A program made the translations under genes and the position numbers. A stretch of DNA of 64,000 bases, taken from Escherichia coli. GTDB lineage: Bacteria > Pseudomonadota > Gammaproteobacteria > Enterobacterales > Enterobacteriaceae. Shown in pieces: positions 1 to 64,000 of this stretch. How positions within the stretch are numbered: position 1 is the stretch's first letter; each line of letters starts with the position of its first letter. Below the pieces are notes generated by a model. The model had not been told where the DNA came from and made no database searches. It was given only the letters and a program-made list of their open reading frames with translations. The DNA lies in the NCBI RefSeq assembly GCF_044324785.1, contig NZ_CP172127.1, one strand, 5' to 3'.

Positions 1-992
1 ACAATGCGGCTGGCAAAGTAATCCATATTGTCGTAAATCTTGCGCAGGGAATCGGCCGAGATTGTCAGGCTGGAGGCGCTGGCCCCGCTGATTTTGCCGG
101 TTTCCAGTAAATGCACCACCGATTCCTGTAGCACTTCCGAATACATCATAAACGGAGGAATTTCCGGGTTTTCCCCCAGACGCGCCATTACCGCATTATT
201 GATATTGCCCACGCCACTTTGCAGCGGCAGAAATTCCGGCGGAATACGCCCATGCGCCATTTCCTGCAACAAGAACGTGACCACGTTATCGGCAATCTGC
301 TGGCACATGGGATTTTGCTTATCCAGCATATTACCGGCGTCGGGCAAGTTGGTTTCCACGACGGCGACAATCTTTTTCGGATCGATTTGCACATAGCGGG
401 TACCGACGCGATCCATTGCATGGAAGATCGACACGCTATTGCGCCGCGGTGGCGCGCCAGGAATCACAATATCTGCCAGTTCTGCAACGCGCGGATCGTG
501 ATAGTGATTGAGTTCAATGATCACTTTCTTCGCCCGCAGCAGCCAGGTCGGCGCATTACCGATCCCGCTGGTTAACCAGACTCGACCATCCGGTGCCAGT
601 GCCGATGCTTCAATGACGGCAACATCAATGTCGCCGAAGAAACCGTAATTGACCATTTGCGCCACTTCGCTCAAATGCAGGTCAACGAAACTCACCGCGC
701 CCTGATTGATCTTTTTACGTAAACCGGACGATGTTTGATATGGCGCACGCCAGGAAACAGCATCGGCGTCAGAAAGTACATCGTCAGCGGCGGCGCTGAT
801 TGACGCACCCGTCAGCAGGCGAATTTGATACGGCTTTTTGGCCTCATGCTGTTCGTTAGCTCTGCGGGCAATCGCGGTGGGTAAGGCTTTCGGCGAACCC
901 GCTGGGGTAAAGCCGCTAAATGCCACCATGTCGTTATGCTGGATAATTTCTGCCGCTTCATCGGCGGTCATCCTTGTCCACTGAGTTTCCAT
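1..992 (-). CDS. scpC: propionyl-CoA:succinate CoA-transferase; 5-prime ~330 codons only, the 3-prime end runs off the window start
   Basis: Minus-strand frame open from window edge to ATG at 990-992; translation begins METQWTRMTADEAAEIIQHNDMVAFSGF; AAGGAG RBS just upstream; directly downstream of scpB. Confidence 0.85.
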   Translation of the reverse strand, partial: METQWTRMTADEAAEIIQHNDMVAFSGFTPAGSPKALPTAIARRANEQHEAKKPYQIRLLTGASISAAADDVLSDADAVSWRAPYQTSSGLRKKINQGAVSFVDLHLSEVAQMVNYGFFGDIDVAVIEASALAPDGRVWLTSGIGNAPTWLLRAKKVIIELNHYHDPRVAELADIVIPGAPPRRNSVSIFHAMDRVGTRYVQIDPKKIVAVVETNLPDAGNMLDKQNPMCQQIADNVVTFLLQEMAHGRIPPEFLPLQSGVGNINNAVMARLGENPEIPPFMMYSEVLQESVVHLLETGKISGASASSLTISADSLRKIYDNMDYFASRI

Positions 993-1015
993 TTTTACTC
1001 CTTCGTTCGCAGGGA

Positions 1016-1801
1016 TTAATGACCAACGAAATTAGGTTTACGTTTTTCGAGGAAAGCGTTCATCCCTTCCTGGTAATCTTCGCTGTCATAAACGGCGCGG
1101 CGCATCCCCTGAATACGTTCAAATTCATCGGAGTTCATGGTGTGCGCTTCGCCCAGTACACGCAGCTCTTCTTTGATAACGGCAATGGCTAACGGCGCTT
1201 TCTCAGAGATGTGGTGCGCCATTTGTAAGGTGAAATCTTCCAGTTCTTCCACTTCCACAACATGGTTGAGAATGCCGACAGCCAGCGCGCGCTGGGCTGT
1301 GATTGGCGAAGCGGTAAAAATCAGCTCTTTGACAATGTGGAAGCCCGCGTCGCGGGTCAGGTTGTGAATGCCGACCAGGTTATACGGGACGCCGAGGTTT
1401 ACAGGTGTCATTGAGAAGGTTGAGGTACTGGCGGCGATGATCAGATCGGAACTCATGATCATTTCAAATGCGCCACCCCAGACACTACCTTCCACCATCG
1501 AAATGATCGGTTTCGGGAATTTTTGGATCATGCGGGTGATTTGACGCAACGGATCATCATAGGAGAGCGGATCGCGACCGCCAGACGGTAGTTCGTGAAT
1601 ATCGTGACCTGCGGAGAAGACTTTGGATCCACTCGGCGCGCGCAAAATGATACAGCGAATTTCCGGCCGGTTGAGATCGCTTAACGCCTGCATAAGATCA
1701 TCAATAAAGACTTTACTTAAGGCATTAAGTTTTCGGCCATAGTTAAACTCAATGACCGCCACTTTGTTGATAGTGGCAACGTTCACATACTGATAAGACA
1801 T
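1016..1801 (-). CDS. scpB: methylmalonyl-CoA decarboxylase (enoyl-CoA hydratase/crotonase fold), 261 aa
   Basis: ORF track 1016..1843; start moved to internal ATG (MSYQYVNVATINKVAV) matching recalled N-terminus; crotonase-like sequence. Confidence 0.85.
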   Translation of the reverse strand: MSYQYVNVATINKVAVIEFNYGRKLNALSKVFIDDLMQALSDLNRPEIRCIILRAPSGSKVFSAGHDIHELPSGGRDPLSYDDPLRQITRMIQKFPKPIISMVEGSVWGGAFEMIMSSDLIIAASTSTFSMTPVNLGVPYNLVGIHNLTRDAGFHIVKELIFTASPITAQRALAVGILNHVVEVEELEDFTLQMAHHISEKAPLAIAVIKEELRVLGEAHTMNSDEFERIQGMRRAVYDSEDYQEGMNAFLEKRKPNFVGH

Positions 1802-1811
1802 AAAAATTCCT

Positions 1812-2807
1812 TTAATCAAAATATTGCGTCTGGATAAATTCACTGAGCTGTCGCAGGCCGGTGCGCGGTGAGAGCGTATTGTTTTTGACCGCTAAAAGCG
1901 TCTGGCGGTAATAGCGATCGAAATCTTCATTCGCGAACAGGTGATTCAGTACTTCTTCTTCGGTTTGTTTACGCAGCCATTCCACCGATTGTTGTTGCCG
2001 CACTTGTTGTAATCGACCACTGGCAGTTAGCGCGGTTTTGAAGTCGATGATGGCGTGCCAGATCTCATCGATTCCACGTTTTTCCAGTGCGCTACAAGTC
2101 AGAACCCGTGGCTGCCATTCGTCGTATTTACGTCGCAGAATATGCAGGGCACTCTCGTACATATGCCGGGCAATGGCGATATTGGTATGGTTATCGCCAT
2201 CGTCTTTGTTGATAACGATCAGATCTGCCACTTCCATCAGCCCCTTTTTAATGCCCTGCAGATCATCGCCGCCACCGGCAATTTGCAACGAGATAAAACA
2301 GTCCACCATGCGGGCGACTTCCGTTTCTGACTGCCCGACGCCAACCGTTTCGACAATCACTACGTCATAACCCGCCGCTTCGCATAACAGCATTAATTCC
2401 CGCGCTCGCTGACTGGCACCGCCCAGATGGCCGGAGGAGGGTACCGGGCGAATAAACGCCGCCTCGGCACGCGCCAGGTCATTCATGCGGGTTTTATCCC
2501 CGAGGATGCTACCGCCAGTGACCGGGCTGCTAGGATCGACCGCAATAACCGCAACCTTTAGTCCCTCACGAATCAACAACATGCCAAAGGCTTCAAGAAA
2601 GGTACTTTTCCCCGCGCCGGGTGTGCCGGTAACACCCAGTCGCAGGGCGTTACCACAGAACGGCATAATGGCATCAAGCAGCTGCGTACTTAGCGCCTGA
2701 TGACGCGGGTGACGGCTTTCCACCAGCGTCATGGCCTGGGCGAGCGTGGCACGCTCACCCTGACGTAAGCGGCGAATACTTTCTGCCAGCGTGGCTTCAT
2801 TAATCAT
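1812..2807 (-). CDS. argK: MeaB-like GTPase accessory protein of methylmalonyl-CoA mutase, 331 aa
   Basis: P-loop GTPGAGKST visible; overlaps scpA stop by 8 nt; operon position. Confidence 0.9.
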
Positions 2808-4944
2808 GATGCTGGCTTATTAGATTCAGTACGTCGCGCACGCTGTCGAGCATAGGCGTACCTGGACCATAAATCGCCGCCACGCCGCGCTCTTGCAGGA
2901 AGGCGTAATCCTGCGGCGGAATGACGCCACCGGCGACTACGCAGATATCTTCGCGTCCCCATTTTTTCAGCGCTTCGACCAGTTCCGGGATCAGCGTTTT
3001 ATGGCCGGCAGCCAGTGAGGATGCGCCCACTACGTGAACATCATTTTCTACTGCCAGGCGGGCGATCTCTTCAGGTGTAGAGAACATCGGGCTTAAATCT
3101 ACGTCGAAACCGAGATCGGAATAGGCGCTGGCGATCACTTTCGCGCCGCGATCGTGCCCATCCTGGCCCATTTTGGCGATCAGAATGCGCGGGCGACGAC
3201 CATTGTCGGCAAGGAACTGCTCCGTTTGCGCAACAATGGCATCGAACTCGGTGGCCGATTTCTCAGACTGATGATAGCTTTGCGCAATCACGCCGGTAAC
3301 ACACTGGCTTGGCACCAGATAACGGTCAAATGCCGCTTCCAGCGCATCGGAAATTTCACCAAGCGTTGCGCGAACGCGAGCGGCATTAACAGCGGCAGCC
3401 AGCAGGTTTTCGTTATGCTGTGCGGCGTGAGTCAGGGCGTTCAACGTGGCGGTTACGGCGGCATCATCACGGGTGGCGCGAATGCGTTCCAGTGAAGCAA
3501 TCTGCTCGTTACGCACCATCACGTTGTCGATCTCAAGTACATCGGTTTCGTCTTCGTGATCCAGTTTGTACTTATTGACACCAACGATGACACGCTTGCC
3601 CTGGTCGATCAACGACTGTTCGCGCGCGGAGGCCTCTTCGATCATTCGTTTTGGCAGACCTGCTTCGATCGCTTTCGCCATGCCACCGGCTTCGTCGATC
3701 TGTTGGATAATGGCTCTGGCTTGTTTGACGATTTGATCGGTCAGTGATTCAACGTAATAGGATCCGGCCAGTGGATCGACGGTGCGGCAGAGTTCTGATT
3801 CTTCCTGAATGATGATCTGGGTATTGCGGGCAATGCGTGCTGAGAAATCGGTAGGCAAACCAAGCGCTTCATCAAAGGCGTTGGTATGCAGTGACTGAGT
3901 ACCGCCCAGCGTTGCAGCCAGTGCTTCAATGGTGGTGCGGATAACGTTGTTATACGGATCCTGTTCAGTCAGGCTCCAGCCTGAGGTCTGGCAGTGGGTA
4001 CGCAGCGCCAGTGATTTAGGATCCTGTGCGCCAAATCCACTGACCGCTTCGCTCCATAAAAAACGTGCCGCACGCAACATGGCGACGTTCATAAACAGAT
4101 CCATGCCGATGCCGAAGAAGAACGACAGGCGAGGAGCGAAGTCATCAATTTTCAGCCCAGCGGATATTGCTGCTTTGATGTACTCAATCCCATCGGCGAG
4201 CGTAAATGCTACCTGCTGCACGCAGTTGGCACCCGCTTCACCCATGTGGTAACCGCTGATACTGATGGTATTAAATCGCGGCATGTTGCCGGAACACCAG
4301 GCGATGATGTCGGCGATAATGCGCATTGACGGTTTTGGCGGGTAAATATAGGTGTTGCGGCAGAGGTACTCTTTGAGGATATCGTTTTGAATGGTGCCGG
4401 TCAGTTTATCAGGTGTAACACCTTGCTCTTCCGCGGCGACGATATAAAACGCCAGTACTGGTAGCACTGCGCCATTCATGGTCATCGAAACCGACATTTT
4501 ATCCAGCGGGATCTGGTCGAACAGGACTTTCATATCTTCCACGGTGTCGATAGCGACGCCCGCTTTGCCGACGTCGCCCGCCACGCGTGGGTTATCGGAG
4601 TCGTAGCCTCGGTGGGTGGCAAGGTCAAACGCAACGGAAAGACCTTTTTGCCCGGCGGCCAGGTTACGGCGATAAAAAGCGTTGGACTCTTTTGCTGTTG
4701 AAAAACCAGCATACTGACGGATGGTCCACGGTTGGGCGGTATACATAGTGGCACGCGGGCCACGAACGTAGGGAGGCAAACCAGGAAGGGTACCTGTCAC
4801 CTCCAGATTATCGAGATCGGCTTCGGTATACAGCGGCTTGATGGCGATCCCTTCCGCGGTTTGCTGAACCAGCGAGTCGACAGTTTTCTCCCGACGGCTC
4901 AATTCCTTGTTGGCAAGCTGTTGCCACTCCTGCACGTTAGACAT
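2800..4944 (-). CDS. scpA: B12-dependent methylmalonyl-CoA mutase (Sbm), 714 aa
   Basis: ORF 2800..4965 trimmed to ATG giving [16 protein letters not shown]12-binding DxHxxG motif (GQDGHDRG) near C-terminus. Confidence 0.9.
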
Positions 4945-5112
4945 TATTTGCTCCGTAAAACGCAATCAAAATGAGGGTATTTGCGCCTACGGTGAGCTTT
5001 TTACGTGGGTTTGTCGCCAGCAAAAAAAATGCATTCAGACGTCGTTTTTTGCCGCCTGAGATTTGTCTATTTTGTGATGTGATTCAAGGAATACAAAAAG
5101 AAGTGAGGACAA

Positions 5113-5133
5113 CGCCTGATATGTGCTATCAGG
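5113..5133 (-). terminator. stem-loop (GCCTGATA/TATCAGGC arms) just downstream of argP stop
   Basis: Inverted repeat gcctgatatgtgctatcaggc read directly; no strong U-tract. Confidence 0.4.
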
Positions 5134-5147
5134 CATTATTTGATGGA

Positions 5148-6041
5148 TTAATCCTGACGAAGGACTTTGTGACCATAATCGAGTAACGCATCAGTGACTT
5201 TACGCATCATGCGGCTTTCAGGAGCAAAGCGGTGCCAGTAGAGCATCCGTCGTTGAAATAGCCCAGGCGTTAAGTCAATCAGTTCACCGCTGGCCAGCTC
5301 TTTCTCGATTTGCAGGTGCGGGATCATACAGCAGGTGGTGCCCTGGCGAGCAAGTTGCACGAACGCTTCTGAAGAATTAACGATATGGCACGGTACGCTG
5401 CCTGGGGGCAGATCGAAGTTTTGCTGCAAAAAGGCCTGGTGCATATCGTCAAGATGGTCAAAGGCGACCACTGGCGCTTTTAGCAGAGCCGAACGCGTTA
5501 CGCCGTTAGGGAAATATTTTTCGGCAAACGGTTTTGAGCTGACGAACAGATAGTCGAGCGCACCGAGCTTATCGACAAGACAACTCGGCAGCGCCTGATG
5601 TTGAATACTCACCGCGCCGACCACTTCGCCGCGGCGCAGACGTTCCTGAGTGCGGGTTTCATCTTCTACCTGCAAGTTGAGGCGGATAGGCGAATCAGCC
5701 AACACAGGAGCCAGCGCCGGAAGCAACCACGTCGCCAGACTGTCGGCGTTGACCGCCAGTGAAAGCAGCAGCGGAGTCGAACCGGTTTGTTCATCGCCCA
5801 GCCACTCTTCTTCCAGCAACTCCACCTGGCGTAGCAGTGCCAGCAGTTTTTGCCCTTGTTCTGTCGGGCGCGGTGGTACGGTACGCACCAACAGCGGCTG
5901 CCCGAACATATTTTCCAGTTGCTTAATGCGCTGTGAGACGGCTGATTGTGTAATGCACAGCTTTTGTGCCGCGCGCTCAAATCCTCGTTCACGTATCACC
6001 GCATCCAGTGCCTGTAATGTTCTGTAGTCCGGGCGTTTCAT
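5148..6041 (-). CDS. argP: LysR-family transcriptional regulator ArgP/IciA, 297 aa
   Basis: ORF 5148..6107 trimmed to ATG giving [43 protein letters not shown] (HTH). Confidence 0.9.
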
Positions 6042-6423
6042 TGCTGTTGTCTGCTCCTGGTAAATGCTTTTTCCTGCACTATGACACAATTTTGTGTCAG
6101 GTTGCATATACCGAAGCCGTCGGCGGGTAACATTTGTATTCGTGGTTAAACGCGCAGCTTAAAAGATCAGGGATTTGCGCTAATGCATTTCGCTCAGCGA
6201 GTTCGCGCCCTGGTTGTGTTGAATGGCGTGGCGTTATTGCCTCTGTTCGCACCGTGGAGCGGCATACCCAGACCGTTGTATGCTTTATTTGCCGGGCGAA
6301 AGGGGATGCCCGCCATTGCGCGATATTTTATGGATGAGTTAACCATGCGGCTTGCCAACGGGGTCTGAATCGCTTTTTTTGTATATAATGCGTGTGAAAT
6401 TTCATACCACAGGCGAAACGATC

Positions 6424-7083
6424 ATGACGCAGGATGAATTGAAAAAAGCAGTAGGATGGGCGGCACTTCAGTATGTTCAGCCCGGCACCATTGTTGGTGT
6501 AGGTACAGGTTCCACCGCCGCACACTTTATTGACGCGCTCGGTACAATGAAAGGCCAGATTGAAGGGGCCGTTTCCAGTTCAGATGCTTCCACTGAAAAA
6601 CTGAAAAGCCTCGGCATTCACGTTTTTGATCTCAACGAAGTCGACAGCCTTGGCATCTACGTTGATGGCGCAGATGAAATCAACGGCCACATGCAAATGA
6701 TCAAAGGCGGCGGCGCGGCGCTGACCCGTGAAAAAATCATTGCTTCGGTTGCGGAAAAATTTATTTGTATTGCCGACGCCTCCAAGCAGGTTGATATTCT
6801 GGGCAAATTCCCGCTGCCAGTAGAAGTTATCCCGATGGCACGTAGTGCAGTGGCGCGCCAGCTGGTGAAACTGGGCGGTCGTCCGGAATACCGTCAGGGC
6901 GTGGTGACCGATAATGGCAACGTGATCCTCGACGTCCACGGCATGGAAATCCTTGACCCGATAGCGATGGAAAACGCCATAAATGCGATTCCTGGCGTGG
7001 TGACTGTTGGCTTGTTTGCTAACCGTGGCGCGGACGTTGCGCTGATTGGTACACCTGACGGTGTCAAAACCATTGTGAAATGA
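6424..7083 (+). CDS. rpiA: ribose-5-phosphate isomerase A, 219 aa
   Basis: ORF 6352..7083 trimmed to ATG giving [31 protein letters not shown]. Confidence 0.9.
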
Positions 7084-7087
7084 TCTG

Positions 7088-7106
7088 ACGGGGGAACCTC
7101 CCCCGT
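7088..7106 (+). terminator. perfect 8-bp GC stem-loop (ACGGGGGA/TCCCCCGT) immediately after rpiA stop
   Basis: Inverted repeat read directly; followed by A-run not U-run, so terminator function uncertain. Confidence 0.4.
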
Positions 7107-7338
7107 TAAAAAAATTCTCTTCATTAAATTTGGTGACATGTGTCACGTTTTTACCTGGCTATTGTCGATTGCTCTAAATAAACCCTCTAAACCAGCATAT
7201 TCATCCAAGAAATACCTTTGCGTGATATTTCCTCAACATCGCGACGCAAACGTTCATATTGCCGCAATATTATTTTTTGATATGTTGAAAGGCGGATGCA
7301 AATCCGCACACAACATTTCAAAAGACAGGATTGGGTAA

Positions 7339-8571
7339 ATGGCAAAGGTATCGCTGGAGAAAGACAAGATTAAGTTTCTGCTGGTAGAAGGCGTGCACCA
7401 AAAGGCGCTGGAAAGCCTTCGTGCAGCGGGTTACACCAACATCGAATTTCACAAAGGCGCGCTGGATGATGAACAATTAAAAGAATCCATCCGCGATGCC
7501 CACTTCATCGGCCTGCGATCCCGTACCCATCTGACTGAAGACGTGATCAACGCCGCAGAAAAACTGGTCGCTATTGGCTGTTTCTGTATCGGAACAAACC
7601 AGGTTGATCTGGATGCGGCGGCAAAACGCGGTATCCCGGTATTTAACGCACCGTTCTCAAATACGCGCTCTGTTGCGGAGCTGGTGATTGGCGAACTGCT
7701 GCTGCTATTGCGCGGCGTGCCGGAAGCCAATGCTAAAGCGCACCGTGGCGTGTGGAACAAACTGGCGGCGGGTTCTTTTGAAGCGCGCGGCAAAAAGCTG
7801 GGTATCATCGGCTACGGTCATATTGGTACGCAATTGGGCATTCTGGCTGAATCGCTGGGAATGTATGTTTACTTTTATGATATTGAAAATAAACTGCCGC
7901 TGGGTAACGCCACTCAGGTACAGCATCTTTCTGACCTGCTGAATATGAGCGATGTGGTGAGTCTGCATGTACCAGAGAATCCGTCCACCAAAAATATGAT
8001 GGGCGCGAAAGAAATTTCACTAATGAAGCCCGGCTCGCTGCTGATTAATGCTTCGCGCGGTACTGTGGTGGATATTCCGGCGCTGTGTGACGCGCTGGCG
8101 AGCAAACATCTGGCGGGGGCGGCAATCGACGTATTCCCGACGGAACCGGCGACCAATAGCGATCCATTTACCTCTCCGCTGTGTGAATTCGACAACGTCC
8201 TTCTGACGCCACACATTGGCGGTTCGACTCAGGAAGCGCAGGAGAATATTGGCCTGGAAGTTGCGGGTAAATTGATCAAGTATTCTGACAATGGCTCAAC
8301 GCTCTCTGCGGTGAACTTCCCGGAAGTCTCGCTGCCACTGCACGGTGGGCGTCGTCTGATGCACATCCACGAAAACCGTCCGGGCGTGCTAACTGCGCTG
8401 AACAAAATCTTCGCCGAGCAGGGCGTCAACATCGCCGCGCAATATCTACAAACTTCCGCCCAGATGGGTTATGTGGTTATTGATATTGAAGCCGACGAAG
8501 ACGTTGCCGAAAAAGCTCTGCAGGCAATGAAAGCTATTCCGGGTACCATTCGCGCCCGCCTGCTGTACTAA
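7339..8571 (+). CDS. serA: D-3-phosphoglycerate dehydrogenase, 410 aa
   Basis: Full-length ORF; NAD-binding GIIGYGHIGTQLG; C-terminal ACT-like region. Confidence 0.95.
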   Translation: MAKVSLEKDKIKFLLVEGVHQKALESLRAAGYTNIEFHKGALDDEQLKESIRDAHFIGLRSRTHLTEDVINAAEKLVAIGCFCIGTNQVDLDAAAKRGIPVFNAPFSNTRSVAELVIGELLLLLRGVPEANAKAHRGVWNKLAAGSFEARGKKLGIIGYGHIGTQLGILAESLGMYVYFYDIENKLPLGNATQVQHLSDLLNMSDVVSLHVPENPSTKNMMGAKEISLMKPGSLLINASRGTVVDIPALCDALASKHLAGAAIDVFPTEPATNSDPFTSPLCEFDNVLLTPHIGGSTQEAQENIGLEVAGKLIKYSDNGSTLSAVNFPEVSLPLHGGRRLMHIHENRPGVLTALNKIFAEQGVNIAAQYLQTSAQMGYVVIDIEADEDVAEKALQAMKAIPGTIRARLLY

Positions 8572-8591
8572 TTCCCCTTCTCTGAAAATCA

Positions 8592-8623
8592 ACGGGCAGG
8601 TCACTGACTTGCCCGTTTTTTTA
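8592..8623 (+). terminator. rho-independent terminator of serA
   Basis: ACGGGCA...TGCCCGT stem followed by TTTTTTT. Confidence 0.75.
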
Positions 8624-8757
8624 TCGCTTCTCCACACCGTTGCCGCGTTGTGCATTCGGCTTTGCGAGTCTGCTCCAGAAAATAAATCAAAGTCAGATCA
8701 ATGCGTTGTGTTTATTTAATGGGGATTTACGATGGCAGGGCAGCATGGGGCTGTAAC

Positions 8758-8899
8758 GGTAAAGCCCTCACCGAAGCGAGGGCTTGAAGGAGAAGGGTTA
8801 TGATGCGACTTGTCATCATACTGATTGTACTGTTACTCATAAGTTTCCCAGCTTATTAACAGTCAGTCTCAGGGGAGGAGTCATCCTCCCTTACCCTTA
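8758..8899 (-). ncRNA. sibC: SibC antisense sRNA (antitoxin of ibsC); boundaries approximate
   Basis: Minus-strand TTGACA (8929-8934) - 17 nt - TAATTT (8906-8911) promoter; GCCCTC..GAGGGC hairpin plus UUU at 8764-8783; ~140 nt fully overlapping ibsC on opposite strand. Confidence 0.65.
8800..8859 (+). CDS. ibsC: type I toxin, 19-aa hydrophobic peptide IbsC (MMRLVIILIVLLLISFPAY)
   Basis: ATG ATG CGA CTT GTC ... TAT TAA read directly; GAAGGAGAAGG RBS 4-14 nt upstream; location in serA-ygfA intergenic region. Confidence 0.8.
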   Translation: MMRLVIILIVLLLISFPAY

Positions 8900-8959
8900 C
8901 TCACTAAATTAGGTTAAAGAATCAACGATGTCAATCAGGGCGATGCAGGTGTGTCGCCC

Positions 8960-9508
8960 TTACCACTCCCAGACTTTCGACGGTGTAACCACCGCAGGAA
9001 GTGGGATATCCCACTCTTCAACGGGGAGTTTTTCCACCAACTGACAATCATGCGCATAACCCACCGGTTGCATTTGATAGCGCTGCCAGTTTTGTAAGGT
9101 CCGATCATAAAAACCACCGCCCATTCCCAGGCGCTGACCGTACTCATCAAAGGCGACCAGCGGTGTGATCAACACGTCTAATCGGGAAAGGGGTAGCACG
9201 TCACGCACATCCAGTTTTGGCTCATGGATCTTCAACCTGTTCATCACCAGTTCGCTTTGCGGATGGTAATTCAGGAACAGCAAATTACCGGCACTAAAGG
9301 GATGCAAAACTGGAAGATATACGCGCTTACCGGCGCGCCAGAGTTGTTCTATGAGTGGCTGGGTGTCGAGTTCGCCATCAAAAGAGAGGAATACAGCGAC
9401 CGTATGCGCCATCACCACTGGGGGATACGTCATCATCCGGGTAGCGGCTTGTTGACCCATTTCCTGCTGTTGTTCCGGCGTTAACGCACGACGACGTTGC
9501 CGAATCAT
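8960..9508 (-). CDS. ygfA: 5-formyltetrahydrofolate cyclo-ligase family protein, 182 aa (alternative ATG at 9562 would give 200 aa)
   Basis: ORF 8960..9706 trimmed because its 5-prime 66 codons overlap the 6S RNA gene; MIRQRRRALTPEQQQEMGQQAATR N-terminus. Confidence 0.8.
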   Translation of the reverse strand: MIRQRRRALTPEQQQEMGQQAATRMMTYPPVVMAHTVAVFLSFDGELDTQPLIEQLWRAGKRVYLPVLHPFSAGNLLFLNYHPQSELVMNRLKIHEPKLDVRDVLPLSRLDVLITPLVAFDEYGQRLGMGGGFYDRTLQNWQRYQMQPVGYAHDCQLVEKLPVEEWDIPLPAVVTPSKVWEW

Positions 9509-9582
9509 TTTGCGGATTTCTTGTCGGGATAATGTCAGTGGGAGTTCTGGTAGTTGCGTCATGGCTGGTGCCAGATAAGAAG

Positions 9583-9766
9583 GGAATCTCCGAGATGCCG
9601 CCGCAGGCTGTAACCCTTGAACCCTTGGTTCAAGGTGAATGTGTCGTCGCAGTTTTAAGGCTTCTCGGACGGACCGAGCATGCTCACCAACCGCGGAGCG
9701 CCACATTCTTGTGGTATGAAATATCGGCTCAGGGGACTGGCCCGCTTGCGAACATCTCAGAGAAAT
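9583..9766 (-). ncRNA. ssrS: 6S RNA (RNA polymerase sigma70-holoenzyme regulator), ~184 nt
   Basis: Reverse complement reads ATTTCTCTGAGATGTTCGCAAGCGGGCCAGTCCCCTGAGCCGATATTTCATACCACAAGAATGTGGCGCTCCGCGGTTGGTGAGCATGCTCGGTCCGTCCGAGAAGCC..., matching the 6S RNA sequence as I recall it; immediately upstream of ygfA. Confidence 0.9.
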
Positions 9767-9807
9767 TTTGTCTTCACGGTTACTCTACCACAGTAAACCG
9801 AAAAGTG

Positions 9808-10203
<396 letters not shown>

Positions 10204-10304
10204 CTATAGCTACCCTGATGAGAAGAGACAAGCCCTTTTCTGGTCCACCAGGGCCCAAAGTGGTAGCATATCATGAATATTCCTCCCTTTGACGACGAAT
10301 GCTT

Positions 10305-10883
10305 ATGTCTATACAGAACGAAATGCCTGGTTACAACGAAATGAACCAGTATCTGAACCAACAAGGGACGGGTCTGACCCCTGCTGAGATGCATGGTTTA
10401 ATCAGCGGGATGATATGTGGCGGTAACGATGACAGCTCATGGCTGCCGCTACTTCACGACCTGACGAACGAAGGCATGGCTTTCGGTCATGAGCTGGCAC
10501 AGGCACTGCGTAAAATGCACTCTGCCACCAGCGATGCCCTGCAGGATGACGGCTTCCTTTTTCAGCTTTATCTGCCTGATGGCGATGATGTCAGCGTTTT
10601 CGATCGGGCTGATGCGCTGGCAGGTTGGGTCAATCACTTCCTGCTTGGTCTTGGCGTTACGCAACCGAAGCTGGACAAAGTGACCGGCGAAACCGGTGAA
10701 GCCATCGACGATCTGCGTAACATCGCGCAGCTGGGCTACGACGAAGACGAAGATCAGGAAGAGCTTGAAATGTCGCTTGAAGAGATCATCGAATACGTTC
10801 GTGTTGCCGCGCTGTTATGCCACGACACCTTTACTCATCCGCAACCGACCGCGCCAGAAGTACAAAAACCGACTCTACACTAA
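10305..10883 (+). CDS. ygfB: UPF0149 family protein YgfB, 192 aa
   Basis: ORF 10299..10883, start at second ATG ([17 protein letters not shown]). Confidence 0.85.
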
Positions 10884-10908
10884 AAACAAAAAACGTAAGG
10901 AGAGTGTT

Positions 10909-12234
10909 ATGAGTGAGATATCCCGGCAAGAGTTTCAGCGTCGCCGTCAGGCCCTGGTGGAGCAAATGCAACCCGGCAGCGCCGCGCTGATTTTTGCAGC
11001 ACCAGAAGTAACACGTAGCGCCGACAGCGAATACCCCTATCGTCAGAACAGTGACTTCTGGTACTTCACAGGCTTTAACGAACCGGAAGCGGTGCTGGTG
11101 CTGATTAAAAGCGACGACACTCATAACCACAGCGTTTTGTTTAACCGCGTTCGCGACCTGACGGCAGAGATCTGGTTTGGTCGTCGCTTAGGCCAGGATG
11201 CCGCGCCAGAGAAACTGGGCGTTGACCGCGCACTGGCATTCAGCGAAATTAATCAGCAACTTTATCAACTGCTTAATGGTCTGGATGTGGTTTACCACGC
11301 CCAGGGCGAATATGCGTATGCTGATGAAATCGTGAACAGTGCGCTGGAAAAACTGCGTAAAGGCTCGCGACAGAATCTCACCGCCCCGGCAACGATGATC
11401 GACTGGCGTCCCATGGTACATGAAATGCGCCTGTACAAATCACCAGAAGAGATTGCCGTACTTCGCCGCGCGGGGGAAATCACCGCCCTGGCGCATACCC
11501 GGGCGATGGAAAAATGCCGTCCGGGAATGTTCGAGTACCACCTGGAAGGCGAAATTCACCACGAATTTAACCGCCACGGCGCGCGCTATCCTTCCTATAA
11601 CACCATTGTCGGCAGCGGTGAAAACGGCTGCATTCTGCACTACACCGAAAACGAGTGTGAACTGCGTGACGGTGACCTGGTGTTGATTGACGCGGGTTGT
11701 GAATACAAAGGTTACGCTGGCGATATTACCCGCACCTTCCCGGTCAACGGCAAATTCACTCAGGCCCAGCGTGAAATCTACGACATTGTGCTGGAGTCTC
11801 TCGAAACCAGCCTGCGCCTGTATCGCCCGGGAACTTCCATTCAGGAAGTCACCGGTGAAGTGGTGCGTATCATGGTTAGCGGCCTGGTAAAACTCGGCAT
11901 CCTGAAAGGTGATGTTGATGAACTGATCGCTCAGAACGCCCATCGTCCTTTCTTTATGCATGGCCTTAGCCACTGGTTAGGACTGGATGTCCATGACGTT
12001 GGCGTTTATGGCCAGGATCGCTCGCGCATTTTGGAACCGGGCATGGTACTGACCGTAGAGCCAGGTCTGTATATCGCGCCGGATGCAGATGTGCCAGAAC
12101 AATATCGCGGTATCGGCATTCGTATTGAAGACGACATTGTGATTACCGAAACCGGCAACGAAAACCTCACCGCTAGCGTGGTGAAAAAGCCGGAAGAAAT
12201 CGAAGCGTTGATGGCAGCTGCGAGAAAGCAATGA
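10909..12234 (+). CDS. pepP: Xaa-Pro aminopeptidase (aminopeptidase P II), 441 aa
   Basis: ORF 10696..12234 trimmed to ATG at 10909 with AAGGAG RBS; MSEISRQEFQRRRQALVEQ; metal-binding HGLSHWLGLDVHD. Confidence 0.9.
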   Translation: MSEISRQEFQRRRQALVEQMQPGSAALIFAAPEVTRSADSEYPYRQNSDFWYFTGFNEPEAVLVLIKSDDTHNHSVLFNRVRDLTAEIWFGRRLGQDAAPEKLGVDRALAFSEINQQLYQLLNGLDVVYHAQGEYAYADEIVNSALEKLRKGSRQNLTAPATMIDWRPMVHEMRLYKSPEEIAVLRRAGEITALAHTRAMEKCRPGMFEYHLEGEIHHEFNRHGARYPSYNTIVGSGENGCILHYTENECELRDGDLVLIDAGCEYKGYAGDITRTFPVNGKFTQAQREIYDIVLESLETSLRLYRPGTSIQEVTGEVVRIMVSGLVKLGILKGDVDELIAQNAHRPFFMHGLSHWLGLDVHDVGVYGQDRSRILEPGMVLTVEPGLYIAPDADVPEQYRGIGIRIEDDIVITETGNENLTASVVKKPEEIEALMAAARKQ

Positions 12235-13409
12235 GCGTAATCATCGTCGGTGGCGGCATGGCGGGCGCGACGCTGGCGCTGGCTATTTCCCGGTTAAGTC
12301 ACGGGGCGCTGCCGGTACATTTGATTGAAGCGACTGCGCCAGAGTCACATGCTCATCCGGGCTTTGATGGACGAGCTATTGCGTTGGCGGCGGGCACTTG
12401 TCAGCAACTGGCGCGCATCGGCGTCTGGCAATCTCTGGCTGATTGCGCAACCGCCATCACTACCGTGCATGTCAGCGATCGTGGTCATGCCGGATTCGTC
12501 ACCCTCGCCGCAGAAGATTACCAACTGGCGGCGCTGGGGCAGGTTGTCGAATTGCACAATGTCGGGCAACGGCTGTTTGCATTGCTGCGCAAAGCACCTG
12601 GCGTAACGCTGCATTGTCCTGATCGCGTGGCTAACGTTGCCCGTACTCAGAGTCACGTTGAAGTGACGCTGGAGAGTGGCGAGACGCTGACGGGCTGCTT
12701 GCTGGTAGCCGCTGATGGCACCCATTCAGCGTTAGCCACTGTGTGCGGCGTTGACTGGCAGCAGGAGCCTTACGAACAACTGGCTGTGATTGCCAACGTT
12801 GCGACTTCCGTTGCGCACGAAGGGCGCGCTTTTGAACGCTTTACGCAACATGGCCCGCTGGCGATGTTGCCGATGTCTGACGGACGCTGTTCGCTGGTCT
12901 GGTGTCATCCACTGGAACGGCGCGAAGAGGTACTGTCTTGGAGCGACGAGAAGTTTTGCCGTGAACTCCAGTCGGCCTTTGGTTGGCGACTTGGGAAAAT
13001 TACCCACGCTGGTAAACGCAGTGCTTATCCGCTGGCGTTAACCCGCGCCGCCAGACCTATTACCCATCGTACCGTGCTGGTGGGCAATGCGGCGCAAACT
13101 CTGCACCCGATTGCCGGGCAAGGGTTCAACCTCGGTATGCGAGATGTCATGAGCCTTGCGGAAACCCTGACTCAGGCGCAGGAGCGCGGAGAAGACATGG
13201 GTGATTACGGCGTATTGTGCCGTTATCAGCAGCGTCGACAGAGCGATCGCGAAGCAACCATCGGTGTCACGGACAACCTTGTACATCTTTTTGCCAACCG
13301 TTGGACGCCGCTGGTTGTCGGGCGCAACATCGGGCTGATGGCAATGGAATTATTTACCCCGGCACGCGATGTGTTGGCGCAGCGCACCCTCGGTTGGGTC
13401 GCGCGTTGA
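12231..13409 (+). CDS. ubiH: 2-octaprenyl-6-methoxyphenol hydroxylase (FAD monooxygenase), 392 aa
   Basis: ATGA overlap with pepP stop; FAD fingerprint VIIVGGGMAGATLA. Confidence 0.9.
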   Translation: MSVIIVGGGMAGATLALAISRLSHGALPVHLIEATAPESHAHPGFDGRAIALAAGTCQQLARIGVWQSLADCATAITTVHVSDRGHAGFVTLAAEDYQLAALGQVVELHNVGQRLFALLRKAPGVTLHCPDRVANVARTQSHVEVTLESGETLTGCLLVAADGTHSALATVCGVDWQQEPYEQLAVIANVATSVAHEGRAFERFTQHGPLAMLPMSDGRCSLVWCHPLERREEVLSWSDEKFCRELQSAFGWRLGKITHAGKRSAYPLALTRAARPITHRTVLVGNAAQTLHPIAGQGFNLGMRDVMSLAETLTQAQERGEDMGDYGVLCRYQQRRQSDREATIGVTDNLVHLFANRWTPLVVGRNIGLMAMELFTPARDVLAQRTLGWVAR

Positions 13410-13431
13410 AGGCGGTTTTAAGGAATAAACA

Positions 13432-14634
13432 ATGCAAAGTGTTGATGTAGCCATTGTTGGCGGCGGCATGGTGGGGCTGGCGGTTGCCTGCGGCTTGCAG
13501 GGTAGTGGCTTACGCGTTGCCGTACTGGAGCAGCGCGTACCGGAACCTCTGGCGGCGGATGCACCACCACAACTGCGCGTTTCGGCTATCAATGCCGCCA
13601 GCGAAAAATTACTCACCCGTCTTGGCGTCTGGCAGGACATTCTCTCTCGTAGGGCCAGCTGTTATCACGGTATGGAAGTGTGGGACAAAGACAGCTTTGG
13701 TCACATTTCGTTTGACGATCAAAGCATGGGCTATAGCCATCTTGGGCATATCGTTGAAAATTCAGTGATTCACTACGCGCTGTGGAACAAAGCGCAGCAG
13801 TCGTCAGATATCACTCTGTTAGCCCCCGCAGAATTACAGCAGGTCGCCTGGGGAGAAAATGAAACCTTCCTGACGCTGAAAGATGGCAGCATGTTAACGG
13901 CGCGTCTGGTGATTGGCGCGGACGGCGCTAATTCCTGGTTGCGCAACAAAGCCGATATTCCGCTGACTTTCTGGGATTATCAGCATCACGCGCTGGTAGC
14001 GACCATTCGCACGGAAGAACCGCATGATGCGGTGGCGCGGCAGGTTTTCCATGGCGAAGGCATTCTGGCCTTTTTACCGCTTAGCGATCCGCATCTTTGC
14101 TCGATTGTCTGGTCACTGTCGCCAGAGGAAGCGCAGCGGATGCAGCAGGCAAGTGAAGACGAATTTAATCGCGCGTTAAATATCGCTTTTGATAATCGCC
14201 TGGGCTTATGCAAGGTTGAGAGCGAGCGTCAGGTGTTCCCGCTGACGGGGCGTTATGCCCGCCAGTTTGCCGCACACCGTCTGGCGTTGGTGGGCGACGC
14301 CGCGCATACTATTCACCCGCTCGCGGGGCAGGGCGTTAATCTCGGCTTTATGGATGCCGCAGAGCTGATTGCCGAACTGAAACGGTTGCATCGTCAGGGT
14401 AAAGACATCGGGCAGTACATTTACCTGCGTCGCTATGAGCGTAGCCGTAAGCACAGTGCGGCGCTGATGCTGGCTGGTATGCAGGGATTTCGCGATCTGT
14501 TTTCCGGTACCAATCCGGCGAAAAAACTGCTGCGTGATATTGGTCTGAAACTGGCCGACACGCTTCCTGGCGTTAAACCACAACTTATCCGCCAGGCAAT
14601 GGGATTAAACGATTTGCCTGAATGGCTGCGTTAA
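13432..14634 (+). CDS. ubiI: 2-octaprenylphenol hydroxylase (FAD monooxygenase), 400 aa
   Basis: FAD fingerprint VAIVGGGMVGLAVA; paralog of and adjacent to ubiH. Confidence 0.9.
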   Translation: MQSVDVAIVGGGMVGLAVACGLQGSGLRVAVLEQRVPEPLAADAPPQLRVSAINAASEKLLTRLGVWQDILSRRASCYHGMEVWDKDSFGHISFDDQSMGYSHLGHIVENSVIHYALWNKAQQSSDITLLAPAELQQVAWGENETFLTLKDGSMLTARLVIGADGANSWLRNKADIPLTFWDYQHHALVATIRTEEPHDAVARQVFHGEGILAFLPLSDPHLCSIVWSLSPEEAQRMQQASEDEFNRALNIAFDNRLGLCKVESERQVFPLTGRYARQFAAHRLALVGDAAHTIHPLAGQGVNLGFMDAAELIAELKRLHRQGKDIGQYIYLRRYERSRKHSAALMLAGMQGFRDLFSGTNPAKKLLRDIGLKLADTLPGVKPQLIRQAMGLNDLPEWLR

Positions 14635-14678
14635 AAATTTCTCCTCTGTTGTTTATTTGATACCCATCACACTTTCAT

Positions 14679-14706
14679 CTCCCGGTTTTTTCGCCGGGAG
14701 ATTTTC
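14679..14706 (+). terminator. rho-independent terminator after ubiI
   Basis: CTCCCGG...CCGGGAG stem followed by ATTTTCC. Confidence 0.55.
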
Positions 14707-14719
14707 CTCATTTGAAATA

Positions 14720-15081
14720 AACTAATTTCACCTCCGTTTTCGCATTATATTTTCTAATGTCACGAATTTTTGATTTAGTGTTTTTTGACATTTTTTCAGT
14801 TCTTAATATTGCTTTATTCAAATTAAGTTTCTCATCACATCATCTTTGTATAGAAACTGGAATGTTTTTTGGTTTTTTATTCTGTTGCTATTCTGGCGTT
14901 TTTTAACCATAAGCTAATGTGATGATCAATTTTACCTTATGGTTAACAGTCTGTTTCGGTGGTAAGTTCAGGCAAAAGAGAACGATTGCGTTGGGGACCG
15001 GGAGTGGCTCCGATGCTGGGTTTCGTGGTGATAATTTCGCCATGGAAAAGTTGTCAGCCCCGCTTATTCAATGAGGACAAG
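14720..15081 (+). promoter_or_regulatory. gcvTHP control region (AT-rich, CTAAT-containing)
   Basis: ~360-bp AT-rich leader upstream of gcvT with CTAAT motifs at 14722-14726 and 14754-14758; exact promoter not mapped. Confidence 0.45.
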
Positions 15082-16176
15082 ATGGCACAACAGACTCCTT
15101 TGTACGAACAACACACGCTTTGCGGCGCTCGCATGGTGGATTTCCACGGCTGGATGATGCCGCTGCATTACGGTTCGCAAATCGACGAACATCATGCGGT
15201 ACGTACCGATGCCGGAATGTTTGATGTGTCACATATGACCATCGTCGATCTTCGCGGCAGCCGCACCCGGGAGTTTTTGCGTTATCTGCTGGCGAACGAT
15301 GTGGCGAAGCTCACCAAAAGCGGCAAAGCCCTTTACTCGGGGATGTTGAATGCCTCTGGCGGTGTGATAGATGATCTCATCGTCTACTATTTTACTGAAG
15401 ATTTCTTCCGCCTCGTTGTTAACTCCGCCACCCGCGAAAAAGACCTCTCCTGGATCACCCAACACGCTGAACCTTTCGGCATCGAAATTACCGTTCGTGA
15501 TGACCTTTCCATGATTGCCGTGCAAGGGCCGAATGCGCAGGCAAAAGCTGCCACACTGTTTAATGACGCTCAGCGTCAGGCGGTGGAAGGGATGAAACCG
15601 TTCTTTGGCGTGCAGGCGGGCGATCTGTTTATTGCCACCACTGGTTATACCGGTGAAGCGGGCTATGAAATTGCGCTGCCCAATGAAAAAGCGGCCGATT
15701 TCTGGCGTGCGCTGGTGGAAGCGGGCGTTAAGCCATGCGGCCTGGGCGCGCGTGACACGCTGCGTCTGGAAGCGGGTATGAATCTTTATGGTCAGGAGAT
15801 GGACGAAACCATCTCTCCGTTAGCCGCCAACATGGGCTGGACTATCGCTTGGGAACCGGCAGATCGTGACTTTATCGGTCGTGAAGCCCTGGAAGTGCAG
15901 CGTGAGCATGGCACAGAAAAACTGGTTGGTCTGGTGATGACCGAAAAAGGCGTGCTGCGTAATGAACTGCCGGTACGCTTTACCGATGCGCAGGGCAACC
16001 AGCATGAAGGCATTATCACCAGCGGTACTTTCTCTCCGACGCTGGGTTACAGCATTGCGCTGGCGCGCGTGCCGGAAGGTATTGGTGAAACAGCGATTGT
16101 GCAAATTCGCAACCGTGAAATGCCGGTTAAAGTGACGAAACCTGTTTTTGTGCGTAACGGTAAAGCCGTCGCGTGA
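15082..16176 (+). CDS. gcvT: glycine cleavage system T protein (aminomethyltransferase), 364 aa
   Basis: ORF 14959..16176 trimmed to ATG at 15082 with [32 protein letters not shown]. Confidence 0.9.
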
Positions 16177-16199
16177 TTTACTTTTTTGGAGATTGATTG

Positions 16200-16589
16200 A
16201 TGAGCAACGTACCAGCAGAACTGAAATACAGCAAAGAACACGAATGGCTGCGTAAAGAAGCCGACGGCACTTACACCGTTGGTATCACCGAACATGCCCA
16301 GGAGCTGTTAGGCGATATGGTGTTTGTTGACCTGCCGGAAGTGGGCGCAACGGTTAGCGCGGGCGATGACTGCGCGGTTGCCGAATCAGTAAAAGCGGCG
16401 TCAGACATTTATGCGCCAGTAAGCGGTGAAATCGTGGCGGTAAACGACGCACTGAGCGATTCCCCGGAACTGGTGAACAGCGAACCGTATGCAGGCGGCT
16501 GGATCTTTAAAATCAAAGCCAGCGATGAAAGCGAACTGGAATCACTGCTGGATGCGACCGCATACGAAGCATTGTTAGAAGACGAGTAA
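16200..16589 (+). CDS. gcvH: glycine cleavage system H protein (lipoyl carrier), 129 aa
   Basis: [20 protein letters not shown]; lipoyl-lysine context [12 protein letters not shown]. Confidence 0.9.
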
Positions 16590-16707
16590 CGGCTTTATTC
16601 CTCTTCTGCGGGAGAGGATCAGGGTGAGGAACTTTTACGCCTCACCCTCACTCTCTTCGCAAGGAGAGAGGTTCACAATTCACTGCACGTTTCAGGAACC
16701 ATCGCTC

Positions 16708-19581
16708 ATGACACAGACGTTAAGCCAGCTTGAAAACAGCGGCGCTTTTATTGAACGCCATATCGGACCGGACGCCGCGCAACAGCAAGAAATGCTGAAT
16801 GCCGTTGGCGCACAATCGTTAAACGCGCTGACCGGCCAGATTGTGCCGAAAGATATTCAGCTTGCGACCCCGCCGCAGGTTGGCGCACCGGCGACCGAAT
16901 ACGCCGCGCTGGCGGAACTCAAGGCTATTGCCAGTCGCAATAAACGCTTCACGTCTTACATCGGCATGGGTTACACCGCCGTGCAGCTACCGCCGGTTAT
17001 TCTGCGTAACATGCTGGAAAATCCGGGCTGGTATACCGCGTATACTCCGTATCAACCTGAAGTCTCCCAGGGCCGCCTTGAAGCACTGCTCAACTTCCAG
17101 CAGGTAACGCTGGATTTGACCGGGCTGGATATGGCCTCTGCTTCTCTTCTGGACGAGGCCACTGCTGCCGCCGAAGCAATGGCGATGGCGAAACGCGTCA
17201 GCAAACTGAAAAATGCCAACCGCTTCTTCGTTGCTACTGACGTCCATCCGCAAACGTTGGATGTGGTACGTACTCGTGCCGAAACCTTTGGTTTTGAAGT
17301 GATTGTCGATGACGCGCAAAAAGTGCTCGACCATCAGGACGTCTTCGGCGTGCTGTTACAGCAGGTTGGCACAACCGGTGAAATCCACGACTACACTGCG
17401 CTCATCAGCGAACTGAAATCACGCAAAATTGTGGTCAGTGTCGCCGCCGATATTATGGCGCTGGTGCTGTTAACTGCGCCGGGTAAACAGGGCGCGGATA
17501 TTGTTTTTGGTTCGGCGCAACGCTTTGGCGTACCGATGGGTTACGGTGGCCCACACGCGGCATTCTTTGCGGCGAAAGACGAATACAAACGCTCAATGCC
17601 GGGCCGTATTATCGGTGTATCGAAAGATGCAGCTGGCAACACCGCTCTGCGCATGGCGATGCAGACTCGCGAGCAACATATTCGTCGTGAGAAAGCGAAC
17701 TCCAACATTTGTACTTCCCAGGTGCTGCTGGCAAACATCGCCAGCCTGTATGCCGTTTATCACGGCCCGGTTGGCCTGAAACGTATCGCTAACCGCATTC
17801 ACCGTCTGACCGATATCCTGGCGGCGGGCCTGCAACAAAAAGGTCTGAAACTGCGTCATGCGCACTATTTCGACACCTTGTGTGTGGAAGTGGCCGACAA
17901 AGCGGGCGTACTGACGCGTGCCGAAGCGGCTGAAATCAACCTGCGTAGCGATATCCTGAACGCGGTTGGGATCACCCTTGATGAAACCACCACGCGCGAA
18001 AACGTGATGCAGCTTTTCAGCGTGCTGCTGGGCGATAACCACGGGCTGGAGATCGACACGCTGGACAAAGACGTGGCTCACGACAGCCGCTCTATTCAGC
18101 CTGCGATGCTGCGCGACGACGAAATCCTCACCCATCCGGTGTTTAATCGCTACCACAGCGAAACCGAAATGATGCGCTATATGCACTCGCTGGAGCGTAA
18201 AGATCTGGCGCTGAATCAGGCGATGATCCCGCTGGGTTCCTGCACCATGAAACTGAACGCCGCCGCCGAGATGATCCCAATCACCTGGCCGGAATTTGCC
18301 GAACTGCACCCGTTCTGCCCGCCGGAACAGGCAGAAGGTTATCAGCAGATGATTGCGCAGTTGGCTGACTGGCTGGTGAAACTGACCGGTTACGACGCCG
18401 TTTGTATGCAGCCGAACTCTGGCGCACAGGGCGAATACGCGGGCCTGCTGGCGATTCGTCATTATCATGAAAGCCGCAACGAAGGGCATCGCGATATCTG
18501 CCTGATCCCTGCCTCTGCGCACGGCACTAACCCGGCTTCCGCGCATATGGCAGGCATGCAGGTGGTGGTTGTGGCGTGTGATAAAAACGGCAACATCGAT
18601 CTGACTGATCTGCGCGCGAAAGCAGAACAAGCGGGCGATAACCTCTCCTGTATCATGGTGACCTATCCTTCCACCCACGGCGTGTATGAAGAAACGATCC
18701 GTGAAGTGTGTGAAGTCGTGCATCAGTTCGGCGGTCAGGTTTACCTTGATGGCGCGAACATGAACGCCCAGGTCGGCATCACCTCACCGGGCTTTATTGG
18801 CGCGGACGTCTCGCACCTTAACCTGCATAAAACTTTCTGCATTCCGCACGGTGGCGGCGGCCCTGGTATGGGACCGATCGGCGTGAAAGCGCATCTGGCA
18901 CCGTTTGTGCCAGGTCATAGCGTGGTACAAATTGAAGGCATGTTAACCCGTCAGGGCGCGGTTTCTGCGGCACCGTTCGGTAGCGCCTCTATCCTGCCAA
19001 TCAGCTGGATGTACATCCGCATGATGGGCGCAGAAGGGCTGAAAAAAGCAAGCCAGGTGGCAATTCTTAACGCCAACTATATTGCCAGCCGCCTGCAGGA
19101 TGCCTTCCCGGTGCTGTATACCGGTCGTGACGGTCGCGTGGCGCACGAATGTATTCTCGATATTCGTCCGCTGAAAGAAGAAACCGGCATCAGCGAACTG
19201 GATATTGCCAAGCGTCTGATCGACTACGGTTTCCACGCGCCGACCATGTCATTCCCGGTGGCGGGTACGCTGATGGTTGAACCGACCGAATCCGAAAGCA
19301 AAGTGGAACTGGATCGCTTTATCGACGCGATGCTGGCTATCCGCGCAGAAATTGACCAGGTGAAAGCCGGTGTCTGGCCGCTGGAAGATAACCCGCTGGT
19401 GAACGCGCCGCACATTCAGAGCGAACTGGTCGCCGAGTGGGCGCATCCGTACAGCCGTGAAGTTGCGGTATTCCCGGCAGGCGTGGCAGACAAATACTGG
19501 CCGACAGTGAAACGTCTGGATGATGTTTACGGCGACCGTAACCTGTTCTGCTCCTGCGTACCGATTAGCGAATACCAGTAA
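16708..19581 (+). CDS. gcvP: glycine dehydrogenase (decarboxylating) P protein, 957 aa
   Basis: ORF 16624..19581 trimmed to ATG at 16708 ([21 protein letters not shown]); PLP-enzyme length and composition. Confidence 0.9.
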
Positions 19582-19603
19582 TTCACTGATTCGACTATTT
19601 TCT

Positions 19604-19626
19604 AAAGGCGCTTCGGCGCCTTTTTA
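19604..19626 (+). terminator. rho-independent terminator of gcvTHP
   Basis: AAAGGCGC-TTCG-GCGCCTTT hairpin with UUCG tetraloop followed by TTTTT. Confidence 0.8.
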
Positions 19627-19659
19627 GCTTGTTAATAAAGTGCGCTTTGTGTGTCGGAT

Positions 19660-19735
19660 GAAGCGTAAATATAAACTCCTGGAGTTCAATATATGACAGG
19701 AGCGCCAGGCCTGATGAGCGGGGCGCATCAGGCAC
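19660..19735. repeat. REP/BIME-like palindromic element between gcvP and bglA
   Basis: CGGATGAAGCGTAAA resembles REP consensus; perfect 8-bp inverted repeat GCCTGATG...CATCAGGC at 19709-19733. Confidence 0.45.
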
Positions 19736-19744
19736 ATCGGGTAA

Positions 19745-21205
<1,461 letters not shown>

Positions 21206-21222
21206 TTACAGGAAATAGTACC

Positions 21223-21534
21223 ATGCAGCCAAACGACATCACTTTTTTTCAACGTTTCCAGGATGACATTCTGGCTGGGCGTAAAACCATCACCATCCGC
21301 GACGAGTCTGAATCGCACTTCAAAACGGGTGATGTGCTTCGTGTCGGACGTTTTGAAGATGACGGTTATTTTTGCACGATTGAAGTCACCGCAACCTCAA
21401 CCGTAACGCTGGATACGCTGACGGAAAAACATGCAGAGCAGGAGAATATGACCCTGCCTGAACTGAAAAAGGTTATTGCTGACATCTATCCCGGCCAGAC
21501 ACAGTTTTATGTGATTGAATTTAAATGCCTTTAA
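21223..21534 (+). CDS. yqfB: ASCH-domain protein YqfB, 103 aa
   Basis: Full [31 protein letters not shown]; divergent from bglA with only 38 bp between start codons. Confidence 0.85.
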
Positions 21535-21694
21535 ATTGAACTCACGCCTGTTAGTTGAAATTTCGCATTTAATTTCATGATTTTTCGGAGATTAGTCTCA
21601 AATCAGAATTTATTTTAGCTAACAGGTGTTCACTGGAACTATTCTCAGTTACGCTGGAGAGGTATACATGTGCGTGTACGTTTCTCCGGAGTAA

Positions 21695-22357
<663 letters not shown>

Positions 22358-22393
22358 TGGGGGTACCTTTGTAGGCCTGAAAAGACACACCCG

Positions 22394-22428
22394 TGTCGCA
22401 TCAGGCGATAAATGCCTGATGCGACACA
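22394..22428. repeat. REP-like palindrome / bidirectional terminator between convergent yqfA and ygfZ
   Basis: GTGTCGCATCAGGC - gataaat - GCCTGATGCGACAC perfect 14-bp arms. Confidence 0.55.
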
Positions 22429-22433
22429 GAGAT

Positions 22434-23414
22434 TTACTCTTCGAGCGAATACGGCAGCGGCTCGATATGCAATGTATTCGCATCGTCACGCACGCGGAAG
22501 ATGCTGTCCGGTTCCATATCGTTATTCATGACGACCTGTACCACGACCTGACCATCTTCCAGTTTTACCGCAGCCAGCACGGTTCCGGTACGACGCCAGT
22601 TCTCGCCCATTTTCAGCTCTAAATCTTCACCAGCTTCCGGCAGTCGGCTGGCACTACCTGTCAGCAACCAGAGCGCGCGTTTGTTGGCACCACGGAATTT
22701 TGCTCGCGCCACCATCTCTTGTCCGGTATAGCAGCCTTTTTTAAAGCTGATGCCGCCCAGCGCCTGGAGGTTGGTCGCCTGTGGGATAAACTGCCCGCTG
22801 TTGGCGGCATCAATCACCGGGAAACCCGCTTCAATGTTTAATGCCAGCCACTGTTGGCTATTGTTCAGTTCCGCTTCACCGCGCAGTTTATCGGTCAGCA
22901 TATTGGCAGTAGCTTCATCGGTTACGATCAGGAAACGTTCTGCCGGGTGTTCGAACCATAGCAAAGTGGTCGCGCCTTCTTTAACTACCTGTTTTTCTTT
23001 CGAAGGCAGTTCACTAAAGATATTTGCCAGCGCGGCGCGCGCCTGAAAACCGGCAACACCAAGCAGCACACGCTCGTCGTCTGGCGCGATTGTCACTTTA
23101 GAGAACACCGCATATTTTTTCAGTTCAGTCAGCTGCGGTTCACGCACGCTGCGCCGTTCAATCCATGCAAAGCCATCGCCGTCGCGGAACAGACGTAAGT
23201 TGCTCCACATTTTGCCTTTGGCGTCGCAATGGGCGGCGAGCAGGTGCTGATCTTCTGTCATCTGGCTGACATCTGCTGTCACTTGACCCTGCATATATTT
23301 TTCGCTGTCCGCGCCAGTAATGTTGGCAAGCGCCCAGTCATCAAGCGTCATCAGCGTCAGTGGCAAACGGGCAGAAGCCGTAGGCTGACGGGGAGGAAAA
23401 GGTGTAAAAGCCAT
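22434..23414 (-). CDS. ygfZ: tRNA-modifying / Fe-S cluster repair folate-binding protein YgfZ, 326 aa
   Basis: Full [48 protein letters not shown]. Confidence 0.9.
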
Positions 23415-23644
23415 AATAGAGTCCTGAGTTGCTTAACGGCGTATTAATGACTAATGGTAAAAGAGCTATGAGGCAATGCAAGTGCTTTCACTACGCGATC
23501 TGTGCCTTCTGCGAGGCGACTTCCAAAAAAATGAAGCCCTTGAATTGTTGTGAATTAATTTCGCGATCGCGATTGTGTTTACTGATATTCCCGCAAAAGA
23601 AGTCGAAAAACACGTTACAATAGCGGGGTACTGGATTTTCGTGA

Positions 23645-24311
<667 letters not shown>

Positions 24312-24350
24312 AGATGACGGCAAAGCATATGCGCTAAGCCGTCAGTGACA

Positions 24351-24872
24351 TCAGGCGTAATGCTCTGCCATTTCGTTGAGGATTTGCTCGCACCAGTTCT
24401 GAATACGCTCGTCGCTAAGGTCATACTGATTGGTTTCGTCCAGCGCCAGGCCCACGAACAGTTGCCCGTCAGCTATCACCGGTTTCGGGCTGGTAAACTC
24501 ATATCCTTCCGTTGGCCAGTAGCCGACGAACTTCACGCCTTTGGTCGAGAGCTTTTCATGCAGCATACCGAGCGCATCGAGGAACCACTCGCCGTATCCC
24601 AGTTGATCGCCAAGCCCATACAGCGCAACAATTTTACCTTCAAGGTTCAGGTCGTCGAGCTGATCCCAGACGGCTTCCCAGTCTTCCTGGATTTCACCAA
24701 AATCCCAGGTCGGGATACCCAGAATGAGCACATCGTACTGCTCCATTAATTTCGGGGAGTCGTCCTTGAGGTTATGTAAGGTCACCAGTTCTGGGCCGAT
24801 AATATCGCGGATTTTTTCTGCCGCCATTTCGGTGTAACAGGTGCTGGAACCGTAAAAAAGACCCATATTCAT
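24351..24872 (-). CDS. fldB: flavodoxin 2, 173 aa
   Basis: Full [27 protein letters not shown]; flavodoxin FMN-binding N-terminus. Confidence 0.9.
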
Positions 24873-24983
24873 AACGTAAGCTTCTCGATTCTGCTGTGGC
24901 TTTTGTGGCTAGTGTATCAGAATCGCTTTAGTCACGGCACAATAAGGCATAATGGATCAAATGAGTGACCATAAGGGGCGCAA

Positions 24984-25880
24984 GTGAAACAGGATCTGGC
25001 ACGCATCGAGCAGTTTCTTGATGCTCTGTGGCTGGAAAAAAATCTGGCTGAAAATACGTTGAACGCTTACCGTCGCGATCTGTCAATGATGGTGGAGTGG
25101 TTGCATCACCGCGGGTTGACGCTGGCGACGGTGCAAAGTGACGATTTGCAGGCATTACTGGCAGAAAGGCTGGAGGGCGGGTATAAAGCCACCAGCTCAG
25201 CGCGTTTGCTGAGTGCAGTGCGTCGATTGTTCCAGTATCTTTATCGCGAAAAGTTTCGTGAAGACGATCCCAGTGCGCATCTCGCTTCACCGAAATTGCC
25301 ACAGCGTTTGCCAAAAGATTTAAGCGAAGCGCAGGTCGAACGTTTATTACAGGCACCATTAATTGATCAGCCACTGGAGCTACGCGATAAAGCCATGCTT
25401 GAAGTGTTGTATGCTACAGGGCTGCGTGTCTCTGAACTGGTCGGGCTGACAATGAGTGATATCAGCCTGCGTCAGGGCGTAGTGCGGGTCATTGGTAAAG
25501 GCAACAAAGAGCGCCTGGTACCGTTAGGTGAAGAGGCGGTTTACTGGCTGGAAACGTATCTCGAGCATGGGCGACCGTGGTTGTTGAACGGTGTCTCTAT
25601 TGATGTGTTGTTCCCCAGCCAGCGTGCGCAGCAGATGACGCGACAGACCTTCTGGCACCGCATTAAACATTATGCCGTGCTGGCGGGTATCGACAGCGAA
25701 AAGCTGTCACCGCATGTGTTGCGTCACGCTTTTGCCACTCACTTATTAAATCATGGTGCGGATTTACGCGTGGTGCAGATGCTACTGGGCCACAGCGATC
25801 TCTCCACCACGCAAATTTATACGCATGTCGCTACCGAGCGTCTGCGGCAACTTCATCAACAGCATCACCCGCGGGCGTGA
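24984..25880 (+). CDS. xerD: site-specific tyrosine recombinase XerD, 298 aa
   Basis: GTG start; C-terminal catalytic region HVLRHAFATHLL...LLGHSDLSTTQIYTH. Confidence 0.9.
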   Translation: MKQDLARIEQFLDALWLEKNLAENTLNAYRRDLSMMVEWLHHRGLTLATVQSDDLQALLAERLEGGYKATSSARLLSAVRRLFQYLYREKFREDDPSAHLASPKLPQRLPKDLSEAQVERLLQAPLIDQPLELRDKAMLEVLYATGLRVSELVGLTMSDISLRQGVVRVIGKGNKERLVPLGEEAVYWLETYLEHGRPWLLNGVSIDVLFPSQRAQQMTRQTFWHRIKHYAVLAGIDSEKLSPHVLRHAFATHLLNHGADLRVVQMLLGHSDLSTTQIYTHVATERLRQLHQQHHPRA

Positions 25881-25904
25881 TGTCTGAAAAGAACGGGAAG
25901 ATTT

Positions 25905-26615
25905 ATGAAGAAAGGTTTTATGTTGTTTACTTTGTTGGCGGCGTTTTCAGGCTTTGCTCAGGCTGATGACGCGGCAATTCAACAAACGTTAGCCAAAATG
26001 GGCATCAAAAGCAGCGATATTCAGCCTGCGCCCGTAGCGGGCATGAAGACAGTTCTGACTAACAGCGGTGTGTTGTACATCACCGATGATGGTAAACATA
26101 TCATTCAGGGGCCAATGTATGACGTTAGCGGCACGGCTCCGGTCAATGTCACCAATAAGATGCTGTTAAAGCAGTTGAATGCGCTTGAAAAAGAGATGAT
26201 CGTTTATAAAGCGCCTCAGGAAAAACACGTCATCACCGTGTTTACTGATATTACCTGTGGTTACTGCCACAAACTGCATGAGCAAATGGCAGACTACAAC
26301 GCGCTGGGGATCACCGTGCGTTATCTTGCTTTCCCGCGCCAGGGGCTGGACAGCGATGCAGAGAAAGAAATGAAAGCTATCTGGTGTGCGAAAGATAAAA
26401 ACAAAGCGTTTGATGATGTGATGGCCGGTAAAAGCGTCGCACCAGCCAGTTGCGACGTGGATATTGCCGACCATTACGCACTTGGCGTCCAGCTTGGCGT
26501 TAGCGGTACTCCGGCAGTTGTGCTGAGCAATGGCACACTTGTTCCGGGTTACCAGCCGCCGAAAGACATGAAGGAATTCCTCGACGAACACCAAAAAATG
26601 ACCAGCGGTAAATAA
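25905..26615 (+). CDS. dsbC: periplasmic disulfide isomerase DsbC, 236 aa
   Basis: Signal peptide MKKGFMLFTLLAAFSGFAQA; active site CGYC. Confidence 0.9.
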   Translation: MKKGFMLFTLLAAFSGFAQADDAAIQQTLAKMGIKSSDIQPAPVAGMKTVLTNSGVLYITDDGKHIIQGPMYDVSGTAPVNVTNKMLLKQLNALEKEMIVYKAPQEKHVITVFTDITCGYCHKLHEQMADYNALGITVRYLAFPRQGLDSDAEKEMKAIWCAKDKNKAFDDVMAGKSVAPASCDVDIADHYALGVQLGVSGTPAVVLSNGTLVPGYQPPKDMKEFLDEHQKMTSGK

Positions 26616-26620
26616 TTCGC

Positions 26621-28354
26621 GTGAAACAACAGATACAACTTCGTCGCCGTGAAGTCGATGAAACGGCAGACTTGCCCGCGGAATTGCCTCCCTTGCTGCG
26701 CCGTTTATACGCCAGCCGGGGAGTACGCAGTGCGCAGGAACTGGAACGCAGTGTTAAAGGGATGCTGCCCTGGCAGCAACTGAGCGGCGTCGAAAAGGCC
26801 GTTGAGATCCTTTACAACGCCTTTCGCGAAGGAACGCGGATTATTGTGGTCGGTGATTTCGACGCCGACGGTGCCACCAGCACGGCTCTAAGCGTGCTGG
26901 CGATGCGCTCGCTTGGTTGCAGCAATATCGACTACCTGGTTCCAAACCGTTTCGAAGACGGTTACGGCTTAAGCCCGGAAGTGGTCGATCAGGCCCATGC
27001 CCGTGGCGCGCAGTTAATTGTCACGGTGGATAACGGTATTTCCTCCCATGCGGGGGTTGAACACGCTCGCTCGTTGGGCATCCCGGTTATTGTTACCGAT
27101 CACCATTTGCCGGGCGACACATTACCCGCAGCGGAAGCGATCATTAACCCTAACTTGCGCGACTGTAATTTCCCGTCGAAATCACTGGCAGGCGTGGGTG
27201 TGGCGTTTTATCTGATGCTGGCGCTGCGCACCTTTTTGCGCGATCAGGGCTGGTTTGATGAGCGCGGCATCGCAATTCCTAACCTGGCAGAACTGCTGGA
27301 TCTGGTCGCGCTGGGGACAGTGGCGGACGTCGTGCCGCTGGACGCCAATAACCGCATCCTCACCTGGCAGGGGATGAGTCGCATCCGTGCCGGTAAGTGC
27401 CGTCCGGGGATTAAAGCGCTGCTGGAAGTGGCAAATCGCGATGCGCAAAAACTCGCCGCCAGCGATTTAGGTTTTGCGCTGGGGCCACGTCTTAATGCCG
27501 CCGGACGACTGGATGATATGTCCGTTGGTGTGGCGCTGTTGCTGTGCGACAACATCGGCGAAGCGCGCGTGCTGGCAAATGAACTCGATGCGCTAAACCA
27601 GACGCGAAAAGAGATCGAACAAGGAATGCAGGTTGAAGCCCTGACCCTGTGCGAGAAACTGGAGCGCAGCCGTGACACGCTACCCGGTGGGCTGGCAATG
27701 TATCACCCCGAATGGCATCAGGGCGTGGTCGGCATTCTGGCTTCGCGCATTAAAGAGCGTTTTCACCGCCCGGTTATCGCTTTTGCGCCAGCGGGCGACG
27801 GTACGTTAAAAGGTTCTGGTCGCTCGATTCAGGGGCTACACATGCGCGATGCGCTGGAGCGGTTAGACACGCTCTACCCTGGCATGATGCTCAAGTTTGG
27901 CGGTCATGCGATGGCGGCTGGTTTGTCGCTGGAAGAGGATAAATTCGAACTCTTTCAACAACGGTTTGGCGAACTGGTTACTGAGTGGCTGGACCCTTCG
28001 CTATTGCAAGGCGAAGTGGTGTCAGACGGCCCGTTAAGCCCGGCCGAAATGACCATGGAAGTGGCGCAGCTGCTGCGCGATGCTGGCCCGTGGGGGCAGA
28101 TGTTCCCGGAGCCGCTGTTTGACGGTCATTTCCGTCTGCTGCAACAGCGGCTGGTGGGCGAGCGTCATTTGAAGGTGATGGTCGAACCGGTCGGCGGCGG
28201 TCCACTGCTGGATGGTATTGCTTTTAATGTCGATACCGCCCTCTGGCCGGATAACGGCGTGCGCGAAGTGCAACTGGCTTACAAGCTCGATATCAACGAG
28301 TTTCGCGGCAACCGCAGCCTGCAAATTATCATCGACAATATCTGGCCAATTTAG
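26621..28354 (+). CDS. recJ: single-strand DNA-specific 5-prime-3-prime exonuclease RecJ, 577 aa
   Basis: GTG start; DHH motifs (VVGDFDADGATS, TDHH). Confidence 0.9.
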   Translation: MKQQIQLRRREVDETADLPAELPPLLRRLYASRGVRSAQELERSVKGMLPWQQLSGVEKAVEILYNAFREGTRIIVVGDFDADGATSTALSVLAMRSLGCSNIDYLVPNRFEDGYGLSPEVVDQAHARGAQLIVTVDNGISSHAGVEHARSLGIPVIVTDHHLPGDTLPAAEAIINPNLRDCNFPSKSLAGVGVAFYLMLALRTFLRDQGWFDERGIAIPNLAELLDLVALGTVADVVPLDANNRILTWQGMSRIRAGKCRPGIKALLEVANRDAQKLAASDLGFALGPRLNAAGRLDDMSVGVALLLCDNIGEARVLANELDALNQTRKEIEQGMQVEALTLCEKLERSRDTLPGGLAMYHPEWHQGVVGILASRIKERFHRPVIAFAPAGDGTLKGSGRSIQGLHMRDALERLDTLYPGMMLKFGGHAMAAGLSLEEDKFELFQQRFGELVTEWLDPSLLQGEVVSDGPLSPAEMTMEVAQLLRDAGPWGQMFPEPLFDGHFRLLQQRLVGERHLKVMVEPVGGGPLLDGIAFNVDTALWPDNGVREVQLAYKLDINEFRGNRSLQIIIDNIWPI

Positions 28355-28444
28355 CGTCATCTTCTCTATAAAAAAGAGCGTGGATTGGGTACAATCCCGC
28401 TCTTATCACCGCATTTTGACTAGCTCAATAAAAGAAATCAGACC

Positions 28445-29543
28445 ATGTTTGAAATTAATCCGGTAAATAATCGCATTCAGGACCTCACGGAACGCTCCGA
28501 CGTTCTTAGGGGGTATCTTTGACTATGACGCCAAGAAAGAGCGTCTGGAAGAAGTAAACGCCGAGCTGGAACAGCCGGATGTCTGGAACGAACCCGAACG
28601 CGCACAGGCGCTGGGTAAAGAGCGTTCCTCCCTCGAAGCCGTTGTCGATACCCTCGACCAAATGAAACAGGGGCTGGAAGATGTTTCTGGTCTGCTGGAA
28701 CTGGCTGTAGAAGCTGACGACGAAGAAACCTTTAACGAAGCCGTTGCTGAACTCGACGCTCTGGAAGAAAAACTGGCGCAGCTTGAGTTCCGCCGTATGT
28801 TCTCTGGCGAATATGACAGCGCCGACTGCTACCTCGATATTCAGGCAGGCTCTGGCGGTACGGAAGCACAGGACTGGGCGAGCATGCTTGAGCGTATGTA
28901 TCTGCGCTGGGCAGAATCGCGTGGTTTCAAAACTGAAATCATCGAAGAGTCGGAAGGTGAAGTGGCGGGTATTAAATCCGTGACGATCAAAATCTCCGGC
29001 GATTACGCTTACGGCTGGCTGCGTACAGAAACTGGCGTTCACCGCCTGGTGCGTAAGAGCCCGTTTGACTCCGGCGGTCGTCGCCACACGTCGTTCAGCT
29101 CTGCGTTTGTTTACCCGGAAGTTGATGATGATATTGATATCGAAATCAACCCGGCGGATCTGCGCATTGACGTTTATCGCGCGTCCGGCGCGGGCGGTCA
29201 GCACGTTAACCGTACCGAATCTGCGGTGCGTATTACTCACATCCCAACTGGGATCGTGACCCAGTGCCAGAACGACCGTTCCCAGCACAAGAACAAAGAC
29301 CAGGCCATGAAGCAGATGAAAGCGAAGCTTTATGAACTGGAGATGCAGAAGAAAAATGCCGAGAAGCAGGCGATGGAAGATAACAAATCCGACATCGGCT
29401 GGGGCAGCCAGATTCGTTCTTATGTCCTTGATGACTCCCGCATTAAAGATCTGCGCACCGGGGTAGAAACCCGCAACACGCAGGCCGTGCTGGACGGCAG
29501 CCTGGATCAATTTATCGAAGCAAGTTTGAAAGCAGGGTTATGA
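28445..29543 (+). CDS. prfB: peptide chain release factor 2, 365 aa, made by programmed +1 frameshift at codon 25/26 (CTT TGA C at 28517-28523)
   Basis: Frame 0 ATG 28445 [25 protein letters not shown] then in-frame TGA; +1 frame continues [18 protein letters not shown]... to 29543; SPF and GGQ motifs present. Confidence 0.9.
28508..28523 (+). promoter_or_regulatory. prfB autoregulatory frameshift site: internal Shine-Dalgarno AGGGGG then CTT TGA C
   Basis: Read directly: agggggtatctttgac. Confidence 0.9.
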
Positions 29544-29552
29544 GGAACCAAC

Positions 29553-31070
29553 ATGTCTGAACAACACGCACAGGGCGCTGACGCGGTAGTCGATCTTAAC
29601 AATGAACTGAAAACGCGTCGTGAGAAGCTGGCGAACCTGCGCGAGCAGGGGATTGCCTTCCCGAACGATTTCCGTCGCGATCATACCTCTGACCAATTGC
29701 ACGCAGAATTCGACGGTAAAGAGAACGAAGAACTGGAAGCGCTGAACATCGAAGTTGCCGTTGCTGGCCGCATGATGACCCGTCGTATTATGGGTAAAGC
29801 GTCTTTCGTTACCCTGCAGGATGTGGGTGGCCGCATTCAGCTGTACGTTGCCCGTGACGATCTGCCGGAAGGCGTTTACAACGAGCAGTTCAAAAAATGG
29901 GACCTCGGCGATATCCTCGGCGCGAAAGGTAAACTGTTCAAAACCAAAACTGGCGAACTGTCTATCCACTGCACCGAGCTGCGTCTGCTGACCAAAGCAC
30001 TGCGTCCGCTGCCGGATAAATTCCACGGCTTGCAGGATCAGGAAGCGCGCTATCGTCAGCGTTATCTGGATCTCATCTCTAACGATGAATCCCGCAACAC
30101 CTTTAAAGTGCGCTCGCAGATCCTCTCTGGTATTCGCCAGTTCATGGTGAACCGCGGCTTTATGGAAGTTGAAACGCCGATGATGCAGGTGATCCCTGGC
30201 GGTGCCGCTGCGCGTCCGTTCATCACCCACCATAATGCGCTGGATCTCGACATGTACCTGCGTATCGCGCCGGAACTGTACCTCAAGCGTCTGGTGGTCG
30301 GTGGCTTCGAGCGTGTATTCGAAATCAACCGTAACTTCCGTAACGAAGGTATTTCCGTACGTCATAACCCAGAGTTCACCATGATGGAACTCTATATGGC
30401 TTACGCAGATTACAAAGATCTGATCGAGCTGACCGAATCGCTGTTCCGTACTCTGGCACAGGATATTCTCGGTAAGACGGAAGTGACCTACGGCGACGTA
30501 ACGCTGGACTTCGGTAAGCCGTTCGAAAAACTGACCATGCGTGAAGCGATCAAGAAATATCGCCCGGAAACCGACATGGCGGATCTGGACAACTTCGACT
30601 CTGCGAAAGCGATTGCTGAATCTATCGGTATCCACGTTGAGAAGAGCTGGGGTCTGGGCCGTATCGTTACCGAGATCTTCGAAGAAGTGGCAGAAGCACA
30701 TCTGATTCAGCCGACCTTCATTACTGAATATCCGGCAGAAGTTTCTCCGCTGGCGCGTCGTAACGACGTTAACCCGGAAATCACTGACCGCTTTGAGTTC
30801 TTTATCGGTGGTCGTGAAATCGGTAACGGCTTTAGCGAGCTGAATGACGCGGAAGATCAGGCGCAGCGCTTCCTGGATCAGGTTGCCGCGAAAGACGCAG
30901 GTGACGACGAAGCGATGTTCTACGATGAAGATTATGTCACCGCACTGGAACACGGCTTACCGCCGACAGCAGGTCTGGGAATTGGTATCGACCGTATGGT
31001 AATGCTGTTCACCAACAGCCATACCATCCGCGACGTTATTCTGTTCCCGGCGATGCGTCCGGTGAAATAA
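29553..31070 (+). CDS. lysS: lysyl-tRNA synthetase (constitutive), 505 aa
   Basis: Full [36 protein letters not shown]; class II aaRS. Confidence 0.95.
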
Positions 31071-31090
31071 GCATTACGTTATGCTCACAA

Positions 31091-31116
31091 CCCCGGCAAA
31101 TGTCGGGGTTTTTTAT
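31091..31116. terminator. bidirectional terminator between convergent lysS and idi
   Basis: CCCCGGCAAATGTCGGGG hairpin followed by TTTTTTATTT. Confidence 0.75.
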
Positions 31117-31661
31117 TTAAGCTGGGCAAATGCAGATAATCGTTTTCTGGCTTCGCGATTTGTCGCCTGCATCACCATCCACGGACTGAACGCCCACGGT
31201 GTGGCATCAATACCGTGTAATACATCTGCTAAATCACACCATTGATAATCCATCACTTCATCATCGTTGATCTGTAACGCACTGGTCGTGCGTGCGGCAA
31301 ATACCGGACACACTTCATTTTCCACAATGCCATTCGGATCGGTGGCGCGGTAGCGAAAGTCAGGATAGACCAGTTCTGGTGCTGTTATTTCCACACCAAG
31401 CTCATAACGGCAACGGCGGATCACCGCGTCTTTGTTGCTTTCTCCCAGTTGTGGGTGCCCACAAACCGAGTTAGTCCACACGCCCGGCCACGCTTTTTTG
31501 CTAAGGGCGCGGCGGGTAACTAATAATTGCCCTTTGGCATTAAACAGCCAACTGGAGAACGCGAGATGTAAGAGAGTGTCTGCCGTGTGTGCGGCATACT
31601 TTTCCAACGTACCCGTGGGAACTCCCTGTGCATTCAATAAAATGACGTGTTCCGTTTGCAT
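31113..31661 (-). CDS. idi: isopentenyl-diphosphate delta-isomerase (Nudix), 182 aa
   Basis: Full [44 protein letters not shown]. Confidence 0.9.
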
Positions 31662-31910
31662 AATTTCTCACATGTAATTCTAATCACTCATCATTATAGA
31701 TAATTGAAGAGTGAAATGATTAACCAAGTGAGCGTTTATCGACAACCGCCCGTTTTGAGCGGATGTCGACAGGTAAAAACCATTTAAAAAAGCAGCATCA
31801 TATATTTGAAGCGACTTTCAATGGCCATTGCAACACAGTCAGAAATGACAGGAATAGAGAGAGTAAAAAGCAACAACAGACTGAATATAGCGCGCATTAA
31901 AAGATTCATA

Positions 31911-33359
31911 TTATTCTCCATGCTCATTTTTCTTCAGCTTGCGCATCAGAAGCCACATACGTACTGTCCTGACTTTTAAATCTTTATCAGAGACGGATTC
32001 CTTCACCAGATCAGCATGATGCTGATAGCCATTAAAGAAGACGTTCAGCACAACGGCGCTAAGGGTTGCGAGCATAATGCCGCTATGCAGCAACGGTTGC
32101 AGTACGGCCGGTAACTTAGAAAAGAAATCGTGAGAGAGCGTCGGAGTCATGCCAACGCCGAGACTGATCGCTACAATATAGAGGTTGTAACGGTTAGTGG
32201 TGTAGTTACAGCGCGACAGAATTCGAATCCCTGTCGCCAGTACCATGCCGAACATCACCAGCCCAGCGCCGCCCAGCACAAATTGCGGAATGGAGGCGAC
32301 CAGCACCGCCATTTTTGGCACCATGCCAAACAGGATTAATATAATTCCCGAAGAAATACACACCCAGCGGCTATGAACGCGCGTCACGCTAACCAGGCCA
32401 ACGTTTTGTGAAAATGACGTGTGGGGGAAGCTGTTAAACGTTCCGCCTATCATTGTTCCTACGCCATCGACACGCAGCCCGCGAATAATATCGTGTGAAG
32501 AGAGTTTACGACCGACTATTTCACCCAGTGCCAGGAACATCCCCATCGACTCGATAAACACGATGATTAACACGGCAGTCATGGTCAGAATGGAAACGGG
32601 ATCGAAAATCGGCATACCAAATGACATCGGCGTGACAATCGCAAACCATGAAGCATCATGTAGCCCGGATAAATTGACTTCATTCATCATCCACGAAAGT
32701 AAAAAGCCAAATACAATCCCCAGTAATACGGCGACGTTGGACATAAATCCTTTCGCATAGCGAGTAATGAGCAAGATAAAAATTAAGACGGCAAAGGAGA
32801 TCCCCAAATAAACGGGATTACCATATTGCGGATTCCCTTTACCTCCGGCGGCCCAGTCAATACCCACCTGAATGATGCTAAGTCCGATAGAAGTAATAAC
32901 CACACCGGTAACCAGTGGCGGGAATAAAGGCATCAAGCGACCGATAAGTGGCGCTAATAATGTGGTGATAAAACCCGCGGCGATAGTGGCACCAAATATC
33001 CCCAGCAGGCCGATATCCGGGTTCATCCCAATGGCTATCATTGGTGTTACAGCGGCGAAGGTCACCGACATAATCACCGGCAGGCGGATCCCCATAAAGC
33101 GGCCGATACCGATACATTGCAATAATGTGACGATTCCGCAGCAAAAGAGATCCGAGCTAATGAGCATCGCAATAGCTTCTTTTGAGAGGCCCAGTCGGTC
33201 ACCAATCATAAGAGGAACAGCGACTGCACCTGCGTACATGACAAGGACGTGTTGCAGACCGAGTATGATCAGCTTTCCTGGTGATAATATGCGGTCAACC
33301 TCATCAGTTGGGCGGTCTTGCCCTGAAGATGAGGAAAGTTGGGAATCTATGGCGCTCAT
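31911..33359 (-). CDS. uacT: NCS2-family uric acid permease, 482 aa
   Basis: ORF 31911..33488 trimmed to ATG with AGGAGA RBS (MSAIDSQLSSSSGQDRPTDE); ~12 hydrophobic segments. Confidence 0.85.
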   Translation of the reverse strand: MSAIDSQLSSSSGQDRPTDEVDRILSPGKLIILGLQHVLVMYAGAVAVPLMIGDRLGLSKEAIAMLISSDLFCCGIVTLLQCIGIGRFMGIRLPVIMSVTFAAVTPMIAIGMNPDIGLLGIFGATIAAGFITTLLAPLIGRLMPLFPPLVTGVVITSIGLSIIQVGIDWAAGGKGNPQYGNPVYLGISFAVLIFILLITRYAKGFMSNVAVLLGIVFGFLLSWMMNEVNLSGLHDASWFAIVTPMSFGMPIFDPVSILTMTAVLIIVFIESMGMFLALGEIVGRKLSSHDIIRGLRVDGVGTMIGGTFNSFPHTSFSQNVGLVSVTRVHSRWVCISSGIILILFGMVPKMAVLVASIPQFVLGGAGLVMFGMVLATGIRILSRCNYTTNRYNLYIVAISLGVGMTPTLSHDFFSKLPAVLQPLLHSGIMLATLSAVVLNVFFNGYQHHADLVKESVSDKDLKVRTVRMWLLMRKLKKNEHGE

Positions 33360-33428
33360 CAGTGTTTCTCCTTTCGCCCGCCAGAGTAAAAAGCAACCGT
33401 TTACGTTAATGAAACTGTCTAAACACAT

Positions 33429-33443
33429 GCTCGTGGAGTGCCA
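33429..33443 (-). promoter_or_regulatory. candidate sigma54 promoter upstream of uacT (TGGCAC-N5-GAGCA)
   Basis: Minus-strand CTGGCACTCCACGAGCA read by eye; GG and GC at correct 10-bp spacing; ~70 nt upstream of uacT ATG. Confidence 0.35.
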
Positions 33444-33794
33444 GTTTTTGCGAGGAAGGGGAGTTAGAGACAGGAATTGCGGAGGCAATCACATAATCGT
33501 GGTTAAACCACGAAAATGAGAAGAGAACCTGACAATGGAATTATCTGTAATTTTCTCATATTGATATTTCATTAATCATTCTGGCATGTCGCACTCTCGC
33601 TTTTAATCGTTTTTATCTGGATAGCGCTCTTTTGGTCGGCAATGTTGAAATAATGAAAGCGGCACAGATTGAGGGGCAATAATTTGAACTCAGTCGCAAA
33701 ATTATAATTAAAACGGTCATGCTACCTAATATATGCCCGTTTATTGCATCGCGAAATTTGAGAAGACATAACTCATTAAATGAAAGGGATGCAA

Positions 33795-35714
33795 ATGAAT
33801 AAGTTTATCGCTGCTGAAGCTGCGGAATGTATAGGCTGTCATGCTTGTGAAATTGCCTGTGCGGTGGCACATAATCAAGAAAACTGGCCGCTGAGTCACA
33901 GTGACTTTCGACCGCGTATCCACGTTGTAGGGAAAGGCCAGGCTGCGAATCCGGTGGCCTGCCATCACTGCAACAATGCTCCTTGCGTTACGGCTTGTCC
34001 GGTTAATGCTCTGACTTTCCAGCCCGATAGCGTACAACTGGACGAGCAAAAATGTATTGGTTGTAAAAGATGCGCAATCGCTTGCCCCTTTGGCGTCGTT
34101 GAGATGGTCGATACGATTGCGCAGAAATGCGACCTTTGTAACCAGCGCAGTTCCGGCACGCAAGCCTGTATTGAAGTCTGCCCAACACAGGCGTTACGGC
34201 TGATGGACGATAAAGGGTTGCAGCAGATAAAGGTGGCCCGCCAGCGCAAAACGGCAGCAGGAAAAGCGTCATCAGACGCTCAGCCATCTCGCAGTGCAGC
34301 GTTGCTCCCCGTTAACTCGCGTAAAGGCGCAGATAAAATTTCAGCGAGTGAACGGAAAACCCACTTTGGCGAAATTTATTGCGGGCTGGATCCACAACAA
34401 GCGACTTTTGAGAGTGACCGCTGTGTTTATTGCGCCGAAAAAGCTAACTGCAACTGGCATTGCCCGCTGCATAACGCTATTCCGGATTACATCCGTCTGG
34501 TGCAGGAAGGAAAGATTATTGAAGCGGCAGAACTTTGCCACCAGACCAGTTCCTTGCCAGAAATCTGCGGCAGAGTTTGCCCACAGGACCGTCTTTGTGA
34601 AGGCGCATGTACTTTGAAAGATCACTCTGGCGCAGTCTCTATCGGGAATCTGGAACGCTACATCACCGATACCGCGCTGGCGATGGGCTGGCGTCCCGAT
34701 GTCAGCAAAGTTGTTCCCCGTAGCGAAAAAGTGGCGGTGATTGGCGCAGGGCCTGCAGGGTTAGGGTGTGCTGATATTCTGGCGCGCGCAGGAGTTCAGG
34801 TTGATGTCTTTGATCGCCATCCAGAAATTGGCGGTATGCTGACTTTTGGCATACCTCCTTTCAAACTCGATAAAACGGTATTAAGCCAGCGGCGAGAGAT
34901 ATTCACCGCAATGGGAATCGACTTTCATCTTAACTGTGAAATTGGCCGCGATATTACCTTTAGCGATTTAACTTCTGAATATGATGCAGTTTTCATCGGC
35001 GTGGGGACTTACGGGATGATGCGAGCAGATCTGCCGCATGAAGATGCGCCCGGTGTCATTCAGGCTCTACCGTTCCTGACTGCCCATACCCGCCAGCTCA
35101 TGGGGTTGCCGGAGTCTGAAGAGTATCCGCTGACGGATGTGGAAGGTAAGCGAGTCGTGGTATTGGGCGGTGGCGATACGACCATGGATTGTTTGCGGAC
35201 TTCCATCCGCCTCAATGCCGCCAGCGTGACCTGCGCGTATCGTCGTGATGAAGTCAGTATGCCGGGCTCGCGCAAAGAGGTGGTCAATGCGCGCGAGGAA
35301 GGTGTTGAGTTTCAGTTCAATGTTCAGCCGCAATATATCGCTTGTGACGAAGATGGGCGTTTAACTGCGGTGGGCCTGATTCGTACAGCCATGGGTGAGC
35401 CGGGGCCGGATGGTCGCCGTCGTCCTCGTCCGGTAGCGGGTTCAGAATTTGAATTGCCCGCCGATGTTCTGATTATGGCCTTTGGTTTCCAGGCGCATGC
35501 CATGCCGTGGTTGCAGGGCAGCGGAATTAAACTCGATAAATGGGGCCTGATTCAAACCGGTGACGTTGGGTATTTACCTACCCAGACGCATCTGAAAAAA
35601 GTCTTTGCTGGTGGTGATGCAGTTCATGGCGCGGATCTGGTTGTCACTGCAATGGCCGCAGGAAGGCAGGCGGCGCGCGATATGTTAACTCTGTTTGATA
35701 CGAAGGCATCGTGA
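33795..35714 (+). CDS. ygfT: AegA-like oxidoreductase: N-terminal 4x[4Fe-4S] ferredoxin domain fused to GltD-like FAD/NAD(P) domain, 639 aa
   Basis: Four CxxCxxCxxxCP motifs; dinucleotide fingerprint [21 protein letters not shown]; start at third ATG of ORF 33780..35714. Confidence 0.85.
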
Positions 35715-36202
35715 TGAAATCGTTAATTATCGTTAATCCGGCTGACTGTATTGGCTGCCGTACTTGTGAAGTGGCCTGTGTGGTCGCTCACCCTTCAGAA
35801 CAGGAGTTGAATGCCGATGTCTTTTTACCCCGGCTGAAGGTACAGCGACTGGACTGCATCAGTGCGCCGGTGATGTGCCATCAGTGTGAAAACGCCCCTT
35901 GTGTTGGCGCTTGCCCCGTGGGAGCGCTGACGATGGGCGAGCAGGTGGTGCAGGCCAATTCTGCCCGTTGTATTGGCTGTCAGAGTTGCGTCAGTGCGTG
36001 CCCGTTTGGGATGATAACCATTCAGTCGTTGCCGGGGGATACCCGGCAACAAATTGTGAAATGCGATCTCTGTGAACAGCGGGAAGAGGGGCCTGCCTGC
36101 GTTGAATCTTGCCCGACACAGGCGCTGCAGTTGCTTACTGAAAGAGAACTCAGGCGAGTCCGCCAGCAGCGTATTGTTGCCAGCGGTGAGAATCCTCTCT
36201 GA
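35714..36202 (+). CDS. ygfS: 4x[4Fe-4S] ferredoxin-type electron-transfer protein, 162 aa
   Basis: Four Cys clusters ([55 protein letters not shown]); start overlaps ygfT stop. Confidence 0.85.
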
Positions 36203-36208
36203 AAGAAA

Positions 36209-36232
36209 TCTCCGCGCTGAAAGGCGCGGAGA
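36209..36232. terminator. bidirectional terminator between convergent ygfS and ghxQ
   Basis: Perfect 9-bp stem TCTCCGCGC-tgaaag-GCGCGGAGA; U-run on minus side. Confidence 0.65.
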
Positions 36233-36237
36233 ATCTA

Positions 36238-37605
36238 TTAGATTGCCCAACCACCCGCGTAAAATGCGACCAGTGCGGCAGTAATGATCACCGTACCAAT
36301 ATTCAGCTTTTGCCATTCGCGTGCAAAGACGCGGCCTACGACCAGTGTCACAAAGCCCAGCATAATACCGGTAACGATATTACAAGTCAGAACGATGAAC
36401 ACGGCACACACCAGGCCAGCCATAGCGTCAATAAAATCATTGAAATCCAGCTTCGAGACGTTACTTAACATCAGCAAACCTACGTACATCAGAGCGGGTG
36501 CAGTGGCGTAACCAGGGATCAAAAATGACAGCGGTGATAAGAACAAAATCAGCAGGAATAACGCCCCCACTACGGTTGCGGTCAACCCTGTTTTACCCCC
36601 GGCGGCGGTTCCTGCCGCTGATTCGATATAAACCGCTGCGGGCGCTGCGCCCACCAGGCCGGAGAATATTGAACTTACTGAGTCACTGGTCAGGGCTTTG
36701 CCGCCGTTGATGATCTGGTTGTCTTTATCCAACAAATTCGCCTGACCGGCGACGGCACGGATGGTGCCAGTGGCGTCGAACACTGCGGTCATCACCAATG
36801 CTAGTACACTCGGAAGTACAGTTGGCTGGAGTGCGCCCATAATATCGAGGCTGAAAATCAGAGACTTACCATCTTCGCCAGTCAGGCTTGGCATCGCCAC
36901 CAGACCGTGGTATTTCACCGCTGGATCAAAGATTAAGCCGATGATCGAGATGGCAATAATCACCAACAAGATCCCGCCGGGTACGCGGCACTTTTCCAGA
37001 CCGAAGATGACCGCCAGCCCCAGCAAGCTCATCATCACCGGGAAGGAGGTAAACGCACCGAGCGCCACCGGCAAGCCTTCAATCGGGTTTTTGATAACCA
37101 TTCCCACACCGTTAGCAGCAATCAGCAGCAGAAACAGGCCGATACCGATACCTGTACCGTGAGCGATACCCATGGGCAAATTACGTAAGATCCAGGTACG
37201 CACACCGGTTACGGAAATGGCGGTGAAGATGACGCCCATCAGAAAGACCGCGCCCAGTGCGACAGGAACGCTAATTTGTTGCCCGAGTACCAGACTGAAT
37301 GCGGTAAACGCCGTCAAGGAAATCGCGCAACCAATCGCCATTGGCAAATTGGCCCATAACCCCATCAGCAACGAGCCGAAGCCCGCGACCAGACAGGTGG
37401 CAACAAACACAGCTGCGGGAGGAAAACCTGCTTTGCCCAGCATTCCCGGAACGACGATAACGGAATAAACCATGGCCAGAAAGGTCGTTAAGCCAGCCAG
37501 TACTTCCTGACGAACGGTACTGCCACGAGCGGTAATTTTAAAATAATTATCCAGCGCGCCCTGTGGCTTTGGTGCGTCCGGTGTTTGTAGGATGTCTCCA
37601 GACAT
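36238..37605 (-). CDS. ghxQ: NCS2-family guanine/hypoxanthine permease, 455 aa
   Basis: Full ORF, polytopic membrane protein, AzgA-like; synonym ygfQ. Confidence 0.8.
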
Positions 37606-37640
37606 AATGATGTCCTCACGAGGATGTTAAAGTTTTATTA

Positions 37641-38960
37641 TTAGTTGCGTTCGTACACCAGACGACCATCAACGTAGGTGCGGTAGATCGAACGGTCATC
37701 GCCCAACGTCATCATCACGAACAATTTGTCGACTAAAGAAACAGAGTTGTCATAGCGCAGCTGCTGTAGCGGAGTGGCGGTGGGTTCCATCACCACGAAA
37801 TCAGCCTCTTTGCCAGGTAAAAAGTTGCCAATCAAATCGTCAAGGCCCAGAGATTTCGCTCCGCCGAGCGTGGCCAGGTAAAATGCTTCATATGCCGAGA
37901 GGCGATAGCCTTGTAGTTGCAACACTTTGTAGGCTTCGTTTAGCGTTTGCAGCATGTTGAAAGTTGTTCCGGCACCGATATCCGTTCCCATGCCCACTTT
38001 GACTTTCTTCTGCCATGCTTTTTTCAAGTTGAATAAGCCGCTGCCGAGGTAAAGGTTGGAGGTCGGACAGAAAGCAATGCTGGATTTGGTTTCGCTGAGA
38101 CGATCCCACTCTTTTTCTTCGAGATGGACGCAGTGAGCAAAGACACAGTTTTTACCTGTCAGGCCATACTGGTGATAAACATCCAGATAGCCATCATGTT
38201 CAGGATAAAGTTCTTTCACCCAGGCAATTTCATCTTTGTTTTCACAGAGATGGGTATGTACCCACGTATCCGGATATTCTTCTTTCAGGCGTTGCGCCAT
38301 CGCCATCTGTTCAGGTGACGATGTTGGGGCGAAGCGTGGTGTAATGGCATATAACAGACGGCCATTTTTATGCCAGCGTTCGATCAGTTCTTTGCTTTGG
38401 TGATAGCTACTTTCCGCCGTGTCGAGCAGATAATCTGGCGCATTACGGTCCATCATCACTTTACCGGCAATCATTCGCATATTGATATGACTGGCGGCTT
38501 CAAACAACGCATCCACAGATTGTGGATGAACCGTACCAAACACCAGTGCCGTAGTCGTACCGTTACGTAAAAGCTGCTTGATGAAGAACGCCGACATTTC
38601 GCGGGCGTACTCTAAATCCTCATAACGACGTTCAGTAGGGAAGGTGTGTTTATTCAACCACTCCAGCAATTGCTCACCATAGGCTCCCACCATTTCACTT
38701 TGCGGATAATGGATATGTGTATCGACAAAGCCCGGTACTATCAGTTTGCCGCGATAGTCGCGCACGCGAATGGTGTCAGGAATTTGATGCTTTCCGTTTT
38801 CCCATTCGCCAAACCATTCCACTTTTCCCTGTTTAATAAGTAATAAACCATCCTCAATAAACCGCAGCGCAGAGGCAATCTCTTCCGGGTTATCGACCGT
38901 ACGGGTGACATCAATAAAACTGCCTCGTACCGCTTTTAACGTGTGTTCTCCTGACATCAT
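37641..38960 (-). CDS. guaD: guanine deaminase (amidohydrolase superfamily), 439 aa
   Basis: ORF 37641..39080 trimmed to MMSGEHTLKAVRGSF; metal-binding VDTHIHYPQ. Confidence 0.9.
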   Translation of the reverse strand: MMSGEHTLKAVRGSFIDVTRTVDNPEEIASALRFIEDGLLLIKQGKVEWFGEWENGKHQIPDTIRVRDYRGKLIVPGFVDTHIHYPQSEMVGAYGEQLLEWLNKHTFPTERRYEDLEYAREMSAFFIKQLLRNGTTTALVFGTVHPQSVDALFEAASHINMRMIAGKVMMDRNAPDYLLDTAESSYHQSKELIERWHKNGRLLYAITPRFAPTSSPEQMAMAQRLKEEYPDTWVHTHLCENKDEIAWVKELYPEHDGYLDVYHQYGLTGKNCVFAHCVHLEEKEWDRLSETKSSIAFCPTSNLYLGSGLFNLKKAWQKKVKVGMGTDIGAGTTFNMLQTLNEAYKVLQLQGYRLSAYEAFYLATLGGAKSLGLDDLIGNFLPGKEADFVVMEPTATPLQQLRYDNSVSLVDKLFVMMTLGDDRSIYRTYVDGRLVYERN

Positions 38961-38974
38961 TGACTCCTTTACTG

Positions 38975-40375
38975 TTAATCCATCTCTTCCGCTGAGGTAA
39001 TACCAGGCAGAACGTTTTCCTGTCGGTAGCCACCAGGGAGGATAATATTTAATAAAATCGCAGTTAACCCGCCAGCACAAATAGGGTTTTCAACTAGTAC
39101 ATAAATAGAGGCTGGCAATATTTTAAAAATTTCGGGATCGTAGGAGACGCCAAGCCCTAAACCTAAAGAAGTGGCGACAATAAGTGTTTCTCGGCGCTTT
39201 AAACCGTTGGTGATGATGATGCGAATCCCTGCGATGGCAATCATGGAAAACATCAACGTCATTGCGCCTCCCAGAACTGCCGAGGGAATGGTCGTGAAGA
39301 AGCCGCCAATCATCGGAAACAAACCGAGGATAACCAGCATTACCGCGATGGTTCGCCCGACATAACGTGAAGCGACGCCAGTCATCTGAATAACCCCATT
39401 ATTTTGCGCAAACGTGGTTAAGGGTAATGAACCGACAGCGGAGGCGATAACAGAAACCAGACCATCTGCCAGCACGCCGCCTTTCAGTCGGGACTGATAC
39501 TCTTCCCCCTGAATGGGGCGGCGAGAAACCATTGCCGTGGCGGTGATATCGCCGACAGCTTCCAGCACGCTAAGCAAATAAATCGTGCCAACCACCAGGA
39601 ACTGATGGAAGCTGAAACTAAACCCGTATTTGAACGGATGCGGGATGGTGATTAACGGCAAATTGCGCATACTGCTGAAATCCACCATACCCAGGCATAA
39701 CGACGCGATATAACCGACGCATAGCCCAATGGCGATCCCTCCCATGCGTAGCAACGGACTGCGACAGCAGTTAAAGCCGATCACCACAATCAAAACCAAT
39801 AAACCAACGCCGAGATGTTCGTAATTGCCGAACGTACCGCTGCTTTTGGCTGCAAATCCTCCACCAAAATCGATAATGCCGACTTTAATCAGGCTTAAGC
39901 CGATCATCAGTACCACAATACCGCTGACAGTAGGCGTAATAACCCGACGTAAATAGGGCAGGATAAAAGAAGAGCCGACAACCAGAAATGCGCCAACGAA
40001 GGAGACGCCGAAGAGCGACGACATGATTAACTCTTCGTGAAAACCGTCGCTTTTCATGCTGCTGCCCAGCGCAATCATGACCGTAACAAATGAAAAATTG
40101 ACTGACTGAATTGAGAGAAGACCAGAACCGACGATGCCGTAGCGGTTTACTTGTAACCAGGTACCAATACCAGAGGCGATCATCGCCATAGAAACCAGAT
40201 AAGCGGTTGTTTCAGCGGAAAGCTGTAAGGCCGCACCCACGATTAACGCGGGGGTTACCATCGGAACGAAAATTGCCAACAGATGGGTAATGGCACCAAC
40301 GAGAGCCTGATGAAAGGGAGGGCGATCCTCCAGTTCAAATATAAGGTCAGAACCTGCATGGTTTATATCAGACAT
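38975..40375 (-). CDS. xanQ: NCS2-family xanthine permease, 466 aa
   Basis: ORF 38975..40588 trimmed to ATG at 40373-40375 with AGGAG RBS (MSDINHAGSDLIFELEDRPPFHQAL). Confidence 0.9.
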   Translation of the reverse strand: MSDINHAGSDLIFELEDRPPFHQALVGAITHLLAIFVPMVTPALIVGAALQLSAETTAYLVSMAMIASGIGTWLQVNRYGIVGSGLLSIQSVNFSFVTVMIALGSSMKSDGFHEELIMSSLFGVSFVGAFLVVGSSFILPYLRRVITPTVSGIVVLMIGLSLIKVGIIDFGGGFAAKSSGTFGNYEHLGVGLLVLIVVIGFNCCRSPLLRMGGIAIGLCVGYIASLCLGMVDFSSMRNLPLITIPHPFKYGFSFSFHQFLVVGTIYLLSVLEAVGDITATAMVSRRPIQGEEYQSRLKGGVLADGLVSVIASAVGSLPLTTFAQNNGVIQMTGVASRYVGRTIAVMLVILGLFPMIGGFFTTIPSAVLGGAMTLMFSMIAIAGIRIIITNGLKRRETLIVATSLGLGLGVSYDPEIFKILPASIYVLVENPICAGGLTAILLNIILPGGYRQENVLPGITSAEEMD

Positions 40376-40499
40376 CCCTTCACTCCTTTTAAAGTAAATT
40401 TGATCATCTGAATCAGTAAAATAAATTCCCACGAATTTGGGGCGCAGGACGCCTTGAGAACGGCTTATCTCATTTTCGCAGTCACTATTTAGTCGTCGT

Positions 40500-40530
40500 T
40501 CAAACAGAGAAACAGGCCGCCGAAGCGGCC
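40500..40530 (-). terminator. hairpin GGCCGC-cgaa-GCGGCC just downstream of xdhD stop, U-rich tail on minus strand
   Basis: Inverted repeat read directly; possible partial terminator before xanQ. Confidence 0.4.
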
Positions 40531-40539
40531 ATTTATTAT

Positions 40540-43410
40540 TTATATTTTTTCTAGCGCGGTGAGTATTTTCTCCGGTGTGAAATGCCATTCGCGTAACCAG
40601 ATGCCGCAGGCATCGTGAATTGCGGTAGCAATCGCCGGAGCTGCGCCATTTACACCGATTTCCGAGATCGATTTCGCCCCGAACGGGCCGACTTTATCGT
40701 CGCTCGGCACCAGCACAGCGCGGAAATCACGCGGAATGTCACCAATTTTCGGTGCGCCGTAACTGCGTAAATCACGCGTTAACGGGTGACCTTCGGCGTC
40801 ATAAATGATCTCTTCGCTCATACTGTGGCCGATAGCTCGCAGGGTAGCACCGTAGATTTGTCCCAATGCTAATTCCGGGTTGACCGGTGTACCGCAGTCC
40901 AGCAAGGCGTAGAATTTATCCAGGCGGATTTCACCCGTACGCGTATTGACGGCAACTTCAGCGAAGTTCGCGCCATACGGGAAGGCGAAATCAGGCGTGA
41001 TATAACTGCCAGTTCCCACCAGTGAACCAAAGCCGGTGCCGGTTTCGCCTTTATGGGCAATATCCCCGAAACTAACTTCGCCTTTCTTGCCGCGAACGAC
41101 GCCCGGCGTTGCTAGTTGAACATCTGCCACTGGCTCACCCAACATTTGTGCACCGTGGAACAGAATTTTCTCCCGCAGATTTTCTGCTGCCAAACGCGCC
41201 GCGTTACCCGAGAAGCAAGTACCGGACGAGGCATATGCGCCTTTATCAAACAACGCATGATCGGTATCACCGGAGATAACATGCACGTCCTGCGGTGGGC
41301 AGTGCAGCACTTCTGCTGCCAGTTTCGTCACCACAGTATCCAAACCAGTACCAATATCCGCACCGCCAGAATGAACGATAAAGGTGCCGTCCGATTCCAG
41401 TTTGATCATGCAGTTAGCCTGATCGATATCCGGGATCCCTGATTTCTGCATGATAATGGCGACGCCACGACCGATGTGCCAGTCACCGTTTTGTGGTTTT
41501 GGTGAAGACCATTGGATCATCTCGCGACCCTGACGCAGGATCTCTTCCAGTGCGCAGCTGGCGGCGGAAGGAACGGAGGTCGGCGCTTTACCTTCACCGA
41601 TTGCACCGAGAATTTTCAGCTCTTGCCCTTCGTGTACCCGGTTACGTTCGATAATTTCCAGTTGGTCGATCTGTAACTGTTCAGCCAGTTCCGCTAATGC
41701 CATGGTGATAGCGAAGTTACCTTTCGGTGCGCCATAACCCTGATAAGCACCATTTGGGCAAATGTTGCTGTAGTAGGTGGTGACCTGAAAATCGACGTTA
41801 TCGCACGGATATAACGGCAGCGACAGCGCCGGTCCGTTACACGGTACGGTGAGTGAGTGGTTGCCGTAAGGGCCAGTGTTGGCGCGGAAATCCATCTTCA
41901 CTGCCGTCAGGCGACCATCTTTTTTCGCTCCCAGTTTGACGGTGACTTTCGCGACGTGACGAGAGGTGTTAGCAATAAACTCTTCTTCACGGGTGTAGCG
42001 GAACAGTACCGGACGCCCGGTCACGCAGGTTGCCCAGGCGCACACTTCTTCCAGCAGGATGTCCTGTTTGGAACCAAAACCGCCGCCAACTCGCTCTTTA
42101 ATGACATGAACTTTATGCTGTTTCATGCCCACGAGGCGCGCGACCTGGCGGCGTAAGTGCCATGGTACCTGGGTGGAGGCGTGGATAACCAGACGATCGC
42201 CGTCCATACGGGTAAAGCAGATATGAGTTTCAGTCGGGCACTGCTGCGCCTGCGTTGAGTTATAGGTTCGCTCAATGATCACATCGGCATCGGCAAAGCC
42301 TTTGTCCATATCGCCGATATGACCATGAATACTGGCGGCGATATTTTTACGGGGGCGAGAACCGATCGGGAAGTTGATGATCATATGCTCGCCGCGCTGG
42401 GCTGCATGGCTGTTATCGTCTTCCAGAGTATCTGGCGCACCAGCAACATACACCACCGGTTCATCGTGCACGACAGGCGCATCTTCCGCCATTGCTTCGT
42501 CGATCGACATTACAGGTTTAAGCACTTCATATTCAACGTCGATGAGCTTCAGTGCTTCGAGCGCAATTTCTTCACTTTCTGCGACGACCGCAGCAACGCG
42601 ATCGCCGACGTGACGCATTTTCTTGCCGAACATACGGCGGTCAAGCGGTGACGGTTCCGGTGCGCTCTGACCGCCCGGGGTATAGTAGATATCCGGGCAA
42701 TTCAGGTGAGTAATAACGTGAACAACGCCCGGTAAGGCTTCAGCTTTGCTGACATCCAGATGAGTAATCAGTGCGTGAGCGTGTGGGCTACGTAACATTT
42801 TAATGACGCAGGCGTCAGCCGTTACGCGGTCTTCAACATAGCAGGGTTTCGCCTGCACCATTTTCGCGGCATCAGTTTTAGGATAATGCTTACCAATGAC
42901 TTCAAGGTCATCGCGGAAAGTTGGAGCTATATCAATGGTGGCCTGCGGATTATTTTTACGTGCAACCGCCAGTTCAATGACCTGATAGTATTGTTGCCAG
43001 CCTGCATCGCGGCTGAACAAACCAGAAAGCGCGTCGTCGATCTCTTCGCGGGTCGGTGCGGCAATGCGATCGAGAAGATCGGTGATAATCAGAGCCGCAG
43101 CTGGATCGTTATAACCAGACTGCACCACGCCAACATCAACCATTGCCTGTTGAACCAGACTTAACTCGTTCCATTTGCCCAGAGACTCTGCGGTACGAAT
43201 ATCTGCCTTCTCTAACTGTGCGGCGATAAGCAAGGACGCGTTAACGATATTACCGTTACAGATAATTGCGTCAGAACCGGCAAACCCGAATCCATCATCG
43301 CTGTTGCGTACAGAGTGCATTCCCATGTTAAACAACAGCTTTTGCACGTTTTCGCCTGGATTAACGGTTAGCTCCTGAGGCGCGCCATTTAAAGTAAAGT
43401 GGATGATCAT
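40540..43410 (-). CDS. xdhD: xanthine-dehydrogenase-family molybdopterin subunit with N-terminal degenerate (cysteine-less) 2Fe-2S-like domain, 956 aa
   Basis: Full ORF; N-terminal 150 aa align by eye to XdhC but lack its Cys motifs; large Mo-binding body. Confidence 0.85.
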   Translation of the reverse strand: MIIHFTLNGAPQELTVNPGENVQKLLFNMGMHSVRNSDDGFGFAGSDAIICNGNIVNASLLIAAQLEKADIRTAESLGKWNELSLVQQAMVDVGVVQSGYNDPAAALIITDLLDRIAAPTREEIDDALSGLFSRDAGWQQYYQVIELAVARKNNPQATIDIAPTFRDDLEVIGKHYPKTDAAKMVQAKPCYVEDRVTADACVIKMLRSPHAHALITHLDVSKAEALPGVVHVITHLNCPDIYYTPGGQSAPEPSPLDRRMFGKKMRHVGDRVAAVVAESEEIALEALKLIDVEYEVLKPVMSIDEAMAEDAPVVHDEPVVYVAGAPDTLEDDNSHAAQRGEHMIINFPIGSRPRKNIAASIHGHIGDMDKGFADADVIIERTYNSTQAQQCPTETHICFTRMDGDRLVIHASTQVPWHLRRQVARLVGMKQHKVHVIKERVGGGFGSKQDILLEEVCAWATCVTGRPVLFRYTREEEFIANTSRHVAKVTVKLGAKKDGRLTAVKMDFRANTGPYGNHSLTVPCNGPALSLPLYPCDNVDFQVTTYYSNICPNGAYQGYGAPKGNFAITMALAELAEQLQIDQLEIIERNRVHEGQELKILGAIGEGKAPTSVPSAASCALEEILRQGREMIQWSSPKPQNGDWHIGRGVAIIMQKSGIPDIDQANCMIKLESDGTFIVHSGGADIGTGLDTVVTKLAAEVLHCPPQDVHVISGDTDHALFDKGAYASSGTCFSGNAARLAAENLREKILFHGAQMLGEPVADVQLATPGVVRGKKGEVSFGDIAHKGETGTGFGSLVGTGSYITPDFAFPYGANFAEVAVNTRTGEIRLDKFYALLDCGTPVNPELALGQIYGATLRAIGHSMSEEIIYDAEGHPLTRDLRSYGAPKIGDIPRDFRAVLVPSDDKVGPFGAKSISEIGVNGAAPAIATAIHDACGIWLREWHFTPEKILTALEKI

Positions 43411-44186
43411 ACGGCTTCCTCCCCAGCCTGTTGGCAGTCGGCATACAGGTCGGCTACCAGAACTCCCGTGATATAGCGTTTATAGGCCACGCTGCCCCGC
43501 AAATCTTCCTGCGGGAAAATGGCGTTGGCGACAGCCTGTTCAAGTGCATTGCCTTCCAGATTTTGTTTTTCAACATCGTGCAGACGCAGGGCTTTACTGG
43601 CGACGCCATCCAGCGCAATTCGCATACCGTCGTGGTCTGTCATTGCAACGGCTGCCGTCACGACGGTTAAACCTGCCTGAGAACGGCTAATTTTGCGGGT
43701 CGCACAGGTGCGATACGGATCTTTAATGATAATTTCGGTTAGCAGGCGATCGCATGGGCAGGCCAGGTACTCTTCGATTGACAGTGTTTCGCCATTGCCA
43801 AAAACCAGTTCAGCATCCAGTGCCAGCAGGACGGGAAGCAGCACAGACTCTTCCTGCCGGGCGGCGATTTCACCACCAATGGTCGACTGATTACGAACAT
43901 GGCGAGAGTAGACAAAGCCGAGGGCTTCACGCAGTGCTGCAGGAATAAATCGCGCATCACGCAGTGGCTGCAAGCGAGACATTGCGCCAATCCGCAGTGC
44001 ACCGTTATCCCAGTCAACCCAGTCCAGTTCCAGATCCTGTAAGGAAATGGCAATCTTTTTATCGGTACGGGTTGGTGTAGCGTTGAGTTTGCTGCCCCCG
44101 GCGAACCAGACGGCTTCATCCTGGTAGCGGCGCTTCAGTTCCAGCGCCTGTTCGACAGAGTCGGGCCTGAAAAATTGTTCAATCAT
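43407..44186 (-). CDS. ygfM: FAD-binding subunit (CO-dehydrogenase flavoprotein-like) partner of XdhD, 259 aa
   Basis: Full ORF; 4-nt overlap with xdhD start; FAD-binding fold AVWFAGGSKL. Confidence 0.8.
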   Translation of the reverse strand: MIEQFFRPDSVEQALELKRRYQDEAVWFAGGSKLNATPTRTDKKIAISLQDLELDWVDWDNGALRIGAMSRLQPLRDARFIPAALREALGFVYSRHVRNQSTIGGEIAARQEESVLLPVLLALDAELVFGNGETLSIEEYLACPCDRLLTEIIIKDPYRTCATRKISRSQAGLTVVTAAVAMTDHDGMRIALDGVASKALRLHDVEKQNLEGNALEQAVANAIFPQEDLRGSVAYKRYITGVLVADLYADCQQAGEEAV

Positions 44187-44236
44187 CTTCTTTCCTTATT
44201 TAACCCTCTTCCCAGCGGGAAGAGGGTATTTGTCAT

Positions 44237-45565
44237 TTATGCCAACGCATCCATCCGACGCCACATACTGGCAGCGGCTTTTCTGGCTTGCGCATAAATG
44301 GAATCGCAATCGAAGTTAAACTGACGGTCTTCATAGACCATCACGCCATTGACCATCACGCTATGAACGCTGCCTGAGCCCATACCGAAAGCGATATGCC
44401 CGGCGATATTGTCTGCCAGCAGCGGTGTCGGCGAGTTGTAATCGCAAATGGTTAAATCGGCTTTGTAACCGGCTTCCAGAAGGCCAAATTTCGCGCCAAA
44501 GTTGCGGCTCATCAGTTCGTTGCCGTTAGCCAGTGCTTTGGCAAAACTGTCAGGCCACAGCGGACCACCCGCATCGCGATGTTTAAAGAAGGCAAATTTC
44601 ATCTCTTCAAACATGTCCGAACCAATGCCGTCCGTTCCCAACGCCAGATTGCGGATGTCGCTAAGGTGATGGTTGTAGCCGACATGGTTGTTCATGTTTG
44701 AACGGGCGTTATGCACCAGGAACGCATCGCGCTGATTGAGTAGGGCGATGTCATCTTTCGACAAGTACAGCCCATGAGCGACCAGCGTTTTGCTGTCGAT
44801 GAGATCGAATTGCGCCAGTCGTGCCAGCAGGTCTTTGCCGTACCAGTGGTGACTGTAGGAAACGTCATAAAGGTCTTCCGCAGCGTGAATATGCAAACCA
44901 CGACCTGTGGCTTTCACGGCTTCACGCAGCATCTCCAGACCGGCATCCGGCACGGTAAACGGCGCGTGAGCGCCGATATGTGCTTCCACCAGATACGGCT
45001 CGGTTGCTGCTTTCTTCGCCTCATCAATCTGACGGGCGAAGCGGATGTTTTCTTCTACACCTTCCTGCAACTCTTTGATGCCGTTGTTACGGTCAGTAGT
45101 TTCAAAACAGGTCATCGCGCGCAGGCCAACTTTTAAAAATGCGTTGCGCAATGTGGAGAGCGACCCGCCGATATACGCCGGAGAGGCATGGTGATCGATA
45201 ACCGATGTACATCCGCTCTTAATTGCTTCCAGGGTACAAATCAGTCCGCTGTAATAGAGCGACTCTTCATCAAGGGCGCGATCGAGTCGCCACCAGAGAT
45301 TTTTCAGCGTTGAGATGAAATCCGGGCAGGGGGCGATGTTTGCCATAATTCCGCGGGACAGCCCCGAGTAAAAATGGTTGTGCGAGCAGACAATTCCCGG
45401 CATCACAATCCGACCATGCATCTCTTTGTAGCTGGCATCGGGGTAGCGTTGCGTCAGGGCATCGCCGATAGCGACAATCACATCATTTTCGATGGCGATA
45501 TCAACGCCTTCCTGCACTTTCGCCGGGTGTAACTGCACTGCGGTGACATTCTTCAGAATCAACAT
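44237..45565 (-). CDS. ssnA: amidohydrolase-superfamily hydrolase (chlorohydrolase/aminohydrolase-like), 442 aa
   Basis: Metal-binding HxH (VCSHNHFYSG); full ORF. Confidence 0.85.
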   Translation of the reverse strand: MLILKNVTAVQLHPAKVQEGVDIAIENDVIVAIGDALTQRYPDASYKEMHGRIVMPGIVCSHNHFYSGLSRGIMANIAPCPDFISTLKNLWWRLDRALDEESLYYSGLICTLEAIKSGCTSVIDHHASPAYIGGSLSTLRNAFLKVGLRAMTCFETTDRNNGIKELQEGVEENIRFARQIDEAKKAATEPYLVEAHIGAHAPFTVPDAGLEMLREAVKATGRGLHIHAAEDLYDVSYSHHWYGKDLLARLAQFDLIDSKTLVAHGLYLSKDDIALLNQRDAFLVHNARSNMNNHVGYNHHLSDIRNLALGTDGIGSDMFEEMKFAFFKHRDAGGPLWPDSFAKALANGNELMSRNFGAKFGLLEAGYKADLTICDYNSPTPLLADNIAGHIAFGMGSGSVHSVMVNGVMVYEDRQFNFDCDSIYAQARKAAASMWRRMDALA

Positions 45566-45567
45566 GA

Positions 45568-48500
45568 TTACACCTCCACGCGGCCCAGCAGATAATGATG
45601 ATGCTGGTGGACATGGCTAATGATGCGGCACATATCGTTCAGCTCCGGTGGTACGTTGTTGAACTGACCTTCGCTGTCGATGTTTAACACCCAGCTTTGG
45701 TTATTCAGACGTACTCGTACCCGGCAATCTTCCACAAGGAAGCCTGGGTTGCTGCTGTTATCAAAGTCTTGCGACAGGCTGAAGACGGTGATTTTGTCTT
45801 TGTACGGTTTACCGTTCCACGGACAGAACTGAGCGCAGTTGCCGCATTCGTTACAGTAAGCGTCGAGGTGCAGCGTCTGGAAACGGTTCTGGAAGCCAGG
45901 GACCGCAATGGAGACGTTGGCGCGGTTCGGGCAGACATCCACACACTTGCTGCAAACGTAGTTACATTCAAGGCAGCGAGCAGCTTCCTGCGCGACAAAC
46001 GCATCACGATCGTCACTGTTCACCAGCGTGATAGAGATATCGCCTTTACGTTGATAGATTTCCGCCGGATTGACGTTGTTCCAGTATTTATCGTTCTGGT
46101 GGGAACGGATATTTTCCCGACTAAGGATGGCATCGGTCGCCCGACGCGCGGTTCCGACAGCAGCGACAATGGAGGATGGTCCGCGCTGTACGTCGCCGAT
46201 CATAAAGACGTCAGTCAGACGAGTTTCGCCATTATGGTCGACGTCTGGCCAGCCGTTTTTGTCCAGCGGCACGCCCATCGCATTCAGGGCTTCAGTATCC
46301 TGCTGTTCACCAATGGCGGTGATCAGGCTGTCTACATGCAGTGTTACTGTTTCGTTGGTTTCAACCGGACGGCGACGACCTTTCTCATCAGGTTCGCCAA
46401 GCGACATAACGCGCAAGGTTAAGGTGCCATCAGCATCGAAACGTTCCGGATTATTCAGGAAACGGAACTCCACGCCGTCGTGCAACGCTTCTTCATACTC
46501 TTCGCGCCATGCTGGCATCTCTTGCAGTGAACGACGGTAAACGACCGTTGCTTTTTCTACGCCTGGAACGCGTAACGCCGCACGAGCGCAGTCCATTGCC
46601 GTGTTACCCGCCCCGACAACGACCACATGTTTGCCCAGCTTGAGCGCTGTGCCCTTGTTGTATTCACGCAGGAAGGGGAGTGATTTCCAGACATTTTGGT
46701 TGTCGCCCGCCAGTTTCACACCGCTATTTTTATCAGTGCCGGTGGCAATCAGAACATAGTGGAAGCCCTGATTTTTTAACTGTTCAACGGTCAAATCGGG
46801 TGAGCAGCCATACTCAAATTTCACGCCGTGAGCGGCAACAAAATCGATATCGTGCTGAATTAACTCTGCAGGAATACGGAACTGAGGAATGATATTTTTC
46901 ACCACGCCGCCCGCATTGGCTTCGCGTTCAAACAGCGTAACCGGATGGCCCGCTCTGGCAAGGAAGTAACCTGCTGCCAGACCCGCCGGACCTGCACCAA
47001 TCACGGCAACCGGATGGCGTGAACCAGAACCGGCTGGTTTGTGCCAGCGTTGCTTATATTCATCCCAACCTTTTTCCAGCGCGACTTTTTTCAGTTCGCG
47101 GATATTCAGCGCACTGTCGTAATCCAGGCGGGTACAGTTGTATTGGCACTGGTGATCGCAAATATGACCGGTAATGGCGGGCAGGGCGTTGCGTTGGTAG
47201 ATGAGTTCCAGTGCGTCGGCATAGCGGTGTTCGCCAAGCAGACGGATGTATTCCGGAATATCCTGTTTAATGGCGCAAGCAGTAACGCACGGTGCAACGT
47301 AGCAGTCGGTCAGCGGCAGGTCTTCTGCCACTTCAATACGCTCTTCTGGCTTCCAGTGTTTCTGAGTGTATTCCATGGTTAACGCGTCTGCTGCCAGTTT
47401 GTTCAGTCGTTCGACGTCAACATGGTCAAGCCCCCAGGCGTCGGAGCCTTCCAGCTCGCGCATGCAGGCACTTAAGCGCAGATAGCCGCCAGGTTTCAGC
47501 AGGTCGGTTGCCATCGTGATAGGGCGAATACCAGTATCAAAAATATCGCGGATAGTCAGCTGACTGGCACCACCGGAATAAGAAATGGGCAGTTTGCCGT
47601 CAAAGGCGCGAGAGAGAACTGCTGCAACATTGATGGAGAGCGGGAACAGCGCACGGCCTGACATATACATCTCTTCACCAGGCAGTGCGCCTTTATTGTT
47701 GATGGTGCCGAGAGTGTTAGTCAGTTTTACGCCAAAGCCGAGTGATTTTTCTTTTGCCAGTGCCATCAGACGTTCCAGCATTTCCAGTGCTTGCGTCAGC
47801 TTGAGGTCGTGATCAAATGACTCTTCTTTTAAGCCTATGTAACCGAAACCGCAGACATCGAGGATCTCACGAACACGCGCGTACCCCAGTAAGGTCGGGT
47901 TGAGTTTCACAAAGGTATTGAGCCCTTTTTCTTCCAGCATGTAGCGGCAAATGGCTTCGATTTCATGCGGAGGACAGCCGTGCATGGTGGAGAGGGTGAC
48001 GCCCTGCACCATGCTGGTGGGGATGCGAGCGGGTAAGGCTTGCAAGCTTTCGCGTTTTTCCTGCAATCCGTGGCGGGCTAAAAATGCGTCATCCTGGAGT
48101 AATTTATTCAGCGTATCGCGATATTGAGCGAATTTCGGATGGTCAGATGCGTCCATCATATTGTCGATGAACTGTTGCATCGGCGGTTGCTTAATACCTT
48201 CGAGGTTGTAACCGACGCTCATATTAAAGATGAACGATTTACCGGAATCAGAAGGCTGGAACATCGCTTCGAGAAGGTGCAGGGCAAACCAGGCTTTGAG
48301 GTATTCATCCCAGGCTTTAAGCAGGGTAAATTCGGTGGACCATTCGGTGTTAAAGCACTCGTCTTCGGCATCAATACAGGGCTTTTCCAGCTCCAGGCGG
48401 TCAAGAATTTGGACGGTTTTTAGTTCGATGAAGCGTCCGCCAGTCAGCCAGGAAGTGACAATATTTTGCGCGAGCTGCGTGTGCGGGCCAGCGGCAGGGC

Positions 48501-48666
48501 CGACGGGAGTGGCACAGGTTTCACCGAAGACGCTAACAGTTTTACCTTTTACGGGTGAGTAAAACTGTTGCTCGGGAATACCAAAGATTGAGCGTTGTTG
48601 TTGGTATTCATCAAATATGCGCGTCAAAAGTTCCTCAAACGGAATGGGACGCATAATATCCCCCAT
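45568..48666 (-). CDS. ygfK: large Fe-S flavoprotein oxidoreductase (GltD/dihydropyrimidine-dehydrogenase-like with 4Fe-4S clusters), 1032 aa
   Basis: Dinucleotide fingerprints [28 protein letters not shown] and VVVVGAGNTAMDCARAAL; ferredoxin motifs CLECNYVCSKCVDVCP and CNECGNCAQFCP; AGGAG RBS. Confidence 0.85.
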   Translation of the reverse strand: MGDIMRPIPFEELLTRIFDEYQQQRSIFGIPEQQFYSPVKGKTVSVFGETCATPVGPAAGPHTQLAQNIVTSWLTGGRFIELKTVQILDRLELEKPCIDAEDECFNTEWSTEFTLLKAWDEYLKAWFALHLLEAMFQPSDSGKSFIFNMSVGYNLEGIKQPPMQQFIDNMMDASDHPKFAQYRDTLNKLLQDDAFLARHGLQEKRESLQALPARIPTSMVQGVTLSTMHGCPPHEIEAICRYMLEEKGLNTFVKLNPTLLGYARVREILDVCGFGYIGLKEESFDHDLKLTQALEMLERLMALAKEKSLGFGVKLTNTLGTINNKGALPGEEMYMSGRALFPLSINVAAVLSRAFDGKLPISYSGGASQLTIRDIFDTGIRPITMATDLLKPGGYLRLSACMRELEGSDAWGLDHVDVERLNKLAADALTMEYTQKHWKPEERIEVAEDLPLTDCYVAPCVTACAIKQDIPEYIRLLGEHRYADALELIYQRNALPAITGHICDHQCQYNCTRLDYDSALNIRELKKVALEKGWDEYKQRWHKPAGSGSRHPVAVIGAGPAGLAAGYFLARAGHPVTLFEREANAGGVVKNIIPQFRIPAELIQHDIDFVAAHGVKFEYGCSPDLTVEQLKNQGFHYVLIATGTDKNSGVKLAGDNQNVWKSLPFLREYNKGTALKLGKHVVVVGAGNTAMDCARAALRVPGVEKATVVYRRSLQEMPAWREEYEEALHDGVEFRFLNNPERFDADGTLTLRVMSLGEPDEKGRRRPVETNETVTLHVDSLITAIGEQQDTEALNAMGVPLDKNGWPDVDHNGETRLTDVFMIGDVQRGPSSIVAAVGTARRATDAILSRENIRSHQNDKYWNNVNPAEIYQRKGDISITLVNSDDRDAFVAQEAARCLECNYVCSKCVDVCPNRANVSIAVPGFQNRFQTLHLDAYCNECGNCAQFCPWNGKPYKDKITVFSLSQDFDNSSNPGFLVEDCRVRVRLNNQSWVLNIDSEGQFNNVPPELNDMCRIISHVHQHHHYLLGRVEV

Positions 48667-48748
48667 AACCCTCTCCTTAGCTTATACAGATATCATTGAG
48701 TGACCGGTGTTGAGAAATCCGGTGGTTTAGGGGGATAGAGCAACAATC

Positions 48749-48764
48749 GCACCACTCTTGCCAG
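48749..48764 (-). promoter_or_regulatory. candidate sigma54 promoter upstream of ygfK (CTGGCAAG-N4-GTGC)
   Basis: Minus-strand CTGGCAAGAGTGGTGCG read by eye; GG/GC spacing correct; ~85 nt upstream of ygfK ATG. Confidence 0.35.
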
Positions 48765-48817
48765 GTTTGGCGGGAAATATAAAAAAATGTGAGGCGGCTC
48801 GAAACTTAGGAGCTTTT

Positions 48818-48833
48818 TGTGAATGAACTCACA
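48818..48833. promoter_or_regulatory. perfect CRP core site TGTGA-N6-TCACA
   Basis: tttTGTGAatgaacTCACAgg read directly in ygfK upstream region. Confidence 0.5.
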
Positions 48834-48987
48834 GGTGCCAAATGAGAATTAAAATCACTCCTGAAAATTATTATTGCCAGCCCATTTATCACTTTTTCTC
48901 TTTTCTCAAAATCAGTGATTCCTTATCATTATGATAAAGAGAACTGGAAGGGTTAAATATTTGAACGCAATCGTTTAACTACGTTTT

Positions 48988-49566
48988 CTAAATTTCAGTA
49001 TACCTTTTTTTCGCTGTAATAAAGTCGTCCGGAGTATCAATATCTAAAATTATTTCTGCATTTTCTATTTCGACGGAATAATGTTCTCCCATAAGGAGTG
49101 CCTGACGCATATTGGTGATATTGGGACGCTGGATTGCCTGCATCAGGCATGGCTTTGACACTAAAATCGGATGGCCGGGAATGCCATTATGGAGTGGCAG
49201 TATTGCGCCATCATTTCGTAACGACCAGATTTTCCTAAAAATATCGATGGTGAGGGTAGGCATGTCACCGTGGGTGAGAAAACAATATTCTGTTTGTACC
49301 GCGGGTACTGCGGCCTTTACTGATGTTAGTAAACCCTGTGCATAATCTGGGTTATGGATAATAGTGATATTGCTCTGGTTCGCATAACGCTTGTGCAGTT
49401 CATTACCACGATAGCCGGTGACTAAAATAATTCGGCTACAAAACTGCAACGCATTTTTGATACTTGTATCAAGAATTGTTCCCTGTTGCCAGGGTAACAT
49501 CATTTTCCATTGCCCCATTCTTGATGATAATCCGGCAGCGGTAATTATACAGTCGATGGCTGACAT
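48988..49566 (-). CDS. mocA: molybdenum cofactor cytidylyltransferase (MobA-like nucleotidyltransferase), 192 aa
   Basis: N-terminal ITAAGLSSRMG nucleotidyltransferase motif; full ORF. Confidence 0.85.
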   Translation of the reverse strand: MSAIDCIITAAGLSSRMGQWKMMLPWQQGTILDTSIKNALQFCSRIILVTGYRGNELHKRYANQSNITIIHNPDYAQGLLTSVKAAVPAVQTEYCFLTHGDMPTLTIDIFRKIWSLRNDGAILPLHNGIPGHPILVSKPCLMQAIQRPNITNMRQALLMGEHYSVEIENAEIILDIDTPDDFITAKKRYTEI

Positions 49567-49668
49567 AGTGGTTCCATTATTTATAGGGGCTAATAACGCC
49601 TGATAATTGCGTTACTTCCTGATGGATTAAGTTGGGGATAATTTATCCCAGAGAGGTCATAAAGACTC

Positions 49669-50439
49669 GTGAAAAGTATAGTTGACCCATCGGCATTATT
49701 CATTGATTTAGGCGCGCAGAAACGTCCCACTGTGATTTCTGTTGTTGGGGCTGGGGGGAAAACCAGCTTGCTTTTTTGGCTGGCAGAACTGATCCAGGCT
49801 AGCGGCAGGCGTGTGTTAATCACTACGACGACACATATGTTTATGCCAACGTCTCACTGGCCCGTGGTTTTCTGTCGTGATCCCGCCATGCTTCCTCATG
49901 CGTCTCTTACATCCCCCATTTCATTTTGTTTTCACAGCTGGAAAGCGAACCAGGGAAAAGTGCAGGGATTTATGCCAGAAGCGATTGATGCACTGGTGCA
50001 ACGACCAGAGTGTGACGTAATTCTCATTGAGGCAGATGGCTCGCGTGGAATGCCGTTAAAAGCGCCTGATGAGCACGAACCTTGCATACCCAAAAGCAGT
50101 TGCTGCGTGATTGCTGTGATGGGAGGACATATTTTGGGCGCGAAAGTGAGCACAGAAAATGTCCATCGCTGGTCGCAGTTTGCTGATATTACCGGGTTAA
50201 CACCTGATGCAACCTTGCAACTGAGCGATCTCGTTGCGCTGGTTCGCCACCCTCAGGGCGCATTTAAAAACGTACCGCAAGGTTGTCGGCGAGTCTGGTT
50301 CATTAACCGTTTTTCTCAATGTGAGAATGCGATTGCGCAAAGCGAGCTCCTTCAACCGCTGCAACAACACGACGTAGAGGCAATCTGGCTGGGCGATATA
50401 CAAGAACATCCTGCAATCGCGCGCAGATTTGTGAATTAG
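49669..50439 (+). CDS. yqeC: P-loop protein YqeC (selenium-dependent molybdenum hydroxylase accessory family), 256 aa
   Basis: GTG start; Walker-A-like VVGAGGKTSLL. Confidence 0.8.
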   Translation: MKSIVDPSALFIDLGAQKRPTVISVVGAGGKTSLLFWLAELIQASGRRVLITTTTHMFMPTSHWPVVFCRDPAMLPHASLTSPISFCFHSWKANQGKVQGFMPEAIDALVQRPECDVILIEADGSRGMPLKAPDEHEPCIPKSSCCVIAVMGGHILGAKVSTENVHRWSQFADITGLTPDATLQLSDLVALVRHPQGAFKNVPQGCRRVWFINRFSQCENAIAQSELLQPLQQHDVEAIWLGDIQEHPAIARRFVN

Positions 50440-50486
50440 CGGCCCGGGTATTCCGGGTTACTGAAAGGATATCCATTGAGGTTGGT

Positions 50487-52112
50487 ATGAATATTTTCAC
50501 AGAGGCTGCAAAACTCGAAGAGCAAAATTGTCCGTTTGCGATGGCGCAAATTGTTGATAGCCGAGGCTCGACTCCCCGCCATTCTGCACAAATGTTAGTG
50601 CGCGCCGATGGCTCTATCGTCGGTACAATTGGTGGCGGAATGGTTGAGCGGAAGGTGATTGAAGAGTCGCTTCAGGCATTGCAGGAGCGTAAGCCGCGAT
50701 TATTCCATGGACGTATGGCTCGTAACGGTGCGGATGCTGTCGGGTCAGATTGTGGAGGTGCAATGTCAGTATTTATCAGCGTCCATGGTATGCGTCCACG
50801 TCTGGTGTTGATTGGCGCGGGGCATGTCAACCGGGCGATAGCCCAGAGTGCGGCGCTATTAGGATTTGATATTGCCGTTGCTGATATTTATCGCGAAAGC
50901 CTCAATCCTGAACTATTCCCACCATCAACCACGCTTCTCCATGCTGAGTCGTTTGGTGCAGCAGTGGAAGCACTGGATATTCGCCCTGATAATTTTGTCC
51001 TGATTGCCACGAATAATCAGGATCGTGAAGCCCTCGACAAACTCATTGAACAGCCCATTGCATGGTTGGGGTTGCTGGCAAGTCGTCGCAAGGTTCAGCT
51101 TTTCCTGCGTCAATTGCGTGAGAAAGGCGTGGCTGAAGAACATATTGCCCGTTTACATGCGCCCGTTGGTTACAACATAGGTGCGGAAACGCCGCAGGAG
51201 ATCGCCATCAGCGTGCTGGCAGAAATATTACAGGTGAAAAATAACGCGCCGGGTGGGCTGATGATGAAACCTTCTCATCCTTCCGGACACCAGCTGGTGG
51301 TGATTCGCGGTGCGGGAGATATCGCCAGTGGTGTGGCGCTACGTCTGTATCATGCGGGTTTTAAAGTGATCATGCTGGAAGTGGAAAAACCGACAGTGAT
51401 TCGTTGTACCGTGGCGTTTGCCCAGGCCGTGTTCGATGGCGAAATGACGGTCGAAGGCGTCACTGCCCGCCTGGCAACCAGCTCTGCGGAAGCGATGAAA
51501 CTTACCGAACGCGGATTCATCCCTGTGATGGTAGATCCCGCCTGTTCATTGCTTGATGAACTGAAACCGCTTTGCGTGGTGGACGCTATTCTGGCGAAAC
51601 AGAATTTGGGTACGCGGGCAGATATGGCACCAGTAACAATCGCGCTTGGGCCGGGCTTTACTGCTGGGAAGGATTGCCATGCGGTAATTGAAACAAATCG
51701 CGGGCACTGGCTCGGTCAGGTGATTTACTCTGGTTGTGCGCAGGAGAATACCGGTGTTCCCGGCAATATTATGGGGCATACCACCCGACGGGTGATCCGT
51801 GCTCCTGCTGCAGGCATTATGCGATCCAACGTGAAATTAGGCGATCTGGTGAAAGAGGGCGATGTGATTGCCTGGATTGGTGAGCATGAAATTAAAGCAC
51901 CGTTGACGGGGATGGTGCGTGGCTTGTTGAACGACGGACTGGCGGTGGTCGGTGGTTTTAAAATTGGTGATATCGATCCACGTGGTGAAACGGCTGATTT
52001 CACCAGCGTTTCTGATAAAGCCCGGGCAATTGGCGGCGGCGTACTTGAGGCGTTAATGATGTTGATGCATCAGGGCGTGAAAGCGACAAAAGAAGTGCTG
52101 GAAGTGGCTTAA
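50487..52112 (+). CDS. yqeB: XdhC/CoxI-family maturation protein with two Rossmann-like domains, 541 aa
   Basis: LVLIGAGHVNRAIA and VVIRGAGDIASGVA dinucleotide-like motifs; full ORF. Confidence 0.8.
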   Translation: MNIFTEAAKLEEQNCPFAMAQIVDSRGSTPRHSAQMLVRADGSIVGTIGGGMVERKVIEESLQALQERKPRLFHGRMARNGADAVGSDCGGAMSVFISVHGMRPRLVLIGAGHVNRAIAQSAALLGFDIAVADIYRESLNPELFPPSTTLLHAESFGAAVEALDIRPDNFVLIATNNQDREALDKLIEQPIAWLGLLASRRKVQLFLRQLREKGVAEEHIARLHAPVGYNIGAETPQEIAISVLAEILQVKNNAPGGLMMKPSHPSGHQLVVIRGAGDIASGVALRLYHAGFKVIMLEVEKPTVIRCTVAFAQAVFDGEMTVEGVTARLATSSAEAMKLTERGFIPVMVDPACSLLDELKPLCVVDAILAKQNLGTRADMAPVTIALGPGFTAGKDCHAVIETNRGHWLGQVIYSGCAQENTGVPGNIMGHTTRRVIRAPAAGIMRSNVKLGDLVKEGDVIAWIGEHEIKAPLTGMVRGLLNDGLAVVGGFKIGDIDPRGETADFTSVSDKARAIGGGVLEALMMLMHQGVKATKEVLEVA

Positions 52113-52120
52113 ATGAAAAT

Positions 52121-52146
52121 GGCCGGATGGTATTACCCACCCGGCC
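52121..52146. terminator. hairpin between convergent yqeB and yqeA
   Basis: GGCCGG...CCGGCC inverted repeat flanked by A/T. Confidence 0.45.
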
Positions 52147-52152
52147 TTTAAA

Positions 52153-53085
52153 TTACTGACAAATCACCGTTCCGGTTTTGCCTTCAATCCCTTCTTTCGC
52201 TTTGCTCAATACGGTAATCAGTGCTTCACGACCTGCGCGAGAGCGAGCAAACGAGGCGGCAGCTTCCACTTTAGGCAGCATAGAACCTTTCGCAAAATGA
52301 CCTTCTTCGATAAAGCGTTCAGCATCACTTAATGACAGGCGATCGAGCCACTGTTCATTCTCTTTACCGAAGTTAATGGCCACTTTTTCTACCGCAGTCA
52401 GAATGATCAGCATATCGGCATCAATCATCTCTGCTAAACGGGCGCTGGCCCAGTCTTTATCAATAACCGCGCTGGCACCACGCAGATGGTTACCTTCACG
52501 AATAACAGGAATACCACCACCGCCAACGGTGATCACTACCTGGCCTGCATCTACCAGAGCTTTAACCGTTTCTTTTTCAATGATATCAACCGGTTTTGGC
52601 GAGGCAACAACACGGCGATAGCCGCGACCAGCATCTTCTTTCAGAGTGTAACCCTGTTTTGTCAGTTGCTCTGCTTCCTGCTCGGTAAAGAACGAACCGA
52701 TCGGCTTGGTCGGGTTGAGGAATGCCGGATCGTTAGCATCGACTTCGACCTGGGTAACCAGCGTTGCTACAGGTTTATTAATGCCACGAGAAAGCAGTTC
52801 TTCTCTTAAGGCGTTTTGTAGATCGTAACCAATATAGCCCTGGCTTAAGGCAACACAGACAGACATCGGCAGCATTGGCGAGTGCGCTTCAGTTTTTGCG
52901 GCAGCTTCAAAGGCCTGGTTAATCATGCCCACCTGTGGCCCGTTACCATGAGTGACGATGACCTCATGTCCCTGGGCAATTAAATCAACAATTGCCTGAG
53001 AAGTAATTTTTACCGCTTTCATTTGTCCGGCCAGGTCGTCGCCCAGCGCATTCCCGCCCAGGGCGAGAACAATTTTCTTACTCAT
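52153..53085 (-). CDS. yqeA: carbamate kinase-like protein, 310 aa
   Basis: Amino-acid-kinase family N-terminus MSKKIVLALGGNALG; full ORF. Confidence 0.85.
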   Translation of the reverse strand: MSKKIVLALGGNALGDDLAGQMKAVKITSQAIVDLIAQGHEVIVTHGNGPQVGMINQAFEAAAKTEAHSPMLPMSVCVALSQGYIGYDLQNALREELLSRGINKPVATLVTQVEVDANDPAFLNPTKPIGSFFTEQEAEQLTKQGYTLKEDAGRGYRRVVASPKPVDIIEKETVKALVDAGQVVITVGGGGIPVIREGNHLRGASAVIDKDWASARLAEMIDADMLIILTAVEKVAINFGKENEQWLDRLSLSDAERFIEEGHFAKGSMLPKVEAAASFARSRAGREALITVLSKAKEGIEGKTGTVICQ

Positions 53086-53132
53086 TTTTCCTCACTCATC
53101 ATTCTTGATTGTGTATAGATCCCTGGCAGTGG

Positions 53133-54518
53133 TTAGAGCACGGGAGGGACAAACGGTTTGCGTCGCAGGAATCGACCTCGCCCGGCTTTGCCTGTAAAGG
53201 TGCCGTCACAGAAAATCGTTTCACCACGGGATAAGGTTCTGACAATCGCGCCCTGACAGGTAAAACCCTCCCATGGCGAATAGTCAGCGTTGTCGTGGAG
53301 ATGGCGATGCTGAATTTGTTGGCTCTGACGTGGGTCGATAATCACCACGTCGCCATCGGAACCGGGCGCTAATAATCCTTTTTGCGGCCACAGGCCAAAC
53401 AGCCTGGCGGGCATCGCGCTGGTTAATTCAACAAAACGTTCCGGTGTTATACGTCCCGTCATTACGCCACTGGAAAACAGTAACTGCATGCGGTTTTCCA
53501 CACCGGGTAAGCCATTTGGGCAGCGACTGAAATCGCCTTTAGAAATTTGCAGGCGTTGAGCCATTGAGAACGTGCAGTGATCGGTCGCCACCACGTCAAT
53601 CGCACCATCGCTGATGCCACACCACAGTTTGTCCTGCTCGCGTACGTTACGCAGCGGTGGGCTAAGAATGAACTTCATGCCATCTTCTGTATCGTAACTG
53701 CGTTCGTCCAACAGGAGATATTGTGGGCAGGTTTCAACCCAGACTGGCTGGTGATTCGCACGGGCAAGACGCAGATAATCCAGACCTAAGCCGTTAGACA
53801 GGTGCACGATATAGAGCGGGGCGTTACCGGCAATTTGTGCCAGGTTAATCATGCGGGCGATGGCTTCCGCTTCGCATTCCAGAGGGCGACTCAAGGCGTG
53901 ATAGCGCGGCGCGGTTAACCCTGCGGCGATAAACTCCGCCCGCTTGCTGGCGATAGCTGCATCATTTTCCGGGTGCACGGTGGTCAGCGCGCCGGACTCA
54001 TGCAAGCGGCGTAACGCCTGCAAAACCTCGTCATCGTTGAGTTTGTATTGATAGGTTAAATAGAGTTTAAAACTGCTCAGTCCTTCTTCGACCATCATCG
54101 GAATTTCGTCGAGGATGGCGTGATTAATGTGCTGGATCACACCGTGAAAGCTGTAGTCGATGACCGCCTTATGGGCGGCATAGCCACGATAAACCTCCAG
54201 TTGATGGCGTAACCGACAGCCGTTTGGGCCAAATCCCATATGGTCAATAATGGTTGTTGTACCGCCACACGCAGCTGCGCGGGTACCGGTAAAAAAATCA
54301 TCACAACTGCGCGCGATGCCGACATCAATATTGAAATGCGTATGGACATCCACGCCGCCAGGGAAAACGTAACAGCCAGTGGCATCAATTTCTTCATACG
54401 GGAGCTGCGGCGAAATATTGTTGCCCAACTGGCGAACAATCCCGCTTTCAATCAGCAAATCCTGTTTGGCTTGTCCATCTGCGTTAACGACAGTGCCGTT
54501 TTTGATCAATACGCGCAT
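53133..54518 (-). CDS. hyuA: cyclic amidohydrolase (D-hydantoinase/dihydropyrimidinase family), 461 aa
   Basis: ORF 53133..54530 trimmed to MRVLIKNGTVVNADG with GGAG RBS; metal-binding GGVDVHTHF. Confidence 0.85.
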   Translation of the reverse strand: MRVLIKNGTVVNADGQAKQDLLIESGIVRQLGNNISPQLPYEEIDATGCYVFPGGVDVHTHFNIDVGIARSCDDFFTGTRAAACGGTTTIIDHMGFGPNGCRLRHQLEVYRGYAAHKAVIDYSFHGVIQHINHAILDEIPMMVEEGLSSFKLYLTYQYKLNDDEVLQALRRLHESGALTTVHPENDAAIASKRAEFIAAGLTAPRYHALSRPLECEAEAIARMINLAQIAGNAPLYIVHLSNGLGLDYLRLARANHQPVWVETCPQYLLLDERSYDTEDGMKFILSPPLRNVREQDKLWCGISDGAIDVVATDHCTFSMAQRLQISKGDFSRCPNGLPGVENRMQLLFSSGVMTGRITPERFVELTSAMPARLFGLWPQKGLLAPGSDGDVVIIDPRQSQQIQHRHLHDNADYSPWEGFTCQGAIVRTLSRGETIFCDGTFTGKAGRGRFLRRKPFVPPVL

Positions 54519-54528
54519 AGCAAACTCC

Positions 54529-54553
54529 AAAAACCCTCCGGCGAACCGGAGGG
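54529..54553 (-). terminator. terminator-like hairpin (CCCTCCGG-ttcg-CCGGAGGG + UUUUU) between ygeY and hyuA, U-tract abutting the hyuA RBS
   Basis: Read directly on minus strand: CCCTCCGGTTCGCCGGAGGGTTTTTGGAGTTTGCTATG. Confidence 0.5.
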
Positions 54554-54570
54554 GAATAAGTGAAGAGTAA

Positions 54571-55782
54571 TTATTCGGTTGCCAGCCAGCTTAACGGGAT
54601 TGCAGCGTACATCGCGGCACAGGTCACCAGGTGAGATTTCCAGGTTTTTTCGTTAGGTGCATGCGCTTCAGGTTCTTTACCCGGGCCAAAGCCGATCACC
54701 GGAATGCCGTGACGGCCCATGATAGATACGCCGTTAGTTGAGAAGGTCCACTTATCAACAACCGGCGCTTTGCCAAACAGCCCTTCGTAGGCATTCACCA
54801 GTGCTTTAACGGTGAAGTGATCTTCTTCCACTTTCCAGGTCGGGAAGTAGCATTCGGTTGGGTAAACCAGGCCAGTCCAGGACGGACGGTCGTAGTTGTA
54901 CATAGAAACAACCGCGTTAGCTTTCTGTACTGCAGGCAGGGCGCGGATTTCGTCCAGCGCGCCTTCCCAGGTTTCGCCCCAGGTCAGACGGCGGTCAATA
55001 GAGACGGCGCAGCTATCTGCTACTGCGCAACGGCTTGGGGATGTGAAGAAGATTTCAGAAACGGTGAGGGTGCCTTTGCCGAGGAATTCGTCATAACCCA
55101 GACGTTGGGAGAGTTCTTGTAATTCGCCAAGAATCGGACCCATTTTGAAAATGGCGTTGTCACCGCGTTCTGGTGCAGAACCGTGGCAGCTAACACCCTG
55201 AACATCAATACGAATTTCCATACGACCGCGTTGACCACGGTATACCTGGCAATCAGTCGGTTCAGTACTGACCACAAATTCCGGGCGAATGCCGGATTGT
55301 TCAATAATGTACTGCCAGCACAGACCGTCGCAGTCTTCTTCCTGCACCGTACCGGTAACCAGCAGGGTATATTCATCTTCCAGACCGAGGTCTTTAATGA
55401 TTTTACCGGCATAAACCATAGAGGCCATGCCGCCTTCCTGGTCGGAAGTACCGCGACCACCGATCAGTTCATCAGTTTCCATGCCTTCGTACGGATCGAA
55501 GTCCCAGTTTTTGATGTTGCCAATGCCGACGGTATCAATATGAGCGTCCATTGCCACCAGACGCGGGCCGTGGCCGATATAACCGAGAACGTTGCCCATC
55601 GGGTCGATTTCAACTTTATCGAAGCCGACTTTTTCCATCTCTTCTTTAATACGATGTACTACGCGTTTTTCATCGCAGCTTTCACTGGGAATAGCAACCA
55701 TATCGCGCAGAAAGCGAGTCATGTCTGCCTGGTAATCTTTTGCTTTTTCAAGAATCAGTTTGAATGGAATATTCTTAGCCAT
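54571..55782 (-). CDS. ygeY: M20-family metallopeptidase/deacylase (ArgE/DapE-like), 403 aa
   Basis: Full ORF; M20 family features (e.g. HIDTVG). Confidence 0.85.
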
Positions 55783-55839
55783 TATTTTTCTCCAGATTTT
55801 TTACTCCCCGTTTTGCGGGGAGCAGTTCCAATAGGGTGA

Positions 55840-57036
55840 TTAAGGTGCTACAGCGTGTTTGCCTTCCCAGACAACTTCGCGGTAGTGCTTCACGTCTGTG
55901 TCGCCTTCAGTGCTGATAACCAGCACTACGGCATCTTTGTTCAGCGCCAGTTTTTCCATCAGGCTTTGACGTTGCGGGTGATAATGAACCGCTGCGAGAA
56001 CGCCCAAACCGACAGCGCCAGATTCACCGGAGATGATGCGTGGATCGTTGCCGTACGGATTACCCAGTACGCGCATACCTAATGCGGCAACGCTGTCCTG
56101 GCAGGAGATGAATTGGGTGGCGCAGTTACGTAGGATTTCCCAGCCCAGCGGGTTAGGTTCGCCACAGGCCAGGCCTGCCATGATGGTGGCCATATCACCG
56201 CCAACGTTGACGATGTCGCCTTTGACGCCAGAGCGATAAATACAGTCAGCTTTGTCAGGTTCAACAATAATGCTGTGCAGATTTTGCGGGCTGTAGACGT
56301 CGACCAGATAACCCAGCACACCACCAGCCATTGCACCGACACCGGCTTGCAGCAGAACGTGCGTCGGGGTTACGCCCATTTCACGCATTTGCTCGACGGC
56401 TTCATCTGCCAGTGTTGCGTAGCCTTGCATGATCCAGGTTGGGATTTTGGTGTAACCTTCCCAGGCGGTATCTTGCACCACTTCCCAGCCGTGCTGCTGC
56501 GCGTGTTGCATGGTCAGGCGAACGGTATCGTCATAGTTCATATCCGTGACGATGCACTCGGCACCGAGGTTCAGAATGGCGTCAACGCGTTCCTGAGCAG
56601 AACCTTTCGGCATGTAAATCACCGCATTCTGTCCGAGTTGCTGTGCTGCCCACGCCACACCGCGCCCGTGGTTGCCGTCGGTGGTGGTCGCGAAAGTCAT
56701 TTTTTCGCCGATGGCATTTTTCAGGTGCTCAAATGACAGCGTTTCGATATCAAGATGATATTTTTCGCACAATAATTGAGCGATGGCGTATGCACCGCCG
56801 AGCATTTTGAAGGCGTTCAGACCGAATCGTTTTGATTCGTCTTTGACGAGAATTTTCTTCACACCAAAAAGGTTTGCGAGATCGTCCAGCGCACAAAGCG
56901 GTGTTGGGCGATAACCAGCAATTTTCTGGTGGAACTGGCGCGCCAGTTTGGCCTGGCTTTGCGAAAAGAGCGGTGATGTTTCGCCGTTGAAAAATTTGTT
57001 ATCGGCGATATCAATCTTCAATGAGAAAACGGACAT
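55840..57036 (-). CDS. ygeX: PLP-dependent 2,3-diaminopropionate ammonia-lyase, 398 aa
   Basis: Fold-type-II PLP motif around SKRFGLNAFKMLGG; full ORF; synonym dpaL. Confidence 0.85.
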   Translation of the reverse strand: MSVFSLKIDIADNKFFNGETSPLFSQSQAKLARQFHQKIAGYRPTPLCALDDLANLFGVKKILVKDESKRFGLNAFKMLGGAYAIAQLLCEKYHLDIETLSFEHLKNAIGEKMTFATTTDGNHGRGVAWAAQQLGQNAVIYMPKGSAQERVDAILNLGAECIVTDMNYDDTVRLTMQHAQQHGWEVVQDTAWEGYTKIPTWIMQGYATLADEAVEQMREMGVTPTHVLLQAGVGAMAGGVLGYLVDVYSPQNLHSIIVEPDKADCIYRSGVKGDIVNVGGDMATIMAGLACGEPNPLGWEILRNCATQFISCQDSVAALGMRVLGNPYGNDPRIISGESGAVGLGVLAAVHYHPQRQSLMEKLALNKDAVVLVISTEGDTDVKHYREVVWEGKHAVAP

Positions 57037-57093
57037 ATCCTATCCTTTTGGCCTCTGGAAATAGAGGGCCGACCAGCTGATCGGCCCGAGGGG

Positions 57094-58284
57094 TTATTTC
57101 ACGCGTTCTTGCGCTTCTTTCAGCAGTTGCTCGAGCAGTGCACCTGGTTTGGCGTATTTACGGGACAGGATCATCGCGGCGATGATATAAGGCTTCCAGC
57201 TGGCTTCTTTGTAGGTCGCGATACGGTATTTTTCGAATACGCCTTCAGTCACTTCACCTTCTTTGCAGGATACGCCGCTGATATCAGCTGGCAGGCAGTG
57301 CATGTACAGGGCTTCGCCATCACGGGTCAGTTCCATCATCTCTTCGGTGCAATGCCAGTCTTTGTGCTGAGCGTTCTGCGCCAGACACTGTTTTTCCAGT
57401 GCTTTTAAGCCTTCGTGATCGTTAGCGCGCAGCAATTCAGTACGCTCTTCCATCACTTTGTAAGGTGCCCATGACTTCGGATAAACGATGTCTGCGTCTT
57501 TGAAGGCTTCTTCCATGCTGGTGACCTGACGGAAGCTACCGCCGGAGGCTTTAGCATTGTTTTTAGCGACTTCAACGACATCCGGGATCAGGTCGTAGCC
57601 TTCCGGATGGGCCAGGGTGACATCCATACCGAAGCGAGTCATCAGACCGATGATGCCTTGTGGTACAGAGAGCGGTTTGCCATAGCTTGGGGAGTAGGCC
57701 CAGGTCATGGCGATTTTTTTACCTTTCAGGTTTTCCAGTGAACCAAAGTGTTCACGTAACCATGCGAGGTCAGCCATTGACTGAGTCGGGTGGTCAATAT
57801 CGCATTGCAGGTTCACTAAAGCCGGACGCTGCGGCAGTACGCCCTGCTTGTAGCCGTCATCAAGTGCAGCGCCAACTTCACGCATATAAGCGTTGCCTGC
57901 GCCCAGATACATATCGTCACGAATACCGATGGCATCGGCGCAGAAGGAGATCATATTGGCGGTTTCACGCACGGTTTCGCCGTGAGCGATTTGTGATTTG
58001 CCTTCGTCGAGATCTTGCTGTGCAAGGCCGAGCAGGTTAAGCGCGGAAGCATAAGAGAAGCGGGTACGGGTGGAGTTGTCGCGGAATACGGAAATACCTA
58101 ATCCACTATTAAAGACTTTGGTTGAGATGTTTTCAGCACGCAGTGCTTTTAATGCTGCGGCAACGTCCAGTACTTGTTTCAGTTCATCTGGCGTCTGTTC
58201 CCACGTTAACAAAAAATCTTTCTCGTGAAGGTGAGAGGTCAGCGAATTGATATCCTTAATCAGCTCATTAACAGTTTTCATCAT
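57094..58284 (-). CDS. ygeW: carbamoyltransferase (ATCase/OTCase family) of unknown substrate, 396 aa
   Basis: Carbamoyl-phosphate-binding STRTR motif and HCLP motif both present. Confidence 0.85.
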   Translation of the reverse strand: MMKTVNELIKDINSLTSHLHEKDFLLTWEQTPDELKQVLDVAAALKALRAENISTKVFNSGLGISVFRDNSTRTRFSYASALNLLGLAQQDLDEGKSQIAHGETVRETANMISFCADAIGIRDDMYLGAGNAYMREVGAALDDGYKQGVLPQRPALVNLQCDIDHPTQSMADLAWLREHFGSLENLKGKKIAMTWAYSPSYGKPLSVPQGIIGLMTRFGMDVTLAHPEGYDLIPDVVEVAKNNAKASGGSFRQVTSMEEAFKDADIVYPKSWAPYKVMEERTELLRANDHEGLKALEKQCLAQNAQHKDWHCTEEMMELTRDGEALYMHCLPADISGVSCKEGEVTEGVFEKYRIATYKEASWKPYIIAAMILSRKYAKPGALLEQLLKEAQERVK

Positions 58285-58760
58285 AAAGTCCCGGTAGTGG
58301 AATGACAGGCAAAGAGGTTTATTTCACTGTGACTTGCCAAAAGTGATTGGTCTTTTCACAGCTATACCTGGGACTAACAATAACTATGCCAGAATTATCC
58401 AAGCGGCTGCAAAAGACTAATTTGACGGGTAATGTGTGGGGTTGATCACAAATTGATGCCAGCTTCTGGTTGTTTGTAAAATACGAAAACGTTTGGCTTT
58501 TTTTATCGCGTTATTTATTTGCTGCTAAGTATCAGAAATAAGATAAAGGGGCAGGTTATCCCTCGTCAGTTTGATAAACTCACCGCCGTAATTCTCATAT
58601 TGATATAGAAATGTGATATCTCTTCCATAATTTCATTAGAAAGTGATAAAAATCTTATGTTTTTATCAAAGCCAATTTCGTCTGAGTTAATATCATCATG
58701 ATCTGTGAACCATCAACGTCTTCAATGATCGACTTTTAAGTAAGTCTGGAAGGTAAAGCT

Positions 58761-60539
58761 ATGGAGCTTGCTACTACGCAGTCAGTACTGATGCAAATTC
58801 AACCGACAATTCAGCGTTTTGCCAGAATGCTTGCCAGCGTTTTGCAGCTTGAGGTTGAGATCGTTGATGAAAACTTGTGTCGCGTCGCCGGAACGGGCGC
58901 GTATGGGAAGTTTCTTGGTCGCCAGTTGAGCGGCAACTCACGCCTGCTCCGCCACGTCCTGGAAACGAAAACTGAAAAAGTTGTGACACAATCTCGCTTC
59001 GATCCCCTTTGCGAAGGTTGCGATAGTAAAGAAAATTGCCGTGAAAAAGCATTTCTGGGTACGCCTGTCATTTTACAGGATCGTTGTGTTGGGGTGATAA
59101 GTTTGATTGCCGTTACCCACGAGCAACAAGAACATATCAGTGATAATTTACGCGAATTTTCTGATTACGTTCGCCATATATCCACCATTTTTGTTTCGAA
59201 ACTTCTGGAGGATCAGGGGCCAGGAGATAACATCAGTAAAATATTCGCGACCATGATCGATAATATGGATCAGGGCGTATTAGTTGTTGATGATGAAAGT
59301 CGGGTTCAGTTTGTTAATCAGACTGCCTTAAAAACACTCGGTGTTGTGCAAAATAATATTATTGGGAAACCTATCCGTTTCAGACCATTAACATTTGAGA
59401 GTAATTTTACCCATGGACATATGCAGCATATTGTTTCGTGGGACGATAAAAGTGAATTAATCATTGGTCAATTGCATAACATTCAGGGCCGACAATTATT
59501 TTTAATGGCGTTTCACCAATCGCATACCAGTTTTTCTGTAGCAAATGCACCTGATGAACCGCATATTGAACAATTGGTTGGCGAGTGCCGTGTTATGCGG
59601 CAATTAAAACGACTCATTAGCCGTATTGCACCCAGCCCATCCAGCGTTATGGTGGTTGGTGAAAGCGGCACGGGTAAAGAAGTCGTCGCCCGTGCAATCC
59701 ATAAGTTGAGCGGAAGACGGAATAAACCTTTTATTGCTATCAACTGTGCCGCGATTCCGGAGCAGCTTCTGGAGAGCGAACTGTTCGGTTATGTTAAAGG
59801 CGCATTTACTGGCGCTTCTGCCAACGGTAAAACAGGGTTGATTCAGGCGGCGAATACGGGCACGCTGTTTCTCGATGAAATAGGTGATATGCCATTAATG
59901 TTGCAGGCTAAATTACTGCGCGCTATTGAGGCGCGTGAAATTCTGCCGATTGGTGCCAGTAGCCCAATACAAGTCGACATCCGCATCATTTCTGCAACTA
60001 ATCAGAATTTGGCCCAGTTCATTGCCGAAGGTAAATTCCGCGAAGATCTCTTCTACCGACTTAATGTTATCCCGATAACTCTTCCACCGCTGCGTGAACG
60101 TCAGGAAGATATTGAACTACTAGTGCATTACTTTTTACATCTGCATACCCGTCGTCTGGGATCGGTTTATCCTGGCATTGCTCCTGATGTCGTCGAAATA
60201 TTGCGTAAGCATCGTTGGCCCGGAAACCTGCGCGAGTTAAGCAATTTGATGGAATATCTGGTTAACGTTGTTCCTTCAGGTGAAGTTATCGATAGCACGC
60301 TATTGCCGCCAAATCTGCTGAATAATGGCACAACGGAACAAAGTGATGTAACAGAGGTCAGCGAGGCGCACCTCGCACTCGATGATGCGGGCGGCACGGC
60401 GCTGGAGGAGATGGAAAAGCAAATGATCCGCGAGGCGCTTTCACGTCATAACAGCAAGAAGCAAGTTGCTGATGAACTGGGCATCGGCATTGCTACGCTC
60501 TATCGCAAGATTAAAAAATATGAGTTGTTAAACACATAA
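58761..60539 (+). CDS. ygeV: sigma54-dependent transcriptional activator (bEBP) with N-terminal sensor domain, 592 aa
   Basis: Walker A GESGTGKE, sigma54-contact GAFTGA, C-terminal HTH IGIATLYRKIKKY. Confidence 0.9.
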   Translation: MELATTQSVLMQIQPTIQRFARMLASVLQLEVEIVDENLCRVAGTGAYGKFLGRQLSGNSRLLRHVLETKTEKVVTQSRFDPLCEGCDSKENCREKAFLGTPVILQDRCVGVISLIAVTHEQQEHISDNLREFSDYVRHISTIFVSKLLEDQGPGDNISKIFATMIDNMDQGVLVVDDESRVQFVNQTALKTLGVVQNNIIGKPIRFRPLTFESNFTHGHMQHIVSWDDKSELIIGQLHNIQGRQLFLMAFHQSHTSFSVANAPDEPHIEQLVGECRVMRQLKRLISRIAPSPSSVMVVGESGTGKEVVARAIHKLSGRRNKPFIAINCAAIPEQLLESELFGYVKGAFTGASANGKTGLIQAANTGTLFLDEIGDMPLMLQAKLLRAIEAREILPIGASSPIQVDIRIISATNQNLAQFIAEGKFREDLFYRLNVIPITLPPLRERQEDIELLVHYFLHLHTRRLGSVYPGIAPDVVEILRKHRWPGNLRELSNLMEYLVNVVPSGEVIDSTLLPPNLLNNGTTEQSDVTEVSEAHLALDDAGGTALEEMEKQMIREALSRHNSKKQVADELGIGIATLYRKIKKYELLNT

Positions 60540-60548
60540 CCTCAGTGA

Positions 60549-60576
60549 ATCCGGCCTGAATTCAGGCCGGATATCC
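60549..60576. terminator. perfect palindrome ATCCGGCCTGAATTCAGGCCGGAT followed by CCTTTT between convergent ygeV and xdhC
   Basis: Read directly. Confidence 0.7.
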
Positions 60577-60578
60577 TT

Positions 60579-61058
60579 TTACTTCGTTTTCTCGCAATCC
60601 AGAACTGTATTTACAATCATCTGATACCCCGTGCAGCGACAAAGATTTCCCGCCAGACCGCGACGAATTTCCGTAATGGTTAATGGCTTCTCGCGTGGTT
60701 TCGCCAACATTGCCGTGGTAGCCATAATCAGGCCTGGCGTACAAAACCCGCACTGCACCGCGCCGGATTTCGCATAAGCCTGCTGAACATGAGAAAGTTT
60801 TCCGCCTTTCGCTTCACCTTCCAGCGTGCGGATCTCTTTTCCTTCAGCCCAGGCGGCAAGGTATAAGCAACTGTCTATTGCTGTGCCGTCGACCAGCACC
60901 GTACAGGCACCACATTCACCCACGCAGCACCCTTGTTTGACACTTAACAGTCCTTGATCGCGGAGTAATTCCGAGAGCGGCATGCCTGGTGCGGCGTGAA
61001 GCTGAAAAGGCATCCCGTTAATGGTGCATTCGATGGTAATTGTTTCGCTGTGATTCAT
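60579..61058 (-). CDS. xdhC: xanthine dehydrogenase 2x[2Fe-2S] subunit, 159 aa
   Basis: [18 protein letters not shown] and CRCTGY motifs. Confidence 0.9.
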
Positions 61059-61933
61059 TGCAATTTTCCCCCCGCCGCGGCGACGGCTTCGCTAATCACT
61101 TTTTTGGTCATCGTCTGGATGAGATGCAGACGAAACTCTTTACTGGCCCGCCATGAAGAACGCGGGGCGACATCTTGCAGGACAGATTCGCTGATAGCTT
61201 CCAGCGTTTGCAGGTTTAATGGCGCATTTTGTGCAGTCTGTTCGGCATGTTGGCAGCGAATCGGCGTTGGCGCGGCAACACCAAATGCCAGACGTAATTC
61301 GCTGAAATTGCCGTTATCCAGTCGGCAATGTGCGGCGCAGCCAATCGTTGAAATATCCATTGCGTCGCGCATGGCATATTTAAAATGCGCGCTGCCCGCG
61401 TGTTCTTTCGGCTGGGGCGGAAAATGAAAGGCGACAAGGATTTCGTCATGCTCAAGAGACACTTTGCCCGGCCCAGTGTGAAAGCCATTAATCGGGACGA
61501 AACGAACACCGCGCGGGGAGTGAATCTCCAGTTTCGCGTCATAAATTAGCGTTGGCGTGGCAGAATCTGCGCTGGTAGCACCGTTGCAAATATTTCCACC
61601 GTAGGTAGCGACGTTACGGATCTGCGGTCCGGCAATGGATGAGGCCGCAGCACATAACGCCGGGAGATGACGTTGAGTTACAGGATCTTCAATGAGCTGG
61701 GTAAATGTCGTTGCAGAGCCGATACGTAGCGAGCCATCTTCCGCCAGCGTAATTCCCCGCAGCTCCGCCAGATTGTGAATATCAACAATATGGCGATAAC
61801 GGTCATTGTGATGGTGGAGCTGAATCAGTACGTCAGTGCCACCGGCGAGCAGTTTGGCCTGCGGGTTGTCAGCCAGCAGGTTGATGGCATCGGCAAGGGT
61901 TGCTGCGCGATGGTAAGAAGCAAAATCAAACAT
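61055..61933 (-). CDS. xdhB: xanthine dehydrogenase FAD-binding subunit, 292 aa
   Basis: Full ORF; FAD-binding N-terminus LLAGGTDVL; 4-nt overlap with xdhC. Confidence 0.9.
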
Positions 61934-61943
61934 GATGTTATCC

Positions 61944-64000
61944 TCAAATCAATCCTGCCAGATGGAACTCTTCATATAACCGTTTTGGCGTCAGCGGCAG
62001 TGTATTGATTGCAACACCGGTAGCCATCTTCACCGCGTTACGAATAGCAGCGGCAACAGGAATTATGGGTGGCTCACCCAGTGACTTATGTCCGTATGCG
62101 GATTGCGGCTCATTGATTTCGACGAACGCGCTTTCCAGTTGTGGCAGATCCGGCATGGTCGGCATTTTGTAATCCAGCAGATTGGGGTTACGGACCACGC
62201 CGCTTTTCGCATCAATGATCATCTCTTCAAATAGCGCCCAGCCAATGCCCATTCCCATTCCGCCGTGTACCTGACCTTCTGCCAGTAGCGGATTAAGAAT
62301 ATGGCCCGAATCATGAACGTTGAGGATGCGGTTGATGGTGACTTTGCACAGCGCAATATCGATCGTCAGATCAACAAAGGTACAGCCAAATGCCGGTGGG
62401 TTAGTGGTGGTTTTGATGGAGCTTTCAGCAGAGAGCTGCCCGCCGCGTTCAGGGTGGTAGAAAGCGTCCATCGCCAAATCTTTTAACGACATTAACGGCT
62501 CTTCCGGTCGTTCAATCAGCACGATATGGCCTTTTATCAGGGTCAGATTCATCGCTGACTGATGTAGCATGACTGCGGCGTGAGCGATGATTTTCTCTTT
62601 TAATAACAGTGCCGCACTGCGCAGCGCAGGCGCGGCAACATAGCTCTGGCGTGAGGCAAATGCGCCGGGATCGAACGGCGTAACGTCGGTATCTTGTGTT
62701 GAAATAACGCGAACGTCGCTGACCGGAACCCCCACGGTTTCTGCCACCATTTGCGAGAAGACAGTGTCGGCACCCTGACCGATTTCTGTCGCGCCGCTTT
62801 GCACGTTGATGGTTCCATCCTGATTCATCAACAGGCGCGCGCCTGCTATTTCTACGCCGACAGGCCAGGTGTTAGAGGTGTAGCTAAAACAGGCGACGCC
62901 AACGCCGCGGCGTAAATTGCCTTGCTGGTTCTGGCACTCTGCACGGCGTTTTTCCCATTCAAAGATTTTCCGGCCTTTTTCAAGACACTCCGGCAACCCT
63001 GCGCTGTAAATACGTTTGCCTGTGAGCGGATTAGCATCTCCTTCGCGGGCGGCGTTGCGTAAACGAATTTCAACAGGATCAATACCTAACGCTGTCGCGG
63101 CGTCATCAAGCATAGACTCAACGGCAAATACGACTTGTGGCGCGCCATAACCACGCATCGCACCAGCCGAGGGGAGGTTGGTATAGCAGGTCTTTGAACT
63201 GTAAGCGTAGGCACAACGAGGATAAAGGTAAGCGACTTTATTCCCCCCCGCAGAAGCGATGGAGTGCCCGTGAGATGCATAAGCGCCGGTGTTAGACAGA
63301 ACATCCAGACTATAACCTTTCAATGTTCCGTCGCGGTTCACGCCCATTTGCCCGTCAATAGTGAAAGCGTGGCGGGTTCGGGTTGCGAGGAAACATTCTT
63401 CACGACTAAGGGAAACTTTCACCGGAATGCCGCCAAGCTTGCTGGTCAGGAATGCCGCCATTGGCTCTTCCAGAACATCCTGTTTATTACCAAAACCGCC
63501 ACCGACAAACGGTTTGATAACTCGTACGCATGACCAGGGAATATCCAGCGCCTGACCAACGACGCGGCGAACAATGTGCGGGATCTGGGTGCTGGAAACG
63601 ATGGTAATTCGAGAGTCATCCTCCATCCATGCCAGCGATGTCACGCTTTCCATGTGACAATGTTGAATGACCGGCGTCTGATAGTGCCCCTGTACCTGGT
63701 AGTCGGCGGCATCGATTGTTTGTTGGACATTACCCGTCGACATCGTGCTTTGTTTTAGTAAATTGCCGCCGTTATGGATTGGTGCAGCGTCATCTGCCAG
63801 CGCCGCTTCTGGCGTGGTGATAACGGGTAATTCTTGCCACTCAATGCTGACCAATTGCGCCGCTTTTTCTGCCGTGAGTTCATCACGGGCCACGACGATG
63901 GCAACGGCGTCACCATGATGACGAACATGGCGAGTTAGCAGTGCGCGATCGGCGGTATCGCGCTTGTTTTCGTCAAGTGTCCAGGCATGCCCAGCTGTAG
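61944..64000 (-). CDS. xdhA: xanthine dehydrogenase molybdopterin-binding subunit; 3-prime ~685 codons only, the start lies beyond the window end
   Basis: Frame stays open upstream of the ORF-track start through to position 64000; Mo-hydroxylase family sequence. Confidence 0.85.
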   Translation of the reverse strand, partial: TAGHAWTLDENKRDTADRALLTRHVRHHGDAVAIVVARDELTAEKAAQLVSIEWQELPVITTPEAALADDAAPIHNGGNLLKQSTMSTGNVQQTIDAADYQVQGHYQTPVIQHCHMESVTSLAWMEDDSRITIVSSTQIPHIVRRVVGQALDIPWSCVRVIKPFVGGGFGNKQDVLEEPMAAFLTSKLGGIPVKVSLSREECFLATRTRHAFTIDGQMGVNRDGTLKGYSLDVLSNTGAYASHGHSIASAGGNKVAYLYPRCAYAYSSKTCYTNLPSAGAMRGYGAPQVVFAVESMLDDAATALGIDPVEIRLRNAAREGDANPLTGKRIYSAGLPECLEKGRKIFEWEKRRAECQNQQGNLRRGVGVACFSYTSNTWPVGVEIAGARLLMNQDGTINVQSGATEIGQGADTVFSQMVAETVGVPVSDVRVISTQDTDVTPFDPGAFASRQSYVAAPALRSAALLLKEKIIAHAAVMLHQSAMNLTLIKGHIVLIERPEEPLMSLKDLAMDAFYHPERGGQLSAESSIKTTTNPPAFGCTFVDLTIDIALCKVTINRILNVHDSGHILNPLLAEGQVHGGMGMGIGWALFEEMIIDAKSGVVRNPNLLDYKMPTMPDLPQLESAFVEINEPQSAYGHKSLGEPPIIPVAAAIRNAVKMATGVAINTLPLTPKRLYEEFHLAGLI

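Follow-up and report, generated by a model that had tools for sequence, protein, structure and literature searches.

What does the block of purine-related genes in the right-hand half of this 64,000-nucleotide stretch of Escherichia coli DNA (the window) encode, and does it work as a single unit? Positions 31911–64000 are the E. coli chromosomal uacT…xdhA purine locus (b2888→b2866), which is well known and not novel, with the order xdhABC-ygeV-ygeWXY-hyuA-yqeA-yqeBC-mocA-ygfK-ssnA-ygfM-xdhD-xanQ-guaD-ghxQ-ygfST-uacT. The preliminary description had spoken of 25 consecutive genes, but we count 22 (21 complete genes plus xdhA, cut by the window end), and its own list likewise sums to 22; every gene on that list is named in the RefSeq annotation of the best-matching genome. 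On the left, 31911 coincides exactly with the stop codon of uacT; on the right the limit is the window edge, and the cluster continues past 64000.

The region is covered to at least 80% in 5155/5426 complete E. coli genomes (megablast, queries 31911–51911 and 51912–64000), strain N3 being the closest of the 5426 (99.1%). Compared with K-12, the locus is 98.2% identical in DNA and 99.5% in protein, and the window proteins are 96.9–100% identical to the K-12 enzymes assayed in published reconstitutions. Each of the 21 complete genes begins with a start codon, ends with a stop codon and is free of internal stops. None of the window's genes requires an in-frame TGA, so any selenium dependence would act via a cofactor and not via selenocysteine; selD is absent from the window. 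All proteins except GhxQ and YgeV pass the curated NCBIfam cut-off of their named family. A motif check placed CxxCxxCxxxC motifs in YgfT (two), YgfS (two) and YgfK (one), and found the HxH motifs ascribed earlier to three amidohydrolase-superfamily enzymes in GuaD (H81), SsnA (H62) and HyuA (H59).

Genes and steps of purine breakdown

The locus very probably encodes the uptake of purine bases and their breakdown without oxygen by a reductive "2,8-dioxopurine" pathway, yielding pyruvate, ammonia, CO2 and ATP. Its function was settled by genetics (Liu 2023, Kasahara 2023) and by in vitro reconstitutions with K-12 enzymes (Li 2025, Life Metab, PMC12507026; Liu 2025, Nat Microbiol = bioRxiv 10.1101/2025.04.24.650524), so that O2-free uric acid breakdown via 2,8-dioxopurine by the core enzymes was shown in 2023–2025; an independent commentary summarises the published biochemistry. 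The steps from XdhABC to YgeX are literature-shown with K-12 enzymes 97–100% identical to the window's. Uptake and oxidation would involve the following genes (family scores in bits, cut-offs in brackets):

31911–33359, minus strand: uacT (ygfU), urate:H+ symporter, NCS2 family; 482 aa, intact; TIGR03173 509.8 (414); 99.8% identical to K-12
36238–37605, minus strand: ghxQ, guanine/hypoxanthine permease (NCS2/AzgA-like); Pfam PF00860 NCS2 permease, E 1.8e-80; 100% identical to K-12
37641–38957, minus strand: guaD, guanine deaminase; TIGR02967 635 (375)
38975–40375, minus strand: xanQ, xanthine:H+ symporter (NCS2); TIGR03173 415.2 (414.15); 99.8% identical to K-12
60579–61058, minus strand: xdhC, 2Fe-2S subunit of xanthine dehydrogenase; NF007387 341.6 (212)
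61055–61933, minus strand: xdhB, FAD subunit of xanthine dehydrogenase; NF007427 533 (287)
61944–64000, minus strand: xdhA, Mo subunit of xanthine dehydrogenase, 3' ~91% only; NF007426 1342, model positions 79–761

Judged by annotation and family scores, UacT, XanQ and GhxQ would import urate, xanthine and guanine/hypoxanthine, respectively, and GuaD would convert guanine to xanthine. XdhABC would then oxidise hypoxanthine and xanthine to urate, working in sequence with XdhD (Li et al., PMC12507026). The xdhA frame is open over all 685 codons to base 64000, with ~67 codons and the promoter lying beyond the window; a "649 aa GTG" open reading frame at this position was rejected as a window-edge artefact.

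The reduction and first opening of the ring fall to four adjacent genes:

40540–43410, minus strand: xdhD, Mo/Fe-S subunit of urate reductase (2,8-dioxopurine dehydrogenase); TIGR03313 2119.9 (1102)
43407–44186, minus strand: ygfM, FAD subunit; TIGR03312 488 (241.5); 4-nt overlap with xdhD
44237–45565, minus strand: ssnA, amidohydrolase opening the reduced pyrimidine ring of dihydro-2,8-dioxopurine; TIGR03314 739 (455.5)
45568–48666, minus strand: ygfK, NAD(P)H:2,8-dioxopurine oxidoreductase; TIGR03315 1781.8 (835)

Using NADH, XdhD-YgfM would reductively remove the C6 oxygen from urate, giving 2,8-dioxopurine, as reported for K-12 XdhD, with which YgfM co-purifies (PMC12507026); the window's XdhD has Glu606 and is identical to the K-12 protein at 955/956 residues. 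With NAD(P)H as reductant, YgfK would reduce the ring, which SsnA would then hydrolyse to ureidomethylhydantoin. YgfK activity has been demonstrated (PMC12507026; bioRxiv 10.1101/2025.04.24.650524), that of SsnA in a coupled assay with YgfK (PMC12507026); on the nucleotide preference of YgfK the two reconstitutions disagree. Sequence-detectable solved relatives of YgfK cover residues ~450–890 only.

RefSeq still labels YgfK a "putative selenate reductase subunit", and TIGR03313/03312 carry the name "Se_sel_red", from which one could read ygfK-ssnA-ygfM-xdhD as a selenate reductase linked to selenium via its substrate and not its cofactor. We consider this extremely improbable: YgfK is specific for 2,8-dioxopurine, with selenate neither required nor stimulatory (bioRxiv 10.1101/2025.04.24.650524), urate is reduced by XdhD-YgfM, and no ureidomethylhydantoin is formed in ΔygfK (Li et al., PMC12507026).

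From ureidomethylhydantoin, the 2,8-dioxopurine pathway would continue through five further enzymes:

52153–53085, minus strand: yqeA (arcC), carbamate kinase; TIGR00746 385.6 (358)
53133–54518, minus strand: hyuA, hydantoinase; TIGR02033 675 (393)
54571–55782, minus strand: ygeY, M20 hydrolase; TIGR03526 721.6 (321.5)
55840–57036, minus strand: ygeX (dpaL), PLP diaminopropionate ammonia-lyase; TIGR03528 651 (532)
57094–58281, minus strand: ygeW, knotted carbamoyltransferase; NF005538 825 (453)

HyuA would open the hydantoin to 2,3-diureidopropionate; Li et al. (PMC12507026) used C. difficile HyuA in vitro, and Liu et al. the E. coli enzyme within a full reconstitution. One ureido group would be phosphorolysed by YgeW to carbamoyl phosphate, from which YqeA, with ADP, would form ATP, and the second hydrolysed by YgeY to 2,3-diaminopropionate, which YgeX would split into pyruvate and ammonia. 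YgeW, which matches PDB 3q98 (895.6 bits, E 2.9e-269), has demonstrated activity (PMC12507026; bioRxiv 10.1101/2025.04.24.650524), and the reconstitutions disagree on which ureido group it removes (albizziin vs 3-amino-2-ureidopropanoate). ATP formation by YqeA together with YgeW (bioRxiv 10.1101/2025.04.24.650524), YgeY activity in vitro (PMC12507026) and the physiological role of YgeX (Liu et al.) have likewise been reported.

Cofactor and electron supply may be served by five genes:

33795–35714, plus strand: ygfT, Fe-S/FAD oxidoreductase, HydN-like 2x[4Fe-4S] N-terminus and GltD-like domain; NF009451 1502 (1154)
35714–36202, plus strand: ygfS, 4Fe-4S dicluster ferredoxin-like, 162 aa; start overlaps the ygfT stop
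48988–49566, minus strand: mocA, molybdenum cofactor cytidylyltransferase (MCD cofactor, xanthine-oxidase-family enzymes); TIGR03310 211 (186)
49669–50439, plus strand: yqeC, selenium-cofactor trait marker protein; TIGR03172 239 (73); GTG start
50487–52112, plus strand: yqeB, XdhC-like selenium-dependent Mo-cofactor maturation protein; TIGR03309 417 (220); 100% identical to K-12

The cytosine-dinucleotide form of the molybdenum cofactor would come from MocA, a labile selenium ligand may be inserted by YqeB and YqeC, and formate-derived electrons may enter both reductions through YgfT and YgfS. YgfT, annotated as "formate-dependent uric acid utilization protein" with a putative role, is induced by urate in MG1655 (published genetics); YgfS resembles HydN and the AegA N-terminus and scores below the equivalog cut-offs. 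It is the C. sporogenes enzyme for which selenium dependence has been reported at the enzyme level; in E. coli, selenium is reported as a growth requirement only (bioRxiv 10.1101/2025.04.24.650524; published genetics).

Published genetics bears directly on whether the E. coli locus yields energy. Consumption rates vary markedly among E. coli strains despite >98% identical enzymes (bioRxiv 10.1101/2025.04.24.650524; published genetics). K-12 uses urate slowly and in particular media only (same sources), XdhABC takes part in salvage too (Li et al., PMC12507026), at least 80% of the region is missing from ~5% of the complete E. coli genomes and xdhA is frameshifted in N3, all of which would suit a salvage or detoxification accessory, or a cryptic remnant. 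However, urate serves strains MS 200-1 and I-11 as a source of carbon and energy for anaerobic growth, Δ(ygeW-arcC) in MS 200-1 abolishes anaerobic growth on urate or adenine, 13C-urate yields acetate, the formation of ATP has been demonstrated (bioRxiv 10.1101/2025.04.24.650524), and the window has its 21 complete genes intact and xdhA open over the visible 91%, which makes that view very unlikely. In MG1655, loss of ygeW/X/Y, hyuA, ygfK or ssnA blocks the conversion of urate to acetate, and E. coli requires Mo and Se for growth, with formate stimulatory and glucose repressive (published genetics).

Energy-yielding purine catabolism was also the functional reading of the preliminary description (uptake of purines, hydroxylases of the Mo/Se type, reduction of the ring and its opening by hydrolysis), which is essentially right, including ATP from carbamoyl phosphate and an end in small acids plus ammonia, and which at some points ran ahead of the published findings; the experiments it proposed have for the most part been published. 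Its phrase "largely unassigned", with most enzymes lacking a proven substrate, was true until about 2022 and is false now. It did not foresee that the XdhD product is 2,8-dioxopurine, not xanthine, or that the carbon ends up in pyruvate, formed by way of 2,3-diaminopropionate.

Regulatory sites

The window contains 45 matches to the sigma54 consensus against 44.2 expected, no excess over chance; what supports the promoter calls is therefore their position, their conservation and the ChIP-seq in the literature. The regulator gene and the sites are:

58761–60539, plus strand: ygeV, sigma54 enhancer-binding protein; Pfam weak GAF, PAS, AAA+, HTH_8; GAFTGA at residue 347
58376–58391, minus strand: sigma54 -24/-12 promoter of ygeW-ygeX-ygeY-hyuA-yqeA, TGGCATAGTTATTGTT; K-12 ChIP-seq site OS30
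58435–58450: CRP-like box TGTGATCAACCCCACA, centre about -77.5 relative to the inferred start of ygeW transcription
48739–48754, minus strand: sigma54 promoter of ygfK-ssnA-ygfM-xdhD, TGGTGCGATTGTTGCT; ChIP-seq OS31; conserved in Edwardsiella and Citrobacter
48818–48833: perfect CRP consensus box TGTGAGTTCATTCACA, centre about -97.5 relative to the inferred start of ygfK transcription
33733–33747, plus strand: weak sigma54 site before ygfT, ATGCCCGTTTATTGC; ChIP-seq OS32, motif score 4.5
50070–50086, plus strand: intragenic sigma54 promoter within yqeC, driving yqeB, TGAGCACGAACCTTGCA; ChIP-seq IS34
48923–48937: perfect 15-bp palindrome TTATCATTATGATAA, candidate YgeV operator, about -202 of the ygfK promoter
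58592–58606: palindrome-like site TTCTCATATTGATAT, candidate YgeV operator, about -234 of the ygeW promoter
58563–58577: palindrome-like site TCGTCAGTTTGATAA, candidate YgeV operator, about -205 of the ygeW promoter
33553–33567: TTCTCATATTGATAT, identical 15-mer to 58592–58606, in the uacT/ygfT spacer, about -199 relative to the sigma54 site of ygfT

The published ChIP-seq site sequences and 5'UTR lengths (62, ~80 and 36 nt) agree with the window, an RpoN gSELEX peak lies within the ygeV/ygeW spacer, and IS34 was confirmed by mutation in K-12. YgeV matched no specific NCBIfam equivalog; its PAS, sigma54-AAA+ and HTH_8 domains and GAFTGA loop bear out the earlier call of a sigma54 activator. 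Transcription would start from sigma54 promoters before xdhA, ygeW, ygfK and ygfT and inside yqeC, as has partly been shown, with YgeV as the probable activator, and CRP boxes between upstream sites and promoters may confer glucose sensitivity. The ygeW promoter is kept in Klebsiella indica and Edwardsiella with a conserved 43–44-nt spacing to its CRP-like box, and in three genera the ygfK CRP box keeps exactly the same 63-nt spacing; Li et al. (PMC12507026) mention a native Crp site in the ygeV/ygeW spacer. The ygfK-upstream palindrome is kept in Citrobacter and imperfectly in Edwardsiella, the 58592–58606 site in K. indica and Edwardsiella. The conserved-spacing CRP boxes and the recurring 15-bp palindrome near -200, a candidate YgeV operator on sequence grounds, are the modest additions of the present analysis.

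Unity of the cluster and its relatives

Co-regulation had been expected, and a published "YgeV iModulon" of E. coli spans xdhABC, ygeWXY, hyuA, ygfK, ssnA, ygfM, xdhD, ygfT and uacT, alongside the ChIP-seq-mapped sigma54 sites. The unity implied by the term "supercluster" was overstated, as the orthologous locus of Edwardsiella lacks xdhABC, ygfT-ygfS and uacT. Conceivably, though on balance we doubt it, the locus is a juxtaposition of three modules with separable histories: purine-base uptake with oxidation and salvage (xdhABC, xanQ-guaD-ghxQ), a core for reductive uricolysis together with the genes for its cofactors (ygeV, ygeW-yqeA, yqeBC-mocA, ygfK-xdhD), and peripheral urate import and redox genes (uacT, ygfT-ygfS). 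The salvage role of XdhABC would fit such a division, whereas the shared iModulon, the sigma54 promoters and upstream palindrome common to the modules, and the sequential action of XdhABC and XdhD speak for one functional unit. A modular origin refines the 2,8-dioxopurine pathway as best explanation and does not contradict it.

Comparison with other bacteria shows where the parts separate. The orthologous Edwardsiella locus keeps ygeV to ghxQ in the same order, with ygeV flanked by ssb/uvrA instead of xdhABC and with ygfTS and uacT absent after ghxQ; in Citrobacter farmeri, ghxQ is followed directly by uacT, without ygfTS. In our own comparison across phyla, SsnA relatives (35–52% identity) adjoin Mo-hydroxylase, YgfK-like or DHO_dh/Fer4, M20 and PALP genes, and distant bacteria universally share only dpaL, hyuA, ssnA, ygeY and xdhD (published genetics).

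Gene content and distribution of the purine locus

The region at 31911-64000 has a match in the equivalent chromosomal position of 5155 out of 5426 complete E. coli genomes (coverage of at least 80%), leaving about 5% in which at least 80% of the locus was not recovered. Strain N3 was the closest genome with 99.1% identity; K-12 MG1655 showed 98.2%. For either half of the region none of the 5426 genomes exceeded 99.1%, and the source strain belongs to an E. coli lineage without a close representative among them.

Gene coordinates were carried over to the window from the RefSeq annotation. Based on the annotation of N3 and K-12, the gene order is uacT, ygfT, ygfS, ghxQ, guaD, xanQ, xdhD, ygfM, ssnA, ygfK, mocA, yqeC, yqeB, yqeA (arcC), hyuA, ygeY, ygeX (dpaL), ygeW, ygeV, xdhC, xdhB and xdhA. 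The genes named in the preliminary description are confirmed, but not their number: 25 had been counted, whereas the annotation holds 22, to which the description's own list likewise sums, and the cluster continues beyond the window end. All 21 complete genes have a proper start and stop and are free of internal stops. The apparent truncation of xdhA (61944-63893, a 649-aa GTG ORF) is an edge artefact of the ORF listing, as the frame stays open over 685 codons as far as base 64000, where only the window edge interrupts it. In strain N3, xdhA (contig L001, 44034-46330) is annotated as a frameshifted pseudogene with a 1-nt deletion; the window has one more base and the frame is kept.

Each protein scored above the curated NCBIfam cut-off of its named family, except YgeV and GhxQ; the latter has no NCBIfam model and is a clear Pfam PF00860 NCS2 permease. 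The HxH motifs ascribed to the amidohydrolases were found in GuaD, SsnA and HyuA, while YgfT and YgfS each carry two ferredoxin-type CxxCxxCxxxC motifs and YgfK has one. None of the locus genes needs an in-frame TGA, so that any selenium dependence would act via a cofactor and not via selenocysteine. Base composition gave no sign of foreign origin: most 2-kb bins have a GC content of 0.48-0.54, which dips to 0.43-0.45 only in the two bins holding large AT-rich regulatory spacers. An Rfam scan detected no RNA families within the cluster. Outside the locus, the window carries a Sib antitoxin RNA at 8784-8934 (-) (Rfam, 136.5 bits; ibsC is annotated at the matching place in N3) and the 6S RNA ssrS at 9583-9766 (-) (Rfam, 139.8 bits), both ordinary E. 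coli features. The release factor 2 gene prfB, at about 28445-29543 (+) (coordinates by offset), is annotated as two joined pieces with a programmed +1 frameshift; lysS and idi come after it and lie immediately upstream of the cluster.

A search with SsnA among 1.84 billion representatives yielded 461 relatives at E<=1e-30. Among the close homologues listed (at least 120, 73–98% identity), those named are exclusively Enterobacterales, and this set is therefore silent on distant conservation. For the latter, we inspected contigs with SsnA relatives of 35–52% identity, obtained from a 50%-clustered library (one of them, L005, is too short to inform). On contig L004 the relative lies between a YgfK-like Fer4_20/Pyr_redox_2 protein, an M20 peptidase and a split Mo hydroxylase; on L006 between FAD and 2Fe-2S XDH subunits, a DHO_dh and ferredoxin protein (the PydA-like 'UacX' variant) and a PLP lyase; and on L007 it adjoins a fused Mo hydroxylase. 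These neighbourhoods reproduce both variants described by Li et al. (Life Metab 2025, PMC12507026). Within the Enterobacterales, the segment from ygeV to ghxQ has the same gene order in Edwardsiella as in E. coli, with xdhABC, ygfTS and uacT missing from that Edwardsiella locus, and the Citrobacter farmeri locus lacks ygfTS. The proposed "supercluster" is thus more aptly described as a core that is conserved and peripheral modules that vary.

Enzymes of the reductive urate pathway

Previous studies have established the function of this locus. Kasahara et al. (Cell Host Microbe 2023) found anaerobic growth of E. coli MS 200-1 on urate or adenine, which was abolished in Δ(ygeW-arcC); urate use stayed intact in ΔallB. 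They also reported that Proteobacteria need both Mo and Se, with stimulation by formate and repression by sugars. In MG1655, conversion of 13C-urate to acetate was lost upon deletion of ygeW/X/Y, hyuA, ygfK and ssnA (Liu 2023, Cell). Li et al. (PMC12507026) reconstituted the route mostly with E. coli enzymes, with C. difficile HyuA for the hydantoin step. Here, urate is converted to 2,8-dioxopurine ('yanthine') by XdhD-YgfM and NADH, YgfK and SsnA with NAD(P)H give ureidomethylhydantoin, HyuA forms 2,3-diureidopropionate, YgeW and phosphate remove one ureido group, and YgeY and YgeX lead to pyruvate. ATP was obtained from 2,3-diureidopropionate with E. coli YgeW and YqeA (Liu et al. 2025, Nat Microbiol, bioRxiv 10.1101/2025.04.24.650524). 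The two reconstitution papers differ in the ureido group chosen by YgeW and in the nucleotide of YgfK, which is NAD(P)H in Li et al. (PMC12507026) and NADPH only in Liu et al. 2025 (bioRxiv 10.1101/2025.04.24.650524). An independent commentary covers both studies and the remaining questions.

The window proteins are 96.9–100% identical to their K-12 counterparts (99.5% overall). XdhD (TIGR03313, 2119.9 bits, cut-off 1101.9) and YgfM (TIGR03312, 488.3 bits, cut-off 241.5), whose genes overlap by 4 nt, are 99.9% (955/956) and 99.6% identical to the assayed K-12 proteins, and Glu606, the XdhD residue singled out by Li et al. (PMC12507026), is kept. YgfK (DOPOR; TIGR03315, 1781.8 bits, cut-off 835.3) and SsnA (TIGR03314, 739.3 bits, cut-off 455.5) are encoded 2 nt apart. 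HyuA, YgeW, YgeY, YgeX and the carbamate kinase YqeA all scored above their curated cut-offs, and their genes form a single co-directional block (52153-58281) with gaps of 47-57 nt. Given this near-identity, the window is predicted to encode the known 2,8-dioxopurine pathway of reductive urate degradation, with activities transferred from K-12 by 97–100% identity. The anaerobic purine/urate route given in the preliminary description was correct in its broad lines and has been demonstrated by others with K-12 enzymes; calling the cluster unassigned is obsolete, since the proposals became established biochemistry in the papers of 2023-2025. The function of the locus is already known, and the window represents one more intact E. 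coli allele.

Sequence comparison with solved structures found none for XdhD, nor any for the YgfK domains at the N- and C-terminus. The closest solved structure to XdhD by sequence is the alpha subunit of 4-hydroxybenzoyl-CoA reductase (1rm6, 273 bits), compared to about 185 bits for true xanthine dehydrogenases. 4-Hydroxybenzoyl-CoA reductase is a member of the xanthine oxidase family that runs as a reductive dehydroxylase, which matches the newly found chemistry of XdhD.

Regarding selenium, YqeB and YqeC of the selenium-cofactor trait are present and above their cut-offs; selD was not found within the 64-kb window. Dependence at the enzyme level was reported for C. sporogenes only, whose dehydroxylase from a selD mutant was inactive (Liu et al. 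2025, bioRxiv 10.1101/2025.04.24.650524), while in E. coli it is a growth requirement (Kasahara et al. 2023). A legacy selenate-reductase annotation attaches to YgfK, XdhD and YgfM; selenate was neither required by YgfK nor stimulating (Liu et al. 2025, bioRxiv 10.1101/2025.04.24.650524). YgfT and YgfS were proposed to pass formate-derived electrons to NADP+ or urate (Liu 2023).

The pathway underlies the gut-bacterial disposal of about one third of human urate and couples purine waste to the formation of ATP and short-chain fatty acids by bacteria; its engineering into E. coli Nissle as a treatment for hyperuricaemia is under way. This significance has already been published (Cell 2023, Cell Host Microbe 2023, Nat Microbiol 2025, Life Metab 2025). 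The residual value of the locus lies in its regulatory architecture (YgeV, CRP and sigma54) and in accessory genes such as YgfT/YgfS and YqeB/YqeC. What is new in this analysis are sequence-level candidates for regulation, namely CRP boxes at conserved spacing, a recurring 15-bp palindrome and PurR-box-like sequences.

Sigma54 promoters and candidate upstream sites

The sigma54 motif TGGCACN5TTGCW with up to two mismatches matched the window 45 times, compared to 44.2 matches expected from shuffles. As this is chance level, the promoter calls rest on position, cross-genus conservation and published ChIP-seq. The matches in the regulatory spacers coincide exactly with the sites mapped by ChIP-seq in K-12, and the 5'UTR lengths inferred here (62, 84 and 36 nt) agree with those of the ChIP-seq paper (62, 80 and 36 nt).

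Sigma54 promoters and PurR-operator-like sites in the locus
58391-58376 (-): sigma54 site of ygeW; matches ChIP-seq site OS30; conserved across genera
48754-48739 (-): sigma54 site of ygfK; matches ChIP-seq site OS31; conserved across genera
33733-33747 (+): sigma54 site of ygfT, ATGCCCGTTTATTGC; weak, without GG; the weak ChIP-seq site OS32
50070-50086 (+): intragenic sigma54 promoter in yqeC; ChIP-seq site IS34
33391-33406, 48965-48980 and 58483-58498: PurR-operator-like sites, in all three regulatory spacers

In the K-12 ChIP-seq study, mutation of the promoter inside yqeC abolished YqeB. A further site, that of xdhA, lies just past base 64000 according to the K-12 data and thus outside the window. 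Besides that, a gSELEX peak of the RpoN holoenzyme was reported in the ygeV/ygeW spacer, and the 'YgeV iModulon' comprises xdhABC, ygeWXY, hyuA, ygfK, ssnA, ygfM, xdhD, ygfT and uacT. A sigma54 candidate before uacT (33429-33443, TGGCACTCCACGAGC) is unsupported; it is absent from the ChIP-seq rows listed, and the main text of that paper mentions neither 'uacT' nor 'ygfU'. YgeV has the domain order (weak GAF)-PAS-AAA+-HTH_8 (PF00158, E 2.1e-70; HTH_8, E 3e-13; PAS_8, E 2.3e-6) with GAFTGA at residue 347, and its NCBIfam matches are generic sigma54 activators only.

Upstream of these promoters, a perfect CRP box at 48818-48833 keeps an identical spacing of 63 nt to the ygfK promoter in E. coli, Edwardsiella and Citrobacter, while the intervening sequence diverges. 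Similarly, the spacing between a CRP-like box (58435-58450 in the window) and the ygeW promoter is 43-44 nt in E. coli, Klebsiella indica and Edwardsiella alike. The boxes are centred at about -97.5 (ygfK) and -77.5 (ygeW), two helical turns apart and therefore on the same face of the helix. Their presence agrees with the repression by glucose described earlier and with the 'native Crp site' replaced by Li et al. (PMC12507026). A scan for the combined CRP and sigma54 architecture matched only five genomes because the pattern was exact; K-12 was missed, where one specified base differs (G→C in AGTTATTGT).

The 15-bp palindrome TTnTCA-N3-TGAnAA is present at about -202 of ygfK, about -205 and -234 of ygeW and about -199 of ygfT. 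Nine matches were counted in the window, compared to about 2.1-2.5 expected, and four of them fall inside the three regulatory spacers, which make up about 2% of the sequence. The 15-mer TTCTCATATTGATAT is identical in two different spacers, and a related palindrome, CACTCATATTGATAC, is found upstream of K-12 xdhA. We propose the palindrome as a candidate operator of YgeV. As an alternative, TTATCATTATGATAA could be read as a Fur box, whose consensus it matches by eye at about 13 of 19 positions; the sites at the other promoters accord less well with this reading.

PurR-box-like sequences gave eight strand-hits compared to 2.6 expected, a number reached in three of 100 shuffles. One example, AGCCAAACGTTTTCGT, has a single mismatch to ANGCAAACGTTTNCNT; the site at ygfK is conserved in three genera and that at ygeW in Klebsiella indica. 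This is a weak signal, and a tie of PurR to a catabolic sigma54 regulon would be unexpected.

One possible, though rather doubtful, explanation is that the sigma54 promoters of the cluster represent an uncommon type of regulation, with CRP in the architectural role that IHF normally has. CRP bound at the conserved-spacing boxes would bend the DNA between the upstream sites and the promoter, so that YgeV on the shared palindrome at about -200 could touch the sigma54 holoenzyme, and the PurR-box-like sites in the same three spacers might contribute purine sensing. If true, this would provide a direct mechanism for glucose repression and for the strain-to-strain rate differences that limit E. coli as a urate-lowering probiotic.

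A further 15-bp palindrome, TTCTCAATGTGAGAA, lies at 50313-50327 inside yqeC; the intragenic sigma54 promoter is about 230 nt upstream, which places the palindrome in the long 5'UTR of yqeB. The orthologous codons read TTCTCAATCTGAGAA in Citrobacter and TTATCAATCTGATAA in Edwardsiella; a symmetric C>A / G>T change preserves the palindrome, although it replaces Ser by Tyr and Glu by Asp. The element may act as a DNA operator or form an RNA hairpin, or it may have arisen by chance.

Comparison with known systems

In K-12 MG1655 (b2866-b2888) all 22 genes are likewise present, with order and orientation unchanged and no difference in gene content. The DNA diverges by about 1.8% (protein identity 99.5%), and the sigma54 sites are shared. 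The ygeW promoter spacer shows a two-base difference (TGGCATAG in the window, TGGCACAC in K-12). Between the convergent ends of yqeA and yqeB, K-12 has a gap of 220 nt (contig L008, 16395-16614) and the window one of 40 nt (52113-52152); the additional 180 bp or so in K-12 are probably a repetitive extragenic element.

The Rabinowitz 'xanthinase' pathway of purinolytic clostridia and the aerobic uricase/allantoin pathway likewise dispose of the purine ring, but their intermediates and enzymes are wholly different. None of the 22 locus proteins scored above the curated cut-off of an allantoinase or uricase model, the 22 genes include none of uricase type, and HyuA reached 255.3 bits on the allantoinase model TIGR03178 (cut-off 357.85).

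A closer chemical resemblance exists to reductive pyrimidine degradation by PydA (dihydropyrimidine dehydrogenase), PydB (dihydropyrimidinase) and PydC, where a uracil-like ring is reduced, opened by a cyclic amidohydrolase and relieved of its carbamoyl groups. In its central part, YgfK matches structures of the dihydropyrimidine dehydrogenase/NfnA/GltD kind, and HyuA passes the dihydropyrimidinase model. In E. coli, however, the pathway acts on a bicyclic purine that prior Mo-dependent dehydroxylation has rendered reducible, and it processes two rings and two ureido groups. As in the arginine deiminase pathway with its catabolic ornithine carbamoyltransferase and carbamate kinase, YgeW and YqeA save energy via ureido phosphorolysis and subsequent formation of ATP from carbamoyl phosphate and ADP. 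In contrast to the former enzyme, YgeW is a knotted transcarbamylase acting on 2,3-diureidopropionate, and it scored 133 bits, far below the ornithine carbamoyltransferase cut-off of 281.

The urate-inducible clusters of Clostridium sporogenes and Clostridioides difficile share the overall scheme, in which a Mo hydroxylase makes 2,8-dioxopurine and SsnA, HyuA, YgeY and YgeX follow. They also have the YqeB/YqeC and SelD trait, of which the window carries yqeB and yqeC. Unlike the E. coli enzyme, the clostridial DOPDH operates without YgfM, the FAD subunit, and independently of NAD(P)H. C. difficile further differs in having the PydA-like UacX instead of YgfK and the hydrolase UacY instead of YgeW/YqeA, so that no ATP is gained at that step. 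Beyond the clostridial clusters, the E. coli locus carries xdhABC, guaD, three permeases, ygfTS and ygeV.

Follow-up and report, generated by a model that had tools for sequence, protein, structure and literature searches.

The uacT-ygfT intergenic region

The uacT product imports urate, and YgeV-linked neighbouring genes encode anaerobic urate and purine degradation, which has been studied for its effect on host urate. We asked from which promoter uacT is transcribed and which regulators might act on it. The window (the whole stretch of E. coli DNA that was analysed, 64,000 nucleotides) is chromosomal, comes from a strain other than K-12 itself and is oriented so that its minus strand corresponds to the plus strand of K-12. 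Three genes are relevant:

31911..33359, minus strand: uacT coding sequence (for a urate/H+ symporter), downstream of the candidate promoter
33795 (annotated start), plus strand: ygfT, divergent from uacT
58761..60539, plus strand: ygeV, gene for a bacterial enhancer-binding protein (bEBP), the proposed activator

An initial annotation of this DNA had described a sigma-54-like sequence and a 15-bp palindrome upstream of uacT. As the uacT ATG is at 33359 and ygfT starts at 33795, both elements fall inside the 435-bp region between the two genes. The 551 bases around the uacT upstream elements were identical (100%) to those of E. coli strain 18KM2445 and were present in 5330 of 5426 complete E. 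coli genomes. Two strains with altered loci were encountered. In E. coli NRZ94505 (L085, locus 336-531) an IS1A lies directly downstream of the palindrome region and disrupts the uacT promoter region, and the annotation of E. coli Eco_24-2013 lists uacT as a pseudogene containing an internal stop.

No Rfam family matched the E. coli uacT leader or the intergenic region, and a riboswitch or leader explanation for E. coli uacT was therefore dropped. A consensus scan of positions 33300-33850 likewise returned no sigma-70-like promoter in the intergenic region.

A sigma-54-like core with an off-consensus -12 block

The sigma-54-like sequence was readily located, with GG at -24, GC at -12 and the correct GG-N10-GC spacing:

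33428..33444, minus strand: sigma-54-like core CTGGCACTCCACGAGCA, with a perfect -24 block (CTGGCAC) and a -12 block that reads GAGCA, not TTGCA

As had been noted, CTGGCACTCCACGAGCA reads from 33444 to 33428 on the minus strand, with 69 nt separating its 3' end from the ATG (33359). Transcription from this core is predicted to start at about 33417, which corresponds to about 3031309 in NC_000913.3, giving a leader of 58 nt. The predicted leader includes ACGTAAACGGTTGCTT (33391-33406, minus strand; +12 to +27), which matches what we take to be the PurR consensus at 13 of 16 positions. E. coli, E. albertii and Citrobacter R56 share this sequence without change, and more distant orthologues lack it; no link between PurR and uacT was found in the literature.

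The core was scored with a sigma-54 weight matrix built from the 135 high-stringency ChIP-seq sites of Bonocora et al. 2015 (PMC4591121). Here the sigma-54 call failed: the uacT core scored 5.17 bits, below every one of the 135 validated sites when these were scored by leave-one-out (minimum 5.24, median 13.8). The entire deficit stems from the G and A that replace T and T at -15 and -14, which cost 2.7 and 4.7 bits, respectively. Changing GA to TT would lift the core to 16.1 bits. An A at -14 occurs in only 1 of the 135 validated sites.

Taken by itself, such a score would fit a functionless chance match, as it lies in the noise (197 window positions reach at least 5 bits) and the pattern TGGCAC-N7-GCA is not significantly enriched, being found 3 times in the window against 0.9 expected, with at least 3 occurrences in 6 of 100 shuffles. 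The two other matches to this pattern are TGGCACGCATCGAGCA (24997-25012, plus strand), a GAGCA variant in the 5' end of xerD with a matrix score of 9.2, and CTGGCACGACTGGCGCA (44811-44827, minus strand), which lies in ssnA upstream of ygfM and scores 10.6. Neither site appears in the published sigma-54 ChIP-seq lists. A direct repeat (D1) that overlaps the core, consisting of CCACGAGCATGTGTTT (33436-33421) and CCACGATTATGTGATT (33502-33487), was also considered. We judged it to be due to chance, since other genera do not keep the ATGTG that follows the -12 element.

Conservation of the core among enterobacteria

Regions upstream of uacT were compared using species genomes and contigs that encode more distant uacT orthologues. 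The sequence CTGGCAY-N5-[AG]AGCAT was present upstream of uacT in 11 enterobacterial taxa, namely E. coli, E. albertii, Citrobacter sp. R56, Pseudocitrobacter, Serratia oryzae, Kluyvera genomosp. 1, Raoultella, Pluralibacter gergoviae and three further orthologues with 78-85% protein identity. CTGGCA, AGCAT and the GG-N10-GC spacing were invariant in all of them. When four lineages were aligned without gaps, 11 of 20 columns were invariant in the core, compared with 5 of 33 in the upstream spacer and 1 of 40 downstream. Of 5315 E. coli genomes, 5138 had an identical 43-mer around the core. The chance interpretation is contradicted by this conservation: the core is kept invariant across 11 taxa whose flanking sequences have diverged and, as described below, has a fixed spacing to another conserved site. 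We consider it extremely improbable.

The -12 block of the 11 taxa was always GAGCA or AAGCA and never the canonical TTGCA; thus, the A at -14 is itself conserved. Matrix scores of the orthologous cores ranged from 4.4 to 9.1 bits. Two loci contributed little to this comparison. The Trabulsiella sequence (L003) contains Ns in the relevant stretch together with a shortened spacer and was uninformative for the core, and in Erwinia sp. CGal63 (L090) uacT directly follows another gene, with zero intergenic region.

Conservation indicates function and not its kind, and the CTGGCAY...AGCAT block might be an operator for another transcription factor in place of a promoter. It contains GCAY/GCAT direct repeats 11 bp apart, as could be bound, for example, by a winged-helix response regulator, and sigma-54 prefers a base other than the A that is invariant at -14. 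An operator would nevertheless have to retain all seven consensus bases of a -24 element (CTGGCAC) and the exact GG-N10-GC spacing, downstream of an enhancer-like dyad and amid a cluster of sigma-54 promoters, and it would leave uacT with no other promoter. We therefore regard this explanation as very unlikely.

Orthologues of uacT from Morganella, Hafnia and Edwardsiella were found without the sigma-54 module. Right before the start codon, they carry a different leader consisting of TCGAATCGTAGCC, a hairpin of variable sequence and GCCGTAAGGAG (L007 1030-1125, L008 2890-3003, L009 2842-2956 and L010 2890-3003). This leader had no Rfam match. Its consensus fold is weak (four sequences), with compensatory changes in 3 pairs, and the leader may represent an undescribed cis-regulatory RNA. 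In Serratia oryzae, a SECIS_2 selenocysteine insertion element (85.7 bits) was detected downstream of uacT (L004 4913-4967), which fits the selenium-dependent enzymes of the urate/purine pathway.

CRP-like sites at a fixed distance from the core

CRP-like sites were found upstream of uacT and of other promoters in the cluster:

33478..33493, minus strand: CRP-like site TGTGATTGCCTCCGCA of uacT, TGTGA-N6-nCnCA, centred at -68.5 from the predicted uacT start
33683..33698, plus strand: CRP-like site TTTGAACTCAGTCGCA of the ygfT promoter, centred at -68.5 from the ygfT sigma-54 start
xdhA promoter: CRP-like site centred at -67.5
ygeW promoter: CRP-like site centred at -77.5
ygfK promoter: CRP-like site centred at -97.5, perfect consensus

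The uacT site has 2 mismatches to TGTGA-N6-TCACA, and the window holds 33 sequences of this quality against 28 expected; taken alone, the match is not significant. Its position is constant among species. The site starts 48-49 nt upstream of CTGGCA in 11 of 11 taxa, which places its centre at -67.5 or -68.5, and its TGTGA is kept across all of them. The 32-33 nt between the site and the core cannot be aligned between genera, and the spacing is nonetheless fixed. For ygfT, the corresponding site is at -67.5 in Citrobacter, Trabulsiella and Serratia oryzae.

A conserved CRP-like site upstream of a conserved block is also what a CRP-dependent sigma-70 promoter would have, with [AG]AGCAT serving as a weak -10 element and the TGTGA site acting in the class I manner. 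RAGCAT keeps the two most important -10 positions (A2 and T6) in 11 of 11 taxa, and published data are without sigma-54 occupancy at the core. Such a promoter, however, would place the CRP-like centre near -66, in between the canonical class I positions of -61.5 and -72.5. It would lack a conserved -35 hexamer and leave the invariant CTGGCA in its spacer unexplained, and the consensus scan revealed nothing sigma-70-like. In addition, the sigma-54 promoters of xdhA and ygfT have their CRP-like sites at the same distance. A sigma-70 promoter at this position is therefore quite unlikely in our assessment.

A dyad shared with other promoters of the cluster

Further upstream of uacT, two elements were distinguished:

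33554..33566: dyad TATCAATATGAGA, TATCA-N3-TGAGA, candidate YgeV enhancer, centred at -143 from uacT and -199 from ygfT
33574..33586, minus strand: TGCCAGAATGATT, possibly another, weaker dyad, 20 bp further upstream, with the conserved block CAGAATGATT

The first dyad, as T[AC]TCA-N3-TGAGA, was found near -140 in 10 of 11 taxa (at -143 or -140 where computed), taking the form TCTCA-N3-TGAGA in Serratia, Kluyvera, Raoultella and others; in Pluralibacter its centre is at -176. The 13-mer TATCAATATGAGA occurs twice in the window, against about 0.002 copies expected by chance. The second copy, identical at 13 of 13 positions, is at 58593-58605, upstream of the ChIP-validated ygeW sigma-54 promoter (58392-58376). 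A near-copy, ACTCATATTGATA, lies upstream of xdhA at -131, and a variant, TTATCATTATGATAA, upstream of ygfK. Assignment of the dyad as an IHF site was rejected, as the E. coli sequence fits only partly (TATCAA, no TTR) and those of other genera fail (TCTCAT). Within the second block, AATGATT is kept in 9 of 11 module-bearing taxa and in Trabulsiella; judging from the sequence, TGCCAGAATGATT is possibly a second dyad.

One locus of the comparison, L088, lacks a divergent ygfT; all three elements (dyad, CRP-like site and core) are nevertheless retained in front of uacT. The module therefore belongs to uacT. A gene for a 593-aa enhancer-binding protein (sigma-54 activator) adjoins uacT at this locus.

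YgeV contains a PAS domain, a sigma-54 AAA+ domain carrying GAFTGA and an HTH_8 domain. It was the only sigma-54 AAA+ protein found in the 64-kb window, in agreement with the earlier description of YgeV as its sole bEBP. YgeV is thus a plausible partner of the uacT promoter, as had been proposed, but its most likely binding site is the conserved dyad at 33554-33566 and not the palindrome to which it had been assigned.

The 15-bp palindrome is specific to E. coli

The palindrome itself is present as described:

33498..33512: palindrome CGTGGTTAAACCACG, CGTGGTT-N-AACCACG, perfect 7-N1-7, with its centre near -88, flanked by the dyad and the CRP-like site

Both its dyad symmetry and its distance (-88) would suit an enhancer. 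Perfect 7-N1-7 palindromes are frequent in this DNA, with 12 in the window against 3.8 in mononucleotide shuffles, and spacers of 0-4 yield 39 palindromes in the window. The palindrome was absent in all 10 non-E. coli orthologues, including those of E. albertii and Citrobacter. A search of the window allowing up to 3 mismatches gave no further copy beyond one chance-level match, and none is present in the regions upstream of ygeW, ygfK and xdhA. Among E. coli genomes, the 43-mer around the palindrome was identical in 4125 of 5311 (78%), so that 22% of genomes differed in the palindrome region compared with 3% in the promoter core. One arm is altered by a C-to-G change in 502 genomes, and a different arm variant occurs in 21.

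As the palindrome is absent in orthologues, polymorphic within E. coli and does not recur at ygeW, ygfK or xdhA, it is not a conserved enhancer, and the role first suggested for it had to be abandoned. It is specific to E. coli and lies outside the conserved promoter machinery. Cross-species conservation adds significance to the core motif and none to the palindrome.

The perfect symmetry of CGTGGTTTAACCACG, its placement between the enhancer-like dyad and the CRP-like site and its identity in 78% of E. coli genomes would also be compatible with an E. coli-specific operator that is not the YgeV enhancer and that modulates looping between dyad and promoter. Its core, TGGT-N3-ACCA, presumably resembles GntR/FadR-type half-sites; we know of no GntR-type regulator linked to the uacT locus. 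This role is unlikely for an element that is missing from every other species, has broken arms in 502 and 21 genomes, is more polymorphic than the core, is one of 12 palindromes of the same geometry in the window and has no second copy there.

Other sigma-54 promoters of the cluster

The divergent gene has a published sigma-54 site in the same intergenic region:

33732..33748, plus strand: ygfT sigma-54 site TATGCCCGTTTATTGCA, poor -24, perfect -12, 36 nt upstream of ygfT

This site is about 300 bp from the uacT core and scores 6.69 bits on the sigma-54 matrix. The ygfT arm mirrors that of uacT, with a CRP-like site at -68.5, a perfect -12 and a broken -24 (TATGCCC). Since the uacT core is off-consensus at -12 and the ygfT core is broken at -24, each divergent arm consists of one good and one poor sigma-54 half. 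Departures from the consensus were seen at four promoters of the cluster:

ygfT: poor -24
ygeW: GT for GC at -12
yqeC-internal: AG for GG at -24
uacT: GA for TT at -15/-14

As each of these deviates, degenerate cores are the rule in this cluster. They do not preclude activity: the yqeC-internal site (PSSM 6.8, TGAGCAC at -24) has been proven to be required for yqeB expression (PMC4591121). The xdhA promoter is marked as experimentally confirmed in EcoCyc (PMC4591121 Table 1). The yqeC-internal promoter (50070-50086, plus strand, in yqeC) also has a CRP-like site, TGTGACGTAATTCTCA (50011-50026), centred at -78.5. A perfect dyad, TCTCAATGTGAGA (50314-50326), is located about 220 nt downstream of its start, which suggests that this promoter has a downstream enhancer of the same dyad type.

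Published occupancy and expression data

The sigma-54 ChIP-seq study contains one weak peak in the uacT-ygfT region, OS32 (centre 3029005 in U00096.2; FAT, fold-above-threshold, 3; PSSM 4.5), which was assigned to TATGCCCGTTTATTGCA (PMC4591121). Near the uacT core (about 3029312, U00096.2), neither the high- nor the low-stringency list has a peak, and none of the eight supplementary files mentions uacT/ygfU (PMC4591121). The cells had been grown on glycerol (PMC4591121), and CRP (cAMP-CRP) should therefore have been active. In the RpoN genomic SELEX study, ygeV/ygeW are listed and the uacT-ygfT spacer is without a peak. Sigma-54 occupancy correlates poorly with promoter function (Bonocora et al., PMC4591121).

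Expression data connect uacT with YgeV. The YgeV iModulon comprises 13 genes and includes uacT, ygfT, xdhABC, ygeWXY, hyuA, ygfK, ssnA, ygfM and xdhD, and ygfT expression is reportedly lower in a ygeV mutant. Further, ygeV is one of the genes implicated in anaerobic, formate-dependent urate consumption by E. coli. Glucose represses urate degradation, and a native Crp site has been described between ygeV and ygeW. Nothing in the searchable literature ties rpoN, sigma-54, ygeV or crp experimentally to uacT/ygfU. The sigma-54 promoter of uacT, the dyad and the -68 rule have not been previously reported in that literature.

The original claim of a sigma-54 promoter therefore stands in part. The weight matrix, ChIP-seq and genomic SELEX speak against it, and conservation in 11 taxa, the fixed spacing to the CRP-like site, the shared dyad and the YgeV iModulon lend it indirect support. 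Based on its sequence, the uacT core is a probable, hitherto unreported, weak sigma-54 promoter.

Proposed model for uacT transcription

The explanation that we favour, with moderate confidence, is that a weak, non-canonical sigma-54 promoter, activated by YgeV from the shared dyad and with the CRP-like site in between, drives uacT transcription. Transcription would start near 33417 from a core with a perfect CTGGCAC at -24 and GAGCA at -12, and this promoter would form one arm of a divergent control region common to ygfT. YgeV would bind, most probably, the dyad at 33554-33566, loop to the promoter and drive open-complex formation. The CRP-like site at -68 would probably place uacT under cAMP-dependent catabolite control, through DNA bending or through assistance in recruiting a poorly binding holoenzyme. 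Closed complexes at a core defective in its -12 region would be unstable, which would account for the missing ChIP signal.

Compared with the known sigma-54 promoters of the cluster (xdhA, ygeW, ygfK, ygfT and yqeC-internal; PMC4591121), uacT shares the gene cluster and an upstream dyad. It also shares the CRP-like distance of about -68 with xdhA and ygfT, and a degenerate core with ygfT, ygeW and the yqeC-internal promoter. It differs in being undetected by ChIP-seq or genomic SELEX and in the position of its defect, which is in the -12 region (A at -14). The defects of the ygfT and yqeC-internal promoters are at -24, and ygeW has GT for GC at -12.

The divergent E. coli pairs hycA/hypA and zraP/zraS (PMC4591121 Table 1) each have one enhancer region common to both promoters. 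As proposed for uacT and ygfT, these genes have back-to-back sigma-54 promoters and a central activator region, for FhlA and ZraR, respectively. In contrast to those pairs, uacT/ygfT has a longer spacer (about 340 bp between starts), a CRP-like site in each arm and two cores that are both far from consensus.

Weakly binding sigma-54 promoters include Klebsiella pneumoniae nifH (CCCTGCA at -12) and Pseudomonas putida Pu. Closed complexes at such promoters are expected to be poor, and their activity to rely heavily on an upstream activator together with a bending or recruiting protein; in nifH and Pu, the architectural factor is IHF and T is kept at -14. The uacT core resembles them in being non-consensus just upstream of the GC. 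It differs in that the conserved intervening site is CRP-like and not an IHF site, and in having A and not T at -14.

A broader proposal, which we put forward only tentatively and hold to be doubtful, is that the YgeV regulon uses a distinct, conserved promoter design. Its sigma-54 cores would be crippled (an invariant A at -14 in uacT, a broken -24 in ygfT) and too weak for detection by ChIP-seq. To become competent, they would need CRP-cAMP, bound at exactly -68, to recruit the polymerase or position it for the YgeV enhancer. If this were true, CRP would be an obligatory co-activator of sigma-54 promoters, as opposed to its documented repressive role, and catalogues based on ChIP and weight matrices would systematically miss a class of real sigma-54 promoters.

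For the cluster as a whole, the analysis provides three candidate cis-elements: a dyad that YgeV may bind, a CRP-like site at a fixed -68 and off-consensus sigma-54 cores. It would add the urate transporter gene, on sequence grounds, to the YgeV-linked sigma-54 regulon, with uacT as one more promoter of a known regulon that has an unusual conserved -12 variant. A conserved promoter of this kind, missed by sigma-54 ChIP-seq, SELEX and weight-matrix scans, would bear on how complete the present catalogues of sigma-54 promoters are.

Follow-up and report, generated by a model that had tools for sequence, protein, structure and literature searches.

How does reducing power, and especially that of formate, enter the anaerobic urate pathway of Escherichia coli? 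Gut bacteria that degrade urate anaerobically influence urate levels in the host, and probiotics for gout are being engineered with this capacity. The catalytic steps have now been worked out, and the gene pair ygfT-ygfS is an obvious candidate for the point at which reducing power enters. We analyzed this pair within a 64,000-nucleotide stretch of an E. coli chromosome (the window), which holds the whole xdh/ygf uricolytic cluster, based on RefSeq annotation and translation. The locus (33795-36202) corresponds to the standard E. coli operon already named ygfT(uacF)-ygfS. The interpretation in the original prediction essentially matches the literature. Thus, the finding is already known and goes no further than current annotation. 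Its use is to draw attention to a part of a known pathway that is still incomplete.

Gene order and sequence of the operon

Annotation was taken from the RefSeq record of strain N3, which is 99.6% identical. The gene order is lysS-idi-uacT, then ygfT-ygfS transcribed divergently from uacT, then ghxQ-guaD-xanQ-xdhD-ygfM-ssnA-ygfK, with ghxQ convergent with ygfS. The ygfT gene (uacF; 33795..35714, + strand; K-12 b2887; NCBIfam NF009451) encodes an Fe-S flavoprotein of 639 aa, and its open reading frame terminates at a TGA (35712-35714). The start at ATG 33795 is conserved and RefSeq-annotated. Two in-frame ATGs further upstream (33780 and 33789) are not conserved in relatives (alignment A1), and for this reason we did not accept them as starts. 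The ygfS gene (35714..36202, + strand; RefSeq; Pfam Fer4_11) encodes a predicted 4x[4Fe-4S] (16-Fe) ferredoxin-like protein of 162 aa. The two genes overlap at GTGATG (35711..35716, + strand; cGTGATGaaa in context), where the TGA of ygfT and the ATG of ygfS (35714-35716) have the base at 35714 in common. An alternative ygfS start, GTG 35711, would give a 4-nt overlap with ygfT. Upstream and divergent is uacT (ygfU; 31911..33359, - strand; RefSeq annotation and translation), which encodes a urate/H+ symporter and is separated from ygfT by 435 bp. YgfT is thus encoded divergently from a urate permease and in or beside the uricolytic cluster. The coordinates, the stop/start overlap and the divergence from uacT had all been predicted, and each is exact.

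A GC-rich terminator-like hairpin found by terminator scan (36209..36232, no strand assigned) lies between the convergent ygfS and ghxQ genes, with its T-run on the minus (ghxQ) side. An Rfam search of 33200-36400 at E values up to 1 returned no RNA family. The portion of xdhA inside the window is a single open frame.

YgfT is 99.7% identical to K-12 b2887 at the amino acid level and YgfS is 98.8% identical to its K-12 counterpart. A 17th cysteine in YgfS, C48, is strain-specific (S48C relative to K-12). The ygfT gene differs from that of K-12 at 29 of 1920 nt, with only two codons changed at the protein level, which points to purifying selection on ygfT and its frame. Antisense open reading frames within ygfT and ygfS (e.g., 33741-34163 and 35825-36316, - strand) were rejected as coding, given the E=0 matches of the + frames to curated families and the fact that the 29 nucleotide changes relative to K-12 alter only two amino acids.

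Predicted architecture of YgfT and YgfS

YgfT belongs to the NCBIfam equivalog family NF009451 (1502.2 bits, cut-off 1154; residues 1-639 on profile positions 1-639). Both the NCBI curated family and the RefSeq record carry the name "formate-dependent uric acid utilization protein YgfT". The protein comprises a 16-Cys ferredoxin domain, a Fer4_20 domain and a Pyr_redox_2 domain, in an order that is kept in 37 homologues.

The HycB/HydN-like domain (residues 1-140; 33795..34214, + strand; Pfam Fer4_11/Fer4_7 and Cys map) is predicted to bind 4x[4Fe-4S]. Its 16 cysteines form four 4-Cys motifs (residues 12-22, 56-68, 87-97 and 112-129), and its best PDB sequence match is HycB (7z0s_B, E=1.8e-30). 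HycB is the FHL subunit that carries FdhF. A linker rich in Lys, Arg, Ser and Ala follows (residues 141-187; 34215..34355, + strand). It is poorly conserved (alignment A3) and has AF2 pLDDT values of 52-69 in 10-residue blocks over residues 141-180, falling below 50 at residues 157-163.

The GltD/DPD-type Fer4_20 domain (residues 188-298; 34356..34688, + strand; PF14691, E=1.1e-36) is predicted to bind 2x[4Fe-4S]. Its cysteines (C210, 213, 219, 223 and C258, 262, 268, 272) occur in the motifs C210-x2-C-x5-C-x3-CP and C258-x3-C-x5-C-x3-C272, and align with those of glutamate synthase beta (6s6s_G). The FAD/NAD(P)H-binding Pyr_redox_2 domain (residues 312-623; 34728..35663, + strand; PF07992) contains the motifs GAGPAG (317-322), GGGDTTMD (458-465) and YRR (482-484), all invariant in A3. 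The GltD-like module as a whole matches TIGR01318 (gltD_gamma_fam) with 849 bits against a cut-off of 483.

All 16+8 cluster cysteines of YgfT are invariant or at least 90% conserved among the 37 homologues of A3. The eight further conserved cysteines in the GltD-type region lead us to predict two clusters in addition to those of the N-terminal domain. YgfT is thus predicted to carry six [4Fe-4S] clusters, rather than four. The fusion of Fe-S clusters to a dinucleotide-binding domain was correctly anticipated in the original prediction, but its cluster total was two short. It had also described four CxxCxxCxxxCP motifs in YgfT and four more in YgfS. Four 4-Cys motifs are indeed present in the N-terminal domain of YgfT and in YgfS, but only motif 3 has this literal spacing in either protein. 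Motif 1 ends in CA or CV in both, and motifs 2 and 4 are longer-spaced (CxxCx4CxxxCP and CxxCx8-9CxxxCP).

The AF2 model of YgfT is moderately confident (pLDDT 75.7, pTM 0.70), with low values in the Fe-S regions. Only GltD/Nfn/DPD folds were recovered with this model by Foldseek, the best matches being NfnI-L and GltS-beta, and no solved chain spans both parts of the protein (TMq at most 0.66). YgfT is a fusion of a HycB/HydN-type ferredoxin domain, with four predicted clusters, and a GltD-type module, with two predicted [4Fe-4S] clusters, FAD and an NAD(P)H site.

YgfS has 16 cysteines in four motifs (residues 12-22, 55-67, 86-96 and 117-133), all invariant in 18 orthologues. It is 46-48% identical to the N-terminal domain of YgfT, and its best PDB match is also HycB (7z0s_B, E=1.9e-30). 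YgfS is a stand-alone paralogue of the YgfT N-terminal domain, with a predicted 4x[4Fe-4S] content. We found no functional data on YgfS, and no reported function, in the literature.

Regulation and the divergent promoter region

Expression of ygfT depends on the sigma-54 activator YgeV, and the gene is part of the YgeV iModulon with xdhABC, ygeWXY, hyuA, ygfK, ssnA, ygfM, xdhD and uacT. Urate strongly induces ygfT, but aegA only modestly.

In the uacT-ygfT spacer, conserved and putative divergent promoters of sigma-54-like type flank a palindrome, which is found again between ygeV and ygeW. The sigma-54-like candidate for the ygfT promoter, ATGCCCGTTTATTGCA (33733..33748, + strand), is invariant in A1 and located 46 nt upstream of the ygfT ATG. 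Its -12 sequence, TTGCA, is perfect and its -24 is degenerate, and an equivalent occurs 33-60 nt upstream of ygfT in eight of the nine taxa scanned (the exception is Pseudocitrobacter). The candidate uacT promoter, TGGCACTCCACGAGCA (33428..33443, - strand), precedes the uacT ATG by about 68 nt and resembles a sigma-54 -24/-12 element. Its GG-N10-GC is retained in all six aligned relatives (A1), and canonical equivalents are present in eight other taxa. The central conserved block of the spacer, TTCTCATATTGATAT (33553..33567, no strand assigned), is invariant in A1 and belongs to a TT(C/A)TCA-N3-TGA(G/T)AA palindrome family. An exact second copy is located in the ygeW-ygeV spacer (58592-58606), and there are nine matches with up to three mismatches in the window, versus 1.3 expected. 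Palindromic versions are also central in the uacT-ygfT-type spacer of other genera. We consider this block a candidate YgeV enhancer site.

A canonical sigma-54 search allowing up to two mismatches returned 45 sites window-wide versus 44 expected, a count at the level of chance, and within the spacer it matched only the uacT-side site. The ygfT-side element emerged only through cross-genus conservation. No FNR box (TTGAT-N4-ATCAA, up to two mismatches) was present in the spacer, and the window-wide count was at chance. A sigma-70 consensus scan also returned no site in the spacer.

Conservation of the operon

A search of genome contigs with YgfT returned 12 loci. Four of these match the GltD-like part only (Dickeya, Pantoea and two Enterovibrio), and are informative for paralogue distance rather than breadth. 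The Dickeya match is a genuine gltD beside gltB, and the Pantoea match looks likewise. Matches in Escherichia sp. MOD1-EC7003 and E. coli SCPM-O-B-8794 are on truncated or split contigs and were left uninterpreted.

The order ygfT-ygfS is kept in Pseudocitrobacter, Klebsiella, Salmonella diarizonae, Mixta and Buttiauxella, and in these five genera the pair adjoins permease, xdh-like, ssnA-ygfK or ygeVWX genes. A 1-nt or 4-nt overlap between the two genes recurs in the first four of these, and in a metagenomic contig (L019) on which the only nearby pathway-related genes are xdh-type and about 7 kb away. A Xan_ur_permease gene is divergent from ygfT in Klebsiella, Salmonella diarizonae, Pseudocitrobacter and Arsenophonus. 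No ygfS adjoins ygfT in Citrobacter sp. R56 or Arsenophonus, which suggests that YgfS, the candidate adaptor discussed below, is dispensable in some lineages.

Could YgfT be a general anaerobic redox protein that merely lies near purine genes? The K-12 record still uses the names "putative oxidoreductase YgfT" and "putative electron transport protein YgfS", many database entries read "glutamate synthase small chain", and older annotations include a glutamate synthase small-subunit homologue and a "selenate reductase"-linked function. However, several genera retain the linkage to urate permease, xdh and ssnA-ygfK genes, ygfT is urate-induced and co-regulated with the pathway genes by YgeV, and there is no adjacent gltB, whereas true gltD adjoins gltB. 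We consider a function that is not specific to urate to be extremely improbable.

Proposed electron transfer in urate degradation

With E0' values of about -420 mV for CO2/formate and -320 mV for NAD(P)+/NAD(P)H, electron transfer from formate to NAD(P)+ is downhill. The xanthine/urate couple is at about -360 mV. Thus, formate is better suited to the reduction of urate than NADH, which is a poor reductant in this case. Formate dependence of urate degradation was reportedly seen in work from 1980 on a termite-gut Enterococcus.

In E. coli, aegA and ygfT are both needed for anaerobic urate degradation that depends on formate and FDH-H, according to papers that cite the original study (Iwadate & Kato, 2019; PMC6509651). 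As relayed by the same citing papers, the proposal was that AegA and YgfT transfer electrons to NADP+ or urate, with formate dehydrogenase as their source. Electron transfer is thus the proposed role of YgfT in urate degradation. Deletion of ygfT, which had been suggested as a check of the original prediction, is by these accounts already done and published. The predicted dedicated low-potential module linked to formate, H2 or NAD(P)H finds support in this formate and FDH-H genetics, as relayed by the citing papers, and in the protein name. In the literature, where Iwadate & Kato (2019) is known to us through citing papers, we found no biochemical assay of YgfT or YgfS. Papers on engineered strains describe native aegA/ygfT-dependent urate degradation as almost negligible.

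Work from 2025 established that the E. coli urate pathway is reductive. XdhD-YgfM reduces urate to 2,8-dioxopurine, and YgfK-SsnA dearomatizes 2,8-dioxopurine and opens the ring. Four electrons are consumed by the pathway, and each of its two reductases can use NAD(P)H. Both XdhD-YgfM and YgfK(-SsnA) work in vitro on NAD(P)H alone, without YgfT or YgfS. Thus, YgfT and YgfS are catalytically dispensable. That the purine pathway is redox-coupled rather than oxygen-dependent, as had been suggested from the DNA, agrees with this reductive chemistry and with the urate-induced, YgeV-dependent expression of ygfT.

Published two-hybrid data (the 2018 paper) cover AegA, HydN, YsaA and HycB. AegA binds HycB, HydN, YsaA and HyfA, but not FdhF, and FdhF binds HycB, HydN and YsaA weakly. 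This pattern suggests that a small HydN-like adaptor is located between FdhF and proteins of the AegA/YgfT type. Deletion of aegA left the benzyl-viologen activity of FDH-H unchanged (same paper). In Pectobacterium, an "aegA"-plus-ferredoxin operon is co-regulated with focA, fdhF, hydN and FHL genes.

On balance, we think it somewhat probable that ygfT-ygfS encodes the cytoplasmic electron-transfer module of the anaerobic, reductive uric acid pathway, in which electrons pass from formate via FdhF and YgfS to the Fe-S clusters and FAD of YgfT and then to NAD(P)+. Formate would be oxidized by FdhF, which would dock on a HycB-like surface, most likely that of YgfS acting as a dedicated HydN/YsaA-type adaptor. 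Electrons would then move through the four clusters of YgfS, the four of the YgfT N-terminal domain and the two GltD-type clusters to the FAD, which would reduce NAD(P)+. The NAD(P)H may be consumed by XdhD-YgfM in formation of 2,8-dioxopurine and by YgfK-SsnA in dearomatization and ring opening. Together with FdhF, YgfT and YgfS would constitute a soluble formate:NAD(P)+ oxidoreductase, through which electrons from formate would go to purine reduction instead of H2 production. Sequence alone does not show which way electrons run through a GltD-like module.

Alternatively, the Fe-S chain of YgfS and YgfT could take formate electrons from FdhF straight to the Fe-S centers of XdhD-YgfM and/or YgfK in a formate:urate oxidoreductase supercomplex, the GltD-like flavin serving only as a side entry or exit for NAD(P)H. 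In Klebsiella and Salmonella diarizonae the pair directly adjoins ssnA-ygfK, and in Mixta and Buttiauxella it is divergent from a gene for a fused Xdh. A wire that docks at both ends could make use of both HycB-like modules, the one fused within YgfT and the free YgfS, and the potential of the xanthine/urate couple favors formate over NADH. We nevertheless consider direct wiring unlikely, given that XdhD is purified together with YgfM, an FAD subunit of its own, and can use NADH to reduce urate, that YgfK has its own FAD/NAD(P)H site, and that some species carry ygfT without ygfS. Either supply of NAD(P)H from formate via FdhF, YgfS and YgfT or direct wiring to XdhD/YgfK would explain the formate dependence of the pathway, and knowing which of the two applies could guide strain engineering.

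The preferred route through YgfT to NAD(P)+ can be embedded in a more specific model, which we put forward tentatively and regard as possible but doubtful in full. YgfS may account for the need for formate, as a dedicated HydN/YsaA-like adaptor that docks the selenoprotein FdhF onto YgfT. The product would be either a soluble formate:NAD(P)+ oxidoreductase in E. coli or, if XdhD/YgfK also join, a formate:urate supercomplex. The assembly would compete with formate hydrogenlyase for FdhF and would be switched by YgeV with the uricolytic genes, via the divergent sigma-54 promoter pair around the TTnTCA-N3-TGAnAA enhancer.

Comparison with known systems

Residues ~187-636 of YgfT are 59-60% identical to gltB-linked enterobacterial GltD, the small (beta) subunit of NADPH-glutamate synthase (Dickeya, Pantoea; TIGR01318/TIGR01317; PDB 6S6S chain G and 2VDC chain G). 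YgfT matches 6s6s_G at E=2e-108 and retains the two Cys clusters as well as the motifs for FAD and NADPH. In the first Cys motif, a spacer is 5 residues long in YgfT and 4 in GltD. YgfT does not appear to be a subunit of a GltBD enzyme, as there is no gltB beside ygfT in the window, whereas genuine gltD has gltB immediately upstream. In place of a GltB partner, YgfT has the fused N-terminal four-cluster ferredoxin domain. In glutamate synthase, electrons run from NADPH to the Fe-S clusters. YgfT could likewise oxidize NADPH and pass the electrons one at a time along its Fe-S clusters and YgfS to an acceptor, in which case the need for formate would be indirect. Possible acceptors are the Fe-S/Mo center of XdhD, a maturation or activation step of the selenium-molybdenum cofactor, or another low-potential acceptor. 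This direction fits the close relationship to GltD, the conserved NADPH motifs, the SeMoco-related genes yqeB, yqeC and mocA that are also encoded in the cluster, and the lack of binding between AegA and FdhF. It is hard to reconcile with genetics that, as cited, tie function to formate and FDH-H, and with the fact that the N-terminal domain and YgfS are closest to the FdhF-linked HycB, HydN and YsaA. We thus consider it quite improbable and favor flow from formate to NAD(P)+.

NfnB/NfnI-L, Nfn-ABC and Stn (PDB 5JCA_L, 4YLF_B, 9N5U, 9BOV and 8OH5) have the same GltD-like fold as YgfT, with two [4Fe-4S] clusters, FAD and an NADPH site, and are its top Foldseek matches (TMt 0.85). Identity is only about 35%, and the HycB-like N-terminal domain is absent from those structures. 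These matches include bifurcating enzymes, and flavin-based bifurcation has been raised in a review as a possibility for AegA and YgfT. The YgfT FAD would then split or merge electron pairs between a low-potential branch (the YgfT N-terminal domain, YgfS and FdhF) and a second branch. However, no NfnA/NfnS-type partner (FAD + [2Fe-2S]) is encoded beside ygfT, where the neighbors are only uacT and ygfS/ghxQ, or in any related locus examined, which speaks against YgfT being part of an NfnAB enzyme. The identity to NfnB is also well below the approximately 60% shared with non-bifurcating GltD. Bifurcation or confurcation is thus very unlikely, and simple transfer from formate to NAD(P)+ is preferred.

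YgfS and the YgfT N-terminal domain have the 16 cysteines of HycB, HydN, YsaA and HyfA (HycB, 7Z0S chain B; HDCR HycB3/HycB4, 7QV7) and 43-48% identity. The 16 cysteines are invariant across six E. coli paralogues (YgfS, the N-terminal domains of YgfT and AegA, HydN, YsaA and HycB), placing YgfS and YgfT within the family. HycB, HydN, YsaA and HyfA-type proteins were already grouped as one paralogous family in the 2018 paper. Neither protein is HydN itself, as scores against the HydN equivalog NF007658 (134.7 bits for YgfS, 120.5 for the YgfT N-terminal domain) are below the cut-off of 260. Unlike HycB, YgfS lacks an insertion of about 30 residues and a C-terminal tail, and it is not encoded with hydrogenase genes.

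YgfK (45568-48666, - strand) and YgfT have in common a Fer4_20 + Pyr_redox_2 module and a regulon, and YgfT residues 216-632 match TIGR03315 (Se_ygfK) with 237 bits. YgfK, a flavin/Fe-S reductase, has an additional FMN/substrate domain and a demonstrated substrate (2,8-dioxopurine), whereas YgfT consists only of electron-transfer domains.

The closest counterpart is AegA (E. coli b2468; NF009408, "formate-dependent uric acid utilization protein AegA"). The two proteins have the same two-part architecture (HycB-like 16-Cys, then GltD-like Fer4_20 + Pyr_redox_2), are 55% identical over their full length and, from what citing papers relate, fall into the same genetic phenotype class. YgfT scores 952.4 bits against the AegA equivalog, below the cut-off of 1003. 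We conclude from these comparisons that YgfT is a paralogue of AegA, not AegA. Their settings also differ: aegA is monocistronic, beside narQ and nudK and without a downstream ferredoxin gene (K-12, Brenneria), whereas ygfT is encoded with ygfS in the uricolytic cluster.

Gene order and coding sequence

The genes ygfT (also uacF; 33795-35714, + strand, 639 aa) and ygfS (35714-36202, + strand, 162 aa), which encode an Fe-S flavoprotein and a small ferredoxin-like partner, have exactly the coordinates originally predicted, and the stop/start overlap and divergence from uacT were also seen. At the junction (cGTGATGaaa) one base is common to the ygfT TGA and the ygfS ATG. The ygfT start (33795) is the sole ATG kept in relatives and has AAGGGA just 5' of it; the divergent uacT lies 435 bp away. 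The genes are arranged in the order lysS, idi, yqfH/yqfG, uacT (-) and ygfT-ygfS (+), followed by ghxQ, guaD, xanQ, xdhD, ygfM, ssnA, ygfK and mocA (all -), yqeC (+) and yqeB (+), and then, on the minus strand save ygeV (+), by a carbamate kinase gene, hyuA, ygeY, ygeX, ygeW, ygeV, xdhC, xdhB and xdhA. Every gene from lysS through xdhA is an open reading frame. Thus, ygfT-ygfS is placed at one end of a complete xdh/ygf purine cluster. Between the convergent ygfS and ghxQ is a GC-rich hairpin (9 bp, 36209-36232) with a T-run on the ghxQ side only, so ygfTS transcription may be terminated by this hairpin by itself or by other means.

The window comes from an E. coli chromosome and aligns collinearly with strain N3 and, when reversed, with K-12. 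A 3-kb query around ygfT-ygfS was matched in 5330 of 5426 complete E. coli genomes (95-99.6% identity, median one place per genome), with coverage below 80% in 150 of the 5330. In at least one genome, that of strain GMF054, an IS911-family insertion interrupts ygfT, which is annotated there as two separate pieces. Relative to K-12, ygfT has 29 nucleotide changes and only two amino-acid changes (S77P and Y205F), which argues for purifying selection on the plus-strand frames; antisense ORFs at ygfT-ygfS were rejected as by-products on this basis. YgfS differs from K-12 by S48C and T81A. Cys48 (codon at 35855-35857), which lies in none of the four cluster motifs, brings the cysteine count of YgfS to 17 and is peculiar to the window strain, as Ser or another residue occupies the position in K-12 and all aligned orthologues.

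Domains, cofactor sites and structural relatives

The YgfT N-domain (residues 1-140) matches Pfam Fer4_11 and related families and contains 16 Cys in four 4-Cys motifs. A poorly conserved linker (residues ~141-187, middling pLDDT of 52-69 in the model) leads to a GltD-type module (residues 188-639) composed of Fer4_20, with C210-x2-C-x5-C-x3-CP and C258-x3-C-x5-C-x3-C, and Pyr_redox_2, with GAGPAG (FAD), GGGDTTMD and YRR. The last two motifs make up the NADPH site in GltD-family proteins. The four N-domain clusters originally proposed correspond to motifs that are present, but as a total four is too low: with the GltD-type Cys added, YgfT is predicted to carry six [4Fe-4S] clusters. Similarly, each protein does have four 4-Cys motifs, but the proposed form CxxCxxCxxxCP holds literally for the third motif of each only.

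YgfS is a minimal four-motif protein with 46-48% identity to the YgfT N-domain and 43-47% to HydN, YsaA, HycB and the N-terminal domain of AegA, the E. coli paralogue of YgfT. The 16 Cys are invariant in these six E. coli paralogues and in 18 YgfS orthologues; across 37 YgfT/AegA homologues, the nucleotide motifs and the 24 cluster Cys show little or no variation. HydN, YsaA, HycB, HyfA, AegA, YgfS and YgfT have been classed as paralogues (Pinske 2018, PMC6004506).

HycB of formate hydrogenlyase (7z0s_B, ~2e-30) is the best solved relative of both the YgfT N-domain and YgfS, followed by HycB3/HycB4 of hydrogen-dependent CO2 reductase. Among solved structures, the YgfT C-terminal module finds matches in the Azospirillum GltS beta subunit (6s6s_G, E=2e-108), NfnB/NfnI-L, Nfn-ABC, Stn and DPD. 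When YgfT was modelled with AF2 (pLDDT 75.7, pTM 0.70), the model again matched NfnI-L and GltS-beta (TMt 0.85-0.88), and no solved chain covering both domains was found with it (TMq <=0.66). In the Vanoni review (PMC8097209), AegA and YgfT are each presented as a GltD-like module joined to a ferredoxin domain, with an unknown mechanism that might depend on NAD(P)H or involve bifurcation. We regard Nfn-like bifurcation by YgfT, which would be in keeping with the Nfn matches, as very improbable.

Distribution and gene context

YgfT passes the NCBI equivalog 'formate-dependent uric acid utilization protein YgfT' (1502 bits, cut-off 1154) and the GltD-family domain model (849 vs 483). There is no equivalog for YgfS among the family models; those that it best matches in part are HydN and, over their N-terminal regions, the AegA and YgfT models. 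NCBI-named YgfT occurs across Enterobacterales, including Klebsiella, Raoultella, Salmonella arizonae and diarizonae, Mixta and Cedecea, with close homologues lacking the name in Erwinia, Pantoea and Arsenophonus.

The gene order in Pseudocitrobacter is as in E. coli. Klebsiella and Salmonella diarizonae have permease<>ygfT-ygfS><ssnA-ygfK, then mocA, yqeC and yqeB. In Mixta, a fused Mo/FAD Xdh is encoded divergently from the pair, with mocA, ygeV, ygeW and ygeX close by; in Buttiauxella, the pair adjoins xdh-like genes, mocA, ygeV and ygeWXY. One metagenomic contig has the pair as well. The stop/start overlap (1 or 4 nt) is kept in the other loci with the pair, the Buttiauxella junction not being resolved. 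In Citrobacter sp. R56, ygfT is followed after a 64-bp gap by ghxQ (L008 11911-11975), without ygfS. Arsenophonus (L025 10950-11518) likewise has no ygfS next to ygfT; it retains the divergent permease and has no uricolytic genes within 9 kb. Thus, the ferredoxin partner is dispensable or replaced in some lineages, and permease/xdh-ygfT linkage forms the conserved core, with ygfS a frequent rather than universal partner. Also identified in Klebsiella (L004 1772-3919) and Salmonella diarizonae (L026 2538-4685) is a conserved protein of 715 aa, without a Pfam match on record, encoded between xdh-like genes and a urate-type permease, adjoining ygfT-ygfS; E. coli has no counterpart at the same position.

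The uacT-ygfT spacer

Searches of the 435-bp spacer (33360-33794) for FNR boxes, sigma-70 consensus sites and Rfam elements gave no match. Four blocks are invariant when six spacers from Escherichia, Citrobacter and Pseudocitrobacter are aligned. Two are sigma-54-like sites, a canonical one facing uacT (TGGCAC-N5-GAGCA, 33428-33443, - strand, ~68 nt from the ATG) and one facing ygfT (ATGCCCGTTTATTGCA, 33733-33748, + strand, 46 nt from the ATG), the latter with a perfect -12 and a degenerate -24 element. The third is a central 15-mer, TTCTCATATTGATAT (33553-33567), with an exact second copy in the ygeW-ygeV spacer (58592-58606), and the fourth surrounds TCACATAAT (~33475-33496). At <=3 mismatches, the 15-mer has 9 matches in the window (1.3 expected), among them a palindrome upstream of ygfK (48923-48937). 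A one-mismatch copy, TTCGCATATTGATAT, lies inside the guaD coding sequence (38474-38488).

Klebsiella, Salmonella diarizonae, Mixta, Buttiauxella, Arsenophonus and the metagenomic contig share a similar three-part layout: the divergent gene is faced by a canonical sigma-54 site, ygfT has a site with a weak -24 element at a distance of 33-60 nt, and in the centre lies a match to the palindrome TT(C/A)TCA-N3-TGA(G/T)AA, which is loose in some taxa (3-4 mismatches). Resembling a TTnTCA-N3-TGAnAA palindrome, TTCTCATATTGATAT is a candidate enhancer for the sigma-54 activator YgeV (IsrR), a role for which we found no description in the literature searched. The spacer layout is consistent with ygfTS being co-regulated with the pathway in a YgeV-dependent manner, which we predict. 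The YgeV iModulon includes ygfT and uacT, and ygfT expression is reduced in a ygeV mutant (Lamoureux 2023, PMC10602906, and work cited there). In a published gSELEX screen for RpoN, the ygeV/ygeW spacer is listed and the uacT-ygfT spacer is not.

Two other sigma-54-like elements were identified, TGGTGCGATTGTTGCT (48739-48754, -), 73 nt upstream of ygfK, and TGGCATAGTTATTGTT (58376-58391, -), 95 nt upstream of ygeW. The ygeW element agrees with published predictions and gSELEX data; no report of the ygfK element was found in the literature searched.

Proposed electron transfer

Domain and cofactor-site architecture, paralogy, operon structure and synteny of ygfT-ygfS were observed directly. The original prediction of a formate-, hydrogen- or NAD(P)H-linked redox module of the purine pathway finds support in the literature and current RefSeq naming, where this interpretation is already known. 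Formate/FDH-H dependence of ygfT function comes from Iwadate & Kato 2019 as summarized by Liu et al. (bioRxiv 10.1101/2022.07.24.501321), who also report that ygfT and ygfK are highly urate-induced. A 2025 review names the operon uacF-ygfS, and we found no functional statement on YgfS in the literature searched. A non-specific role of ygfT-ygfS is hardly credible beside the urate induction and synteny.

In the reconstituted pathway (Li et al. 2025, PMC12507026), XdhD-YgfM with NADH reduces urate to 2,8-dioxopurine, YgfK-SsnA with NAD(P)H dearomatizes and opens it, and HyuA, YgeW/YqeA, YgeY and YgeX complete conversion to pyruvate; YgfT appears solely as 'UacF', uncharacterized. Genes so linked might encode an Fe-S wire running directly to XdhD or YgfK; both reductases work with NAD(P)H, and we consider a wire unlikely.

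A chain from FdhF, the formate dehydrogenase of formate hydrogenlyase, through YgfS and YgfT to NAD(P)+, feeding the urate reductases, seems somewhat probable. FdhF, normally on HycB, would dock on another HycB-like surface, and YgfS may be the dedicated adaptor between FdhF and YgfT. AegA binds HycB, HydN, YsaA and HyfA, not FdhF, and FdhF binds HycB, HydN and YsaA weakly (Pinske 2018, PMC6004506); the adaptor role is suggested because AegA binds HydN/YsaA rather than FdhF and ygfT has a HydN/YsaA-like gene with an overlapping start. Electrons would pass from YgfS (four clusters) through the YgfT N-domain (four) and GltD-type clusters (two) to FAD and NAD(P)+, supplying XdhD-YgfM and YgfK with NAD(P)H. 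The potentials of formate (~-420 mV) and NAD(P)H (-320 mV) make this direction thermodynamically downhill. The GltD-type module could also act as a reductase in the GltD direction (NADPH to Fe-S), which we judge quite unlikely. Counting against the FdhF-to-NAD(P)+ chain, both reductases work with NAD(P)H alone, and ygfS, the proposed adaptor gene, can be absent.

Comparison with known systems

Genuine GltD, encoded beside gltB in Dickeya and Pantoea, shares 59-60% identity with the YgfT C-terminal module. YgfS scores 134.7 against the HydN model (cut-off 260), and YgfT fails the AegA model (952, cut-off 1003). Unlike ygfT with its overlapping ygfS, AegA-type genes are monocistronic in K-12 and Brenneria.

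Follow-up and report, generated by a model that had tools for sequence, protein, structure and literature searches.

The xdhD locus

The window analysed here, a 64,000-nucleotide stretch of Escherichia coli DNA, carries the xdhD gene on its minus strand (40540..43410). The ORF, its translation, Pfam and TIGR03313 describe a 956-aa protein in which a pseudo-[2Fe-2S] domain is fused to an a/b-hammerhead domain and two Moco-binding domains. Its score against the NCBIfam model TIGR03313 is 2119.9 bits (cut-off 1101.9), the protein carries the xdhD label by annotation in 5177 E. coli genomes, and it shares ~100% protein identity with the main E. coli cluster. Gene, operon and TIGR03313/TIGR03312 membership are those of XdhD-YgfM in E. 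coli K-12, to which the window allele adds F51C; as this is the same gene as K-12 xdhD, the published function applies.

The N-terminal domain consists of a beta-grasp half, the former plant-type Fer2 or FeS II (FAD-proximal) domain (residues 1-72; 43195..43410, minus strand), which aligns to XdhC residues 7-77, and a four-helix half, the former Fer2_2 or FeS I (Moco-proximal) domain (residues 73-145; 42976..43194, minus strand), which is delimited by Pfam. The Ald_Xan_dh_C a/b-hammerhead domain (residues 187-298; 42517..42852, minus strand; Pfam E=6e-31) and the molybdopterin-binding catalytic core of MoCoBD_1 and MoCoBD_2 (residues 355-893; 40732..42348, minus strand; E=3.8e-72 and 6.4e-68) are present and constrained, which identifies XdhD as a molybdopterin subunit of the xanthine oxidase family. 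E917 in the motif KSISEIG, the putative equivalent of the catalytic Glu, is at least 90% conserved.

Directly upstream lies ygfM (43407..44186, minus strand), whose stop overlaps the xdhD start by 4 nt (ATGA) and whose 259-aa product is an FAD-binding subunit matching FAD_binding_5 (1.1e-19), CO_deh_flav_C and TIGR03312 (488.3 bits, cut-off 241.5), as well as the solved chain 3hrd_C. Both proteins thus score above curated cut-offs and their genes are adjacent. A ygfM gene directly upstream of xdhD is found at 80 of 81 loci, which is every locus with upstream sequence. Further upstream are ssnA (44237-45565, minus strand) and ygfK (45568-48666, minus strand; TIGR03315), whose products act in the following steps of the reductive urate pathway.

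Work published in 2025 placed XdhD-YgfM at the start of this pathway in gut bacteria, where it converts urate to 2,8-dioxopurine with NADH (PMC12507026, Life Metab 2025; commentary PMC12990295). A ~30-kDa protein, putatively YgfM, co-purifies with XdhD, and the complex was modelled in that study on R. capsulatus XDH, 1JRO (PMC12507026). The assay was an end-point measurement at 10 uM enzyme, for which rates are not given, and the text consulted describes no minus-NADH control (PMC12507026). The sequence-only reading had electrons leaving the Mo centre through YgfM, YgfK or YgfS. Co-purification and gene order bear out YgfM as the partner, but the direction has to be reversed: XdhD works reductively, so that electrons enter the Mo site (PMC12507026).

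A two-cluster subunit without cluster ligands

The comparator for the N-terminal domain is XdhC, the canonical 2x[2Fe-2S] subunit of XdhABC, encoded in the same window (60579..61058, minus strand) and recognized from its translation, NF007387 (341.6 bits) and Pfam Fer2 and Fer2_2. Residues 1-180 of XdhD match XdhC with 33% identity over 141 residues (BLASTP, E=2e-21), and this alignment reproduces the segment pairings first made by eye. The profile check that had been suggested finds Fer2_2 at XdhD residues 73-145 (E=6.3e-12, 45.9 bits) and, in the same Pfam search, no match to Fer2; the XdhC control gives Fer2_2 at 8.5e-26 (90.3 bits) and Fer2 at 9e-8. Twelve solved FeS subunits match the XdhD N-terminus, the best being 3hrd_D (E=1.9e-16, XdhD 1-154), while equivalog models for XdhC, PucE and others leave XdhD far under their cut-offs (63.6 vs 212 bits). 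Judged by these alignments, residues 1-150 share ancestry with XdhC and with further 2x[2Fe-2S] subunits.

In the BLASTP alignment, the FeS II ligands C44/C49/C52/C64 of XdhC become D38/A44/D47/S59 in XdhD, and the FeS I ligands C103/C106/C140/C142 become S98/N101/S133/D135. The same map is obtained from the solved FeS subunits 3hrd_D, 4zoh_C and 1t3q_A, so the earlier claim that every cluster-ligating Cys of XdhC is replaced holds, as do the motif changes proposed with it (CGFCTPG to SGYNDPA, CRCTGY to SRDAGW), and no Cys ligand had been mis-assigned. The former C-X4-C-X2-C loop is remodelled to SVRNSDDGFGFAGSD (residues 33-47; 43270..43314, minus strand), with D38, A44 and D47 in place of Cys, and S59 (43234-43236, minus strand) stands in for the fourth FeS II ligand. 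The Q-C-G-F-C-T-P-G motif is now VQSGYNDPA (residues 96-104; 43099..43125, minus strand), with S98 and N101 for Cys and Q97 kept, and the C-R-C-T-G-Y motif is FSRDAGW (residues 132-138; 42997..43017, minus strand), with S133 and D135 for Cys and R134 and G137 kept.

The loss extends to 82 orthologues spanning Enterobacterales, Vibrionaceae, Aeromonas, Shewanella, Rhodocyclaceae, Desulfobacteraceae and Spirochaetes. The C-X4-C-X2-C-Xn-C ligand set of the plant-type cluster (FeS II) and the C-G-X-C-Xn-C-X-C set of the Fer2_2 cluster (FeS I) are absent from XdhD and from 82/82 of these proteins, and none of the 82 has a Cys at any of the eight ligand columns. Ligand loss in XdhD thus lies well outside what chance would give and is maintained across the orthologues. 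The domain had also been called cysteine-less, which is correct for all eight ligands but overlooks one non-ligand Cys in the window, C51 (43258..43260, minus strand), the sole Cys of the N-terminal domain, which aligns to XdhC V56 and falls in no ligand column. It is the rare F51C variant, found in 1/120 of the 90%-identity cluster representatives listed; the cluster whose representative has it contains 8,988 member sequences. A compensating Cys motif is found in neither XdhD nor YgfM, and the only XdhD Cys conserved across distant members is C619.

Database names such as "Mo/Fe-S-binding subunit" and "[2Fe-2S] binding domain" would suggest that canonical clusters are present after all and were missed through alignment error, and the former label is silent on the missing clusters. 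The Cys count refutes this idea, to which we attach virtually no probability: C51 is the only Cys in residues 1-189 and is missing from most orthologues, and three independent alignments, made with XdhC and with three solved FeS subunits, give the same result.

Selection on the N-terminal domain

The residues that are invariant in the Cys-less family sit in the remodelled cluster loops. Among 25 Cys-less homologues with identity down to 38%, V34, R35, S37, D38, G42, G45, S46 and D47 are invariant, as are Q97 and N101, while S98, Y100, P103 and A104 are conserved in at least 90% and R134 and G137 are near-invariant (invariant in A2). The former ligand positions A44 (A/T/P), S59 (S/N/G), S133 (S/H/I/N) and D135 (D/A/S) are variable. 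Identity is 68-77% in the N-terminal domain vs 56-64% in the linker. A decaying relic without function might be read from the lost cofactor ligands and from Pfam scores about half of those of XdhC, but dN/dS in unsaturated pairs is 0.04-0.07 for the pseudo-[2Fe-2S] domain (vs 0.02-0.03 for the Moco core), identity to distant phyla remains at 47-58%, comparable to the catalytic domains, loop residues are invariant, and the domain is deleted in 0/82 orthologues. The N-terminal domain is under strong purifying selection, and the relic reading, which is scarcely credible, is effectively refuted by this analysis.

Predicted fold

An AF2 model of the N-terminal domain, built from an alignment of Cys-less sequences only, has a pLDDT of 82.9 and a pTM of 0.77, with the lowest confidence in the remodelled loops. 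Strands are predicted at residues 2-7, 10-15, 48-51, 54-57 and 70-72 and a helix at 22-28 in the beta-grasp half, and helices at 85-93, 102-115, 121-128 and 138-153 in the four-helix half. The top Foldseek matches are 1n60_A, 3hrd_D and 1rm6_C (TM up to 0.76/0.86); against CoxS, the small subunit of nicotinate dehydrogenase and the gamma subunit of 4-hydroxybenzoyl-CoA reductase (4-HBCR), TM lies at 0.73-0.86, and residues 1-72 resemble CoxS and NDH-S in fold. For the full-length model the closest fit is the fused FeS-Moco chain of the Desulfovibrio gigas aldehyde oxidoreductase MOP (1sij; TM 0.79/0.84, E=6.9e-65), with a TMq of 0.79 there vs 0.64-0.69 on Moco-only subunits. Both the fold (beta-grasp plus four-helix bundle) and its seat on the Moco domain are thus predicted to be canonical. 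The sequence-only reading, that XdhD retains the fold and has lost the clusters, gains computational support from these TM values together with the loss of 8/8 ligands in every orthologue and the lack of a replacement Cys motif.

The route of electrons to the Mo centre

Electron transfer in the xanthine oxidase family is defined by the chain Mo - [2Fe-2S] - [2Fe-2S] - FAD. To our knowledge, in all characterised relatives it is exactly the two clusters lost here that wire the FAD subunit to Mo, and naming YgfM as the partner therefore leaves the electron supply of XdhD unexplained. With all eight ligands replaced and no substitute Cys site, the canonical FAD -> FeS II -> FeS I -> Moco relay is, as far as sequence can tell, nonexistent in XdhD-YgfM, and the electron supply needs a new explanation. 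This missing wire is the new point relative to published work on XdhD: a term search of the text and supplement of PMC12507026 found no mention of missing clusters, and a literature search found no published cofactor analysis of XdhD-YgfM.

We see a somewhat better than even chance that residues 1-150 are a cofactor-free scaffold, a "pseudo-ferredoxin" descended from a 2x[2Fe-2S] subunit, and that electrons come relay-free from the YgfM flavin. The helical half would still complete the Moco pocket via Q97, R134 and G137, the beta-grasp half would still dock YgfM, and the side chains of D38, D39, D47, S98, N101, D102 and D135 would occupy the cavities left by the clusters and keep the loops in place. 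With modest confidence, we suggest that NADH reduces the YgfM flavin and, with similar reserve, that flavin electrons reach the pterin/Mo in one long tunnelling step or by a gated approach of the flavin. The result would be a urate 6-dehydroxylase that is slow in vitro and possibly helped in vivo by another donor. By the Moser-Dutton rule and the spacings of bovine XDH and CODH, we estimate that the end-point assay is compatible with turnover down to 0.01 per second. The relay-free gap between FAD and Mo, estimated from XDH and CODH structures, is ~20-25 A vs a physiological limit of ~14 A, and the kinetics in vivo would thus be implausible if the domain were a scaffold and nothing else. The acidic loop SVR-x-SDD-xx-GF-x-GSD is very strongly conserved, which also speaks against a plain scaffold and could reflect more than packing, e.g., metal binding or an interaction surface.

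The genetics of E. coli urate degradation, which implicate formate, AegA and YgfT, further count against a route through the scaffold alone. By genetic evidence, urate degradation that depends on formate requires both aegA and ygfT, and it has been proposed that their products pass electrons from formate dehydrogenase to NADP+ or straight to urate, a role with which their NCBIfam names are in line. Physiological electrons might then bypass the YgfM flavin altogether, with YgfT/YgfS, AegA, YgfK or a general ferredoxin or flavodoxin reducing Mo and the NADH activity in vitro being a slow side path. Candidate donors are encoded 4-7 kb away in the same purine cluster: ygfT (33780-35714, plus strand; ORF and annotation), an Fe-S/NAD(P) oxidoreductase, and ygfS (35711-36202, plus strand; ORF, annotation and sequence), whose Cys-rich product carries a 4Fe-4S dicluster-domain annotation. 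Within the ~7-kb flanks fetched, ygfK is present at most xdhD loci but not at every one, and the C. sporogenes enzyme of equivalent function works with neither NADH nor NADPH (10.1101/2025.04.24.650524). We nevertheless regard this bypass as unlikely. An external Fe-S protein must come within ~14 A of the pterin, an approach that the pseudo-FeS domain is predicted to occupy; ygfM, and not ygfS, ygfT or ygfK, is the invariable neighbour, with FAD motifs under selection; and NADH-dependent activity was reported for the two-subunit preparation (PMC12507026).

A third route would place both half-reactions at Mo in a ping-pong mechanism of the transhydroxylase or dismutase type, in which a purine or aldehyde reduces Mo(VI), urate re-oxidises it, and the FAD subunit is structural or regulatory. 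Loss of both clusters from beside a strongly constrained Moco core is as a wire-independent mechanism predicts, and in relatives the FAD-proximal site (FeS II) appears, from sequence comparison, to have been lost first with the FAD subunit kept, which is also odd if electrons enter at FAD. That milk xanthine oxidase dismutates purines anaerobically has long been in the textbooks. Mo centres of this family are reversible, and the C. sporogenes DOPDH is bidirectional (10.1101/2025.04.24.650524). Against this stands the product formed with NADH in vitro, although the available portions of that report describe no control without it (PMC12507026). The FAD-binding motifs of YgfM (AGG[ST] and T[IL]GG), moreover, are invariant, also across phyla, which argues for a redox role. 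We know of no candidate co-substrate, and on these grounds a ping-pong mechanism is improbable.

Finally, the remodelled loops may bind a replacement relay, either a carboxylate-ligated metal ion or a cluster held by non-Cys ligands plus YgfM C161. The pattern of conservation is non-random (D38, D47 and N101 invariant; S37, D39, S46 and S98 invariant or nearly so), there are several carboxylates at each of the two sites, and YgfM C161 is largely conserved (76/81). Of the four Cys of YgfM, C161 and C251 are conserved among the 81 loci. Among the distant YgfM members checked, C251 is mostly missing and C161 is replaced in one. We consider a new cofactor very improbable: A44, S59, S133 and D135 are variable, a second Cys-less family has a different replacement pattern (STAD/SSDE), AF2 confidence is lowest exactly in the remodelled loops, and the FAD subunit of the actinobacterial class is without any Cys. 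We also know of no Fe-S cluster with an all-O/N ligand set.

Implications

If electrons enter XdhD without an internal wire, assay design is affected, as a physiological rate cannot be read from NADH end-points taken with 10 uM enzyme, and so is the choice of redox partner to co-express in pathway engineering. The reductive urate pathway matters for gout, and probiotic strains are being engineered to carry it. Genome annotation transfers the Mo-FeS-FeS-FAD assumption to XdhD, and the label "Mo/Fe-S-binding subunit" needs rewording. More broadly, XdhD-YgfM offers a natural system in which to ask over what distance a flavin and a pterin-Mo centre can exchange electrons when relays are missing, and in which to study how a cofactor-binding domain may be turned into a scaffold, with extant stepwise forms for comparison.

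Comparison with known systems

Nicotinate dehydrogenase from Eubacterium barkeri (3HRD), a selenium-dependent Mo hydroxylase whose FAD subunit is a chain of its own, provides the best solved sequence match. Its chain D is among the best fold matches to the XdhD domain (TM 0.76/0.85) and has Cys at all eight ligand columns, where XdhD has none. MOP from D. gigas (1SIJ/1VLB) is fused like XdhD, with two FeS domains, a linker and Moco domains in a chain of ~907 aa; it retains both [2Fe-2S] clusters and lacks an FAD subunit (PMC3958847), whereas XdhD has the FAD subunit and no ligands. The selenium-dependent XdhAC (2,8-dioxopurine dehydrogenase, DOPDH) of Clostridium sporogenes catalyses the same interconversion of urate and 2,8-dioxopurine in the same pathway context and likewise fuses FeS-like and Moco parts in one chain; iron-sulfur cluster-binding domains are described for it, it has no FAD domain or subunit, and it is active with methyl viologen (10.1101/2025.04.24.650524). 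E. coli XdhD is its converse, with an FAD subunit and without cluster ligands. Clostridial counterparts are distant, XdhD of C. difficile being 25.6% identical to that of E. coli (PMC12507026).

The 4-HBCR of Thauera aromatica (1RM6), a member of the xanthine oxidase family, also works reductively, as a dehydroxylating enzyme, and both its alpha and its gamma subunit match strongly in fold. It carries an extra [4Fe-4S] cluster in a Cys-rich insertion of its FAD subunit and keeps both [2Fe-2S] clusters, whereas XdhD-YgfM goes the opposite way: YgfM is short, and the insertion with four conserved Cys seen in 4-HBCR and PaoB-type FAD subunits is not in it.

The relatives form a series of canonical proteins, proteins in which the FAD-proximal (FeS II) site is lost, and proteins in which both sites are lost. 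It is possible, and we propose it tentatively as something that may well not hold, that XdhD/YgfM-type (TIGR03313-like) enzymes are a distinct molybdo-flavoenzyme class that gave up the Fe-S relay but retained the cofactors at either end, the forms lacking FeS II alone being intermediates that mark the path. Such a class would embody an electron-transfer solution new to the family, be it a flavin that is mobile or sits elsewhere, a new relay formed by the conserved acidic loops, or Mo-centred ping-pong (transhydroxylase) chemistry with a repurposed FAD subunit. The TIGR03313-like family was found here in Proteobacteria, Desulfobacterota and Spirochaetota, and its sister class in Actinomycetota and Chloroflexota.

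Loss of the Cluster Ligands in XdhD

The gene for XdhD, a 956-aa urate-reducing molybdenum enzyme (window 40540..43410, minus strand), and the reaction that it carries out are already known. Two 2025 studies established the reductive urate pathway, and XdhD together with NADH was found to convert urate to 2,8-dioxopurine, with a co-purifying protein of ~30 kDa taken as YgfM, its FAD subunit (PMC12507026). Older papers merely list XdhD as an uncharacterized XDH homologue. Its ferredoxin-like module is cluster-less, and the electron path that defines the xanthine oxidase family is consequently missing from an enzyme that still has its FAD subunit; both features are real and conserved, and neither has apparently been noted before within the literature searched. 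The missing cluster ligands are not mentioned in the 2025 studies, the supplement or the commentary, and the search returned no prior statement on the missing cysteines, although most subscription reviews were outside its reach and an earlier notice is possible.

Residues 1-180 of XdhD align with XdhC, the canonical 2x[2Fe-2S] subunit (window 60579..61058, minus strand), at 33% identity over 141 residues (E = 2e-21), and the segment pairs that a sequence-only reading had matched between the two proteins are reproduced exactly. Pfam places Fer2_2 in XdhD residues 73-145 (E = 6.3e-12, 45.9 bits) and finds no Fer2 match, while XdhC as a control returns Fer2_2 at 90.3 bits and Fer2 at 9e-8; this proper alignment and profile check of the N-terminus revealed no mis-assigned Cys ligands. 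The best solved-structure match of the domain is 3hrd_D (E = 1.9e-16), the FeS subunit of a selenium-dependent nicotinate dehydrogenase, followed by glyceraldehyde oxidoreductase, quinoline oxidoreductase, MOP, the gamma subunit of 4-hydroxybenzoyl-CoA reductase (4-HBCR) and CoxS. In all alignments examined, the ligand Cys columns of FeS II, the FAD-proximal plant-type Fer2 site, correspond to XdhD D38, A44, D47 and S59, and those of FeS I, the Moco-proximal Fer2_2 site, to S98, N101, S133 and D135. The earlier claim that the cluster-ligating Cys of XdhC are replaced in XdhD is thereby confirmed at all eight columns, against both XdhC and the solved structures.

Only one Cys, C51 (window 43258-43260, minus strand), occurs in residues 1-189. 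This sole Cys of the pseudo-FeS module lies opposite an XdhC valine, outside the ligand columns. Among 120 listed cluster representatives, one has this F51C variant, and its cluster holds 8,988 member sequences; the residue at position 51 is usually Phe in the E. coli and enterobacterial representatives listed and otherwise Leu, Tyr or Val.

Conservation of the Cysteine-Less Module

A scan with the Cys-less motifs across one genome per species yielded 336 relatives. The best 80 of these were taken, and they come from Enterobacterales, Vibrio/Photobacterium, Aeromonas, Shewanella, Rhodocyclaceae/Propionivibrio, a Desulfobacteraceae MAG and Spirochaetes MAGs. Cys is missing from all eight ligand columns in every orthologue (82/82), with DADS/SNSD (the residues at the four FeS II and the four FeS I columns) as the dominant pattern. 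In the family alignment, invariant residues are concentrated in the remodeled loops (V34, R35, S37, D38, G42, G45, S46, D47, Q97 and N101), and D39, F43, S98, Y100, P103, A104, R134 and G137 are at least 90% conserved. Among these, Q97, R134 and G137 are non-ligand residues typical of canonical subunits that XdhD has kept.

A module without ligands could be a decaying relic; this idea is ruled out by dN/dS and by identity measured domain by domain. In unsaturated comparisons, the domain has a dN/dS of 0.04-0.07 and the Moco core one of 0.02-0.03. Distant orthologues share 47-77% identity with XdhD in this domain, slightly less than in the catalytic domains for closer orthologues, about as much as there for the most distant, and more than in the linker. 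By its invariant loop residues, low dN/dS and retained identity, the Cys-less module is functional and not decaying.

Predicted Fold and Placement

AF2, given an alignment restricted to 25 Cys-less domains, models the domain with a pLDDT of 82.9 and a pTM of 0.77. The model has a beta-grasp and then four helices, and its confidence is lowest in the former cluster loops. Its top Foldseek matches in the PDB are solely 2x[2Fe-2S] subunits or domains of the xanthine oxidase family, for example 1n60_A (E = 1.2e-11), 3hrd_D (TM 0.76/0.85) and 1rm6_C. With a canonical predicted fold and no cluster ligands, the suggestion that XdhD kept the fold and lost the clusters is supported computationally. The full-length model (pLDDT 77.4) fits best on the fused FeS-Moco chains of Desulfovibrio aldehyde oxidoreductase (1sij, TMq 0.79), whereas Moco-only subunits superpose less well (TMq 0.64-0.69). 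This difference indicates that, in the model, the N-terminal module is seated where FeS domains normally sit.

The YgfM Partner and Other Cysteines

Of 81 loci, 80 have a ygfM homologue directly upstream of xdhD, and the other one is cut at the gene. YgfM carries FAD_binding_5 (1.1e-19) and CO_deh_flav_C in Pfam and aligns over its full length with CoxM-type flavoproteins, and its AGG[ST] and T[IL]GG[EN] motifs are invariant. As far as gene neighborhood and motif conservation can tell, YgfM with its FAD motifs is an obligate partner. The commentary reports an AlphaFold3 ipTM of 0.94 for XdhD-YgfM (PMC12990295).

The pattern of Cys conservation in YgfM and XdhD rules out an alternative Cys4 cluster site. 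No Cys4 motif was found in YgfM, where C161 and C251 are the only conserved Cys; in distant members C251 is usually missing and C161 is replaced in one, C161 being largely conserved beyond the gammaproteobacterial orthologues. Among the 16 further Cys of XdhD, the only one to persist in distant members is C619. This residue (SAASCALE; window ~41554-41556, minus strand) is kept in all distant Cys-less members examined, including spirochaete and metagenomic ones.

ORFs and annotation place both genes in a purine/urate cluster that lies in reverse orientation in the window, an E. coli-type chromosome segment. The order is xdhABC, ygeV, ygeW-dpaL (ygeX)-ygeY-hyuA-arcC (yqeA), yqeBC and mocA, followed by ygfK-ssnA-ygfM-xdhD, xanQ-guaD-ghxQ, ygfS-ygfT and uacT. 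The TGA stop of ygfM (window 43407..44186, minus strand) overlaps the ATG of xdhD, the two genes sharing ATGA at 43407-43410 (minus strand), and this overlap suggests translational coupling. A 1215-aa YgfM-XdhD fusion is called in Logan assemblies (43 member sequences), as either a real fusion or a read-through or frameshift artefact. A 537-aa ORF (window 38975-40588, minus strand), which overlaps xdhD by 49 nt at its 3' end, is xanQ with its reading frame extended too far; in an annotated relative, xanQ (466 aa) begins 165 nt past the xdhD stop, which corresponds here to ~38975-40375.

The XdhD protein scores 2119.9 bits against NCBIfam TIGR03313, and its DNA is matched in 5177 of 5426 complete E. 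coli genomes. Identity is at least 99% in only three of the 5177 and 95-99% in the remainder, which puts the window in an E. coli lineage that is sequenced less often. The best match is strain N3 (99.4%). There is no evidence that xdhA at the window edge is interrupted as in that strain; its reading frame simply leaves the window.

Electron Route to the Moco

The Moco core is intact in XdhD. The N-terminal module may act as a scaffold, completing the Moco pocket and docking YgfM, and Asp, Ser and Asn side chains would occupy the cavities left by the clusters. With no cluster ligands and a module of this kind, the canonical relay would therefore be absent. That the acidic loops hold an unknown cofactor instead is less likely.

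In bovine XDH and CODH, spacings are ~14.7 Å from Mo to FeS I, ~12.4 Å from FeS I to FeS II and ~8 Å from FeS II to the flavin. Without clusters, these spacings would leave the edges of flavin and pterin roughly 20-25 Å apart, a gap for which the Moser-Dutton rule predicts about 0.01 to 1 per second. Such a rate would be too slow for normal physiology and would be enough for product to form in an end-point assay with 10 µM enzyme. The published assay used 10 µM enzyme and 1 mM substrates and is described without rates (PMC12507026).

With modest confidence, we propose that electrons would pass from NADH to the FAD of YgfM and on to the Moco, in a step that is either relay-free or gated. Two other possibilities are serious. 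The physiological electron donor may be a different one, as favored by the genetic implication of YgfT/YgfS and AegA, or the enzyme may run a Mo-centered ping-pong cycle. XdhAC of C. sporogenes, the counterpart of E. coli XdhD, differs in being selenium-dependent and without FAD; it is said to carry Fe-S-binding domains, and it does not use NAD(P)H, although methyl viologen works (bioRxiv 10.1101/2025.04.24.650524).

Graded Ligand Loss in the Wider Family

The 150 best 50%-identity representatives matched by the domain were classified, with 50 set aside as too incomplete. Cys is present at both sites in 58 canonical representatives and at neither site in 27; the FeS II site alone is lost in 10 (e.g., DTDG/CCCC), the FeS I site is lost or partly lost in three, and two have other patterns. 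A second Cys-less pattern, STAD/SSDE, marks a family of some size, with members in Acidimicrobiia, other Actinomycetota and Anaerolineae/Chloroflexota. The actinobacterial and chloroflexal search set also contains canonical members and the intermediates DTAD/CCCC and DTDN/SNDE.

A short FAD_binding_5 gene lies directly upstream of the fused gene in every gene context read: two from STAD/SSDE members, one each from an FeS II-less and a distant XdhD-type member, and that of the nearest canonical one. The FAD subunits translated from these contexts all keep visible FAD motifs, and the actinobacterial one has no Cys at all.

A neighbor-joining tree of the 155-residue domain, itself weak, shows the XdhD-type class as monophyletic and the STAD/SSDE class as separate. 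The intermediates make this tree indecisive, and a domain-only tree is too weak for independent origins of the Cys-less classes to be claimed. We therefore claim only what the ligand patterns suggest, namely a graded series from canonical to FeS II-less to cluster-less members. Another cluster-less pseudo-ferredoxin may be BB_0555 of Borrelia burgdorferi (bb_0554-0556), an XDH-like "iron-sulfur subunit" whose presence despite extremely low iron stores puzzled the authors who described it (PMC9993122).
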